Source: Thalia democratica (Eukaryota). From it: DNA of 64,000 bases. Where the stretch lies: assembly GCA_965202585.1 (NCBI GenBank), contig CBDBBG010000051.1:1-64000 (forward strand). Reading direction: 5' to 3'. A program made the position numbers and the translations under genes. Positions 1 to 64,000 of this stretch are shown here, in pieces (within the stretch, counting starts at the first letter, position 1; each line of letters begins with the position of its first letter). Below the pieces are notes generated by a model. That model was not told the origin of the DNA. It searched no databases and saw only the letters and a list, made by a program, of their open reading frames with translations.

Positions 1-1580
1 AAACCCGGATCCGGCAGAATACTAATTTTATGGATTCAGTAGATAATTAACAAATAATTTTTGTAATCAAATAATTTATTCAAAACTACTGACTTTAGAA
101 CATTTTAGCAAAATAAATACTATTTAAATTAGCTTCAGAAAGTAAATAAAATATTTTGTTTAAATGATAAATTGTGTTTTAACAAACTCATAATAACACA
201 TTAGAATTTATTTATTGTTAAGTATGTTATCAAAAAACTATCCAAAATATTGCGAAGAAATTTATGATTAGTAATAAAAGTAACTGAAGCTTCTAAAGGT
301 AATACAAGTTTGGAATACTTTGCAAAAACTTATATTACAATAGCATTATAAAAACATCAGTTACTACACATAGTATGCTTAAAAACTTTTTTAATATTTA
401 ACACATTAGAAAACTTTGAAAAATTTGATTTGATTTGAAAAACTTAACTTCAATCCAAGAATTGAATATCTTTTAGAAAGAAACTTGAAAAATTTAAGTT
501 ATAAGTTTATTAATTGTATATTCCAAAAACACTTATTCTGGTATTTAGAAAACATTTAAATCGAAAAAAGGTTAAACTAAAAACTGTTGTTGTAGTGCAA
601 TTTTACAAAGTTTAAATATCTTAACTCAATAATGAAATAAAAAAGGTTACATCATATTAAAGTAGAAACATTGAAATACGAAAATTAAACAAAAGTTTTT
701 AAACTTAATTTAATAACAGTTTTCTAAATAAACTGCATGATAAATTATGAACTCTCTAACTATAAAACTTCAGAAAATTATCATACCTTGAAACAATAAG
801 TACCTAAACTCTCCAATAAAAGGTTGACACGACTTGAAGAAAAACAAGTTACCATTGTTTTAGAGAAGTTAGTAAAAATACTGCTAATTAACCTTGAGTA
901 CCTAAAAATATCATTAAGATAATAAAGCTACTTAATATTTGAAAGGCAAAGATGCTTATTAAGAAACAAAACATTTCTAAAACATAAAAACAAGACTTAT
1001 TTTAAAGGTCAAGAAACATTTTAAGCAAATTAAACTTAGTTTTTTTTTGTTAATTAAAACAAGCCTGAATTTTTTATTTACTCAGAAAAGTTATGTGTGG
1101 CAACCATGCTACGAGTTCTAAACGAATTTAAATAGATGATTAATTTTTATTTAATTGAAATTGAATAACTGTTGTGTCATAAATTTGGAACCAGTAGAAA
1201 ACTTATGTACTCAATAGAGCTTTGTATATCACTCAAAATTATAGAAAGACGGTGCAAAAAAAGTTCTCTTAGTTTTTAATATTAACTTAAGTTTAAAACT
1301 TGGAAAAATGTCATGATCAAAAAAATTATCACTTACTTCAACATGTATAAAAATATTTCTGTCAAGCTTGTTTTCAGATAAAATACTTACAAAATTTCTT
1401 CTATTAGCAAAAAAGCTTAAATTTTTTCTGAGAAATATACTATCATACTTGCAAAGCATTTTTTGTTTTAAACTTCTCAATCAATACGCAGGTAAAACAT
1501 TAATTAAAACATACTGAATAAAATAGTAATATGATCGTGCTAAAATGCTTGCGTTCAACATTACAACAAATCAAACATTT

Positions 1581-4500
1581 TCACGATTTAAACAAGCAGC
1601 TGAACAGTTTGGGCACCAGAACGGGCATCAACCCGGCAACCACAGCCACGATCATGTTCTTGTGCTCCCACAAAAACCCCCTGTTGCGAGAACGCCACTT
1701 TTCATGCACTTCCGCCATCCGCTCGCGACTCCTCCTGCTGATGTTCAGGCACGGCTCCACCTCCTCCAAACCGCACTCTCCGAGCAGGGAAATCCCCGAC
1801 AGCCCCATGTAGCTGTGGAGGGGGTCGGCGTGGACCTGCGGCCACTTGCCCATCCCCCCGGTCAGCGGGTCCTGGGTGGAGAGGACAAAGTGGACGGCTT
1901 CTTCCTTGGACACCGCGTCGAGGTGGCCGACAATCTTCAGGGTGGATCCGATCCAGAAGGTGTAGCAGGTGTCGTCGTCCTTGTGCGGTCGGCCGTGGAA
2001 CCCGCACCGCTGCCGCCACAGCAGCCAGTTGGTCAGCTTGTCCATCTTGCTTCCGCCCAGCACCTCGTCCAGCTTGCCCATCATCTTCAGCGAAGCCACC
2101 GCGCAGAACGTCGACCCGCCGTGGCTCTCGTTGCATCGTCCCTGGCCGAAACCTGTCGTTTGAAAGTTGATGGGTTTTTCACATCTCGCTTGGTTTTAAT
2201 ACTTTTTCAAAGGTTGTATAGTTAACATGGTATGAGAAAACGCTAGTGATTTTAAATAAAACAGCTGAAAGAATTTTTGAAGATTAAAATATATTTTCAA
2301 ATTTTTATTGTTACATTATTATACGTTTTACTTTGTTCATATGTTATTCTACAACACTAACCTCCGTCGTAGGAGAAACTGCTCGCGATGAACTCACACG
2401 CTTTTGTGACGTCGACGCACGAGAAGTCGTTGAGTATGGTGCACACGCACATGGCGCAGTACATGAACCTCATGTCCCTCTCGCCATTTTCCACGCACAT
2501 CTCCTTGAAACCACCGTCTTCCAGCTGGAGGGCTCTGATGCCTTCCAAGCAGCCTTTTCTGTTGATGAGTCAGTTGCTTGTTGCGTTAAGAAAAGAAATT
2601 GCTGTTTAGCACGTTTTGGTTTATTTTTTCTCAAAATAAGCGCTTGTGTTTATGTCAGTTTTGTTATACTTTCATTGCCTTGTATAAACACCACTATTGG
2701 TATCTTAAAAGTGCATACATCCATGTAGTTTATATTATTGAAGTTTGTGATTTAGTTAAAATTTAAGTGAAAATTAAAATGAGTCAATAGATAGAGATCT
2801 TTTTAAATATACACTTTATTGCCAATGATGTCATTAAAACAGAGAAATTCAAGTCTTGATGCTAACAAGTTTTACATCAGTGACTTTATACTTAAAGTAA
2901 AATACATTATTGACACTTAAAAAAAATACTGAGAAAGTCATGTAACTTGTTATAAATTATAAAAAGTTACTCAGTATAGTACACATTATTACACTCTTAG
3001 TTTTTTAATCAACACAACTTCTGAAGTAGTAAAACTTACTTAAGAAACTTTTTAACAGAAGTATCTAATACAGTTAAAACAAAACTTTTTATACTTAATA
3101 TACGTATAACTAATATATTAACATTGAATTACTAGTCTACATTAACGCTAACAAGTAATAGAAACAGAATCAAAACATGAAAACATTACTTTGCTGAAAA
3201 GAAAACTGCTGACTATCTTTGAATCAGTTTTGCTAAAAATAAAGAATGCTAGTATATGACAAAGGTAGCTAAAGGCTTTATGTTAAAGTTTATCTTAATA
3301 TAAATTAATATATAATGATATCAAAGATTAAATATACACCATAGCTTTACTGAGTGGAAACTTTATTTTTAATTTATTATATTTATTATAAACGAACATG
3401 TTCTATATCCTGTATATGATTATTGACTGTTAGAAAATAACACTGAAATAACTTTGAAAAATTAAAACAAATTAGTATGATTTAATTAATAGCTATAAAA
3501 GTTGACTTTTAGTACAGGCATCTTACATTTTTTTTAAACATGAATTTGCAATGTCTATAACTGAAAATCTGTTTATAAAGCTATAAAAATTCAATGTTAT
3601 ATAAAAATTATAATGTTATTGTAGTAGTTTAATTAAAATAAATTAAACAAATGTTTGATTGCTTATTATGTAACCTTTGAAAAAAAGTTTTAAATATATT
3701 TTCATAATCTTTTTTTGATTGAAAACTTTTGAAGTTTTATGTTTATTAAGCAAAATGTTATGAACACAAACAAATTTTAAATCTAATTTAAACCTACTTT
3801 ATAAATCACTGTAAAAATATTTTTAAATGCAGAAACTAGCGCATGTAGCAAAAAAAAAATAAATTGGTGATAATTTTAGTTCAAGAATTTTTCTTTTTAA
3901 CTTGAAGAATTTTTTGATCAACTCTGAGAGTGTTTGATAATTTAAATTTTAAATAACATTTAAAATGATAACAAACCTTTTTTTAAATCAAAGTCTATCG
4001 CTGTTAGACTAAAAGTTTTCTCAAAAATAGTTAATAAGCTAGTATAAAATTTAAAAAATTTTAAAGATGCAAAACTTTACTAAATTTGTCTCCATAATAT
4101 TTATCAAATTTATAAGAAAAGGTAATCAGACATTGTCAAACACAACTAATCAACTCTTATCAAATTATATAAAAAAAAAACAGTTCAATTAATCAACTAA
4201 ACAAATCTTATAGTACTTAAGATTTAGAAAGGACAAAAAAAAAGTACAAACCTGTCAACTCTTGACAAGTCATCCCCCAATATCAGCAATATCGACAGGG
4301 CGCAGTAAGTCATGGCAACGTGGGACGTGTTGTTTCCATTATCACACGCCCCATTAGAATCCCCTCCCATGAAACCGCACCTGTGCAAGTTGTCCCCGCT
4401 CTCATTGGATACTATCTGCAGCGAGTATATCCAATCGACAAGCTCTTCCTGATCTTTCAACACGTGGAGGGAATCCAACACGTCCAATGCCGACACGCAG

Positions 4501-4610
4501 AAGAAAATGATGGTGAGGCGTTGCGAGTCGAGCACACACATCTGGCTGGGCAGGGTGTTGAGGACCCGCGTGAAGTACTTGACGTGCTTCTCCTTGTAGA
4601 AATCACTCAT
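1581..4610 (-). CDS. PGGT1B: Geranylgeranyltransferase type I beta subunit, 3 exons: 4610-4252, 2558-2362, 2152-1581 (1128 nt, 375 aa + TGA)
   Basis: GT-AG introns (AG|GTTTGT...catcaacAG|A, phase 2; GAG|GTTAGT...aacgacAG|G, phase 1) join three track ORFs in frame: ...LSRVDRKGCLEGIRALQLEDGGF...SYDGGFGQGRCNESHGGSTFC... Family motifs present: RLTIIFF, HVAMTY, DMRFMYCA, ESHGGSTFC, GFHGRPHK, DTCYTFW (Zn ligands D, C), GKWP (the Lys that replaces Mg2+ in GGTase-I), DPLHSY (Zn ligand H). Confidence 0.96.
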
Positions 4611-5269
4611 GTGTTCGTTTTAATTTAAATTTTGCAATAATCTGTATGCAAAAGGTAGAAGTAGAATTTGATATAAGATTTTTTAAAGAGAATATTATAC
4701 TTAGTAAAAGTAGAAAAAAATCCCATGACCTCAAAATTTACTACTTAACCTATCAAACTAAAGAATACAATGCTTTATCATTTTTTGTTAACTTTTAACA
4801 TTTTCTTTTTAGTAAACTGATTAGTCTATATTTGCAACATGGATATTTTGTTTAGAAGATAAGACTTAACATAATTGTTCTCAGTAAAACCTGGGTAAAA
4901 ATAAAAAGCAGATGTATGTAAGTGAACTACTATATCTATTTCCAAGTATAAGTATATTTTTCATTTTTAGAAAAAAAAAACTATTTTGTTGAGATATGAA
5001 GTAAAATTATTTGAAATATCTTCATCAGTCAACTTACTAAGTGAAAATAACAATGGTATATGTTCAAGTACAAGTATATATAAATTGTGGAAAGCCTCAA
5101 GCTATCACTTGTATAACTTTATTATGTTGTTAACTATTTGACTTTTGAGGGTATCACTTTGCTAAAAATTAAATGTTGAGGAAAATGTGCAGGTTTAATA
5201 CTATAATGTAAAAGTCTTAAAAATGTTGTACACAAACTTTGAAACAAGAGTCTGGGTTAGTTTAGTTGA

Positions 5270-5370
5270 TTCACCTAGCCAAAAAAAAATTGTTATGATC
5301 AAAAGTGGTAACACTTTTTTAAGTAAACACTTTTCAAAAAAATAGAAATAACTGTATGATGTGTAATTGT
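5270..5370 (-). pseudogene. Possible decayed second exon of the cyclin K pseudogene (also 33112-33212, 60954-61054)
   Basis: A tttcAG acceptor at 5371-5373 is followed by frameshifted fragments (YFFEK...LPLL...FLA) at roughly the spacing of the cyclin box IYFHRF...FP...LFLAGK. Similarity is weak. Confidence 0.3.
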
Positions 5371-5547
5371 CTGAAACTGCTTGCAATATTTGCTTGTAAA
5401 AAGAGCTGTTAATTACAACTTCATAGTTGAAATATTTTTGGTTTTAATACAGATAAAGCATAAGTTAAAAACAAAAAATACATTGTGTAAGATGAATAGA
5501 ATTTACTAATTTATAATACAATAGATTAAGTTAAAAAAATTCAGGAC

Positions 5548-6021
5548 CAAGTAAAATAAATGACCCAAACTTTTGACAAGTTAAAAAATGACCTCGAAAG
5601 TGTCATTAAGTAAAAATAATGATCCCAGATATATTTTTACAACAAAAATTAACTATTTTCAATTAATTTTCACTTTGGTCACTTTTGCAACAATAAAAAT
5701 TTTGCAGGAATAAAAATAAAAACTTATCAAAAAATACCAACCAAGGATGAGGGTTAAGGGTAACAGTAATAATAAAAAAATATCGACCAAAAGTAAGGGG
5801 TAACAATGATAGTTAAAAAATAGTGATATTAAATATGTATACACTTATAATATAAATAATAATTTTTAATTACTGACCAAGTGTAAGGGTTATGGGTAAC
5901 AATGATAATTAAAGAATTAAGTAAAAATAATGAACCCAAAAATTGAACAAGTAAATAATATGTCCCTAGAAAAATTTGGATTGAGTAAAAATAATGACCC
6001 AAAAGTCATTTATTTTACTTG
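5548..6021. mobile_element. 474-bp MITE/foldback-like element in the putative cyclin K intron (also 33390-33863, 61232-61705)
   Basis: Perfect 17-bp inverted repeat CAAGTAAAATAAATGAC (5548-5564 / 6005-6021). About six direct internal variants of the motif, plus a thrice-repeated GGGTAACA(A)T. No clear target-site duplication. Confidence 0.6.
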
Positions 6022-6120
6022 ATTTCAAAAACAAAAACAATAGTAAAATCCAACAGACAGATATTTCAACTTGTTGTATGGACATGTGATAAAATAAAAT
6101 AAATTTAAAAGATCACTTAC

Positions 6121-6276
6121 AAACTTTCTTGTATGAACTTGAGTCCCTCACTCCTATACCTCAACTCAGTTTCAGAAGGAATTCCATCTTCAAAACTAGA
6201 TGTTTTCTTCAGACCAGCCTTCTCCTAATACCAAATAGGCTTGCTCAGTTTATAGAAGGTTTTTTGGTGATGACAT
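6121..6276 (-). pseudogene. CCNK: Cyclin K first coding exon, disabled by a +1 A in an A6 run (6260-6265) and a premature TAG (6225-6227)
   Basis: Translates MSSPK(fs)TFYKLSKPIWY*EKAGLKKTSSFEDGIPSETELRYRSEGLKFIQESL. This is 18/37 ungapped identities to the human cyclin K N-terminus as I recall it ([37 protein letters not shown]). An acceptor (ttctaacAG) lies upstream and a GTAAGT donor at 6120-6115. Confidence 0.82.
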
Positions 6277-7650
6277 TAAGTTGGTTTTAATATATTTTCT
6301 GTTAGAAGTTTAATAATTTGTAATACTAAGCTTTTACTTGTGTTGGGTATCTTGATAAAAATTTTCTTTTTATATAAATTAGTTTGTCTGTTTGTACTTA
6401 AAAGAATTTATAATTAGTTGTATGGTTTGAAAGTTTCAATGAGTTTAAAGATAAATTTAAGTTAATATAAATGAAACATTTTAGACCTCACAGCTCACAA
6501 GTAGTTAATGTTCATAACTTTTCAAAAACAGACTAAGTTCTAAGACATAATTAGTCTAGCAACATAAAAAGTTTTTACAGCAGTATTATATCAGCACTTA
6601 TTTAATTAAATAAACCAAATAAATGAGTTATGAAAAATTTAAACCGATAATATTTGTGGCTTAAAACTGAACTTGAACAATTTCAGAAATATCTTAATAT
6701 AATGATGGCACAATCATTCATGAATATTTTGATAATTGTGTCTTTATTTAGCATTCACTCACTATGAACAATGTGGCTTTTTATTTTCTACCTGCTTCAA
6801 AAAGTTGTTATATCAGTGACTACAAAAACTCAGTAGTTTTGGCAAATATGGCAAAACGATTGAAACTAAATTATAACTAAAATGAGTTTGCAAAAGTAAA
6901 GTGTAATGATATTACCTGATGAAAATAAAGGCTTTAAGCTAAATATAATTAATCTTATGCAAATTGTTAAGTAATAAACATGTTTAAAGAAAATAGAAAA
7001 AAAAAAATTGTAAAATTTAGAGTTGAGAACTTAGTTTATACTTTTTTATGAAGTTGTCAATGTAGTTTATATGAGCACAATGAATTACTGTAGCTTAAAT
7101 ATTAAACAATACGTTCAACCAATTATCTTTACTGCAGTAAAAAATGTAGAAATTAAGAAAAACTTCAAAAGAACAAACTGAAATGAAAATAAAATATAAA
7201 CAATTTATTTTTTACCAAAAAAAAAAGTATCTAAGGTTTAACATTATGTAAAATAAAAAGTATTTAGTGATCGAAAAAGCTAAAAACCACCCTGCTGTGC
7301 TAAGATAGTGTTTCAATTTGTAGTTTTTATGAATTTTGTAAAATCTTACATTTTAATGTGACATCACAACTAAATAGTGTTTTGCAAAATTATTTTTTTC
7401 AATGAATATTCATTTGAGAAAAGCACTTGTAGTAAAAACAGCTCTAGATGCTGTAAGTGTAAAGTAACTCTAAATCTTTTTTTTTCTTTTTTATACTGTC
7501 TATGTGAGCTACTTAAGCAAACTCTATTTGATTGTCAATATTCTTGAAGATAAAACTTGATAGTTGTGGCTCATTTTATCTTCTAAAAATCTTATGTTTG
7601 TACATTGTGTGAGTAAGTTTAAGAAAGCATTTGACCTAGTTTGGGAACCA

Positions 7651-8197
7651 ACAGTCTTGAAAGTTTATGTTGATAATCTATACTATTTCTCATGCAAATT
7701 CTTTAAAAAATGTTTTTAATTTATCTTCTAATTCATCATATAATGCATTCATTGTACTTACAGTCTTGAAAGTTTATGTTGATAAAATATACTATCTCTC
7801 ATGCAAATTCTTTGAAAAAAGTCTTTATTTTATCTTCTAATTCATCATATAATGCATTCATTGTACTTACAGTCTTGAAAGTTTATGTTGATAATCTATA
7901 CTATTTCTCATGCAAATTCATTGAAAAAGTCTTTATTTTATCTTCTTATTCATCATATAATGCATTCATTGTACTTACAGTCTTGAAAGTTTATGTTGAT
8001 AACATATACTATCTCTCATGCAAATTCTTTGAAAAAAGTCTTTATTTTATCTTTTAATTCATCATATAATGCATTCATTGTACTTACAGTCTTGAAAGTT
8101 TATGTTGATAATATATACTATTTCTCATGCAAATTCTTTGAAAAAATTCTTTATTTTATCTTTTAATTCATCATATAATGCACTCATTATACTTACA
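7651..8197. repeat. Tandem repeat, 5 units of 108-109 bp
   Basis: Unit starts (acagtcttgaaagtttatgttgata) at 7651, 7760, 7869, 7977, 8086. Confidence 0.95.
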
Positions 8198-10417
8198 TGA
8201 TGCTATAAAAAAATCATCAAGAGGCTTTAAAAACTTGCATCTCAGTCTTTGAAATCTTTAAAACATCATTGTAAAGTGAACTGAGTAGAAAAAATTTAAA
8301 AGAATTCTTTTGAAAATCTTTTGAACTTCTGTAAAATTTTAAAACTTCTAGGTTGTTTCAAATCCTTTGTCTTTATAAGTTGTAACTGTAGCTTTCTCCT
8401 CCATGTTGGGTTTAGGCAATGGATCACACTTTTTTGGATTCTGATTGAAGATTAGTACCTACTACAGCAGCTGTTGAGGTTAGTTTGTTTAATAGTTAAT
8501 CAGGTTGTTTTAATTTGTGCAAAACTTAGTATTTTTTGCTAGGGTTACCAGTCAGACTATTGAATATCAAAGTTAAGGATTTTTGGATATTATAATAAAA
8601 CTTGATATTTTGTCTCAACTTTTTACTTATTAATATTTGAGTCCTTTTGTTACTATTAAGTTTTTGGAGTGCTCATCCTTGAATAACATAAAGCTTTAGA
8701 TGTTAATTAAGTTTTGCACAAATTCAGACTAGCACTTTTATTAACAGAATGGTAATCTTGGTTTGTACCATTAACGTATATTTGTCTTGTTGGGCTTCAT
8801 TCTCCTAAGATTACTTGGCTACCTCAATAAAAAGCTTAAAGAAGACTCAAAAATAAATAAAATCATTAAAAAGTAGCAACATTTGTGTTAAAATTTATGA
8901 GCTTGTATAAAGAAGTGTTGTATTCATGAATGAAGCTCAAAGAGACAGTAAGCTAAATGTAGAAGTTTATTTACAACATAAAATTCAAGTTAATTAATTT
9001 TGATTGTATTAATGTAGTTTATATATTCATAGATTAATGATTTGTAAAAAGAAGTACTTCTTAAATTGTGCATAAAAGATAAGTAGCAAGAGTAATTATA
9101 AAACAAAGTGTTATTAGTTTCATAGATTGTTTTTTTTACAAAAGAAAACAGTTAAACCATATCAGGATTAGGTTTGCTAGTAAACAAAATGTTCCAAAAT
9201 TGTAAGTTTACATTCATATATTTACAAAGCAGTTCACAGCAAGCAAAATTTAAAAGTTGTTAGTGCATATGTGTATTGGGTTTATTCTTACCTTTGTTTA
9301 ATTTTTTTATTCTTCTATCACTAACTTCTTTCTCTTCTTTTATCTATCAATAATTTCTTTTGTTCATATGTTTGCACTAATAAGCTTTTGACAACAACTT
9401 GCTGTACTGTTTTTTATGTATATGACAAATTTAAAGACTAAATTTTGGGAATACTATAAATATTAGTTTAATAGAGCCATGAAGATTTTAAGTGATGTTA
9501 AATGCAGAGTATTTAAGATGCAAGTATTTGACAAAATTTAAAATGAACTACATGCTACCAAACATATGTTATTGACACAAAGTAGTATGGTTTAACTGTT
9601 TTAGTTTGTGACAATGTATAAAAAAGATAAATTGAAATCAGAAAATGTCTTTATTTTATATGCACAATTTAAGAAACAGACAATAAGTTGTTTTAATTCA
9701 ATTGTTAGTACACTAAGCATTCAAAGTTTAAGTCTATTATTAAATATATGAAGTAAATTAAAGACTACCAGTTAGTAAATAGTAATGGTAGTAAAAGTGC
9801 ATGAGAAACCTTTGTAGTTAATAGATTGGTAGATAGTTACTTAACAATTAGCCCAACGTAACTGTCATGGAAAACTTTAGCTTATGTAAGTTACATGTAA
9901 AATGATATCCTGTAGTAGGAACAGTACAAAACTGAAGTTAAACAAAAAAAACAAACAATTTTTTACATTATGTTCTTTGACAAAAACATATTTGTTACTG
10001 AAATCTAAATAAATTCAACCTGTTTAGTTGAATCTTAAGTGTTTATTTATTTTTGAATAACTAAAGTTTTATACTGTTTTGAATAGATTATAAAAGTAAA
10101 TCAATTTACGTAAGCAAGTTAACTGACTATTGTTTGAATATAAATAGAGTACAGTTCAATCATATAAATAGATTTGTGTATGTACACATTTAAAAAATCT
10201 GTAGTTTCATATTAATCTTTCTTTTTTTATTTGCTTTATTTTCTGTCATTGAAAAGCACACCTATCTATGAGATTGATGAACTGTTTTCTATGTACATGT
10301 AAAACATTAGGTAATTAACTAGGATAATGTAATATCTTAAACTATATTCATTTAATTTAGGCTGTACTAAACCATAACTAAAGAATGCAATTATAACTAA
10401 GTCAATACATCTATAAG

Positions 10418-10725
10418 GTTTATTCTAAGAAGTACGCACCCGCATTAAGTACGCACTAAATTTTTTTATTTCACATTCCCTGTTACAAGTAAAGGTTATT
10501 TTTAAGAAGTACGCATCCACGTAAGGTACGCACTAAATTTTTAAGCCCCCACACCCATATTTTCAAAAATGGGGAATCCCCCAAACCGAAAACATAGTGA
10601 GATTTATTGATGGAGATTATTTAAATTTATTTTTTAAGGCATTTCGCCGGCTCCGCCGGCGAAAAATTTTTCACATTTTTCCTTTTCCCTTTTTCTCCAC
10701 GGCCTTACTTCTTGAAGGCCACCTT
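10418..10725. mobile_element. GC-rich non-autonomous element-like relic with repeated GTACGCA motifs and two hairpins (also 38260-38567)
   Basis: 77-bp-period direct repeat (TAAGAAGTACGCA at 10426 and 10503). Perfect hairpin TTTCGCCGGC-TCC-GCCGGCGAAA at 10642-10664. Terminal hairpin GGCCTT-N8-AAGGCC at 10701-10720, followed by a T run. Family assignment is uncertain. Confidence 0.4.
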
Positions 10726-10943
10726 TTTCTGTCAAATGGACCGTGAGTAGCGTAACTGTCAAACAAATATGTGTTGTATTTGTACGGTCTTTATCTGTTA
10801 TCTTTTACTAACCTTGAGCTTATATGATCTAATTTATCAATGTATAACCATTAAAGGCCTGACGGTAATATCGGTTGATAGTTTATTAATTATTGACTGA
10901 GTGGTTTTGTATTGGTGAGTTTGAAAAGTAAGTTTTAGGTAGC

Positions 10944-11048
10944 GGACAAGAATTAAAAAAAAACAAAGGGCTACGGCCGGTCGATGACACGGTGCTTCGC
11001 ACCTGTCATCTCTCCGGCCTGCCCTTAGTTTTTTTTTAATTCTTGTCC
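10944..11048. other. 105-nt fold-back palindrome (also 38786-38890)
   Basis: Perfect 21-bp outer arms GGACAAGAATTAAAAAAAAAC/GTTTTTTTTTAATTCTTGTCC. Inner paired blocks AAGGGC, GGCCGG, GATGACA, GGTGC close a TTC loop. Confidence 0.9.
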
Positions 11049-11082
11049 TTTAGGCCCGGTTACTCTGCTGGTCGGCACCCCT

Positions 11083-11140
11083 TTTAGTTATGACTTGGAT
11101 GTACGAGTAAGTGTGCTAGTACTTCTAAGTCATAACTAAA
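11083..11140. other. 58-nt stem-loop: 25-bp stem with 2 mismatches and 1 G-T, 8-nt loop (also 38925-38982; partial paralog 13242-13291)
   Basis: TTTAGTTATGACTT...AAGTCATAACTAAA are perfect 14-bp arms, and the inner GTAC/GTAC pairs. Confidence 0.8.
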
Positions 11141-13303
11141 CTTAGTTTTCACTTAAAGTTAAGTTATAACAGACTAATTTCAGTAAATATTTACGCCTTA
11201 ATTTGTATAAATAATTTTTAAAATTACACACTAACAAAATACTGTTTTTGTACAACATACTATTTTCACTCTATCGTTGTATGAAAGATAACAAATAAAG
11301 CCTTCTACAAATTACTCATAGGCGTAAGTAGATTACTTACTGAGTTTTAAGCGTTGTCAGTCTAAAAAGTGATGGGGCAAAATATGCTATTATTATTAGT
11401 TAATGTAATACATTGAGTTCTTAACAGTACAAATCATATACTTTTGTAAGTAATGTTGGCAATATAGTGTGTATGTCACTTATATAGAAACTAAACAAAA
11501 GTTTTCAATTTACATAAGTAAATACTTACGTCTTAATTTGTATAAATAATCTTTAAACTTATACACTAACAAAATACTGTTTTTGTCCACAATTTTTCAA
11601 GTAATTTTGTGTTTTTTATTTTTGTGTATCACAATTATTACGTCATAACCAGTTAGTCTCATACTGTATAGACTTAATAATCTTTACTAACACTACAGTT
11701 GTGTATTTGATTATAGTTTATTTAGTTGTGTTTTAAAATGCTCTAAACTTTCAAGTTAGCAAGAGCAACTTATTTATTTTATAAATACAGACATTAATAA
11801 GATTAGTTATATACAAATAATAAGTATTGGATAAGGTGTATCTTAATTAAACTAATACATGTAAGTCTTAAAGTTTTATTGCTACGTAAAGGTTAAATCA
11901 AAATTACAATCAACTCTTAATACTTAATCAGTAAGTATCATCTTGTTAACTATAAATTTAAAACATTAAACTGTTTCTTTCAAGTAGTAATTGCAATTCA
12001 AATAAACATTTCGGTTAACCTTGTTGATGTTTTCAAATAAAGAAGACATTTCGTCTATGTAAAATAAAAGGTAAATTTTTTCTCTCAACTGTAGAAATAC
12101 CTCGGCTTCTGCCTCACATTCTTATTATTATACTTCTTTTTTAATATACTAGTTTTAATACAGGTCAACTTTATTCTTGTCATCAAAAATGTACTTCTAA
12201 CTAAACAATGTCAAGTTCTTTGGGAATTTTATTGTATTTAAAATCTACCTTATAAATCCTGTATAACTAATTTTATATTTATCTCCACAATAAGAACAGT
12301 TAACTAACTTCTTCTGCTATGTTTTTATCGCCGATCTTTTCTCAACATTTTTGAAATTTCTTATTTCTTTTATGACCAATATAAAGTTCAATACAATTAG
12401 GTAACTGTTCTTTAGTTCTGATTTTTTAATTTCTGCAATATCCTTGTTGAAATAAATGACTTAATCAATAAGTTATTTAGCATAATATAATAGTTTTATA
12501 TCAGTACTATTTTATTAAACTTTGGTAGTTTTTTAATTTACCTATTAGTTTTATTATTAGTGAATTAGTATTTTAACTTTTAGTATAAACTCTTGATATT
12601 AATTAATTTTTCGTAAATTCTCGGTTGAATTAATCATTTTATCATCTTGTTGAGATACTATTTTATTTTTAGTTTATTTCCTTACTGTTTCTAAGCTTGT
12701 AGGATTAGTTCTTAAACATTTTGGTTTGTTTAATTATATTGAAGTTGCTGCAATTATATTGAAGTTAAAGCAATTTATTTCGGGGTTTTCCAAACCAATT
12801 TCTAAATTTTACCCTTGGCACGACTTAAAAAAATAAACTCCCTTTACTGTTGAATTACCCATTTACGTTTTCAATTTCTCACTGTTTTTTGCCCCCTATA
12901 AAGGGCGATATTGTCCGCTTAAGAAAAACTCTGATCTAAACAACTTCCATTCCGTTTTCTATTACTAGCTTTTCCAACGATTGGGGTTTCAGTTTAACGT
13001 CATTAAAGTAACTGTAATTTTAATTTTTTATCTGCTACTAAAAATCCAAAAGCAATTAAATGCACTAATTTGATATTTTATTCTTTTGTAATAATGTTTT
13101 AGTCACCAATAATGATTTAAGCGCTTAAAATAGGTCCTAAAAAAGGATGAAGAGTTATTTACGCCACGCCAACTCACTTCTACTACTTTGATCTGTTTTG
13201 CTATTGTTCTTTAAGCCCCGTCACTCTGTTTGTTGGCACCCTATGACTTGGATGTACGAGTGAATGTGCTCGTACTTCTTAGCGCAACTAAACTTGATTT
13301 TAA

Positions 13304-13648
13304 CAGGGCTGCCACTTTACCTGGAAAAACCTGGAGTTTGACAATTTAGGCAAAAACCACTTAAAATAGTATGGAATTTCTAATGGTTTATATGTGTTTA
13401 GTAGTAAAATTTTGATTTTACTCAAAACATCTATCATATAAATAGAAAAGTTTTTTCATAATAAAACTTTTTATTTGTTAAAAAACATACTTAAAGTAGC
13501 TTTACAGTATCTTTTTAATATTTCTATACTACTTAACACAGTTTCTTACCTTAAACTTAACTTTAAACTAAAAATAGACCCAAAAATGTGTATTTTTAAA
13601 ATCCTGAAAGAAATTCGAAAAACTTTTTAAAAACGAGTGGCGACCCTG
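13304..13648. mobile_element. 345-bp MITE with CAGGG(CT/TC)GCCACT terminal inverted repeats (also 41146-41490)
   Basis: Left CAGGGCTGCCACT; reverse complement of the right end CAGGGTCGCCACT (11/13). The paralogous site near 11140 lacks it. Confidence 0.75.
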
Positions 13649-15114
13649 TTTTGATACTAATATTTAAATCATTGAGTATAACAGACTAATTTCACACCAC
13701 GTTGTATTTATTGATGACAGATAAAGCTTGTACATGTTACTCATGAGCGTAAGTAGATTACTTACTTAATTTTAAGCGTCGTTTGTCTTTAAAAAAAGTG
13801 TTTGGGCAAAAAATGCTATAATTGTTAGTTAATGTAATACATTGCATTCTAAAAAGTACAAATCATATACTTTTGTAAGTAGTATCTTTGCAATATTGTG
13901 TGTAGGATATTTATGTCACTTAGATGGAAACAAAGCTAAATTTTTCCATGTACATTTCCCGTTTACATAAGTTAATGTTTACGTCTTAATTTGTGGAAAT
14001 AAATTTTGGCCATCTTTAAAAATTAGACACTAACGAAGTACAGTTTTTGTCCACAATTTTTCATGTATTTTATTATTTTTATTTATTTATAATCGTTACG
14101 TCATAACCCGGTAGTCTTATACAGTTTAAACTTGGTAATTTTTACTAACACTATATTTGTATATGTAATATGCATATTATGTTAATAATTAATACAGACA
14201 CTAACTTATTTAGTAAATTAATTAAACTAGCTCTTAATACTTAATCATTAATTAACATCTTGTTGCGCTGGTTTATATGACTATTTCTAGTTTTATGTCA
14301 CAAACAATATATGTTAATATCTATAAACTTAAAAGATTAAACTGTCTTTTCAAGTAATAATTACAGTTCAAATATACATCCCACTTAGAGGCTTTATGAG
14401 TTATTGTTTAATGTTATTATTCAGCTGTAGTATATGTTGTGCCATTTAAGTTTTTGGTCTACAAGGTTGTGTATATCATACATTATTTTTGCTAATGTCT
14501 TATCTAATCACAAACTTGCTGTTAAGTCACTTTAAAAGAATTGAATCTTCTTAGTTTGTATGTTTGAAAGAGCATCAATTTAATATAAATAACTCGGCCG
14601 TAACACTGTTCTGTTCATATTTAAAATAACAAAAGAATTTTACCTATTATATAGTTAATTCCAATTATTAATAAATATTTTACCTTATGTCTCAAACAAT
14701 AAACGGTTTTTAAAAAATAAAATCGATATGTATGACCTTATTTTACACTAATATAATGACTCTAAACCAAATACTTATAAAACTATGCCAATTAAGTAAC
14801 CATTTCAATTTCGAGGTCGTATTTTATTTTAATTGTTTAGTTGTTTATAGTGCCATTTAGTTTTATAAGATTGTATAAATAATGATCTTATTTTCTGTCA
14901 ATTAGTTTGAAAATTTCCTTAGTTTTACATGTTTTAAAGCTCGTTTACTTGGTTTTAACTTTTCTGAATCTATATTTTTTTACTGTACTTTTTTTGAAAT
15001 TTATATATAAAGAAAGGTTAAAAAACTGTGATGGGGATTTATGTAGCCTTATATTCTTTAGTTTTAAATCATTTACGGGTCAATCTAAGTCTTACCAACA
15101 AAAAACGAATCATG

Positions 15115-15460
15115 TTTTAGTTAATGTTTCATTAGTTATTACTGTAGAATTACTTGAAAGTTTGTTTAAAAAAAATTGGTTTTTCATGAGTTTGTTCTAA
15201 AGTTTGTTTATAAGTCTAATTCGTTATTATATTCTAAGTTTATTTTTTTCTTGATTTAATTCTACTTCGATAAATTTTGGTTTAAAAGTGAGTTTTATAG
15301 TATAAAGTGTGTTTTACTCATGGTTTAGCTATATTTTTAGTTAACACTTCATTGTTTTGTTGGTGTTTCTGTACAATAACTTTACAACTTAAATACCATG
15401 GTTTATTTGAAAACTTTTCCACGGGTTCTCTTTAGTTAATAATATTTGTAAATAGTTTTA
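15115..15460. repeat. Diverged duplicate of 17397-17755 (part of the relic ORF cluster)
   Basis: Colinear shared blocks: ttactgtaga, taagtctaatt, gataaattttggtt, gttttactcatg, tagttaacactt, acgggttctct. Confidence 0.85.
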
Positions 15461-18400
15461 GTTCTTTTAGATGCAAGTAATTAAGCATTTTCTCTTAAGC
15501 GCAAATAATTTTCAATCAAGTTCAAATTTCTCATGATAAACGTCTTAGTTTGTCCACATAAAACTGTATGCATTTAAAAAGTAACGAAATATCTTTTTTT
15601 ATCCATTTAGTTTAGGTGTTTTAGTTGAAATTCATTTAGTCTTATTACACACTATTATAACGTCATCATATAGTCTTATTAAGTATGTTATTTTTCTCTA
15701 AATTTTAATAACATATGCTTTAAAGTGTCAAGATGTATTAATGAAGAGCTTCTTTTAATGTTTTATCATTCACGTTCTAGTTTTTTCTTAGTTATTGTTA
15801 TTCGTTTGTTAATTATTACACTTGTTTTTGTTTATTATTAATGATCTGTAGATGATCTACTTGGTTGGTTTGATTTTGGATGCAATTAAACGTTAGTATA
15901 GTAGAAATCTACGCATGTGTTTATACTTAATTTAAGTGAAGCAGTTGTTTACGGATTTGATACTGTTTTCCTTTAATTTCACTTCATAACTACAAATAAT
16001 CCTGCTTTGTACTACCTTATCTACTTAGACTATTTACTCTACATCTAATTTTACTAAAAAAGTCTGTTTATTACCAATATAAAATTCAATTGAATTCCTA
16101 AATCTAGTTTTTAAATGTCTGCATCATACTTGTTTAAACGAATTGCTTACCTTACAAAGTATTAACTAAAGATTTTAGTTTTAAATGAACCAACTTTTAC
16201 TAAGCATTCAGCGTTCAATTGACAATGGTATTATGGCAACTCTAGTTCGTAAATTTGCCCTACTTTTGTCAATATTTACGTTATTCAATCATTTCAATTT
16301 GAATAAATATTTTTTTAGCATAGAGCTTTGAGTTAAGATTCATGTCTTATTCGTAATTAAATATACTTATTCTCAACAAGACTAAAATTAGATTTAATTT
16401 CGTATTTTTAGTTGGTATAAAACTGTTTTGTTCGTATTACTGTGATGTTAACTAAAATTTTCTTTAACTATGGTTTCTCTTTAATCAATCTAATACAGAC
16501 ATATATATTTTTTGTACTATTCTCCTATTATTTTCAGAACGTACTGATTTTTAAATTAAAGTTTGCTCTTAGTATTTTATCATTAACTGTCATCTTGTCG
16601 CGCTGGTTTATATGACTATTTCCAGATTTATTCTTAAACAACATTTAAGTTAAACTCACAGATAATAATTACAGCTCGAATATACTTCCTATTTAAAAGC
16701 TTTGTGATTTTTTAGTCTTAGTTTCACGTCCTGTAAAATGTATTAAGTCTTCTACCGCCAAACATTATATGTGTCTCTAAATTTGAAAATTTAACGATAG
16801 CCAACTTAACTTATGTCTTTATTATAATCAAGGCCAGTTCAGAAACCGTTTTAATTTTGGGGTCTAGTTTAGTTGTTGTTTACAGTAATTTTGATAATTC
16901 CATATAGAGCCAAGTTTTTTTTTGTATTTCATACACAATGGTCTTGTCTAAGTTGTATTTTTGGAAAATAAATACTACTAAATTTCTAAAAATAAGTACT
17001 ACATTTTGAGTCTTATGAAATCTAAACTGTTTGGTTTAACAATGCCTCAATATTTTATGCATGTTTCAATAACTAAAACAGTTAACTAAATGTTATGTTT
17101 TATTGCCCATCTTTTTTTAACGATTCTGACTATTCATACTTCTTCTGTTTATCACCAATATAAAACCAAATGGAATTAGGCAAATGTTTCTTATTTCTCG
17201 TTTTAAAGTCTGCAAGTTTTCCAAATGTAACTACTTCGTTGTAGCACTCAATGTAAACAATGTAGTTTCTTCTAATTTTATAGGGACGTTTACCATTGGA
17301 TAAGTATTGACTTAAAGTTAAACAAAACTCAGAATTAGTTCAAAAGTGAGTTTTACTAATGATTTATTTTTTCCCTCTCAAAAAAATTAGATAAAATTTT
17401 AGTCAATATTTCATTGATGTTACTGTAGAGTTTTTTAGAAGTTTTTTTTGATGTTTGTACAGGTTCTTAAATGAATTTTCTAATGTTTATTTGTAAGTCT
17501 AATTTGTTATTATACTTTAAATTTATTATTTCTTAATTTGATACTCCTTTGATAAATTTTGGTTGAAAAAAGGTTCCTGGATTGAAGTGTATGTTTTACT
17601 CATGATTTATTTTACCTTAACAAGACTAAAGTCAAATCCAGCTTTATATTTCTAGTTAACACTTGATTGTTTTGTTGCAGTAAAATTATTTAAAAGTTTA
17701 TTTAAAAACAAATCTACGGGTTCTCTTCAGTTAATGATGTTTGTGTATAATCCTAGTTTGTTGTTACATTGTATTTTTTTGTCAAGTAATTTAGTACTAC
17801 TTCTAGCCCAAGGTTAATTATATATATTTATATTTAAGGTGTATTTTGTATTTTTTGAAAATCTTATAGGGTCGTTAAAGGTAGAATAAATATTGATTTA
17901 TAAATAAAAAAACTCTAGATTAACTAAAATACATGTTTCACTCTTAACGACATTAAATTGTATCAAACTTCGTATGTTTAGATAGCTTATGACTGTCAAA
18001 TTATTTGAAATTTTGTTCAACCTGAAGTAATAGCGTTATTGTTAATTCAGCCCAAAGCTAATTATATATTGAACATAATTTTATTTTTTTTAACAGACAG
18101 GTTTAAACTAAAAGTAAAACTTAATGTTTTATAGTATATATCCTTGGTGTTGTACTATGAATGATGCAGTTTTATAGTAGACAACCTTGGTATTATTCTA
18201 TAAGTAACACAACAGTTTTGCGTTGTAGTTTAGTTTATTAGTATCTATCTAGTATTGTAATTTAATTATTTTATGGTATTTACTGCTAAGTCTCATAAAT
18301 AGCAAACAAAGTTTTAGTTAAGTATTTAGTTATACTTTAGATGTTTGTTTATAAAAGTCAGTAAAAAGTTGTTCATGTCACTTTTTATTTTAATTTCAAT

Positions 18401-19235
18401 TAGATAAACAGTTAATACTACGTATTTTTATAACGTAAATTTCATAAGCAACCACATGGATTAATTTCACAATAAAAGCAATGTTTTAACGATTCAACAG
18501 TTTTAAATAAATATTGTATTTAAATTTGTTAAAATTAATTTGTAATCGATTTTAGATATTATATTTTAGTAGCAAATGATAAGACAAGAGTGACTAACTA
18601 AAACAATAGCTATTTCAATTACATTATGTTACAGTTCGTCTATTTATAAAAGTTTACACCAATAAGTCTTGTTTTCACGTAGACTAAAATTTAATTATAT
18701 CACTATTTTAGTTTAATTACAATAAAATTTTAACAACTTATAATACTTGTTAAAATTTAAACTAGCCTTAGCTCTATGTTACCAATCTAAGAAATTGACA
18801 ATATAGACTACATTAGTAATGTTTAAGTAAGTAGTGAGAGTTAATTTATTTTCATTTTCTATATTTATACTTATTTTTGGTTTAAAGCTTTTCTTTGGTC
18901 TTAAAACAAACATCATATTATACTGTTAGTAAATTATTAAACTTTCCATTTTATTAGTTATTTTATTGTAATATTTTTTTACCCAAATACTTTTAGATCT
19001 TCTTAATCGTTGAAATGACGTAACAATCAAATTATCTGATTTTAATTTTATTTATTCACTTCTTTTACTAAAGCACTATATTTTTTTTTCTTATAAACTG
19101 TTTAAATTTTATCTTTTTATTAAATCAATTTTTTTAGTTATACATGACAATCAAAACCTTGTAAAAAACTGATTAATAATAATTTTAATAATAGTAATAT
19201 ATCTACTTAACGTTTTTTAAAGTTCAGACTTATAA

Positions 19236-20115
19236 CTTACTAGTTAATAATGAATTTATAACTAAATGAATAAATATTGTCTTGAAGTAACATCGTTTAA
19301 GTTCAACATCGTTTAATAAGTTAACTGTCTTTGAAAGGTATAATAGCCTCAAAGTTCGTAAAAGTTGTATTTATATACTACTTTTTTATTCATCTATGGT
19401 ACTGTGCTTATTCCAAAAAAAAAATCTTACTAGCTATTAATGAATTTATAACTAAATGAATAAATATTGTCTTGAAGTAACATTTAATAAGTTAATTGTC
19501 TTTGAAAAGTATAAAAAGCCTCAAAGTTCGTAAAAGTTGTATTTATATACTACTTTTTTATTCATCTATGGTACTGTGCTTATTCCAAAAAAAAATCTTA
19601 CTAGTTATTAATGAACTTATAACTTAATGAATAAATATTGTCTTGAAGTAACATTTAATAAGTTAATTGTCTTTGAAAGGTATAAAAAGCCTCAAAGTTC
19701 GTAAAAGTTGTATTTATATACTACTTTTTTATTCATCTATGGTACTGTGCTTATTCCAAAAAAAAATCTTACTAGTTATTAATGAACTTATAACTTAATG
19801 AATAAATATTGTCTTGAAGTAACATTTAATAATTTAATTGTCTTTGAAAGGTATAAAAAGCCTCAAAGTTCGAAAAAGTTGTATTTATATATTTACTACT
19901 TTTTTATTCATCCATGGTACTGTGCTTATTCCACAAAAATAATCTTACTAGTTATTAATGAACTTATAACTTAATGAACATTTATTGTCTTGAAGTAACA
20001 TCGTTTAACAAGTTAACTGTCTTTAAAAGGTATAAAAAGCATCAAAGTTTCTTTAATGTTGTATTTTTATAATACTTTTATAATCATCCATGGTAATGTG
20101 ATTATTCTAATAAAG
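19236..20115. repeat. Tandem repeat, 5 units of ~171-190 bp
   Basis: Unit starts (cttactag) at 19236, 19426, 19597, 19768, 19944. The central units are near-identical and the last is diverged. Confidence 0.95.
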
Positions 20116-21800
20116 TATTTTCGGTCTTATTGATAACTTTTTATTTTAGGCATAAGCGCTACAAATATTTATATACAATTTAATAATATAATAAACTAAG
20201 TAAGTTATATGCACTTTAATTATCATGAAAAAATAAATAAAAGTGATGCCCAAGAAGATGATAAAAGAGAACCTCTATACTTTAACCATGTAAAAACAGA
20301 GATGCTTTGTATTTTTGAATACATACATAAGATTGAGCCTATTAATGTGCTGAATTTTATTTTAACAGTAGTTTACAATCACAAAAAAAATCAATTGTAT
20401 TTTTTGAAATGTTCTATTTGTCACTTTATAGTACTGATGGTACTTATTAAAAAAAATTAAGTATTTAAAAGTAATACATTTAATGAAAATAAAAACAGTT
20501 TACCTTGAACAAGAAATATATAATTTTTTTATAATATTTTTAAACGTTCTTCAGTGTAATCACTTTAAAATGTTTGAAAGAAACCACAGCTTTATACAGT
20601 AAAATATTATACTTTTGTTTTTAGTAGTTTTGAGATAAGTACACTTTATTATAAAGTATTTTGTTATAAAACAATGTTTCATTCTACCAGAGATCCTCAG
20701 TTTTATATTTTTAAACGATGCTTTTTTTCAAGTGTGTATTGGTTTTAAGAACAACTTATAAACACTTAAATCTAAGAAAAAAAAAACTAAGTTAAAAACT
20801 TTTGATATGTACTGGCGTTTACATAAATAAATTTTTTGATTTGGTAACATCTAAAAATATATGTTTATTTTTGCTTTGTACAATGTCAAACTGTTTCGAG
20901 TAAAGGTTGACAATATAAAATATTAATACCAATAACAGCTTGTTCAAACATATGGTTTTCTACGATTATTTATGTTAGCATTTTAATGGTTTGTTTTTAG
21001 CTAAGAATCTACACTTAAAATAATAAAGTAAGCGACACTTTATTTATCGAAATCATAGTCACCAAATGATAACATATTTTGTTTTTTTTGGTTAAAACTA
21101 CAAAACTGTAACCAAAAAGTTAATTCAAGTCTTAGTGATCCTGAAAGTTATATTAATTTTCACTTGTTCCATTAAGTCAGTTTTAATTAAAAGTTTATAG
21201 GTCAGCGTAAACAGCATGTGCTTAACAGTTATGCAATCGATAAATACTTTTCTATTAAATGGGTAATTCTATACAACTTTGCGTTGAGAGTTCAACCAAG
21301 ATTCTTTTATCAATGTGATCGGCTCGCAAAAGACTTTTCTGATGAATCTAACACAAACCTAATCGAATAGTTAAACTTCAAGTTAAACGAATTATGAAAC
21401 ACAATCAAGCATCACAAAATATACTAGAAATTTAAATTAAATTACAAGGGAGATTCATTCAAATTCTATTAAGCACATTTTTTTGATAAAAATACATACA
21501 TTACAGTATTTAAAACGGAACATTGCTTATAATTGTTAAGCTTATAACAATGTTGGCTCAGTAAGAATTTATTATAAAATATCAGCTTTTTTCTTTTAAA
21601 TGTATTGATAAACTCTAAGTAATAGATCTAACTTAGTTGCTCTAATTTGATGTTTGTCTTTTACAATGTGTTTCTATTTTGCTTTTACAAATAAAAAGAC
21701 ATACAACAAAAACTAGTTTTAAAACATTATGTTTGACTTTTTTTTTAAAGTTAAAAGCGACTGTCGTTATTAATCATTAAATTTAGCTTTAGTTTAAGTA

Positions 21801-22230
21801 GTAATTAACATCAACTTGATCAAAAGTTTTCTTAATAATTTTAAAATTCAGCTTAATGATTTTTTTAGTTTTTGTTTTAAAACGTGAGTGAAAACTAATT
21901 ATTTTTATTTTCTACGTGACATTATTTTCTTATGTCTTTATAAAGTACTAGTCTTTAGCTAGACAGTTTTTTTATAAGCATAAAAAGAAGTTTCAAAACA
22001 AAAATTCATAAAAAAGTAGTTTTGTTTGACCTTTTTAGCTTTCTAACGTAGGTTAAAAGCGTCTATTGTTATCAAATCTTTCAAAAAAGTCATGATCTAG
22101 GAAGTAATTAACATCAACTTAATTAAATATTTTTAAAACAATTTGTTCTGTTTATTAGTTCTAAAGCTTTAAAAATAATTTTTAAACGTGAAGAAACATT
22201 AATTGATTTAATTGTCTACGTGATTTTATT
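21801..22230. repeat. Diverged direct duplication (~125 bp, offset ~303): 21801-21925 and 22104-22230 (also in copy B)
   Basis: Shared gtaattaacatcaactt, aaacgtga and ctacgtga in the same order and spacing. Confidence 0.7.
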
Positions 22231-22446
22231 ATGCCGTGTTTTTAAAAAATCATACTCTCATATAGATTGTTTTTGTTTATACGTACTTTTGTATGTGTTG
22301 TAAAAATAAAATATATTTTTGAAAACAAACAATTAGTATCCTACTTCTAAAAAAATCGTTCTATCTATAGAATATAAATTTTAAAATTAATTTAAAGACA
22401 ATTATTGTTAGAAGAGTAGAAGAAGGATAAAAAATTCAGGAAGTAA

Positions 22447-22935
22447 ACTAATCATTATAAATATAAAGTTTAATTGAGACCTCAATTTAAACGAATCATG
22501 AGATGCTTTATAATCAAGTATCACAAAATATACTTAAAATTTAATATAAATTACAAACGCGATTATTTAAAATTGTATTAAGCATATTTTTTTGATAAAA
22601 TGATACTAATCATTATATATATAAAGTTTAATTTAGACCTCAAGTTAAACGAACTCTGAGAAGCTCAATAATCAAACATCACAAAACATATTATAAATTT
22701 AAATTACAAACGAGATTCATTAAAAATGCATTAGGCTTTTTTTTTGATAAAAATAAACCAATCAATATGAATATAAAGTTTAATTTAGACCTCAAGTTAA
22801 ACGAATTATGAGATGCTCCATAATCAAGTACACAAAATATACTTCAGACTTAAATTAAGTTACAAACGAGATTTATTAAAACTGCATTAAGCATATTTTT
22901 TGATAAAATAATACTAATCATTATAAATATAAAGA
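22447..22935. repeat. Diverged tandem repeat, 3 units of 152-158 bp plus a partial; orphan unit at ~21375-21492
   Basis: Unit starts (actaatc/accaatc) at 22447, 22605, 22757, 22913. Core gacctcaagttaaacgaa...cacaaaatata...ttacaaacg...ttttgataaaa. Confidence 0.9.
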
Positions 22936-23895
22936 TTTACGTTCTACTCTAGTTTGGCAAGATAATTTAAACTTGAAAAGTGCTTTATCACCCATTCAAG
23001 TTTATTAAAAATATTAAAAAATATAAAAAATTTGTAATTTTTTTTTATTTCTAGACACAATTTTATTTCTAATTAATGTATAGTTTTATTTTGATAGACT
23101 TGTTCAACGAAACTAATTAACAATTACAAAAACAAATACATTGTACATTGTCGTTTTATTTGATGTAAGCATTCAAAATAGTTATTGGTACATGATACTA
23201 TCTTGGTTAGGTGTGATATAATTAACAAGTTTTATAAAAGAGCTATTAAAAGCAATTAAACACGTAAATTAAGAAAATAAAACTGTACGCGTAAGATTTC
23301 ATATTGATTAATGAAACAAAAGACACTCAAGTTTACCATCAAAAGGTCGAGTTTCGAACGAAAACTTTGTTCGGTCTTATTCAAAACTATTTTTATTTTC
23401 TCACAAAGAAACCATTTATAACATTTTGTTTAAATTTTTGCAATCTATTTTTTAATGAAGTTCAAGAGAAAACTTCTAAATATGACCAAACACAAACCTT
23501 CATACGTTGGTTGTTGAGTTCCTGAAGGAAATGAGCGCTGTGTTGCGAGTTAGAACACTGTCATCAAATTTTATATAAGCGCAATTAAATGTAAACACCC
23601 ATAAGAATTTTTAGTATGTAAATTTCATTAAATGAAAACATTAAATAACTTACAAAATGTATATATAATTTGACAAAAGTATTGTTAAAGCTTTATCTTA
23701 TATTAAATAATTCTACAAGATTGTGAAACATCATTAGTTTTATACCAAAACATAATTTTAATAAAATTAACTTAGCCTTAAGACTTCACAGTTGTATGGT
23801 AAATAGATTTTTTATCAAAATAATTCATTATGGTATTGTTGCGTCATATTTCGCTAGTCAGAATTATACTCCTGAGGAATGCAGCTTAAACGTGT

Positions 23896-23969
23896 GGCCG
23901 GTTAGCTCAGTTGGTTAGAGCGTCGTGCTAATAACGCGAATGTCGCGGGTTCGATCCCCGTACTGGCCA
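23896..23969 (+). tRNA. tRNA-Ile (anticodon AAT), 74 nt
   Basis: Full cloverleaf: acceptor GGCCGGT/ACTGGCC, anticodon loop CTAATAA, T loop TTCGATC. A and B boxes intact; T7 tract 3 nt downstream. Confidence 0.96.
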
Positions 23970-23971
23970 CA

Positions 23972-23978
23972 TTTTTTT
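23972..23978 (+). terminator. Pol III oligo(dT) terminator (T7) of tRNA-Ile, overlapping nt 1-2 of tRNA-Asp (also 51814-51820)
   Basis: Sequence GGCCA-CA-TTTTTTT-CTCGTTAG; a run of 4 or more T terminates Pol III in animals. Confidence 0.8.
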
Positions 23979-24048
23979 CTCGTTAGTATAGTGGTGAGTA
24001 CTCCCGCCTGTCACGCGGGCGACCGGGGTTCGATTCCCCGACGGGAAG
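23977..24048 (+). tRNA. tRNA-Asp (anticodon GTC), 72 nt
   Basis: Acceptor TTCTCGT/ACGGGAA, discriminator G73, anticodon loop CTGTCAC, T arm CGGGG-TTCGATT-CCCCG. Confidence 0.93.
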
Positions 24049-24229
24049 ATTTCTGCATACTTAGTTTGTTAGAACCGGCATTTTTATCCATTTAGTATTT
24101 AATAGTAACAATTATAATATCATAAAGTCTATCAAATATTTTTTTTAATTTATCTAATAGTTTTCTAACAAGTGTTATAAGAAAGAACATTTTTAAGTAT
24201 ATAAAGTAATTAATGAGTTATTTGAATAA

Positions 24230-24303
24230 GTCTTCGTGGCGCAATCGGTTAGCGCGTTCGACTGTTAATCGAAAGGTTGGTGGTTCGAGCCCACACGAGG
24301 ACG
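24230..24303 (+). tRNA. tRNA-Asn (anticodon GTT), 74 nt
   Basis: Acceptor GTCTTCG/CGAGGAC, anticodon stem TTCGA/TCGAA, loop CTGTTAA. One T-stem mismatch (G49-A65). T4 tract at 24307-24310. Confidence 0.93.
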
Positions 24304-24952
24304 TACTTTTATTTGTTAGATATTGAAAAATGTGCAAAATTTTTACACCGAGCGTGTTTTCTCGCTTTCACACTTTTACAATAGCTTTAAGTTATTTTAA
24401 ACGTCCGATTCTTTACATTGAGATTCTGTCTTTTTATTTATACATAAGTATTTATTATCTTTTTTGTTTTTCAAAAAGTTCGTTTTAAGTTACTAGTTAA
24501 CCTTCAATACAAACTCATTAATAAGTAACTAACATCAAAGCGGATATACAAAAATAGTAGAGTGGCAAAAAATCCTGGAATTTTGTAGAAAAATTGCAAA
24601 AATCCTTAAATTTTTTTAATTATAGTTTTTTAACAACTTTGATAAAATAAAAAATTAAAATTGTATCTTTCTTAGACTTAAAAAAAAGTACAGAAGTTAT
24701 AATTAGTAATCGATATATTATTATTTAAAATATCATTTTAATTAATGAAACTACTTAATTACTTGCATTTTTGTTGCTTTGAATGTCAAGTCAGTCAATA
24801 AGAGCCTATTTCGGACTGGTCTAACTGAATACAATTTAGATTAAGAGAAAATTAAGTGCAAGAGCAAAATAAGAGAAGAGCCAAATAAAAATGTCTAATG
24901 TAATGTTTTATGCCCAATGTTACTTATATTAAATGTTGCAAATTTTGACATA

Positions 24953-25272
24953 CAAGTTTGCCACGGATCGAGCTGAAAAATCTTTTTTTGACTTTTCTAA
25001 ATCAAACTCTTAATAAAAACCTATTAAAAAATACGTAACTAAAGACTTGAAAGTTTAGCTTGTTTCAAAAACTCAATTAGACCCTAAAAAATGATAAATT
25101 GCAAAAGCAAATTATTTTAGAAAATAATATTATCAAAATGCAGTTTTAAGTATCGATAAACTTTTTTTTTAAGAGCATGTTGACATAAATTTCCTAAAAT
25201 TTTTCAAAAATCCCTATATTTTTCTGACTTTTGTAATTTTTACTTGTTTTTCCTGGCTTTGTGGCAACCCTG
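24953..25272. mobile_element. 320-bp MITE relic of the CAGGGTTGCCAC-ended family (also 52795-53114); related fragments at ~24561-24620 and a lone right end at 1097-1108
   Basis: Left CAAGTTTGCCAC versus reverse complement of the right end CAGGGTTGCCAC (10/12). AAAAATCCTGGAATTTTG at ~24570 resembles the subterminal sequence of the 13304 element. Confidence 0.55.
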
Positions 25273-25439
25273 AACATATTATTTAATTAAAAAGGTTGAT
25301 ACAAAAAATTAAACAGTAATAAATTTAAAATAAAAACAAATAAAATCTAGATTGTATGGCTATTTATGATATATATCAACATAAAGGCTTTTGAACAATC
25401 ACATGAGAAGAACTTTGAAAAAGTTGATTAAAATTACTA

Positions 25440-26307
25440 CAGGGCTCGTGCGCGAAATTTTTTTCATTTAGCCTGACTGAGACCAATTTAGCCTGACATT
25501 TTCTCAAAGTAAGGAAAATTCCCTTTAGATGTTATTTTAGGTATTAGGGGGTCTTGATTAGTAATATTGTAGTCTCTGATTTCAACCAGCTTTATCTCAA
25601 AAATATTTAGAGCTTTAAAAATATGCAAAAAACAACACATAGCTTAGTTACAACTCAATAAAATAAGGCTAAATTGTGAAAAAGGTGATTGATCCCCCCT
25701 ATGCCCAAAACGTAACAAACTCAGTGATAAGTTTTAAAATAAGTGTTATTACAAACTATTACTAGTGTAACAATTTAATATATATTACTTAACACAGTTG
25801 TTCAATTTAATTAAGCACTAAGTAAAAATATTATAACCAGCAGATTTATAATAAACGACGTGCATTGTGGTGTTTTATTAAAATTTAAAATGAAACGCTT
25901 ACAAGAGTATTAAAAATCAAACAAAAAGCTAAGTTGTTGAACTAAACTGTAATGTTTAAACTGTATTTTTTTATGAGTTTTCACAGTTATGACGTATATA
26001 ATCTACTCAAAAAAAATAATGAAGATTCTTAAAAACTATTTAGAGATTCAAAAACAAGTTTTAAGCATTTATTTTTACAGATACTGACTGATTTTGATTT
26101 TAATAGCTAAACCATTTTTTAGAAATAAGTTAACTTCTCAATTCGATCTTAAAAAGATTTCTCAACTTTTTTTAATCAAAAATTTTCAAGCATTTGAATT
26201 GAAAAAAAATAAAAATTCTCAAATCTTTAAATAAAAAAACTGATTTAGCCTGACGTTTTTCAAAAAAACTGATTTAGCCTGACTTAGCCTGACGCGCACG
26301 AACCCTG
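25440..26307. mobile_element. 868-bp non-autonomous DNA transposon with 15-bp TIRs (also 53282-54149)
   Basis: CAGGGCTCGTGCGCG (25440-25454) versus reverse complement of 26293-26307, CAGGGTTCGTGCGCG (14/15). Subterminal TTAGCCTGAC at 25468, 25488, 26245, 26274, 26284. No ORF inside. Confidence 0.8.
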
Positions 26308-29300
26308 TTTTTGGTTAAACTTTAGAATCCGAATCTAGTCCCAGTTATCTACAAAACTAACAGAAAAGATCATAATTTTTTTAGTAGACAAAAGTCTTTA
26401 CTTTGAAACTATAAATTAAACAAAAAAAAACAGCCTATAAAAAAACCAATTATCATTAATAAATGTATAGCATGATATACTTTTTTGAATAGAAATAAAT
26501 TTTAAATGACAGAAAAACATTTACAAGTATAGTTACAAATAAGATAAAATTAACAATAAGTTCACATTGTTGTAAAAGTTACAAAAACAGCTAGTCAGAA
26601 AAAATTTAATGACAAATCCAAACATTATTTTTCAATTTGCTTTTATTAAATGATTATTCTCTGACGGAATTAATAAAAACATGTTGAATGATTAATTCAT
26701 TTTAATTTTTAATTGTTCTTTTTATGACATAACGATATTTTCTTTTGCTTTATCTGCACTTTTTTCAATTTTTACCAATCAGTTTTGTTCTTACTGTTTT
26801 AATTTTTGTATATTATCTTTAACGTTGAATAATAAGGTTAGGTTTCTAGTCAGCGGGCAGCCTATTGTGTAACTTTTAACATAATGGTTATATTGGACAT
26901 AAAATTTTGCAAGCCGCTTTATTTATGTTATTGTATGCTAACATGTAGTTTTTTGTTTAGCACTAAATCACAAAAATTTAACCATGGAATTATTACTACA
27001 GTTTGTTAGCAATTTCATTTTTACCAGCTTGTAGAAACTTATTTAATACTTTATCGACTTATTTTCTTAGTAAAAACTTTAATAATCAAAAATAGTGGCC
27101 GACCGGATCTCACTCTAAGGCTGTATGTTATCCACTTCTACTCTATGAAAAATGATTGAACTAAAAATCAGAAGTTGTCGGTCTAATTACCTTTAATCGT
27201 TAACTGTAACGTAACTAAACGTAAGAAACACTGAAATTAAATCTAAAAGGTAAGCTCTGAATCAAAATAATCTTTACAAAACATTAAAACTAATTTTGTT
27301 AAAATACACGTAATAGGTAAAATTTTTGATATAAACATATTGAATATTTATATGCATCTTGCTTCTGATATTTTTAAAAAAAAGTATTCTATATTTTCAT
27401 GATAACTATAACATAGTTTAATTTAATAATTTTATGATAACTAAGATTTAGTTAATTCGAATTGTTTTTCTAAACCAGATTTTTCCAAACTTTATTTTTC
27501 AAAACGACTTCTTTAAATAAATTCACTAAGCTATGGTCCCCTCTACTAAGATTTCTCAAAAAACTACCATTAAAAAACGGCTAAGACCTTTTTTTTTGCT
27601 CTTTATCATCAAATCCGGGATACCTAGTGTAATTAAAAACAACGTGCTTGAAAAAAAAGTCTTACCTAAGGTAGTTTTGAAACTTTCAGTATACATTCTG
27701 GAATTAATGACAAAGAGCAAAATAAGAAAAAATAAAAATATTTTAAAAGTATTTTAGACTTACACTATATATATCAAAAAAAAATTTTGAAAATTAAACT
27801 AGGCATAAAATAAAAAAAAAATCACAAATTTCATTATATCTGAAAATCTTAATTTCAAATAAAACCCGGATCCGGCAGAATACTAATTTTATGGATTCAG
27901 TAGATAATTTACAAACAATTTTTGTAATCAAATAATTTATTCAAAACTACTGACTTTAGAATATATTATCAAAATAAAAACTATTTAAATTAGCTTAAAA
28001 AAGTAAATAAATATTTTGTTTAAATGATAAATTTTATTTAAACAAACTCATAATAACACATTAGCATTTATTTATCGTTAAGTATGTTATCAAAAAACTA
28101 TCCAAAATATTGCGAATAAATTTATGATTAGTAATAAAAGTAACTGAAGCTTCTAATACAAGCATGAAATACTTTGCAAAAACTTATATTACAATAGCAG
28201 AACTTTATAAAAACATCAGTTACTACACATAGTATGCTATAAAACTTTTTTAATATTTAACACATTAGAAATTTGATTTGAAAAACTTAAATTCAATCCA
28301 AGAATTGAATATCTTTTAGAAGATACTTGAAAAATTTAAGTTATAAGTTTATTCATTGTATATTCCAAAAACACTTATTCTGGTATTTAGAAAACATTTA
28401 AATCGAAAAAAGGTTAAACTAAAAGCTGTTGTTGTAGTGCAATTTTACAAAGTTTAAATATTTTAACTCAATAATGAAATAAAAAAGGTTACATCATATT
28501 AAAGTAGAAACATTGAAATACGAAAATTAAACAAAAGTTTTTAAACTTAATTTAATAACAGTTTTCTAAATAAACTGCATGATAAATTATGAACTCTCTA
28601 ACTATAAAACTTCAGAAAATTATCATACCTTGAAACAATAAGTACCTAAACTCTCCAATAAAAGGTTGACACGACTTGAAGAAAAACAAGTTACCATTGT
28701 TTTAGAGAAGTTAGTAAAAATACTGCTAATTAACCTTGAGTACCTAAAAATATCATTAAGATAATAAAGCTACTTAATATTTGAAAGGCAAAGATGCTTA
28801 TTAAGAAACAAAACATTTCTAAAACATAAAAACAAGACTTATTTTAAAGGTCAAGAAACATTTTAAGCAAATTAAACTTAGTTTTTTTTTGTTAATTAAA
28901 ACAAGCCTGAATTTTTTATTTACTCAGAAAAGTTATGTGTGGCAACCATGCTACGAGTTCTAAACGAATTTAAATAGATGATTAATTTTTATTTAATTGA
29001 AATTGAATAACTGTTGTGTCATAAATTTGGAACCAGTAGAAAACTTATGTACTCAATAGAGCTTTGTATATCACTCAAAATTATAGAAAGACGGTGCAAA
29101 AAAAGTTCTCTTAGTTTTTAATATTAACTTAAGTTTAAAACTTGGAAAAATGTCATGATCAAAAAAATTATCACTTACTTCAACATGTATAAAAATATTT
29201 CTGTCAAGCTTGTTTTCAGATAAAATACTTACAAAATTTCTTCTATTAGCAAAAAAGCTTAAATTTTTTCTGAGAAATATACTATCATACTTGCAAAGCA

Positions 29301-29422
29301 TTTTTTGTTTTAAACTTCTCAATCAATACGCAGGTAAAACATTAATTAAAACATACTGAATAAAATAGTAATATGATCGTGCTAAAATGCTTGCGTTCAA
29401 CATTACAACAAATCAAACATTT

Positions 29423-32400
29423 TCACGATTTAAACAAGCAGCTGAACAGTTTGGGCACCAGAACGGGCATCAACCCGGCAACCACAGCCACGATCATGTT
29501 CTTGTGCTCCCACAAAAACCCCCTGTTGCGAGAACGCCACTTTTCATGCACTTCCGCCATCCGCTCGCGACTCCTCCTGCTGATGTTCAGGCACGGCTCC
29601 ACCTCCTCCAAACCGCACTCTCCGAGCAGGGAAATCCCCGACAGCCCCATGTAGCTGTGGAGGGGGTCGGCGTGGACCTGCGGCCACTTGCCCATCCCCC
29701 CGGTCAGCGGGTCCTGGGTGGAGAGGACAAAGTGGACGGCTTCTTCCTTGGACACCGCGTCGAGGTGGCCGACAATCTTCAGGGTGGATCCGATCCAGAA
29801 GGTGTAGCAGGTGTCGTCGTCCTTGTGCGGTCGGCCGTGGAACCCGCACCGCTGCCGCCACAGCAGCCAGTTGGTCAGCTTGTCCATCTTGCTTCCGCCC
29901 AGCACCTCGTCCAGCTTGCCCATCATCTTCAGCGAAGCCACCGCGCAGAACGTCGACCCGCCGTGGCTCTCGTTGCATCGTCCCTGGCCGAAACCTGTCG
30001 TTTGAAAGTTGATGGGTTTTTCACATCTCGCTTGGTTTTAATACTTTTTCAAAGGTTGTATAGTTAACATGGTATGAGAAAACGCTAGTGATTTTAAATA
30101 AAACAGCTGAAAGAATTTTTGAAGATTAAAATATATTTTCAAATTTTTATTGTTACATTATTATACGTTTTACTTTGTTCATATGTTATTCTACAACACT
30201 AACCTCCGTCGTAGGAGAAACTGCTCGCGATGAACTCACACGCTTTTGTGACGTCGACGCACGAGAAGTCGTTGAGTATGGTGCACACGCACATGGCGCA
30301 GTACATGAACCTCATGTCCCTCTCGCCATTTTCCACGCACATCTCCTTGAAACCACCGTCTTCCAGCTGGAGGGCTCTGATGCCTTCCAAGCAGCCTTTT
30401 CTGTTGATGAGTCAGTTGCTTGTTGCGTTAAGAAAAGAAATTGCTGTTTAGCACGTTTTGGTTTATTTTTTCTCAAAATAAGCGCTTGTGTTTATGTCAG
30501 TTTTGTTATACTTTCATTGCCTTGTATAAACACCACTATTGGTATCTTAAAAGTGCATACATCCATGTAGTTTATATTATTGAAGTTTGTGATTTAGTTA
30601 AAATTTAAGTGAAAATTAAAATGAGTCAATAGATAGAGATCTTTTTAAATATACACTTTATTGCCAATGATGTCATTAAAACAGAGAAATTCAAGTCTTG
30701 ATGCTAACAAGTTTTACATCAGTGACTTTATACTTAAAGTAAAATACATTATTGACACTTAAAAAAAATACTGAGAAAGTCATGTAACTTGTTATAAATT
30801 ATAAAAAGTTACTCAGTATAGTACACATTATTACACTCTTAGTTTTTTAATCAACACAACTTCTGAAGTAGTAAAACTTACTTAAGAAACTTTTTAACAG
30901 AAGTATCTAATACAGTTAAAACAAAACTTTTTATACTTAATATACGTATAACTAATATATTAACATTGAATTACTAGTCTACATTAACGCTAACAAGTAA
31001 TAGAAACAGAATCAAAACATGAAAACATTACTTTGCTGAAAAGAAAACTGCTGACTATCTTTGAATCAGTTTTGCTAAAAATAAAGAATGCTAGTATATG
31101 ACAAAGGTAGCTAAAGGCTTTATGTTAAAGTTTATCTTAATATAAATTAATATATAATGATATCAAAGATTAAATATACACCATAGCTTTACTGAGTGGA
31201 AACTTTATTTTTAATTTATTATATTTATTATAAACGAACATGTTCTATATCCTGTATATGATTATTGACTGTTAGAAAATAACACTGAAATAACTTTGAA
31301 AAATTAAAACAAATTAGTATGATTTAATTAATAGCTATAAAAGTTGACTTTTAGTACAGGCATCTTACATTTTTTTTAAACATGAATTTGCAATGTCTAT
31401 AACTGAAAATCTGTTTATAAAGCTATAAAAATTCAATGTTATATAAAAATTATAATGTTATTGTAGTAGTTTAATTAAAATAAATTAAACAAATGTTTGA
31501 TTGCTTATTATGTAACCTTTGAAAAAAAGTTTTAAATATATTTTCATAATCTTTTTTTGATTGAAAACTTTTGAAGTTTTATGTTTATTAAGCAAAATGT
31601 TATGAACACAAACAAATTTTAAATCTAATTTAAACCTACTTTATAAATCACTGTAAAAATATTTTTAAATGCAGAAACTAGCGCATGTAGCAAAAAAAAA
31701 ATAAATTGGTGATAATTTTAGTTCAAGAATTTTTCTTTTTAACTTGAAGAATTTTTTGATCAACTCTGAGAGTGTTTGATAATTTAAATTTTAAATAACA
31801 TTTAAAATGATAACAAACCTTTTTTTAAATCAAAGTCTATCGCTGTTAGACTAAAAGTTTTCTCAAAAATAGTTAATAAGCTAGTATAAAATTTAAAAAA
31901 TTTTAAAGATGCAAAACTTTACTAAATTTGTCTCCATAATATTTATCAAATTTATAAGAAAAGGTAATCAGACATTGTCAAACACAACTAATCAACTCTT
32001 ATCAAATTATATAAAAAAAAAACAGTTCAATTAATCAACTAAACAAATCTTATAGTACTTAAGATTTAGAAAGGACAAAAAAAAAGTACAAACCTGTCAA
32101 CTCTTGACAAGTCATCCCCCAATATCAGCAATATCGACAGGGCGCAGTAAGTCATGGCAACGTGGGACGTGTTGTTTCCATTATCACACGCCCCATTAGA
32201 ATCCCCTCCCATGAAACCGCACCTGTGCAAGTTGTCCCCGCTCTCATTGGATACTATCTGCAGCGAGTATATCCAATCGACAAGCTCTTCCTGATCTTTC
32301 AACACGTGGAGGGAATCCAACACGTCCAATGCCGACACGCAGAAGAAAATGATGGTGAGGCGTTGCGAGTCGAGCACACACATCTGGCTGGGCAGGGTGT

Positions 32401-32452
32401 TGAGGACCCGCGTGAAGTACTTGACGTGCTTCTCCTTGTAGAAATCACTCAT
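29423..32452 (-). CDS. PGGT1B: PGGT1B copy B, exons 32452-32094, 30400-30204, 29994-29423
   Basis: Same translations as copy A at +27,842. Confidence 0.96.
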
Positions 32453-33962
32453 GTGTTCGTTTTAATTTAAATTTTGCAATAATCTGTATGCAAAAGGTAG
32501 AAGTAGAATTTGATATAAGATTTTTTAAAGAGAATATTATACTTAGTAAAAGTAGAAAAAAATCCCATGACCTCAAAATTTACTACTTAACCTATCAAAC
32601 TAAAGAATACAATGCTTTATCATTTTTTGTTAACTTTTAACATTTTCTTTTTAGTAAACTGATTAGTCTATATTTGCAACATGGATATTTTGTTTAGAAG
32701 ATAAGACTTAACATAATTGTTCTCAGTAAAACCTGGGTAAAAATAAAAAGCAGATGTATGTAAGTGAACTACTATATCTATTTCCAAGTATAAGTATATT
32801 TTTCATTTTTAGAAAAAAAAAACTATTTTGTTGAGATATGAAGTAAAATTATTTGAAATATCTTCATCAGTCAACTTACTAAGTGAAAATAACAATGGTA
32901 TATGTTCAAGTACAAGTATATATAAATTGTGGAAAGCCTCAAGCTATCACTTGTATAACTTTATTATGTTGTTAACTATTTGACTTTTGAGGGTATCACT
33001 TTGCTAAAAATTAAATGTTGAGGAAAATGTGCAGGTTTAATACTATAATGTAAAAGTCTTAAAAATGTTGTACACAAACTTTGAAACAAGAGTCTGGGTT
33101 AGTTTAGTTGATTCACCTAGCCAAAAAAAAATTGTTATGATCAAAAGTGGTAACACTTTTTTAAGTAAACACTTTTCAAAAAAATAGAAATAACTGTATG
33201 ATGTGTAATTGTCTGAAACTGCTTGCAATATTTGCTTGTAAAAAGAGCTGTTAATTACAACTTCATAGTTGAAATATTTTTGGTTTTAATACAGATAAAG
33301 CATAAGTTAAAAACAAAAAATACATTGTGTAAGATGAATAGAATTTACTAATTTATAATACAATAGATTAAGTTAAAAAAATTCAGGACCAAGTAAAATA
33401 AATGACCCAAACTTTTGACAAGTTAAAAAATGACCTCGAAAGTGTCATTAAGTAAAAATAATGATCCCAGATATATTTTTACAACAAAAATTAACTATTT
33501 TCAATTAATTTTCACTTTGGTCACTTTTGCAACAATAAAAATTTTGCAGGAATAAAAATAAAAACTTATCAAAAAATACCAACCAAGGATGAGGGTTAAG
33601 GGTAACAGTAATAATAAAAAAATATCGACCAAAAGTAAGGGGTAACAATGATAGTTAAAAAATAGTGATATTAAATATGTATACACTTATAATATAAATA
33701 ATAATTTTTAATTACTGACCAAGTGTAAGGGTTATGGGTAACAATGATAATTAAAGAATTAAGTAAAAATAATGAACCCAAAAATTGAACAAGTAAATAA
33801 TATGTCCCTAGAAAAATTTGGATTGAGTAAAAATAATGACCCAAAAGTCATTTATTTTACTTGATTTCAAAAACAAAAACAATAGTAAAATCCAACAGAC
33901 AGATATTTCAACTTGTTGTATGGACATGTGATAAAATAAAATAAATTTAAAAGATCACTTAC

Positions 33963-34118
33963 AAACTTTCTTGTATGAACTTGAGTCCCTCACTCCTATA
34001 CCTCAACTCAGTTTCAGAAGGAATTCCATCTTCAAAACTAGATGTTTTCTTCAGACCAGCCTTCTCCTAATACCAAATAGGCTTGCTCAGTTTATAGAAG
34101 GTTTTTTGGTGATGACAT
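33963..34118 (-). pseudogene. CCNK: Cyclin K pseudo-exon, copy B
   Basis: Same sequence as 6121-6276. Confidence 0.82.
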
Positions 34119-35492
34119 TAAGTTGGTTTTAATATATTTTCTGTTAGAAGTTTAATAATTTGTAATACTAAGCTTTTACTTGTGTTGGGTATCTTGATAA
34201 AAATTTTCTTTTTATATAAATTAGTTTGTCTGTTTGTACTTAAAAGAATTTATAATTAGTTGTATGGTTTGAAAGTTTCAATGAGTTTAAAGATAAATTT
34301 AAGTTAATATAAATGAAACATTTTAGACCTCACAGCTCACAAGTAGTTAATGTTCATAACTTTTCAAAAACAGACTAAGTTCTAAGACATAATTAGTCTA
34401 GCAACATAAAAAGTTTTTACAGCAGTATTATATCAGCACTTATTTAATTAAATAAACCAAATAAATGAGTTATGAAAAATTTAAACCGATAATATTTGTG
34501 GCTTAAAACTGAACTTGAACAATTTCAGAAATATCTTAATATAATGATGGCACAATCATTCATGAATATTTTGATAATTGTGTCTTTATTTAGCATTCAC
34601 TCACTATGAACAATGTGGCTTTTTATTTTCTACCTGCTTCAAAAAGTTGTTATATCAGTGACTACAAAAACTCAGTAGTTTTGGCAAATATGGCAAAACG
34701 ATTGAAACTAAATTATAACTAAAATGAGTTTGCAAAAGTAAAGTGTAATGATATTACCTGATGAAAATAAAGGCTTTAAGCTAAATATAATTAATCTTAT
34801 GCAAATTGTTAAGTAATAAACATGTTTAAAGAAAATAGAAAAAAAAAAATTGTAAAATTTAGAGTTGAGAACTTAGTTTATACTTTTTTATGAAGTTGTC
34901 AATGTAGTTTATATGAGCACAATGAATTACTGTAGCTTAAATATTAAACAATACGTTCAACCAATTATCTTTACTGCAGTAAAAAATGTAGAAATTAAGA
35001 AAAACTTCAAAAGAACAAACTGAAATGAAAATAAAATATAAACAATTTATTTTTTACCAAAAAAAAAAGTATCTAAGGTTTAACATTATGTAAAATAAAA
35101 AGTATTTAGTGATCGAAAAAGCTAAAAACCACCCTGCTGTGCTAAGATAGTGTTTCAATTTGTAGTTTTTATGAATTTTGTAAAATCTTACATTTTAATG
35201 TGACATCACAACTAAATAGTGTTTTGCAAAATTATTTTTTTCAATGAATATTCATTTGAGAAAAGCACTTGTAGTAAAAACAGCTCTAGATGCTGTAAGT
35301 GTAAAGTAACTCTAAATCTTTTTTTTTCTTTTTTATACTGTCTATGTGAGCTACTTAAGCAAACTCTATTTGATTGTCAATATTCTTGAAGATAAAACTT
35401 GATAGTTGTGGCTCATTTTATCTTCTAAAAATCTTATGTTTGTACATTGTGTGAGTAAGTTTAAGAAAGCATTTGACCTAGTTTGGGAACCA

Positions 35493-36039
35493 ACAGTCTT
35501 GAAAGTTTATGTTGATAATCTATACTATTTCTCATGCAAATTCTTTAAAAAATGTTTTTAATTTATCTTCTAATTCATCATATAATGCATTCATTGTACT
35601 TACAGTCTTGAAAGTTTATGTTGATAAAATATACTATCTCTCATGCAAATTCTTTGAAAAAAGTCTTTATTTTATCTTCTAATTCATCATATAATGCATT
35701 CATTGTACTTACAGTCTTGAAAGTTTATGTTGATAATCTATACTATTTCTCATGCAAATTCATTGAAAAAGTCTTTATTTTATCTTCTTATTCATCATAT
35801 AATGCATTCATTGTACTTACAGTCTTGAAAGTTTATGTTGATAACATATACTATCTCTCATGCAAATTCTTTGAAAAAAGTCTTTATTTTATCTTTTAAT
35901 TCATCATATAATGCATTCATTGTACTTACAGTCTTGAAAGTTTATGTTGATAATATATACTATTTCTCATGCAAATTCTTTGAAAAAATTCTTTATTTTA
36001 TCTTTTAATTCATCATATAATGCACTCATTATACTTACA
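35493..36039. repeat. 109-bp tandem repeat, copy B
   Basis: Same as 7651-8197. Confidence 0.95.
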
Positions 36040-39000
36040 TGATGCTATAAAAAAATCATCAAGAGGCTTTAAAAACTTGCATCTCAGTCTTTGAAATCTT
36101 TAAAACATCATTGTAAAGTGAACTGAGTAGAAAAAATTTAAAAGAATTCTTTTGAAAATCTTTTGAACTTCTGTAAAATTTTAAAACTTCTAGGTTGTTT
36201 CAAATCCTTTGTCTTTATAAGTTGTAACTGTAGCTTTCTCCTCCATGTTGGGTTTAGGCAATGGATCACACTTTTTTGGATTCTGATTGAAGATTAGTAC
36301 CTACTACAGCAGCTGTTGAGGTTAGTTTGTTTAATAGTTAATCAGGTTGTTTTAATTTGTGCAAAACTTAGTATTTTTTGCTAGGGTTACCAGTCAGACT
36401 ATTGAATATCAAAGTTAAGGATTTTTGGATATTATAATAAAACTTGATATTTTGTCTCAACTTTTTACTTATTAATATTTGAGTCCTTTTGTTACTATTA
36501 AGTTTTTGGAGTGCTCATCCTTGAATAACATAAAGCTTTAGATGTTAATTAAGTTTTGCACAAATTCAGACTAGCACTTTTATTAACAGAATGGTAATCT
36601 TGGTTTGTACCATTAACGTATATTTGTCTTGTTGGGCTTCATTCTCCTAAGATTACTTGGCTACCTCAATAAAAAGCTTAAAGAAGACTCAAAAATAAAT
36701 AAAATCATTAAAAAGTAGCAACATTTGTGTTAAAATTTATGAGCTTGTATAAAGAAGTGTTGTATTCATGAATGAAGCTCAAAGAGACAGTAAGCTAAAT
36801 GTAGAAGTTTATTTACAACATAAAATTCAAGTTAATTAATTTTGATTGTATTAATGTAGTTTATATATTCATAGATTAATGATTTGTAAAAAGAAGTACT
36901 TCTTAAATTGTGCATAAAAGATAAGTAGCAAGAGTAATTATAAAACAAAGTGTTATTAGTTTCATAGATTGTTTTTTTTACAAAAGAAAACAGTTAAACC
37001 ATATCAGGATTAGGTTTGCTAGTAAACAAAATGTTCCAAAATTGTAAGTTTACATTCATATATTTACAAAGCAGTTCACAGCAAGCAAAATTTAAAAGTT
37101 GTTAGTGCATATGTGTATTGGGTTTATTCTTACCTTTGTTTAATTTTTTTATTCTTCTATCACTAACTTCTTTCTCTTCTTTTATCTATCAATAATTTCT
37201 TTTGTTCATATGTTTGCACTAATAAGCTTTTGACAACAACTTGCTGTACTGTTTTTTATGTATATGACAAATTTAAAGACTAAATTTTGGGAATACTATA
37301 AATATTAGTTTAATAGAGCCATGAAGATTTTAAGTGATGTTAAATGCAGAGTATTTAAGATGCAAGTATTTGACAAAATTTAAAATGAACTACATGCTAC
37401 CAAACATATGTTATTGACACAAAGTAGTATGGTTTAACTGTTTTAGTTTGTGACAATGTATAAAAAAGATAAATTGAAATCAGAAAATGTCTTTATTTTA
37501 TATGCACAATTTAAGAAACAGACAATAAGTTGTTTTAATTCAATTGTTAGTACACTAAGCATTCAAAGTTTAAGTCTATTATTAAATATATGAAGTAAAT
37601 TAAAGACTACCAGTTAGTAAATAGTAATGGTAGTAAAAGTGCATGAGAAACCTTTGTAGTTAATAGATTGGTAGATAGTTACTTAACAATTAGCCCAACG
37701 TAACTGTCATGGAAAACTTTAGCTTATGTAAGTTACATGTAAAATGATATCCTGTAGTAGGAACAGTACAAAACTGAAGTTAAACAAAAAAAACAAACAA
37801 TTTTTTACATTATGTTCTTTGACAAAAACATATTTGTTACTGAAATCTAAATAAATTCAACCTGTTTAGTTGAATCTTAAGTGTTTATTTATTTTTGAAT
37901 AACTAAAGTTTTATACTGTTTTGAATAGATTATAAAAGTAAATCAATTTACGTAAGCAAGTTAACTGACTATTGTTTGAATATAAATAGAGTACAGTTCA
38001 ATCATATAAATAGATTTGTGTATGTACACATTTAAAAAATCTGTAGTTTCATATTAATCTTTCTTTTTTTATTTGCTTTATTTTCTGTCATTGAAAAGCA
38101 CACCTATCTATGAGATTGATGAACTGTTTTCTATGTACATGTAAAACATTAGGTAATTAACTAGGATAATGTAATATCTTAAACTATATTCATTTAATTT
38201 AGGCTGTACTAAACCATAACTAAAGAATGCAATTATAACTAAGTCAATACATCTATAAGGTTTATTCTAAGAAGTACGCACCCGCATTAAGTACGCACTA
38301 AATTTTTTTATTTCACATTCCCTGTTACAAGTAAAGGTTATTTTTAAGAAGTACGCATCCACGTAAGGTACGCACTAAATTTTTAAGCCCCCACACCCAT
38401 ATTTTCAAAAATGGGGAATCCCCCAAACCGAAAACATAGTGAGATTTATTGATGGAGATTATTTAAATTTATTTTTTAAGGCATTTCGCCGGCTCCGCCG
38501 GCGAAAAATTTTTCACATTTTTCCTTTTCCCTTTTTCTCCACGGCCTTACTTCTTGAAGGCCACCTTTTTCTGTCAAATGGACCGTGAGTAGCGTAACTG
38601 TCAAACAAATATGTGTTGTATTTGTACGGTCTTTATCTGTTATCTTTTACTAACCTTGAGCTTATATGATCTAATTTATCAATGTATAACCATTAAAGGC
38701 CTGACGGTAATATCGGTTGATAGTTTATTAATTATTGACTGAGTGGTTTTGTATTGGTGAGTTTGAAAAGTAAGTTTTAGGTAGCGGACAAGAATTAAAA
38801 AAAAACAAAGGGCTACGGCCGGTCGATGACACGGTGCTTCGCACCTGTCATCTCTCCGGCCTGCCCTTAGTTTTTTTTTAATTCTTGTCCTTTAGGCCCG
38901 GTTACTCTGCTGGTCGGCACCCCTTTTAGTTATGACTTGGATGTACGAGTAAGTGTGCTAGTACTTCTAAGTCATAACTAAACTTAGTTTTCACTTAAAG

Positions 39001-42000
39001 TTAAGTTATAACAGACTAATTTCAGTAAATATTTACGCCTTAATTTGTATAAATAATTTTTAAAATTACACACTAACAAAATACTGTTTTTGTACAACAT
39101 ACTATTTTCACTCTATCGTTGTATGAAAGATAACAAATAAAGCCTTCTACAAATTACTCATAGGCGTAAGTAGATTACTTACTGAGTTTTAAGCGTTGTC
39201 AGTCTAAAAAGTGATGGGGCAAAATATGCTATTATTATTAGTTAATGTAATACATTGAGTTCTTAACAGTACAAATCATATACTTTTGTAAGTAATGTTG
39301 GCAATATAGTGTGTATGTCACTTATATAGAAACTAAACAAAAGTTTTCAATTTACATAAGTAAATACTTACGTCTTAATTTGTATAAATAATCTTTAAAC
39401 TTATACACTAACAAAATACTGTTTTTGTCCACAATTTTTCAAGTAATTTTGTGTTTTTTATTTTTGTGTATCACAATTATTACGTCATAACCAGTTAGTC
39501 TCATACTGTATAGACTTAATAATCTTTACTAACACTACAGTTGTGTATTTGATTATAGTTTATTTAGTTGTGTTTTAAAATGCTCTAAACTTTCAAGTTA
39601 GCAAGAGCAACTTATTTATTTTATAAATACAGACATTAATAAGATTAGTTATATACAAATAATAAGTATTGGATAAGGTGTATCTTAATTAAACTAATAC
39701 ATGTAAGTCTTAAAGTTTTATTGCTACGTAAAGGTTAAATCAAAATTACAATCAACTCTTAATACTTAATCAGTAAGTATCATCTTGTTAACTATAAATT
39801 TAAAACATTAAACTGTTTCTTTCAAGTAGTAATTGCAATTCAAATAAACATTTCGGTTAACCTTGTTGATGTTTTCAAATAAAGAAGACATTTCGTCTAT
39901 GTAAAATAAAAGGTAAATTTTTTCTCTCAACTGTAGAAATACCTCGGCTTCTGCCTCACATTCTTATTATTATACTTCTTTTTTAATATACTAGTTTTAA
40001 TACAGGTCAACTTTATTCTTGTCATCAAAAATGTACTTCTAACTAAACAATGTCAAGTTCTTTGGGAATTTTATTGTATTTAAAATCTACCTTATAAATC
40101 CTGTATAACTAATTTTATATTTATCTCCACAATAAGAACAGTTAACTAACTTCTTCTGCTATGTTTTTATCGCCGATCTTTTCTCAACATTTTTGAAATT
40201 TCTTATTTCTTTTATGACCAATATAAAGTTCAATACAATTAGGTAACTGTTCTTTAGTTCTGATTTTTTAATTTCTGCAATATCCTTGTTGAAATAAATG
40301 ACTTAATCAATAAGTTATTTAGCATAATATAATAGTTTTATATCAGTACTATTTTATTAAACTTTGGTAGTTTTTTAATTTACCTATTAGTTTTATTATT
40401 AGTGAATTAGTATTTTAACTTTTAGTATAAACTCTTGATATTAATTAATTTTTCGTAAATTCTCGGTTGAATTAATCATTTTATCATCTTGTTGAGATAC
40501 TATTTTATTTTTAGTTTATTTCCTTACTGTTTCTAAGCTTGTAGGATTAGTTCTTAAACATTTTGGTTTGTTTAATTATATTGAAGTTGCTGCAATTATA
40601 TTGAAGTTAAAGCAATTTATTTCGGGGTTTTCCAAACCAATTTCTAAATTTTACCCTTGGCACGACTTAAAAAAATAAACTCCCTTTACTGTTGAATTAC
40701 CCATTTACGTTTTCAATTTCTCACTGTTTTTTGCCCCCTATAAAGGGCGATATTGTCCGCTTAAGAAAAACTCTGATCTAAACAACTTCCATTCCGTTTT
40801 CTATTACTAGCTTTTCCAACGATTGGGGTTTCAGTTTAACGTCATTAAAGTAACTGTAATTTTAATTTTTTATCTGCTACTAAAAATCCAAAAGCAATTA
40901 AATGCACTAATTTGATATTTTATTCTTTTGTAATAATGTTTTAGTCACCAATAATGATTTAAGCGCTTAAAATAGGTCCTAAAAAAGGATGAAGAGTTAT
41001 TTACGCCACGCCAACTCACTTCTACTACTTTGATCTGTTTTGCTATTGTTCTTTAAGCCCCGTCACTCTGTTTGTTGGCACCCTATGACTTGGATGTACG
41101 AGTGAATGTGCTCGTACTTCTTAGCGCAACTAAACTTGATTTTAACAGGGCTGCCACTTTACCTGGAAAAACCTGGAGTTTGACAATTTAGGCAAAAACC
41201 ACTTAAAATAGTATGGAATTTCTAATGGTTTATATGTGTTTAGTAGTAAAATTTTGATTTTACTCAAAACATCTATCATATAAATAGAAAAGTTTTTTCA
41301 TAATAAAACTTTTTATTTGTTAAAAAACATACTTAAAGTAGCTTTACAGTATCTTTTTAATATTTCTATACTACTTAACACAGTTTCTTACCTTAAACTT
41401 AACTTTAAACTAAAAATAGACCCAAAAATGTGTATTTTTAAAATCCTGAAAGAAATTCGAAAAACTTTTTAAAAACGAGTGGCGACCCTGTTTTGATACT
41501 AATATTTAAATCATTGAGTATAACAGACTAATTTCACACCACGTTGTATTTATTGATGACAGATAAAGCTTGTACATGTTACTCATGAGCGTAAGTAGAT
41601 TACTTACTTAATTTTAAGCGTCGTTTGTCTTTAAAAAAAGTGTTTGGGCAAAAAATGCTATAATTGTTAGTTAATGTAATACATTGCATTCTAAAAAGTA
41701 CAAATCATATACTTTTGTAAGTAGTATCTTTGCAATATTGTGTGTAGGATATTTATGTCACTTAGATGGAAACAAAGCTAAATTTTTCCATGTACATTTC
41801 CCGTTTACATAAGTTAATGTTTACGTCTTAATTTGTGGAAATAAATTTTGGCCATCTTTAAAAATTAGACACTAACGAAGTACAGTTTTTGTCCACAATT
41901 TTTCATGTATTTTATTATTTTTATTTATTTATAATCGTTACGTCATAACCCGGTAGTCTTATACAGTTTAAACTTGGTAATTTTTACTAACACTATATTT

Positions 42001-45000
42001 GTATATGTAATATGCATATTATGTTAATAATTAATACAGACACTAACTTATTTAGTAAATTAATTAAACTAGCTCTTAATACTTAATCATTAATTAACAT
42101 CTTGTTGCGCTGGTTTATATGACTATTTCTAGTTTTATGTCACAAACAATATATGTTAATATCTATAAACTTAAAAGATTAAACTGTCTTTTCAAGTAAT
42201 AATTACAGTTCAAATATACATCCCACTTAGAGGCTTTATGAGTTATTGTTTAATGTTATTATTCAGCTGTAGTATATGTTGTGCCATTTAAGTTTTTGGT
42301 CTACAAGGTTGTGTATATCATACATTATTTTTGCTAATGTCTTATCTAATCACAAACTTGCTGTTAAGTCACTTTAAAAGAATTGAATCTTCTTAGTTTG
42401 TATGTTTGAAAGAGCATCAATTTAATATAAATAACTCGGCCGTAACACTGTTCTGTTCATATTTAAAATAACAAAAGAATTTTACCTATTATATAGTTAA
42501 TTCCAATTATTAATAAATATTTTACCTTATGTCTCAAACAATAAACGGTTTTTAAAAAATAAAATCGATATGTATGACCTTATTTTACACTAATATAATG
42601 ACTCTAAACCAAATACTTATAAAACTATGCCAATTAAGTAACCATTTCAATTTCGAGGTCGTATTTTATTTTAATTGTTTAGTTGTTTATAGTGCCATTT
42701 AGTTTTATAAGATTGTATAAATAATGATCTTATTTTCTGTCAATTAGTTTGAAAATTTCCTTAGTTTTACATGTTTTAAAGCTCGTTTACTTGGTTTTAA
42801 CTTTTCTGAATCTATATTTTTTTACTGTACTTTTTTTGAAATTTATATATAAAGAAAGGTTAAAAAACTGTGATGGGGATTTATGTAGCCTTATATTCTT
42901 TAGTTTTAAATCATTTACGGGTCAATCTAAGTCTTACCAACAAAAAACGAATCATGTTTTAGTTAATGTTTCATTAGTTATTACTGTAGAATTACTTGAA
43001 AGTTTGTTTAAAAAAAATTGGTTTTTCATGAGTTTGTTCTAAAGTTTGTTTATAAGTCTAATTCGTTATTATATTCTAAGTTTATTTTTTTCTTGATTTA
43101 ATTCTACTTCGATAAATTTTGGTTTAAAAGTGAGTTTTATAGTATAAAGTGTGTTTTACTCATGGTTTAGCTATATTTTTAGTTAACACTTCATTGTTTT
43201 GTTGGTGTTTCTGTACAATAACTTTACAACTTAAATACCATGGTTTATTTGAAAACTTTTCCACGGGTTCTCTTTAGTTAATAATATTTGTAAATAGTTT
43301 TAGTTCTTTTAGATGCAAGTAATTAAGCATTTTCTCTTAAGCGCAAATAATTTTCAATCAAGTTCAAATTTCTCATGATAAACGTCTTAGTTTGTCCACA
43401 TAAAACTGTATGCATTTAAAAAGTAACGAAATATCTTTTTTTATCCATTTAGTTTAGGTGTTTTAGTTGAAATTCATTTAGTCTTATTACACACTATTAT
43501 AACGTCATCATATAGTCTTATTAAGTATGTTATTTTTCTCTAAATTTTAATAACATATGCTTTAAAGTGTCAAGATGTATTAATGAAGAGCTTCTTTTAA
43601 TGTTTTATCATTCACGTTCTAGTTTTTTCTTAGTTATTGTTATTCGTTTGTTAATTATTACACTTGTTTTTGTTTATTATTAATGATCTGTAGATGATCT
43701 ACTTGGTTGGTTTGATTTTGGATGCAATTAAACGTTAGTATAGTAGAAATCTACGCATGTGTTTATACTTAATTTAAGTGAAGCAGTTGTTTACGGATTT
43801 GATACTGTTTTCCTTTAATTTCACTTCATAACTACAAATAATCCTGCTTTGTACTACCTTATCTACTTAGACTATTTACTCTACATCTAATTTTACTAAA
43901 AAAGTCTGTTTATTACCAATATAAAATTCAATTGAATTCCTAAATCTAGTTTTTAAATGTCTGCATCATACTTGTTTAAACGAATTGCTTACCTTACAAA
44001 GTATTAACTAAAGATTTTAGTTTTAAATGAACCAACTTTTACTAAGCATTCAGCGTTCAATTGACAATGGTATTATGGCAACTCTAGTTCGTAAATTTGC
44101 CCTACTTTTGTCAATATTTACGTTATTCAATCATTTCAATTTGAATAAATATTTTTTTAGCATAGAGCTTTGAGTTAAGATTCATGTCTTATTCGTAATT
44201 AAATATACTTATTCTCAACAAGACTAAAATTAGATTTAATTTCGTATTTTTAGTTGGTATAAAACTGTTTTGTTCGTATTACTGTGATGTTAACTAAAAT
44301 TTTCTTTAACTATGGTTTCTCTTTAATCAATCTAATACAGACATATATATTTTTTGTACTATTCTCCTATTATTTTCAGAACGTACTGATTTTTAAATTA
44401 AAGTTTGCTCTTAGTATTTTATCATTAACTGTCATCTTGTCGCGCTGGTTTATATGACTATTTCCAGATTTATTCTTAAACAACATTTAAGTTAAACTCA
44501 CAGATAATAATTACAGCTCGAATATACTTCCTATTTAAAAGCTTTGTGATTTTTTAGTCTTAGTTTCACGTCCTGTAAAATGTATTAAGTCTTCTACCGC
44601 CAAACATTATATGTGTCTCTAAATTTGAAAATTTAACGATAGCCAACTTAACTTATGTCTTTATTATAATCAAGGCCAGTTCAGAAACCGTTTTAATTTT
44701 GGGGTCTAGTTTAGTTGTTGTTTACAGTAATTTTGATAATTCCATATAGAGCCAAGTTTTTTTTTGTATTTCATACACAATGGTCTTGTCTAAGTTGTAT
44801 TTTTGGAAAATAAATACTACTAAATTTCTAAAAATAAGTACTACATTTTGAGTCTTATGAAATCTAAACTGTTTGGTTTAACAATGCCTCAATATTTTAT
44901 GCATGTTTCAATAACTAAAACAGTTAACTAAATGTTATGTTTTATTGCCCATCTTTTTTTAACGATTCTGACTATTCATACTTCTTCTGTTTATCACCAA

Positions 45001-47077
45001 TATAAAACCAAATGGAATTAGGCAAATGTTTCTTATTTCTCGTTTTAAAGTCTGCAAGTTTTCCAAATGTAACTACTTCGTTGTAGCACTCAATGTAAAC
45101 AATGTAGTTTCTTCTAATTTTATAGGGACGTTTACCATTGGATAAGTATTGACTTAAAGTTAAACAAAACTCAGAATTAGTTCAAAAGTGAGTTTTACTA
45201 ATGATTTATTTTTTCCCTCTCAAAAAAATTAGATAAAATTTTAGTCAATATTTCATTGATGTTACTGTAGAGTTTTTTAGAAGTTTTTTTTGATGTTTGT
45301 ACAGGTTCTTAAATGAATTTTCTAATGTTTATTTGTAAGTCTAATTTGTTATTATACTTTAAATTTATTATTTCTTAATTTGATACTCCTTTGATAAATT
45401 TTGGTTGAAAAAAGGTTCCTGGATTGAAGTGTATGTTTTACTCATGATTTATTTTACCTTAACAAGACTAAAGTCAAATCCAGCTTTATATTTCTAGTTA
45501 ACACTTGATTGTTTTGTTGCAGTAAAATTATTTAAAAGTTTATTTAAAAACAAATCTACGGGTTCTCTTCAGTTAATGATGTTTGTGTATAATCCTAGTT
45601 TGTTGTTACATTGTATTTTTTTGTCAAGTAATTTAGTACTACTTCTAGCCCAAGGTTAATTATATATATTTATATTTAAGGTGTATTTTGTATTTTTTGA
45701 AAATCTTATAGGGTCGTTAAAGGTAGAATAAATATTGATTTATAAATAAAAAAACTCTAGATTAACTAAAATACATGTTTCACTCTTAACGACATTAAAT
45801 TGTATCAAACTTCGTATGTTTAGATAGCTTATGACTGTCAAATTATTTGAAATTTTGTTCAACCTGAAGTAATAGCGTTATTGTTAATTCAGCCCAAAGC
45901 TAATTATATATTGAACATAATTTTATTTTTTTTAACAGACAGGTTTAAACTAAAAGTAAAACTTAATGTTTTATAGTATATATCCTTGGTGTTGTACTAT
46001 GAATGATGCAGTTTTATAGTAGACAACCTTGGTATTATTCTATAAGTAACACAACAGTTTTGCGTTGTAGTTTAGTTTATTAGTATCTATCTAGTATTGT
46101 AATTTAATTATTTTATGGTATTTACTGCTAAGTCTCATAAATAGCAAACAAAGTTTTAGTTAAGTATTTAGTTATACTTTAGATGTTTGTTTATAAAAGT
46201 CAGTAAAAAGTTGTTCATGTCACTTTTTATTTTAATTTCAATTAGATAAACAGTTAATACTACGTATTTTTATAACGTAAATTTCATAAGCAACCACATG
46301 GATTAATTTCACAATAAAAGCAATGTTTTAACGATTCAACAGTTTTAAATAAATATTGTATTTAAATTTGTTAAAATTAATTTGTAATCGATTTTAGATA
46401 TTATATTTTAGTAGCAAATGATAAGACAAGAGTGACTAACTAAAACAATAGCTATTTCAATTACATTATGTTACAGTTCGTCTATTTATAAAAGTTTACA
46501 CCAATAAGTCTTGTTTTCACGTAGACTAAAATTTAATTATATCACTATTTTAGTTTAATTACAATAAAATTTTAACAACTTATAATACTTGTTAAAATTT
46601 AAACTAGCCTTAGCTCTATGTTACCAATCTAAGAAATTGACAATATAGACTACATTAGTAATGTTTAAGTAAGTAGTGAGAGTTAATTTATTTTCATTTT
46701 CTATATTTATACTTATTTTTGGTTTAAAGCTTTTCTTTGGTCTTAAAACAAACATCATATTATACTGTTAGTAAATTATTAAACTTTCCATTTTATTAGT
46801 TATTTTATTGTAATATTTTTTTACCCAAATACTTTTAGATCTTCTTAATCGTTGAAATGACGTAACAATCAAATTATCTGATTTTAATTTTATTTATTCA
46901 CTTCTTTTACTAAAGCACTATATTTTTTTTTCTTATAAACTGTTTAAATTTTATCTTTTTATTAAATCAATTTTTTTAGTTATACATGACAATCAAAACC
47001 TTGTAAAAAACTGATTAATAATAATTTTAATAATAGTAATATATCTACTTAACGTTTTTTAAAGTTCAGACTTATAA

Positions 47078-47957
47078 CTTACTAGTTAATAATGAATTTA
47101 TAACTAAATGAATAAATATTGTCTTGAAGTAACATCGTTTAAGTTCAACATCGTTTAATAAGTTAACTGTCTTTGAAAGGTATAATAGCCTCAAAGTTCG
47201 TAAAAGTTGTATTTATATACTACTTTTTTATTCATCTATGGTACTGTGCTTATTCCAAAAAAAAAATCTTACTAGCTATTAATGAATTTATAACTAAATG
47301 AATAAATATTGTCTTGAAGTAACATTTAATAAGTTAATTGTCTTTGAAAAGTATAAAAAGCCTCAAAGTTCGTAAAAGTTGTATTTATATACTACTTTTT
47401 TATTCATCTATGGTACTGTGCTTATTCCAAAAAAAAATCTTACTAGTTATTAATGAACTTATAACTTAATGAATAAATATTGTCTTGAAGTAACATTTAA
47501 TAAGTTAATTGTCTTTGAAAGGTATAAAAAGCCTCAAAGTTCGTAAAAGTTGTATTTATATACTACTTTTTTATTCATCTATGGTACTGTGCTTATTCCA
47601 AAAAAAAATCTTACTAGTTATTAATGAACTTATAACTTAATGAATAAATATTGTCTTGAAGTAACATTTAATAATTTAATTGTCTTTGAAAGGTATAAAA
47701 AGCCTCAAAGTTCGAAAAAGTTGTATTTATATATTTACTACTTTTTTATTCATCCATGGTACTGTGCTTATTCCACAAAAATAATCTTACTAGTTATTAA
47801 TGAACTTATAACTTAATGAACATTTATTGTCTTGAAGTAACATCGTTTAACAAGTTAACTGTCTTTAAAAGGTATAAAAAGCATCAAAGTTTCTTTAATG
47901 TTGTATTTTTATAATACTTTTATAATCATCCATGGTAATGTGATTATTCTAATAAAG
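47078..47957. repeat. ~171-bp tandem repeat, copy B
   Basis: Same as 19236-20115. Confidence 0.95.
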
Positions 47958-50288
47958 TATTTTCGGTCTTATTGATAACTTTTTATTTTAGGCATAAGCG
48001 CTACAAATATTTATATACAATTTAATAATATAATAAACTAAGTAAGTTATATGCACTTTAATTATCATGAAAAAATAAATAAAAGTGATGCCCAAGAAGA
48101 TGATAAAAGAGAACCTCTATACTTTAACCATGTAAAAACAGAGATGCTTTGTATTTTTGAATACATACATAAGATTGAGCCTATTAATGTGCTGAATTTT
48201 ATTTTAACAGTAGTTTACAATCACAAAAAAAATCAATTGTATTTTTTGAAATGTTCTATTTGTCACTTTATAGTACTGATGGTACTTATTAAAAAAAATT
48301 AAGTATTTAAAAGTAATACATTTAATGAAAATAAAAACAGTTTACCTTGAACAAGAAATATATAATTTTTTTATAATATTTTTAAACGTTCTTCAGTGTA
48401 ATCACTTTAAAATGTTTGAAAGAAACCACAGCTTTATACAGTAAAATATTATACTTTTGTTTTTAGTAGTTTTGAGATAAGTACACTTTATTATAAAGTA
48501 TTTTGTTATAAAACAATGTTTCATTCTACCAGAGATCCTCAGTTTTATATTTTTAAACGATGCTTTTTTTCAAGTGTGTATTGGTTTTAAGAACAACTTA
48601 TAAACACTTAAATCTAAGAAAAAAAAAACTAAGTTAAAAACTTTTGATATGTACTGGCGTTTACATAAATAAATTTTTTGATTTGGTAACATCTAAAAAT
48701 ATATGTTTATTTTTGCTTTGTACAATGTCAAACTGTTTCGAGTAAAGGTTGACAATATAAAATATTAATACCAATAACAGCTTGTTCAAACATATGGTTT
48801 TCTACGATTATTTATGTTAGCATTTTAATGGTTTGTTTTTAGCTAAGAATCTACACTTAAAATAATAAAGTAAGCGACACTTTATTTATCGAAATCATAG
48901 TCACCAAATGATAACATATTTTGTTTTTTTTGGTTAAAACTACAAAACTGTAACCAAAAAGTTAATTCAAGTCTTAGTGATCCTGAAAGTTATATTAATT
49001 TTCACTTGTTCCATTAAGTCAGTTTTAATTAAAAGTTTATAGGTCAGCGTAAACAGCATGTGCTTAACAGTTATGCAATCGATAAATACTTTTCTATTAA
49101 ATGGGTAATTCTATACAACTTTGCGTTGAGAGTTCAACCAAGATTCTTTTATCAATGTGATCGGCTCGCAAAAGACTTTTCTGATGAATCTAACACAAAC
49201 CTAATCGAATAGTTAAACTTCAAGTTAAACGAATTATGAAACACAATCAAGCATCACAAAATATACTAGAAATTTAAATTAAATTACAAGGGAGATTCAT
49301 TCAAATTCTATTAAGCACATTTTTTTGATAAAAATACATACATTACAGTATTTAAAACGGAACATTGCTTATAATTGTTAAGCTTATAACAATGTTGGCT
49401 CAGTAAGAATTTATTATAAAATATCAGCTTTTTTCTTTTAAATGTATTGATAAACTCTAAGTAATAGATCTAACTTAGTTGCTCTAATTTGATGTTTGTC
49501 TTTTACAATGTGTTTCTATTTTGCTTTTACAAATAAAAAGACATACAACAAAAACTAGTTTTAAAACATTATGTTTGACTTTTTTTTTAAAGTTAAAAGC
49601 GACTGTCGTTATTAATCATTAAATTTAGCTTTAGTTTAAGTAGTAATTAACATCAACTTGATCAAAAGTTTTCTTAATAATTTTAAAATTCAGCTTAATG
49701 ATTTTTTTAGTTTTTGTTTTAAAACGTGAGTGAAAACTAATTATTTTTATTTTCTACGTGACATTATTTTCTTATGTCTTTATAAAGTACTAGTCTTTAG
49801 CTAGACAGTTTTTTTATAAGCATAAAAAGAAGTTTCAAAACAAAAATTCATAAAAAAGTAGTTTTGTTTGACCTTTTTAGCTTTCTAACGTAGGTTAAAA
49901 GCGTCTATTGTTATCAAATCTTTCAAAAAAGTCATGATCTAGGAAGTAATTAACATCAACTTAATTAAATATTTTTAAAACAATTTGTTCTGTTTATTAG
50001 TTCTAAAGCTTTAAAAATAATTTTTAAACGTGAAGAAACATTAATTGATTTAATTGTCTACGTGATTTTATTATGCCGTGTTTTTAAAAAATCATACTCT
50101 CATATAGATTGTTTTTGTTTATACGTACTTTTGTATGTGTTGTAAAAATAAAATATATTTTTGAAAACAAACAATTAGTATCCTACTTCTAAAAAAATCG
50201 TTCTATCTATAGAATATAAATTTTAAAATTAATTTAAAGACAATTATTGTTAGAAGAGTAGAAGAAGGATAAAAAATTCAGGAAGTAA

Positions 50289-50777
50289 ACTAATCATTAT
50301 AAATATAAAGTTTAATTGAGACCTCAATTTAAACGAATCATGAGATGCTTTATAATCAAGTATCACAAAATATACTTAAAATTTAATATAAATTACAAAC
50401 GCGATTATTTAAAATTGTATTAAGCATATTTTTTTGATAAAATGATACTAATCATTATATATATAAAGTTTAATTTAGACCTCAAGTTAAACGAACTCTG
50501 AGAAGCTCAATAATCAAACATCACAAAACATATTATAAATTTAAATTACAAACGAGATTCATTAAAAATGCATTAGGCTTTTTTTTTGATAAAAATAAAC
50601 CAATCAATATGAATATAAAGTTTAATTTAGACCTCAAGTTAAACGAATTATGAGATGCTCCATAATCAAGTACACAAAATATACTTCAGACTTAAATTAA
50701 GTTACAAACGAGATTTATTAAAACTGCATTAAGCATATTTTTTGATAAAATAATACTAATCATTATAAATATAAAGA
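50289..50777. repeat. ~155-bp tandem repeat, copy B
   Basis: Same as 22447-22935. Confidence 0.9.
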
Positions 50778-51737
50778 TTTACGTTCTACTCTAGTTTGGC
50801 AAGATAATTTAAACTTGAAAAGTGCTTTATCACCCATTCAAGTTTATTAAAAATATTAAAAAATATAAAAAATTTGTAATTTTTTTTTATTTCTAGACAC
50901 AATTTTATTTCTAATTAATGTATAGTTTTATTTTGATAGACTTGTTCAACGAAACTAATTAACAATTACAAAAACAAATACATTGTACATTGTCGTTTTA
51001 TTTGATGTAAGCATTCAAAATAGTTATTGGTACATGATACTATCTTGGTTAGGTGTGATATAATTAACAAGTTTTATAAAAGAGCTATTAAAAGCAATTA
51101 AACACGTAAATTAAGAAAATAAAACTGTACGCGTAAGATTTCATATTGATTAATGAAACAAAAGACACTCAAGTTTACCATCAAAAGGTCGAGTTTCGAA
51201 CGAAAACTTTGTTCGGTCTTATTCAAAACTATTTTTATTTTCTCACAAAGAAACCATTTATAACATTTTGTTTAAATTTTTGCAATCTATTTTTTAATGA
51301 AGTTCAAGAGAAAACTTCTAAATATGACCAAACACAAACCTTCATACGTTGGTTGTTGAGTTCCTGAAGGAAATGAGCGCTGTGTTGCGAGTTAGAACAC
51401 TGTCATCAAATTTTATATAAGCGCAATTAAATGTAAACACCCATAAGAATTTTTAGTATGTAAATTTCATTAAATGAAAACATTAAATAACTTACAAAAT
51501 GTATATATAATTTGACAAAAGTATTGTTAAAGCTTTATCTTATATTAAATAATTCTACAAGATTGTGAAACATCATTAGTTTTATACCAAAACATAATTT
51601 TAATAAAATTAACTTAGCCTTAAGACTTCACAGTTGTATGGTAAATAGATTTTTTATCAAAATAATTCATTATGGTATTGTTGCGTCATATTTCGCTAGT
51701 CAGAATTATACTCCTGAGGAATGCAGCTTAAACGTGT

Positions 51738-51811
51738 GGCCGGTTAGCTCAGTTGGTTAGAGCGTCGTGCTAATAACGCGAATGTCGCGGGTTCGATCCC
51801 CGTACTGGCCA
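51738..51811 (+). tRNA. tRNA-Ile (AAT), copy B
   Basis: Identical to 23896-23969. Confidence 0.96.
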
Positions 51812-51818
51812 CATTTTT

Positions 51819-51890
51819 TTCTCGTTAGTATAGTGGTGAGTACTCCCGCCTGTCACGCGGGCGACCGGGGTTCGATTCCCCGACGGGAAG
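51819..51890 (+). tRNA. tRNA-Asp (GTC), copy B
   Basis: Identical to 23977-24048. Confidence 0.93.
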
Positions 51891-52071
51891 ATTTCTGCAT
51901 ACTTAGTTTGTTAGAACCGGCATTTTTATCCATTTAGTATTTAATAGTAACAATTATAATATCATAAAGTCTATCAAATATTTTTTTTAATTTATCTAAT
52001 AGTTTTCTAACAAGTGTTATAAGAAAGAACATTTTTAAGTATATAAAGTAATTAATGAGTTATTTGAATAA

Positions 52072-52145
52072 GTCTTCGTGGCGCAATCGGTTAGCGCGTT
52101 CGACTGTTAATCGAAAGGTTGGTGGTTCGAGCCCACACGAGGACG
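52072..52145 (+). tRNA. tRNA-Asn (GTT), copy B
   Basis: Identical to 24230-24303. Confidence 0.93.
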
Positions 52146-55100
52146 TACTTTTATTTGTTAGATATTGAAAAATGTGCAAAATTTTTACACCGAGCGTGTT
52201 TTCTCGCTTTCACACTTTTACAATAGCTTTAAGTTATTTTAAACGTCCGATTCTTTACATTGAGATTCTGTCTTTTTATTTATACATAAGTATTTATTAT
52301 CTTTTTTGTTTTTCAAAAAGTTCGTTTTAAGTTACTAGTTAACCTTCAATACAAACTCATTAATAAGTAACTAACATCAAAGCGGATATACAAAAATAGT
52401 AGAGTGGCAAAAAATCCTGGAATTTTGTAGAAAAATTGCAAAAATCCTTAAATTTTTTTAATTATAGTTTTTTAACAACTTTGATAAAATAAAAAATTAA
52501 AATTGTATCTTTCTTAGACTTAAAAAAAAGTACAGAAGTTATAATTAGTAATCGATATATTATTAGTTAAAATATCATTTTAGTTAAAGAAACTACTTAA
52601 CTACTTGCATTTTCATTGCTCTGAATGTCAAGTCAGTCAATAAGAGCCTATTTCTGACTGGTCTAACTGAATACAATTTAGATTAAGAGAAAATTAAGAG
52701 CAAGAGCAAAATAAGAGCAGAGCCAAATAAAAATGTCTGATGTAATGTTTTATGCCCAATGTTACTTATATTAAATGTTGCAAATTTTGACATACAAGTT
52801 TGCCACGGATCGAGCTGAAAAATCTTTTTTTGACTTTTCTAAATCAAACTCTTAATAAAAACCTATTAAAAAATACGTAACTAAAGACTTGAAAGTTTAG
52901 CTTGTTTCAAAAACTCAATTAGACCCTAAAAAATGATAAATTGCAAAAGCAAATTATTTTAGAAAATAATATTATCAAAATGCAGTTTTAAGTATCGATA
53001 AACTTTTTTTTTAAGAGCATGTTGACATAAATTTCCTAAAATTTTTCAAAAATCCCTATATTTTTCTGACTTTTGTAATTTTTACTTGTTTTTCCTGGCT
53101 TTGTGGCAACCCTGAACATATTATTTAATTAAAAAGGTTGATACAAAAAATTAAACAGTAATAAATTTAAAATAAAAACAAATAAAATCTAGATTGTATG
53201 GCTATTTATGATATATATCAACATAAAGGCTTTTGAACAATCACATGAGAAGAACTTTGAAAAAGTTGATTAAAATTACTACAGGGCTCGTGCGCGAAAT
53301 TTTTTTCATTTAGCCTGACTGAGACCAATTTAGCCTGACATTTTCTCAAAGTAAGGAAAATTCCCTTTAGATGTTATTTTAGGTATTAGGGGGTCTTGAT
53401 TAGTAATATTGTAGTCTCTGATTTCAACCAGCTTTATCTCAAAAATATTTAGAGCTTTAAAAATATGCAAAAAACAACACATAGCTTAGTTACAACTCAA
53501 TAAAATAAGGCTAAATTGTGAAAAAGGTGATTGATCCCCCCTATGCCCAAAACGTAACAAACTCAGTGATAAGTTTTAAAATAAGTGTTATTACAAACTA
53601 TTACTAGTGTAACAATTTAATATATATTACTTAACACAGTTGTTCAATTTAATTAAGCACTAAGTAAAAATATTATAACCAGCAGATTTATAATAAACGA
53701 CGTGCATTGTGGTGTTTTATTAAAATTTAAAATGAAACGCTTACAAGAGTATTAAAAATCAAACAAAAAGCTAAGTTGTTGAACTAAACTGTAATGTTTA
53801 AACTGTATTTTTTTATGAGTTTTCACAGTTATGACGTATATAATCTACTCAAAAAAAATAATGAAGATTCTTAAAAACTATTTAGAGATTCAAAAACAAG
53901 TTTTAAGCATTTATTTTTACAGATACTGACTGATTTTGATTTTAATAGCTAAACCATTTTTTAGAAATAAGTTAACTTCTCAATTCGATCTTAAAAAGAT
54001 TTCTCAACTTTTTTTAATCAAAAATTTTCAAGCATTTGAATTGAAAAAAAATAAAAATTCTCAAATCTTTAAATAAAAAAACTGATTTAGCCTGACGTTT
54101 TTCAAAAAAACTGATTTAGCCTGACTTAGCCTGACGCGCACGAACCCTGTTTTTGGTTAAACTTTAGAATCCGAATCTAGTCCCAGTTATCTACAAAACT
54201 AACAGAAAAGATCATAATTTTTTTAGTAGACAAAAGTCTTTACTTTGAAACTATAAATTAAACAAAAAAAAACAGCCTATAAAAAAACCAATTATCATTA
54301 ATAAATGTATAGCATGATATACTTTTTTGAATAGAAATAAATTTTAAATGACAGAAAAACATTTACAAGTATAGTTACAAATAAGATAAAATTAACAATA
54401 AGTTCACATTGTTGTAAAAGTTACAAAAACAGCTAGTCAGAAAAAATTTAATGACAAATCCAAACATTATTTTTCAATTTGCTTTTATTAAATGATTATT
54501 CTCTGACGGAATTAATAAAAACATGTTGAATGATTAATTCATTTTAATTTTTAATTGTTCTTTTTATGACATAACGATATTTTCTTTTGCTTTATCTGCA
54601 CTTTTTTCAATTTTTACCAATCAGTTTTGTTCTTACTGTTTTAATTTTTGTATATTATCTTTAACGTTGAATAATAAGGTTAGGTTTCTAGTCAGCGGGC
54701 AGCCTATTGTGTAACTTTTAACATAATGGTTATATTGGACATAAAATTTTGCAAGCCGCTTTATTTATGTTATTGTATGCTAACATGTAGTTTTTTGTTT
54801 AGCACTAAATCACAAAAATTTAACCATGGAATTATTACTACAGTTTGTTAGCAATTTCATTTTTACCAGCTTGTAGAAACTTATTTAATACTTTATCGAC
54901 TTATTTTCTTAGTAAAAACTTTAATAATCAAAAATAGTGGCCGACCGGATCTCACTCTAAGGCTGTATGTTATCCACTTCTACTCTATGAAAAATGATTG
55001 AACTAAAAATCAGAAGTTGTCGGTCTAATTACCTTTAATCGTTAACTGTAACGTAACTAAACGTAAGAAACACTGAAATTAAATCTAAAAGGTAAGCTCT

Positions 55101-57264
55101 GAATCAAAATAATCTTTACAAAACATTAAAACTAATTTTGTTAAAATACACGTAATAGGTAAAATTTTTGATATAAACATATTGAATATTTATATGCATC
55201 TTGCTTCTGATATTTTTAAAAAAAAGTATTCTATATTTTCATGATAACTATAACATAGTTTAATTTAATAATTTTATGATAACTAAGATTTAGTTAATTC
55301 GAATTGTTTTTCTAAACCAGATTTTTCCAAACTTTATTTTTCAAAACGACTTCTTTAAATAAATTCACTAAGCTATGGTCCCCTCTACTAAGATTTCTCA
55401 AAAAACTACCATTAAAAAACGGCTAAGACCTTTTTTTTTGCTCTTTATCATCAAATCCGGGATACCTAGTGTAATTAAAAACAACGTGCTTGAAAAAAAA
55501 GTCTTACCTAAGGTAGTTTTGAAACTTTCAGTATACATTCTGGAATTAATGACAAAGAGCAAAATAAGAAAAAATAAAAATATTTTAAAAGTATTTTAGA
55601 CTTACACTATATATATCAAAAAAAAATTTTGAAAATTAAACTAGGCATAAAATAAAAAAAAAATCACAAATTTCATTATATCTGAAAATCTTAATTTCAA
55701 ATAAAACCCGGATCCGGCAGAATACTAATTTTATGGATTCAGTAGATAATTTACAAACAATTTTTGTAATCAAATAATTTATTCAAAACTACTGACTTTA
55801 GAATATATTATCAAAATAAAAACTATTTAAATTAGCTTAAAAAAGTAAATAAATATTTTGTTTAAATGATAAATTTTATTTAAACAAACTCATAATAACA
55901 CATTAGCATTTATTTATCGTTAAGTATGTTATCAAAAAACTATCCAAAATATTGCGAATAAATTTATGATTAGTAATAAAAGTAACTGAAGCTTCTAATA
56001 CAAGCATGAAATACTTTGCAAAAACTTATATTACAATAGCAGAACTTTATAAAAACATCAGTTACTACACATAGTATGCTATAAAACTTTTTTAATATTT
56101 AACACATTAGAAATTTGATTTGAAAAACTTAAATTCAATCCAAGAATTGAATATCTTTTAGAAGATACTTGAAAAATTTAAGTTATAAGTTTATTCATTG
56201 TATATTCCAAAAACACTTATTCTGGTATTTAGAAAACATTTAAATCGAAAAAAGGTTAAACTAAAAGCTGTTGTTGTAGTGCAATTTTACAAAGTTTAAA
56301 TATTTTAACTCAATAATGAAATAAAAAAGGTTACATCATATTAAAGTAGAAACATTGAAATACGAAAATTAAACAAAAGTTTTTAAACTTAATTTAATAA
56401 CAGTTTTCTAAATAAACTGCATGATAAATTATGAACTCTCTAACTATAAAACTTCAGAAAATTATCATACCTTGAAACAATAAGTACCTAAACTCTCCAA
56501 TAAAAGGTTGACACGACTTGAAGAAAAACAAGTTACCATTGTTTTAGAGAAGTTAGTAAAAATACTGCTAATTAACCTTGAGTACCTAAAAATATCATTA
56601 AGATAATAAAGCTACTTAATATTTGAAAGGCAAAGATGCTTATTAAGAAACAAAACATTTCTAAAACATAAAAACAAGACTTATTTTAAAGGTCAAGAAA
56701 CATTTTAAGCAAATTAAACTTAGTTTTTTTTTGTTAATTAAAACAAGCCTGAATTTTTTATTTACTCAGAAAAGTTATGTGTGGCAACCATGCTACGAGT
56801 TCTAAACGAATTTAAATAGATGATTAATTTTTATTTAATTGAAATTGAATAACTGTTGTGTCATAAATTTGGAACCAGTAGAAAACTTATGTACTCAATA
56901 GAGCTTTGTATATCACTCAAAATTATAGAAAGACGGTGCAAAAAAAGTTCTCTTAGTTTTTAATATTAACTTAAGTTTAAAACTTGGAAAAATGTCATGA
57001 TCAAAAAAATTATCACTTACTTCAACATGTATAAAAATATTTCTGTCAAGCTTGTTTTCAGATAAAATACTTACAAAATTTCTTCTATTAGCAAAAAAGC
57101 TTAAATTTTTTCTGAGAAATATACTATCATACTTGCAAAGCATTTTTTGTTTTAAACTTCTCAATCAATACGCAGGTAAAACATTAATTAAAACATACTG
57201 AATAAAATAGTAATATGATCGTGCTAAAATGCTTGCGTTCAACATTACAACAAATCAAACATTT

Positions 57265-60200
57265 TCACGATTTAAACAAGCAGCTGAACAGTTTGGGCAC
57301 CAGAACGGGCATCAACCCGGCAACCACAGCCACGATCATGTTCTTGTGCTCCCACAAAAACCCCCTGTTGCGAGAACGCCACTTTTCATGCACTTCCGCC
57401 ATCCGCTCGCGACTCCTCCTGCTGATGTTCAGGCACGGCTCCACCTCCTCCAAACCGCACTCTCCGAGCAGGGAAATCCCCGACAGCCCCATGTAGCTGT
57501 GGAGGGGGTCGGCGTGGACCTGCGGCCACTTGCCCATCCCCCCGGTCAGCGGGTCCTGGGTGGAGAGGACAAAGTGGACGGCTTCTTCCTTGGACACCGC
57601 GTCGAGGTGGCCGACAATCTTCAGGGTGGATCCGATCCAGAAGGTGTAGCAGGTGTCGTCGTCCTTGTGCGGTCGGCCGTGGAACCCGCACCGCTGCCGC
57701 CACAGCAGCCAGTTGGTCAGCTTGTCCATCTTGCTTCCGCCCAGCACCTCGTCCAGCTTGCCCATCATCTTCAGCGAAGCCACCGCGCAGAACGTCGACC
57801 CGCCGTGGCTCTCGTTGCATCGTCCCTGGCCGAAACCTGTCGTTTGAAAGTTGATGGGTTTTTCACATCTCGCTTGGTTTTAATACTTTTTCAAAGGTTG
57901 TATAGTTAACATGGTATGAGAAAACGCTAGTGATTTTAAATAAAACAGCTGAAAGAATTTTTGAAGATTAAAATATATTTTCAAATTTTTATTGTTACAT
58001 TATTATACGTTTTACTTTGTTCATATGTTATTCTACAACACTAACCTCCGTCGTAGGAGAAACTGCTCGCGATGAACTCACACGCTTTTGTGACGTCGAC
58101 GCACGAGAAGTCGTTGAGTATGGTGCACACGCACATGGCGCAGTACATGAACCTCATGTCCCTCTCGCCATTTTCCACGCACATCTCCTTGAAACCACCG
58201 TCTTCCAGCTGGAGGGCTCTGATGCCTTCCAAGCAGCCTTTTCTGTTGATGAGTCAGTTGCTTGTTGCGTTAAGAAAAGAAATTGCTGTTTAGCACGTTT
58301 TGGTTTATTTTTTCTCAAAATAAGCGCTTGTGTTTATGTCAGTTTTGTTATACTTTCATTGCCTTGTATAAACACCACTATTGGTATCTTAAAAGTGCAT
58401 ACATCCATGTAGTTTATATTATTGAAGTTTGTGATTTAGTTAAAATTTAAGTGAAAATTAAAATGAGTCAATAGATAGAGATCTTTTTAAATATACACTT
58501 TATTGCCAATGATGTCATTAAAACAGAGAAATTCAAGTCTTGATGCTAACAAGTTTTACATCAGTGACTTTATACTTAAAGTAAAATACATTATTGACAC
58601 TTAAAAAAAATACTGAGAAAGTCATGTAACTTGTTATAAATTATAAAAAGTTACTCAGTATAGTACACATTATTACACTCTTAGTTTTTTAATCAACACA
58701 ACTTCTGAAGTAGTAAAACTTACTTAAGAAACTTTTTAACAGAAGTATCTAATACAGTTAAAACAAAACTTTTTATACTTAATATACGTATAACTAATAT
58801 ATTAACATTGAATTACTAGTCTACATTAACGCTAACAAGTAATAGAAACAGAATCAAAACATGAAAACATTACTTTGCTGAAAAGAAAACTGCTGACTAT
58901 CTTTGAATCAGTTTTGCTAAAAATAAAGAATGCTAGTATATGACAAAGGTAGCTAAAGGCTTTATGTTAAAGTTTATCTTAATATAAATTAATATATAAT
59001 GATATCAAAGATTAAATATACACCATAGCTTTACTGAGTGGAAACTTTATTTTTAATTTATTATATTTATTATAAACGAACATGTTCTATATCCTGTATA
59101 TGATTATTGACTGTTAGAAAATAACACTGAAATAACTTTGAAAAATTAAAACAAATTAGTATGATTTAATTAATAGCTATAAAAGTTGACTTTTAGTACA
59201 GGCATCTTACATTTTTTTTAAACATGAATTTGCAATGTCTATAACTGAAAATCTGTTTATAAAGCTATAAAAATTCAATGTTATATAAAAATTATAATGT
59301 TATTGTAGTAGTTTAATTAAAATAAATTAAACAAATGTTTGATTGCTTATTATGTAACCTTTGAAAAAAAGTTTTAAATATATTTTCATAATCTTTTTTT
59401 GATTGAAAACTTTTGAAGTTTTATGTTTATTAAGCAAAATGTTATGAACACAAACAAATTTTAAATCTAATTTAAACCTACTTTATAAATCACTGTAAAA
59501 ATATTTTTAAATGCAGAAACTAGCGCATGTAGCAAAAAAAAAATAAATTGGTGATAATTTTAGTTCAAGAATTTTTCTTTTTAACTTGAAGAATTTTTTG
59601 ATCAACTCTGAGAGTGTTTGATAATTTAAATTTTAAATAACATTTAAAATGATAACAAACCTTTTTTTAAATCAAAGTCTATCGCTGTTAGACTAAAAGT
59701 TTTCTCAAAAATAGTTAATAAGCTAGTATAAAATTTAAAAAATTTTAAAGATGCAAAACTTTACTAAATTTGTCTCCATAATATTTATCAAATTTATAAG
59801 AAAAGGTAATCAGACATTGTCAAACACAACTAATCAACTCTTATCAAATTATATAAAAAAAAAACAGTTCAATTAATCAACTAAACAAATCTTATAGTAC
59901 TTAAGATTTAGAAAGGACAAAAAAAAAGTACAAACCTGTCAACTCTTGACAAGTCATCCCCCAATATCAGCAATATCGACAGGGCGCAGTAAGTCATGGC
60001 AACGTGGGACGTGTTGTTTCCATTATCACACGCCCCATTAGAATCCCCTCCCATGAAACCGCACCTGTGCAAGTTGTCCCCGCTCTCATTGGATACTATC
60101 TGCAGCGAGTATATCCAATCGACAAGCTCTTCCTGATCTTTCAACACGTGGAGGGAATCCAACACGTCCAATGCCGACACGCAGAAGAAAATGATGGTGA

Positions 60201-60294
60201 GGCGTTGCGAGTCGAGCACACACATCTGGCTGGGCAGGGTGTTGAGGACCCGCGTGAAGTACTTGACGTGCTTCTCCTTGTAGAAATCACTCAT
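57265..60294 (-). CDS. PGGT1B: PGGT1B copy C, exons 60294-59936, 58242-58046, 57836-57265
   Basis: Same translations as copy A at +55,684. Confidence 0.96.
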
Positions 60295-61804
60295 GTGTTC
60301 GTTTTAATTTAAATTTTGCAATAATCTGTATGCAAAAGGTAGAAGTAGAATTTGATATAAGATTTTTTAAAGAGAATATTATACTTAGTAAAAGTAGAAA
60401 AAAATCCCATGACCTCAAAATTTACTACTTAACCTATCAAACTAAAGAATACAATGCTTTATCATTTTTTGTTAACTTTTAACATTTTCTTTTTAGTAAA
60501 CTGATTAGTCTATATTTGCAACATGGATATTTTGTTTAGAAGATAAGACTTAACATAATTGTTCTCAGTAAAACCTGGGTAAAAATAAAAAGCAGATGTA
60601 TGTAAGTGAACTACTATATCTATTTCCAAGTATAAGTATATTTTTCATTTTTAGAAAAAAAAAACTATTTTGTTGAGATATGAAGTAAAATTATTTGAAA
60701 TATCTTCATCAGTCAACTTACTAAGTGAAAATAACAATGGTATATGTTCAAGTACAAGTATATATAAATTGTGGAAAGCCTCAAGCTATCACTTGTATAA
60801 CTTTATTATGTTGTTAACTATTTGACTTTTGAGGGTATCACTTTGCTAAAAATTAAATGTTGAGGAAAATGTGCAGGTTTAATACTATAATGTAAAAGTC
60901 TTAAAAATGTTGTACACAAACTTTGAAACAAGAGTCTGGGTTAGTTTAGTTGATTCACCTAGCCAAAAAAAAATTGTTATGATCAAAAGTGGTAACACTT
61001 TTTTAAGTAAACACTTTTCAAAAAAATAGAAATAACTGTATGATGTGTAATTGTCTGAAACTGCTTGCAATATTTGCTTGTAAAAAGAGCTGTTAATTAC
61101 AACTTCATAGTTGAAATATTTTTGGTTTTAATACAGATAAAGCATAAGTTAAAAACAAAAAATACATTGTGTAAGATGAATAGAATTTACTAATTTATAA
61201 TACAATAGATTAAGTTAAAAAAATTCAGGACCAAGTAAAATAAATGACCCAAACTTTTGACAAGTTAAAAAATGACCTCGAAAGTGTCATTAAGTAAAAA
61301 TAATGATCCCAGATATATTTTTACAACAAAAATTAACTATTTTCAATTAATTTTCACTTTGGTCACTTTTGCAACAATAAAAATTTTGCAGGAATAAAAA
61401 TAAAAACTTATCAAAAAATACCAACCAAGGATGAGGGTTAAGGGTAACAGTAATAATAAAAAAATATCGACCAAAAGTAAGGGGTAACAATGATAGTTAA
61501 AAAATAGTGATATTAAATATGTATACACTTATAATATAAATAATAATTTTTAATTACTGACCAAGTGTAAGGGTTATGGGTAACAATGATAATTAAAGAA
61601 TTAAGTAAAAATAATGAACCCAAAAATTGAACAAGTAAATAATATGTCCCTAGAAAAATTTGGATTGAGTAAAAATAATGACCCAAAAGTCATTTATTTT
61701 ACTTGATTTCAAAAACAAAAACAATAGTAAAATCCAACAGACAGATATTTCAACTTGTTGTATGGACATGTGATAAAATAAAATAAATTTAAAAGATCAC
61801 TTAC

Positions 61805-61960
61805 AAACTTTCTTGTATGAACTTGAGTCCCTCACTCCTATACCTCAACTCAGTTTCAGAAGGAATTCCATCTTCAAAACTAGATGTTTTCTTCAGACCA
61901 GCCTTCTCCTAATACCAAATAGGCTTGCTCAGTTTATAGAAGGTTTTTTGGTGATGACAT
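61805..61960 (-). pseudogene. CCNK: Cyclin K pseudo-exon, copy C
   Basis: Same sequence as 6121-6276. Confidence 0.82.
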
Positions 61961-63334
61961 TAAGTTGGTTTTAATATATTTTCTGTTAGAAGTTTAATAA
62001 TTTGTAATACTAAGCTTTTACTTGTGTTGGGTATCTTGATAAAAATTTTCTTTTTATATAAATTAGTTTGTCTGTTTGTACTTAAAAGAATTTATAATTA
62101 GTTGTATGGTTTGAAAGTTTCAATGAGTTTAAAGATAAATTTAAGTTAATATAAATGAAACATTTTAGACCTCACAGCTCACAAGTAGTTAATGTTCATA
62201 ACTTTTCAAAAACAGACTAAGTTCTAAGACATAATTAGTCTAGCAACATAAAAAGTTTTTACAGCAGTATTATATCAGCACTTATTTAATTAAATAAACC
62301 AAATAAATGAGTTATGAAAAATTTAAACCGATAATATTTGTGGCTTAAAACTGAACTTGAACAATTTCAGAAATATCTTAATATAATGATGGCACAATCA
62401 TTCATGAATATTTTGATAATTGTGTCTTTATTTAGCATTCACTCACTATGAACAATGTGGCTTTTTATTTTCTACCTGCTTCAAAAAGTTGTTATATCAG
62501 TGACTACAAAAACTCAGTAGTTTTGGCAAATATGGCAAAACGATTGAAACTAAATTATAACTAAAATGAGTTTGCAAAAGTAAAGTGTAATGATATTACC
62601 TGATGAAAATAAAGGCTTTAAGCTAAATATAATTAATCTTATGCAAATTGTTAAGTAATAAACATGTTTAAAGAAAATAGAAAAAAAAAAATTGTAAAAT
62701 TTAGAGTTGAGAACTTAGTTTATACTTTTTTATGAAGTTGTCAATGTAGTTTATATGAGCACAATGAATTACTGTAGCTTAAATATTAAACAATACGTTC
62801 AACCAATTATCTTTACTGCAGTAAAAAATGTAGAAATTAAGAAAAACTTCAAAAGAACAAACTGAAATGAAAATAAAATATAAACAATTTATTTTTTACC
62901 AAAAAAAAAAGTATCTAAGGTTTAACATTATGTAAAATAAAAAGTATTTAGTGATCGAAAAAGCTAAAAACCACCCTGCTGTGCTAAGATAGTGTTTCAA
63001 TTTGTAGTTTTTATGAATTTTGTAAAATCTTACATTTTAATGTGACATCACAACTAAATAGTGTTTTGCAAAATTATTTTTTTCAATGAATATTCATTTG
63101 AGAAAAGCACTTGTAGTAAAAACAGCTCTAGATGCTGTAAGTGTAAAGTAACTCTAAATCTTTTTTTTTCTTTTTTATACTGTCTATGTGAGCTACTTAA
63201 GCAAACTCTATTTGATTGTCAATATTCTTGAAGATAAAACTTGATAGTTGTGGCTCATTTTATCTTCTAAAAATCTTATGTTTGTACATTGTGTGAGTAA
63301 GTTTAAGAAAGCATTTGACCTAGTTTGGGAACCA

Positions 63335-63881
63335 ACAGTCTTGAAAGTTTATGTTGATAATCTATACTATTTCTCATGCAAATTCTTTAAAAAATGTTTT
63401 TAATTTATCTTCTAATTCATCATATAATGCATTCATTGTACTTACAGTCTTGAAAGTTTATGTTGATAAAATATACTATCTCTCATGCAAATTCTTTGAA
63501 AAAAGTCTTTATTTTATCTTCTAATTCATCATATAATGCATTCATTGTACTTACAGTCTTGAAAGTTTATGTTGATAATCTATACTATTTCTCATGCAAA
63601 TTCATTGAAAAAGTCTTTATTTTATCTTCTTATTCATCATATAATGCATTCATTGTACTTACAGTCTTGAAAGTTTATGTTGATAACATATACTATCTCT
63701 CATGCAAATTCTTTGAAAAAAGTCTTTATTTTATCTTTTAATTCATCATATAATGCATTCATTGTACTTACAGTCTTGAAAGTTTATGTTGATAATATAT
63801 ACTATTTCTCATGCAAATTCTTTGAAAAAATTCTTTATTTTATCTTTTAATTCATCATATAATGCACTCATTATACTTACA
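63335..63881. repeat. 109-bp tandem repeat, copy C
   Basis: Same as 7651-8197. Confidence 0.95.
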
Positions 63882-64000
63882 TGATGCTATAAAAAAATCA
63901 TCAAGAGGCTTTAAAAACTTGCATCTCAGTCTTTGAAATCTTTAAAACATCATTGTAAAGTGAACTGAGTAGAAAAAATTTAAAAGAATTCTTTTGAAAA

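What the first reader, a model, noticed from the sequence alone, without database searches (positions are those of the whole stretch)
1..64000. Near-perfect 27,842-bp tandem amplicon whose only intact genes are PGGT1B and three tRNAs
Seen: at least 2.3 head-to-tail copies with no net indel over ~27 kb, even across many long A/T homopolymers, so the array is very young or actively homogenised. Established: GGTase-I and FTase share one alpha subunit (FNTA). Inference: if real, amplifying only the GGTase-I beta subunit could titrate the shared alpha and shift prenylation balance, while also raising Ile/Asp/Asn tRNA dosage. An over-expanded assembly, an unrolled circle or eccDNA concatemer are the main alternatives.
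Basis: partly seen in the sequence, partly recalled or inferred. Interest (0 to 1): 0.72.

Follow-up and report, generated by a model that had tools for sequence, protein, structure and literature searches.

The report
Young 28-kb tandem array carrying PGGT1B
A 27.8-kb stretch carrying one housekeeping enzyme gene (PGGT1B) and three tRNA genes really is repeated head to tail about four to five times in this marine animal's chromosome, but it is one of many such large repeat arrays in this genome and nothing yet shows that the extra gene copies change the cell's chemistry.

Summary
The window is the start of an unplaced 125,204-bp contig (C60) made only of 4.5 copies of a 27,842-bp unit. The period is exact, with no indel and 24 differences in 96,742 adjacent-copy comparisons.

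Each unit holds an intact three-exon PGGT1B (375 aa) and an Ile/Asp/Asn tRNA trio. An RNA contig from another individual splices exactly at my exon borders.

The array is probably chromosomal, not a circle:
- The first base of C60 continues, to the base, the contig right of a 100-N gap at C6:70,299,406-505.
- Window 1-620 is a diverged edge copy.

An internal word-depth calibration gives about 3.9 array units per diverged flanking copy, so the assembly's 4.5-5 copies is roughly right.

About 17 kb of the unit belongs to a family of large-unit arrays that is widespread in this genome, so PGGT1B and the tRNAs look like passengers.

The flanking PGGT1B copy on C6 carries a 1-bp frameshift. The two copies differ mostly synonymously (dN/dS 0.07).

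The dosage/titration idea is untested. The tRNA-dosage idea is weak, because at least 36 other trios exist.

This is a new member of a known kind. Earlier notes of this scan report other tandem arrays elsewhere in this genome.

The parts
1..620 (+). Diverged edge copy of the unit end (equivalent to 27862-28462). It differs from the array type by 24 substitutions and 5 indels of 1-16 bp.
   Evidence: 47 alignment columns agree with the C6-left type against the array type; base 1 continues the contig right of the C6 gap.
621..28462 (+). Unit 1 of the homogenised array (type A at the variable patch)
28463..56304 (+). Unit 2 (type B)
56305..64000 (+). Start of unit 3. The contig continues to 125,204 bp, 4.5 units in all.
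1581..4610 (-). PGGT1B (GGTase-I beta), copy 1: exons 4610-4252, 2558-2362, 2152-1581; 375 aa; GT-AG introns
   Evidence: The splice borders match RNA contig record 19 of run X4.
29423..32452 (-). PGGT1B copy 2, identical to copy 1
57265..60294 (-). PGGT1B copy 3, identical to copy 1
23896..24303 (+). tRNA trio: Ile-AAT 23896-23970, Asp-GTC 23976-24049, Asn-GTT 24230-24303
51738..52145 (+). tRNA trio, second unit
24724..24897 (.). 174-bp variable patch with 11 sites. Type A is in units 1 and 4, type B in units 2 and 3 (equivalent place in unit 2: 52566-52739).
6022..22939 (.). 17-kb 'family core'. It is collinear, at 77-93% identity, with the 32,212-bp unit of another array at C6:66.23 Mb, and shares modules with many other large-unit arrays.
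25440..26307 (.). Copy of a dispersed repeat of about 870 bp (dozens of genomic copies at 84-92% identity)
22447..22939 (.). Internal 152-bp satellite (3.2 copies). Other internal tandem repeats lie at 7651-8197 (109 bp) and 19312-20114 (171 bp).

Best explanation
This is a genuine chromosomal large-unit tandem array (macrosatellite type) in the repeat-rich distal part of scaffold C6, at about 70.30 Mb. Its unit joins a 17-kb core, belonging to a family of large tandem repeats common in this genome, to an 11-kb segment that holds PGGT1B, a dispersed repeat and a common tRNA trio. Older diverged copies flank it: C6-left with a frameshifted PGGT1B, and an edge copy made of C6-right plus window 1-620. 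One unit variant was then multiplied very recently, or is kept uniform, most likely by unequal crossing-over or gene conversion between sister chromatids or homologues. This gave about four to five near-identical units per haplotype. PGGT1B and the tRNAs are passengers. The gene copies are intact and have been under purifying selection, so they may well be the working PGGT1B of this individual, but any dosage effect is only inferred. Shown: the periodicity, the gene integrity, the edge copy, the abutment and the relative depth. Inferred: the mechanism of amplification, the chromosomal placement and the function.
For: Exact 27,842-bp period over 125 kb, with 24 differences and no indel in 96,742 comparisons. 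C60 is all array. The reverse complement of the bases right of the C6 gap ends at unit position 27861 and window base 1 is 27862, and the two are contiguous inside the array. Window 1-620 is a diverged copy that shares 47 columns with the C6-left type, then switches sharply to 100% identity. The word depth of run X1 contigs is 401.6 + 102.6 x (share of 31-mers also present in the C6-left copy), r = 0.98 over 8 contigs, which gives about 3.9 array units per flanking copy. Three distinguishable unit types occur in the order A-B-B'-A. Another array inside the C6 scaffold has a 32,212-bp unit at 99.987% identity and is collinear with window 6022-22939. Further arrays with units of 5.5 to 38 kb share modules with this unit. 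For PGGT1B: Pfam PF00432; best solved match GGTase-I beta (1N4P_B, E 8e-51) against RabGGT beta at 2e-29; Zn-ligand Asp, Cys and His aligned. Between the array and C6-left copies there are 18 synonymous and 5 non-synonymous differences, dN/dS 0.07.
Against: All runs were available only as Logan contigs, so no read was seen spanning two units and no true per-base depth was obtained; the tool itself warns that contig depth is not a copy number. The calibration rests on 8 contigs and assumes that the C6-left type is single-copy. It gives 3.9 against the 5 assembled copies of that stretch, so one unit may be surplus or the haplotypes may differ. The abutment shows that the two pieces were once one assembled sequence; it does not show that the join was right, and a scaffolder or curator did cut it. 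Assembly consensus can make copies look more alike than they are. The array-type exon 1 was not seen in the three other samples laid (X3, X4, X5), so the array may be private to one individual.
Confidence: 0.72

Rival explanations
1. Adaptive or otherwise functional dosage amplification: the extra PGGT1B copies are expressed, raise GGTase-I beta, compete with FTase beta for the single shared alpha subunit and shift prenylation. The array would then be kept by selection rather than being a passenger event. This can be true together with the structural explanation above.
For: All five assembled array copies are intact, with Zn ligands and canonical splice sites. There is purifying selection between copies, dN/dS 0.07. 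The only other PGGT1B in the assembly is frameshifted. The three alpha-subunit-repeat loci are not in arrays. That the alpha subunit is shared is established knowledge of CaaX prenyltransferases.
Against: No RNA from the array-bearing individual was available. The one transcript seen is of the non-array type in exon 1. This genome multiplies many large segments without obvious function (and earlier notes s1-271238 and s1-291871). 60% of the unit is non-coding repeat core. The literature search found no germline PGGT1B amplification.
Confidence: 0.15
2. Assembly over-expansion: only one or two copies exist and the assembler walked round a loop in its graph several times.
For: The contig is unplaced and was cut from its neighbour. 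The copies are almost identical, so reads shorter than 27.8 kb cannot order them. The calibration gives 3.9, below the 5 assembled copies of that stretch.
Against: The X1 word depth of about 400 is flat over the unit. It rises by about 100 x the shared fraction exactly where 31-mers are shared with the C6-left copy (r = 0.98), so the array type is about fourfold the flanking copy. Three distinguishable unit types are present. Other arrays of the same kind are assembled inside chromosome scaffolds with the same regularity.
Confidence: 0.08
3. Extrachromosomal circle or unrolled circular molecule of 27.8 kb, assembled as a concatemer.
For: There is an exact period, no unique flank inside the contig, and both contig ends lie within the repeat.
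Against: Window 1-620 is not the array type but a diverged copy that continues to the base into chromosomal sequence right of the C6 gap. Units A, B and B' are interleaved in one contig. The depth is only about fourfold the flanking copy.
Confidence: 0.04
4. C60 and the C6-left locus are the two haplotypes of one locus: one with a single, frameshifted gene and one with the array. C60 would then be a retained haplotig.
For: Divergence between C60 and C6-left (1-5% in exons, 4-16% outside) is within the range seen between individuals here: the X4 transcript differs from C60 at 14 of 1027 bases.
Against: C60 abuts C6-right in the opposite orientation to C6-left, so the two sit side by side as inverted neighbours in the assembled sequence. 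The slope of 103 for the C6-left type is about twice the 36-66 depth of other minor X1 contigs, as expected if that copy is on both haplotypes.
Confidence: 0.1

Closest known systems
Mouse R2d2 (a copy-number gain of a 127-kb unit containing the single gene Cwc22; PMC4334553)
   Same: A large-unit copy-number gain that carries one intact housekeeping gene plus pseudogene debris. An older duplicate lies nearby, and copy number appears to vary between individuals.
   Different: R2d2 reaches 24 or more copies and causes female meiotic drive. Here there are only about 4-5 units of 27.8 kb, no transmission data, and the unit is mostly a pre-existing repeat family.
Gene-bearing macrosatellites of mammals (for example D4Z4/DUX4, CT47, GAGE, USP17/RS447); from my own knowledge, not tested here
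   Same: Head-to-tail arrays of kilobase-scale units, each with a gene copy, homogenised within an array and diverged between arrays.
   Different: Those units are 3-10 kb and mostly carry germline or lineage-specific genes. This unit is 27.8 kb and carries a universal single-copy enzyme subunit and tRNA genes.
Tandem amplicons of insecticide-resistance esterases (Myzus E4/FE4, Culex) and herbicide-resistance EPSPS; from my own knowledge, not tested here
   Same: Very young, near-identical amplicons of about 20-60 kb that raise the dosage of one enzyme gene and are polymorphic in populations.
   Different: In those cases a selective agent and over-expression are documented. Here neither is known.
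Other large-unit arrays of this same genome (C6:66.23 Mb with a 32,212-bp unit; C6:67.5 Mb 33,579 bp; C6:77.1 Mb 22,248 bp; C4:84.44 Mb 5,522 bp; C1:26.45 Mb 38,014 bp; unplaced C227, C307 and C922)
   Same: They share modules at 75-94% identity, show the same exact periodicity and are near-identical within an array.
   Different: Only the C60 array holds PGGT1B and the tRNA trio. The C6:66.23 Mb unit has about 15.8 kb of other sequence in their place, with GC-rich candidate exons that match no Pfam family.

Membership tests
GGTase-I beta subunit (PGGT1B) | Prenyltransferase alpha-alpha toroid domain over the full length | tested here: met
   PF00432: exon 1 piece E 1.4e-26 (profile positions 1-101), exon 3 piece E 1.9e-34 (185-304). 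Exon 2 covers 79-174.
GGTase-I beta subunit (PGGT1B) | Closer to GGTase-I beta than to RabGGTase beta or FTase beta | tested here: met
   1N4P_B E 8.3e-51 against RabGGT beta 2.4e-29 and FTase beta about 1e-6 for exon 3. For exon 1, only GGTase-I beta chains match.
GGTase-I beta subunit (PGGT1B) | Zinc ligands Asp, Cys and His of the active site | tested here: met
   In the alignment to 1N4P_B, the query stretch D-T-C-Y lines up with the chain's D-T-C-Y, and the query's L-H-S-Y with its L-H-A-Y. That these are the ligand positions is from my own knowledge of the rat enzyme.
GGTase-I beta subunit (PGGT1B) | Uninterrupted spliced reading frame that is actually spliced that way | tested here: met
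   375 codons plus stop from three exons with GT-AG introns. A 1027-nt RNA contig of run X4 joins 29420-29991, 30201-30400 and 32094-32348.
GGTase-I beta subunit (PGGT1B) | Forms an active heterodimer with the shared alpha subunit | not tested
   Three alpha-repeat loci exist. No complex prediction or assay was done.
Large-unit tandem array (macrosatellite) | Three or more head-to-tail copies of a unit of 1 kb or more | tested here: met
   4.5 units of 27,842 bp.
Large-unit tandem array (macrosatellite) | Multi-copy in the DNA of the individual, not only in the assembly | tested here: inconclusive
   Contig word depth gives about 3.9 array units per flanking copy. Raw reads were not available.
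Large-unit tandem array (macrosatellite) | Chromosomal location with flanks | tested here: inconclusive
   Base-exact abutment with the contig right of the gap at C6:70,299,506, and a diverged edge copy. The join itself was cut by the assemblers.
Large-unit tandem array (macrosatellite) | Copy number varies between individuals | tested here: inconclusive
   At the sites shown, X3 and X4 carry only the non-array letters in exon 1, X5 has only a short contig over the end of exon 1, and X3 contig depths are uneven (41-178). There is no calibrated copy number for these runs.
eccDNA or unrolled circle | Pure unit sequence without a transition to other sequence | tested here: not met
   Window 1-620 is a diverged copy continuous with C6-right.
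Meiotic-drive responder of the R2d2 type | Transmission ratio distortion linked to high copy number | not testable with these tools
   This needs crosses or pedigree data.

The most novel reading that the evidence does not exclude
A housekeeping prenyltransferase gene has been captured by a self-multiplying macrosatellite. In this individual the array copies have taken over its function, while the neighbouring older copy is freshly frameshifted. The array would be a private, centuries-old copy-number variant that either is under selection for higher GGTase-I beta or spreads selfishly, as R2d2 does.
Probability: 0.12. Interest if true: 0.6.

Novelty: new member of a known kind. Interest (0 to 1): 0.38.

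Why it matters
If the array copies are expressed, this would be a natural fourfold-or-greater germline dosage change of one subunit of an enzyme pair that competes for a shared partner. That is a rare natural experiment in prenylation balance. More securely, it shows that this genome makes and homogenises tandem arrays with units of 5-38 kb at a high rate, and that these arrays can carry off essential genes. For the assembly, it gives a concrete fix: C60 belongs, reversed, in the gap at C6:70,299,406-505.

Tried and rejected
- Raw-read depth and reads spanning two units: not obtainable, because all 11 runs offered were Logan contigs. I replaced this with an internal word-depth calibration.
- RNA evidence for the array copies: the only RNA-like run (X4) is from another individual and is of the non-array type in exon 1.
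- Other genes or RNAs in the unit: ORFs of 70 aa or more outside PGGT1B are low-complexity. Two ORFs that overlap the PGGT1B exons on the opposite strand match no Pfam family. Rfam found only the three tRNAs at gathering scores. At E of 0.1 or less it found nothing in 10400-13600 and only the same three tRNAs in 23300-25500.
- Cyclin-K relic noted by another reader at 6121-6276: a 35-aa frame looks cyclin-like by eye, but Pfam gives nothing. Left unconfirmed.
- Candidate exons in the C6:66.23 Mb array: six frames tested, no Pfam family.
- Origin of the A/B patch by conversion from a sampled paralogue: rejected, because neither type matches C6-right, C5 or the eight distant paralogues.
- Literature: no germline PGGT1B tandem amplification and no tunicate macrosatellite paper found.
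- Baseline depth from earlier notes of the scan: none recorded.
- Organism name: not determined. 'Marine, probably tunicate' comes from earlier notes only.
- One Pfam call and one paper search failed on input limits.
Full report
**1. The observation**

An offset of 27,842 bases gives 99.1% identity across the window. The other offsets tested give about 31-35%. All 320 mismatches fall in window 1-620 or in one 174-bp patch at 24724-24897.

The window is G000:C60:1-64000. C60 is an unplaced contig of 125,204 bp in an 802-Mb assembly of 1,833 contigs. I fetched the rest of C60 and found that it is nothing but this repeat, 4.5 units in all. From base 621 on there is no indel and there are 24 differences in 96,742 adjacent-copy comparisons. 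Each unit has 41 A/T runs of 8-11 bases.

The differences define three unit types in the order A, B, B', A. B' is type B plus one extra change at contig position 76091.

**2. Gene content**

PGGT1B lies on the minus strand in three exons: 4610-4252, 2558-2362 and 2152-1581. The introns are GT-AG and the product is 375 aa.

- Pfam PF00432 covers the protein.
- The best solved relatives are GGTase-I beta chains (1N4P_B, E 8e-51 for exon 3). RabGGTase beta (2e-29) and FTase beta (about 1e-6) score well below.
- The Asp, Cys and His zinc-ligand positions align.
- A 1027-nt contig of run X4 joins the three exons exactly at my borders, so the gene model is a real transcript structure.
- ARAGORN and Rfam agree on tRNA-Ile(AAT), Asp(GTC) and Asn(GTT) once per unit.
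- I found no other gene.

**3. Where the array sits**

Only one other PGGT1B exists in the assembly, at C6:70.294-70.299 Mb. The locus has three parts.

- *Left of the gap.* C6 is collinear with the unit from position 26308, through the unit end and start, to 4997. Identity is 84-96%.
- *The gap.* 100 N at C6:70,299,406-505.
- *Right of the gap.* An inverted copy of unit positions 27861 down to 23586, including the tRNA trio.

The first base right of the gap corresponds to unit position 27861, and window base 1 corresponds to 27862. The reverse complement of C6-right ends in ...TTTCAAATA and the window starts AAACCCGG.... Inside the array these two strings are adjacent. C60 is therefore the cut-off continuation, in reverse orientation, of the contig right of the gap.

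Window 1-620 is not sequencing noise. It differs from the array type by 24 substitutions and by indels of 1, 1, 5, 6 and 16 bp. At 47 alignment columns it agrees with the C6-left type against the array type. After base 620 identity to the array switches sharply to 100%.

This is what the edge of a homogenised array looks like. It argues against a free circle.

**4. Is it multi-copy in the DNA?**

Only Logan contigs were available, with no raw reads.

In run X1 (98% of sampled words, no differences, probably the assembled sample) eight contigs tile 28500-33737. Their word depths are 398-465. The depth is higher exactly where 31-mers are shared with the C6-left copy:

depth = 401.6 + 102.6 x shared fraction, r = 0.98.

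GC content does not explain this. The contig holding GC-rich exon 1 shares 8% of its words with C6-left and has depth 408. On this internal scale the array type is about 3.9 times the flanking copy. Other minor X1 contigs touching the stretch have depths of 36-66, about half of 103, as heterozygous sequence would.

The assembled 4.5-5 copies are therefore about right, perhaps one too many, or the two haplotypes differ. This is indirect. The tool warns that contig depth is not a copy number, and the fit rests on eight contigs.

**5. What the unit is made of**

Window 6022-22939 (17 kb) is collinear at 77-93% identity with the 32,212-bp unit of an array at C6:66.23 Mb. The copies of that array are 99.987% identical to each other.

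Modules of this core recur in many other arrays with exact periods:

| Place | Period (bp) |
|---|---|
| C6:67.5 Mb | 33,579 |
| C6:77.1 Mb | 22,248 |
| C4:84.44 Mb | 5,522 |
| C1:26.45 Mb | 38,014 |
| Several unplaced contigs | various |

The remaining 11 kb holds PGGT1B, an 870-bp dispersed repeat and the tRNA trio. The array is thus one subfamily of a genome-wide class of large-unit repeats that has picked up a gene-bearing segment. The trio itself occurs at least 36 more times on C5, C7, C8, C9 and C61, so the array adds little tRNA dosage.

**6. History of the gene copies**

The array and C6-left coding sequences differ at 18 synonymous and 5 non-synonymous sites, dN/dS 0.07. dS is 0.21 in exon 1 but 0.024 in exons 2-3, which matches the flanks (84% against 95-96% identity). 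The copies are therefore old, both were kept by selection, and their 3' halves have exchanged sequence or have a different history.

C6-left has one extra base in a short C run (CCC becomes CCCC at C6:70,294,752-763), which shifts the frame of exon 3. The contigs shown from X3, X4 and X5 carry no gap over that site, so the shift is either private to this haplotype or a consensus error.

At five of the exon sites shown, X3 and X4 carry the C6-left letter, and X5 does so at the one of them its contigs cover. None carries the array letter there. The array-type exon 1 was not seen in X3 or X4. This hints that the young array type is private to the sequenced individual's lineage.

Outside the variable patch, only one single-base change separates the units, and it shows up in two of the 96,742 adjacent-copy comparisons. 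Taken at face value, this means either that the last multiplication is only hundreds of generations old or that the units are continually homogenised. That is my inference, and assembly consensus may exaggerate the identity.

**7. Mechanism and rivals**

The best-supported reading is unequal exchange or conversion within an older, diverged set of duplicates. This recently multiplied one variant, with PGGT1B and the tRNAs as passengers (confidence about 0.7).

The assembly has five intact beta copies plus one broken one, against alpha-subunit-repeat loci on C6, C7 and C4 that are not in arrays. It lacks any expression evidence.

Gross over-expansion, a circle, and a pure haplotig reading are each disfavoured but not excluded. 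Their evidence is set out under the rival explanations.

**8. Comparison and novelty**

The closest described system is mouse R2d2, a 127-kb unit with the single gene Cwc22 that is copy-number polymorphic (PMC4334553). Also close are gene-bearing macrosatellites and resistance-gene amplicons (from my own knowledge).

I found no report of germline PGGT1B amplification. I class this as a new member of a known kind. Earlier notes of this scan describe other tandem arrays elsewhere in this genome (s1-271238, s1-291871). They agree with the picture of an array-prone genome but were not re-tested here.

**9. Unexplained**

The 174-bp patch differs at 11 sites between otherwise identical units. I polarised these sites against ten paralogues. 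Type A has five private changes, mostly transversions. Type B has four to six, mostly transitions. Neither type copies a sampled paralogue.

Noticed in passing
window 24724-24897 (and 52566-52739): A 174-bp patch inside a dispersed repeat carries all 11 differences between unit types A and B. Each type has about five private derived changes relative to ten paralogues, so this is a mutation cluster or a conversion from an unsampled donor.
   Followed up: partly
L009 (C6:70,294,752-763; whole gene C6:70,294,283-70,299,004): The PGGT1B copy beside the array has a 1-bp insertion in exon 3 (a run of three C becomes four) that shifts the frame. Otherwise it is 97-99% identical in protein. The contigs of three other samples show no such gap.
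   Followed up: partly
window 1 / L009 (C6:70,299,406-505): C60 fits, reversed, into the 100-N gap of scaffold C6. Its first base continues the contig right of the gap to the base, so the contig was cut at the border of the multi-mapping zone.
   Followed up: yes
L012-L015 (C6:66,226,001-66,266,000): Another array has a 32,212-bp unit at 99.987% identity. It shares the 17-kb core with this unit, but in place of the PGGT1B segment it has about 15.8 kb with GC-rich candidate exons (for example L015:2064-2447 minus, L012:941-1402 minus) that match no Pfam family.
   Followed up: partly
C6 66-77 Mb, C4 84.0-85.1 Mb, C1 26.45 Mb, unplaced C227, C239, C307, C536, C559, C922: Many large-unit arrays (periods from 5,522 to 38,014 bp) with exact spacing share modules with this unit at 75-94% identity. 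The distal fifth of C6 is rich in them.
   Followed up: partly
window 23890-24310: The Ile-Asp-Asn tRNA trio is a repeated module. At least 36 other full copies, often in inverted pairs, lie on C5, C7 (5.9-6.4 Mb), C8, C9 (25.6-26.0 Mb) and C61.
   Followed up: partly
window 1584-1700 (minus strand): The GGTase-I beta ends in a hydrophobic stretch of about 20 residues that is not aligned to the rat enzyme. Another reader of this scan noted it as a possible membrane anchor.
   Followed up: no
window 6120-6224 (minus strand): A 35-aa frame looks like the N-terminal part of cyclin K by eye, as another reader noted, but Pfam gives no match. It lies at the start of the 17-kb family core.
   Followed up: partly
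window 4252-4610 versus 1581-2558: Synonymous divergence from the C6-left copy is ninefold higher in exon 1 (0.21) than in exons 2-3 (0.024). This points to a recombination or conversion boundary within intron 1, where homology also breaks (window 2650-4060).
   Followed up: partly
window 28300-34299 in runs X5 and others: Marine and seawater metagenomes hold contigs of this gene region at low depth, so the animal's DNA is present in plankton samples.
   Followed up: no

Follow-up and report, generated by a model that had tools for sequence, protein, structure and literature searches.

A predicted tail anchor at the C-terminus of the tunicate protein geranylgeranyltransferase type I beta subunit

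In the literature, protein prenyltransferases figure as soluble heterodimers of the cytosol (review PMC9141697). A gene of the salp Thalia democratica raises the question of whether this holds for the type I geranylgeranyltransferase (GGTase-I) of tunicates, as its reading frame runs on past the catalytic domain into a hydrophobic C-terminus. We analysed the window, that is the whole stretch of 64,000 nucleotides from contig CBDBBG010000051.1 on which this gene lies, together with homologous sequences, and conclude that tunicates probably pin the beta subunit of this enzyme to a membrane.

The gene occupies positions 4610..1581 of the minus strand and consists of three exons with GT/AG borders throughout, coding for 375 amino acids (1128 nt), the protein length given by an earlier sequence-only reading of the locus. 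Exon 1 (4252..4610, 359 nt) starts with the ATG at 4610, is an open reading frame closed by a GT donor at 4251-4250 and covers toroid positions 1-100 (Pfam PF00432, E 8e-26). Exon 2 (2362..2558, 197 nt) lies between an AG acceptor at 2560-2559 and a GT donor at 2361-2360 and covers toroid positions 103-165 (E 4e-17); the cDNA-type contig L014 is colinear with it and across its junction with exon 1. Exon 3, the last one (1581..2152, 572 nt including the TGA), codes for the C-terminal half of the toroid, the zinc ligands and the tail, and matches both Pfam (E 6e-45) and the rat beta subunit 1N4P_B (E 8e-51). Within it, HEKW (1695..1706) is the last H..W motif common to other animal GGTase-I beta proteins, as seen in alignments to 1N4P_B and 42 orthologues. 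It is followed by a basic linker of 13 residues, RSRNRGFLWEHKN (1656..1694, net charge +3), ending in an aromatic-basic-Asn juxtamembrane motif, and by a hydrophobic block of 18 residues, MIVAVVAGLMPVLVPKLF (1602..1655), which hydropathy, the tunicate alignment and AlphaFold2 mark as the core of the predicted tail-anchor helix. The last six residues, SCLFKS, and the stop codon occupy 1581..1601; these residues carry a KR-DE balance of +1 and stretch the hydrophobic run to 22 amino acids. The frame proposed earlier after HEKW (RSRNRGFLWEHKN, MIVAVVAGLMPVLVPKLFSCLF, KS, stop) is exactly that of the minus-strand translation. The TGA itself (1583..1581) is shared by the related sequences L001, L010 and L014, and the 3' UTR extends over at least about 105 nt (1475..1580), since L014 continues for 106 nt beyond the stop with 80% identity to the window and the GC content there is 26%.

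The three exons scored 91.6, 63.1 and 154.3 bits against PF00432 (cut-off 26.5) and jointly span profile positions 1-304. Searches and folding used the exon pieces and the proteins P0358 (97% identical) and P0173 (81% identical) as stand-ins for the full-length spliced protein. The closest solved structure was rat GGTase-I beta (1N4P_B, E 8e-51), ahead of RabGGT beta (2e-29) and FTase beta (about 1e-6). In the HMMER alignment the rat zinc ligands D269, C271 and H321 fall on the D, C and H of DDTCYTFW and DPLHSY, and these columns are invariant in a 40-sequence alignment (D246, C248 and H298 in P0173). In a phylogenetic tree the window protein clusters with named GGTase-I beta proteins, and distinct RabGGT beta and FTase beta loci are present in the genome. 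These sequence comparisons identify the encoded protein as the GGTase-I beta subunit, orthologous to PGGT1B/Cdc43; its pairing with the shared alpha subunit and a CaaL-directed geranylgeranyl transfer would follow from orthology only. Like mammalian PGGT1B (rat, 1N4P chain B), its orthologue by the tree, it has the PF00432 alpha-alpha toroid and the same zinc ligands, and in the final 155 residues of the alignment, which runs to H..W, about 55% are identical.

The two proteins part at the C-terminus. The rat protein aligns up to its ...WRSRN and has 12 of its 377 residues beyond this point; the window protein goes on for another 33, the hydrophobic block among them. The C-terminus of mammalian P0002 (...DSKECSENVHIST) is polar, as had been supposed for the characterised mammalian subunits, whereas tunicates add a linker of 13-33 residues and a hydrophobic helix of 18-22 residues.

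The tail has the composition of coding sequence. Its GC content is 52% and drops, exactly at the stop, to 26% in the following 120 nt; its GC3 is 73% (81% in the body), in keeping with the GC-rich coding style ascribed to it by the sequence-only reading. L014, an intronless contig of 1262 nt, is 94.3% identical in nucleotides to the spliced model, from which it departs in neither junctions nor stop; its product P0358 (375 aa) differs from the window protein at 11 residues. P0173 (382 aa) is encoded on another intronless contig, L010, of about 80% nucleotide identity, which reads through the tail to the same stop. Marine metatranscriptome contigs show both introns as spliced joints, including the intron 1 joint 2558>4252. 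Splicing out before the tail, the event on which the earlier proposal would have foundered, was rejected: the RNA contigs contain no joint within exon 3, and in the spliced L014 and L010 colinearity extends across the tail, which is contiguous with the catalytic exon. At the RNA level, it is close relatives and not this individual that support the tail: the marine metatranscriptome run X1, kept as contigs of about 93-95% identity, covers 1679-2093 and ends before the hydrophobic codons, so that it speaks neither for nor against the tail, runs X6 and X7 gave only a few identical and uninformative 151-nt pieces of low depth, and for the very close X4 (organism B) a single tail change is listed, a synonymous one at 1638. 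Conservation in close relatives, which had been put forward as a check, is present. For the transmembrane segment plus end, omega was 0.09 (L014), 0.16 (L001) and 0.25 (L010, body dS 0.88), with 0.07-0.22 in the body and about 0.42-0.44 in the linker; these dN/dS comparisons reach a dS of about 1. The substitutions in the block exchange one hydrophobic residue for another (I>V, I>F, V>A).

We examined the physical properties of this segment. The tail contains the best 21-residue Kyte-Doolittle window of the whole protein (2.19); the runner-up windows (1.6-1.8, residues 31-51) correspond to a toroid helix with Asp residues. The GRAVY value is 2.20 for the ungapped 18-residue block and 2.18 for 22 residues, and the block has an Eisenberg mean hydrophobicity of 0.72 and a moment of 0.16. 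The hydrophobic segment ends 2-6 residues from the C-terminus, six residues trailing the 18-residue block. By hydropathy, the polar N-terminus (MSDFYKEKHVKYF...) is no signal peptide and the protein has no other transmembrane segment. AlphaFold2 predicted a helix at residues 159-186 of the window exon 3, with a pLDDT of 74-90 in the block, and at 325-377 of P0173, with a block pLDDT of 84-92 up to residue 380. Over the tunicate blocks, the Eisenberg mean hydrophobicity is 0.68-0.89 and the moment 0.10-0.32, so low that the helix is not amphipathic. The Kyte-Doolittle and Eisenberg scales and the AlphaFold2 models agree with a predicted helical membrane segment. On the translocon scale, insertion of the salp block is marginal: the un-positioned Hessa sum of the salp-type block, which includes two prolines, one glycine and a lysine at position 16, is +4.6 kcal/mol compared to +0.9 to +3.6 for ascidian blocks, and the caveat that two prolines and one lysine weaken the helix stands.

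The hydrophobic tail is a feature of all sampled tunicates and no salp oddity. A homologous 18-residue block was found, ungapped, in Ciona intestinalis (XP_078483675.1), Phallusia, Clavelina, Styela and nine further tunicate-type sequences, and the block of the window protein can be aligned ungapped with 14 other tunicate-type sequences. The invariant residues are Ala4 and Gly8; Pro15 occurs in 12 of 15 sequences, position 18 is always aromatic, the GRAVY values are 1.87-2.42 and 3-10 residues trail the block; the linker, 13 to 33 residues long and with a net charge between -4 and +4, keeps its [FYH][KRG][TN] end. The sequence-only reading was right about the tail in this species and too narrow in framing it at the species level, as the tunicates sampled, namely ascidians and pelagic tunicates, all share the block. 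In a tree built without the tails, all 13 tail-bearers fall in one clade with 100/100 support, for which one gain suffices. In vertebrates, amphioxus and protostomes the orthologues stop soon after H..W. We defined a hydrophobic end as a 19-residue window with a KD of at least 1.6 within the last 45 residues. Among 198 GGTase-I beta orthologues from outside the tunicates whose C-terminus is complete, a single one, an unrelated fusion, had such an end, which places the tunicate tail beyond chance. Within this genome the RabGGT beta paralogue is without such a tail and has a polar end; for FTase beta, the search did not find the last exon. A database search with the Phallusia tail (residues 345-408) returned no usable feature match, its structural matches being short-helix noise.

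The ascidian beta-like proteins of Ciona intestinalis, Phallusia mammillata, Clavelina lepadiformis and Styela clava belong to the same clade and carry the block in the same register, with Ala4, Gly8, Leu9, Pro15 and the aromatic residue 18. They differ from the salp form by a linker of 18-33 residues, by Trp instead of Lys at position 16, by Gly-Leu-Gly instead of Gly-Leu-Met, and by a more hydrophobic block. The only non-tunicate hydrophobic end, that of P0032 (735 aa), combines in one polypeptide a GGTase-I beta domain, a GRAM-like region and a C-terminal transmembrane segment. It was rejected as a parallel case: the segment lies about 350 residues past the toroid, behind another domain, is unrelated in sequence and stands outside the tunicate clade, in a protein that is a fusion or possibly two merged gene models.

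The explanation that we favour, and hold to be reasonably probable, is a tail anchor that tunicates acquired once and that leaves the catalytic domain on the cytosolic side. An ordinary alpha-alpha toroid with its zinc ligands would be followed by a basic linker and then by a C-terminal hydrophobic helix of 18-22 residues, and this helix would enter the membrane post-translationally, like tail-anchored proteins. The alpha/beta enzyme would be held on the cytosolic face of the membrane, where GGPP partitions and where prenylated CaaX products head next. The anchor would have been acquired once in the tunicate lineage and retained in ascidians and pelagic tunicates. Both the membrane insertion and its orientation are predicted; a cytosolic N-side fits because the N-terminal flank carries a charge of +3.

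The predicted anchor shares its layout with tail-anchored enzymes such as cytochrome b5, FALDH/ALDH3A2 and squalene synthase, which uses an isoprenoid diphosphate and is tail-anchored at the ER. Common to them are a cytosolic catalytic domain, the lack of a signal peptide, one hydrophobic helix that lies no more than about 30 residues from the C-terminus, and a short end of low charge. There is no sequence relationship to these enzymes, the tunicate block is richer in Gly and Pro than ER tail anchors typically are, and the anchor here is a prediction. As to the target membrane, a hydrophobic transmembrane segment with a low tail charge favours the ER, and yeast ER tail-anchored proteins have GRAVY values above 1.75 (Costello et al. 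2017, PMC5450235), a range in which the tunicate value of about 2 falls. The ER may thus be the likeliest target, given that the helix is quite hydrophobic and its trailing residues carry little charge; we suggest it tentatively.

Among the alternatives, the one that survives best is that the helix is conserved but does not span a bilayer. It might instead make a protein contact, with the alpha subunit, with a partner or, as an autoinhibitor, with its own lipid/peptide groove, or it might bind a membrane or lipid droplet in a peripheral or monotopic way. The invariant Ala4 and Gly8 and the near-invariant Pro15 resemble a specific packing face, and a helix-helix contact need not lie in the bilayer; however, small-x3-small motifs are typical of transmembrane helices. 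Full insertion is marginal, most of all for the salp form, given the Pro and Gly content and the positive Hessa sums. The helix is without a polar face (moment 0.10-0.32), which speaks against this alternative. The pLDDT of 84-92 up to residue 380 of P0173 is a confidence that sometimes indicates a packed element, and the AlphaFold2 output, which gives no contacts, is compatible with a tail folded back onto the toroid. Against such folding, the linker varies in length (13-33 aa) and charge (-4 to +4) while the block length is fixed, which argues for a tether to something beyond the enzyme and not for exact docking within the molecule. The placement at the very end of the protein with 3-10 trailing residues and the aromatic/basic belt at both ends also correspond to the layout of tail anchors. 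We regard a contact or peripheral role as unlikely, though still a serious contender.

An elaboration of the tail-anchor explanation, which we consider improbable, would give the packing face a role inside the membrane. In it, the anchor gained at the origin of tunicates would have made an integral membrane enzyme of the soluble CaaX geranylgeranyltransferase in the whole group, and would pair through its Ala-x3-Gly face with an intramembrane partner, e.g. RCE1/ICMT, making prenylation, proteolysis and methylation one membrane assembly line.

It is very unlikely that the tail is a signal of another kind, be it a lipidation motif, in which CLFKS would be a C(x)3X prenylation box in extended form, or a C-terminal hydrophobic degron controlling the level of unpaired beta subunit. 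A Cys does stand five residues from the end in the window protein, P0358 and P0173, but it is replaced by Tyr in P0001, and the aligned Cys is absent in most ascidian sequences, some of which have a Cys elsewhere in the tail; CLFKS was rejected as a prenylation box as its Cys is not conserved. Hydrophobic C-termini can act as quality-control signals; however, a degron needs neither the invariant Ala-x3-Gly nor a fixed length, and for both kinds of signal the conservation sits in the upstream 18-residue block and not in the last residues. A tail without function, arising by read-through into a former 3' UTR, as a gene-model artefact or as a neutral extension, is the least credible reading and largely refuted: the early ends of the vertebrate, amphioxus and protostome orthologues, the odd tandem-array contig and the frameshift in the chromosomal copy would suit it, but the tail is carried by spliced cDNA contigs, evolves with an omega of 0.09-0.25 at a dS of up to about 1, has a homologous block across ascidians and pelagic tunicates, and keeps coding-level GC and GC3 until the stop with a drop right after.

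Newly prenylated proteins are commonly imagined to reach the ER enzymes RCE1 and ICMT by diffusion. If the tail anchor is real, a chordate subphylum with a self-anchored GGTase-I would be a natural experiment on whether it makes a difference to GTPases of the Rho, Rac and Rap type where they are prenylated. Membrane anchoring would then be directly testable in Ciona, where electroporation of tagged constructs is routine, and the tail would be an added molecular character uniting tunicates. A consistent structural change is hidden in ascidian entries named only 'GGTase-I beta-like': we found no mention of the tail in the literature, and a literature search of incomplete coverage gave no report of a transmembrane or tail-anchored GGTase-I.

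The contig of the window forms an odd tandem array; in the chromosome, the gene is present as a copy with a frameshift and an extra G. A second copy of the whole gene lies at 29423..32452 on the minus strand, one repeat unit of 27,842 bp further on, with exon 1 and exon 3 matching at 100%, and a third whole copy lies within the window at 57265..60294, also on the minus strand. Between positions about 1000 and 24,500 the repeat units show zero mismatch.

The window is very AT-rich (GC about 22-27%), and the exons of the minus-strand gene stand out in it as sharply GC-rich. Exon 1 (4610..4252), exon 2 (2558..2362) and exon 3 (2152..1581, with the TGA stop at 1583..1581) are bounded by GT/AG borders and give a spliced reading frame of 1128 nt coding for 375 aa. 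Each of the three exon products matched PF00432 (prenyltransferase alpha-alpha toroid), profile positions 1-304 being jointly covered. The best solved-structure match was rat GGTase-I beta (1N4P_B, E 8e-51), with weaker scores for the paralogues RabGGT beta (2e-29) and FTase beta (about 1e-6), and in the alignment to 1N4P_B the rat zinc ligands D269, C271 and H321 face identical residues. Given this coverage, this best match and the conserved zinc ligands, the gene is, as judged by sequence, a GGTase-I beta orthologue. Its product is a member of the family in which all the testable family features were found, and it carries a new architectural variant of it.

The variant lies past HEKW, the last shared motif in the alignment (1706..1695, minus strand). 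A 13-aa basic linker, RSRNRGFLWEHKN, directly follows, then the hydrophobic run MIVAVVAGLMPVLVPKLFSCLF including an 18-aa block (1602..1655), then KS and the TGA (1583..1581); the reading frame is thus as the sequence-only reading had written it. This tail holds the highest Kyte-Doolittle window of the whole 375-aa protein (2.19 over 21 residues). The alignment to rat GGTase-I beta stops at ...WRSRN, where 12 of the 377 rat residues are left whereas the window protein has 33 more, and the C-terminal tail of the mammalian protein P0002 is polar, as the sequence-only reading had stated for the rat and human subunits.

We found that the tail is genuinely coding and expressed, composition, splicing, cDNA-type contigs of relatives and selection being in agreement. 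The GC content is 52% in the tail and 26% in the 120 nt past the stop, and GC3 is 73% in the tail against 81% in the protein body, in keeping with the GC-rich codon style noticed at first. Marine metatranscriptome contigs mapped on the window showed the joints 2149>2359 and 2558>4252, corresponding to both model introns; the contig over exon 3 stops at 1679, short of the hydrophobic codons. Transcripts splicing out ahead of the tail had been foreseen as an objection; no joint excising it was seen among the RNA contigs mapped on the window, and the tail is carried by L014 and L010, two intronless contigs from close relatives. Both derive from spliced RNA, since the intron ahead of exon 3 is present in the window gene and in the genomic relative L001. 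L014 (1262 nt), encoding P0358 (375 aa), shares 94.3% identity with the spliced model and is colinear over both junctions, with 11 aa differences and the same stop followed by a 106-nt 3' UTR, and L010 (1202 nt) encodes P0173 (382 aa, 81% identical to the window protein). Omega (Nei-Gojobori) between the window gene and each relative was, for the hydrophobic block plus end (24 codons), the body and the linker respectively, 0.09, 0.07 and no changes with L014, 0.16, 0.22 and 0.44 with L001, and 0.25, 0.14 and 0.42 with L010 (body dS 0.88). The block and end are constrained in the relatives, with replacements within the block of the types I>V, I>F and V>A.

Among the tunicate-type sequences sampled, the tail is present throughout. 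A profile search run with full-length orthologues recovered ascidian proteins of 398-408 aa, exceeding those of other animals by about 45 residues. These come from Phallusia mammillata, Clavelina lepadiformis and Styela clava, from a cluster that contains Ciona intestinalis XP_078483675.1, and from several transcriptome or metagenome assemblies. MAFFT placed the C-terminal hydrophobic block of every such protein in register with the window tail (VVLAFVIGLGAVVVPWIY followed by KVYFRHAT in Phallusia), so that the conservation in relatives on which the first proposal depended was found. The 18-residue block aligns free of indels in all 15 sequences. Ala4 and Gly8 never vary, Leu9 and Pro15 are each present in 12, ascidian-type sequences carry Trp at position 16 and the pelagic clade carries Lys there, and every sequence has an aromatic residue at position 18. 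The block GRAVY is 1.87-2.42, the linker ahead has 13 to 33 aa (charge -4 to +4) and 3-10 residues follow (net charge -1 to +3). With an Eisenberg mean hydrophobicity of 0.68-0.89 and a low helical moment (0.10-0.32), the tail helix is uniformly hydrophobic and not amphipathic.

In a maximum-likelihood tree computed with the tails trimmed off, all 13 tail-bearing sequences formed one clade (support 100/100), separate from amphioxus, vertebrates, ambulacrarians, protostomes, cnidarians and a sponge, and on this topology a single gain is enough to explain the tail distribution. The tree also agrees with placing the window genome among tunicates. Of 211 GGTase-I beta proteins whose C-terminus is complete, 13 tunicate-type sequences and only one other, P0032, passed the threshold of KD19 >= 1.6 within the last 45 residues. 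The latter was rejected as a parallel case: in this 735-aa protein the GGTase-I beta domain is fused to a GRAM-like region, and its distal C-terminal TMD is unrelated. P0032 may be a genuine fusion or the product of merged gene models, and so may P0277 (703 aa), a single ORF that contains the complete GGTase-I beta domain twice.

AlphaFold2 modelled P0173 (40-sequence alignment) with a mean pLDDT of 91.9 and an unbroken helix, 325-377, through linker and block; block pLDDT was 84-92 as far as residue 380, and the two final residues had 50. In the window exon-3 product (mean pLDDT 89.5), an Arg-Gly break separates the last toroid helix (139-156) from the next helix, which is 28 residues long (159-186) and spans FLWEHKN and the block (block pLDDT 74-90). 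A tail helix folded back onto the toroid is possible, this output being one without contacts.

An ordinary catalytic domain is followed by one conserved TMD-length helix at the very end of the protein, only a short segment trailing it; a basic, aromatic juxtamembrane stretch lies on the N-side of the helix, and no polar-to-hydrophobic N-terminal signal was found in the window protein. Tail-anchored proteins are defined by this layout; the likeness to tail-anchored enzymes is in layout and not in sequence. We predict that the tail is probably a true tail anchor. Its helix would be inserted post-translationally into a membrane, and the alpha/beta enzyme would be tethered at the cytosolic face through a flexible linker of lineage-specific length. 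RCE1 and ICMT are ER enzymes, next to which GGTase-I would sit if ER-anchored. According to Costello et al. 2017 (PMC5450235), the ER is favoured when the TMD is hydrophobic and the tail charge low, mitochondria when hydrophobicity is moderate and the charge somewhat positive, and peroxisomes when the charge is high. By these rules, a GRAVY near 2 and a tail charge of about +1 point weakly to the ER.

A protein-contact or peripheral, non-spanning membrane helix is a rather doubtful alternative. Two prolines, a glycine and Lys16 in the salp-form block count against an anchor, as the sequence-only reading had cautioned for the prolines and the lysine; the un-positioned Hessa sum is +4.6 kcal/mol in the salp form vs +0.9 to +3.6 in ascidians; and the invariant Ala-x3-Gly face may mark a specific helix-helix contact, within or outside the membrane. 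Another kind of signal, or a functionless tail, is improbable. A review describes prenyltransferases as cytosolic heterodimeric enzymes (PMC9141697), a full-text literature search found no description of a transmembrane, tail- or membrane-anchored GGTase-I/PGGT1B or of the ascidian tail, and ascidian database entries bear only the name 'GGTase-I beta-like'.

The contig is a tandem array with a unit of 27,842 bp and at least five intact gene copies that do not differ in exons 1 and 3; the window contains three (1581-4610, 29423-32452 and 57265-60294, minus strand). The fourth unit, 21,107 nt past the window's end, bears the same gene on repeated DNA and so is no independent evidence for the tail. 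The array reaches at least position 115978, and apart from roughly 500 nt at the contig start and 11 mismatches around 24,500 its units are identical; either the unit was amplified very recently, or the array is an artefact in the assembly of an unplaced contig. In one contig from run X4 (organism B, a close relative), 1720 is joined to 1922 with TTCT between, so that 201 nt of exon 3 are skipped; it may come from a copy with a deletion or be misassembled. Of the paralogues, FTase beta (C1:68863500-68869500) was recovered in its middle exons, the last exon not being located, and RabGGT beta (C1:79760800-79765800) ends ...VKVQLLPS without a hydrophobic tail. A further GGTase-I beta copy on the chromosome-scale contig C6 (70294283-70299004) is about 97% identical to window 1-2562, with a different, longer intron 1 (about 3.4 kb vs 1.69 kb). 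One extra G in the exon 3 GGG run (window ~2058 equivalent) shifts its frame, and this copy is either a young pseudogene or bears a homopolymer error. Apart from the shift its tail is intact, with the same I>V as P0358.
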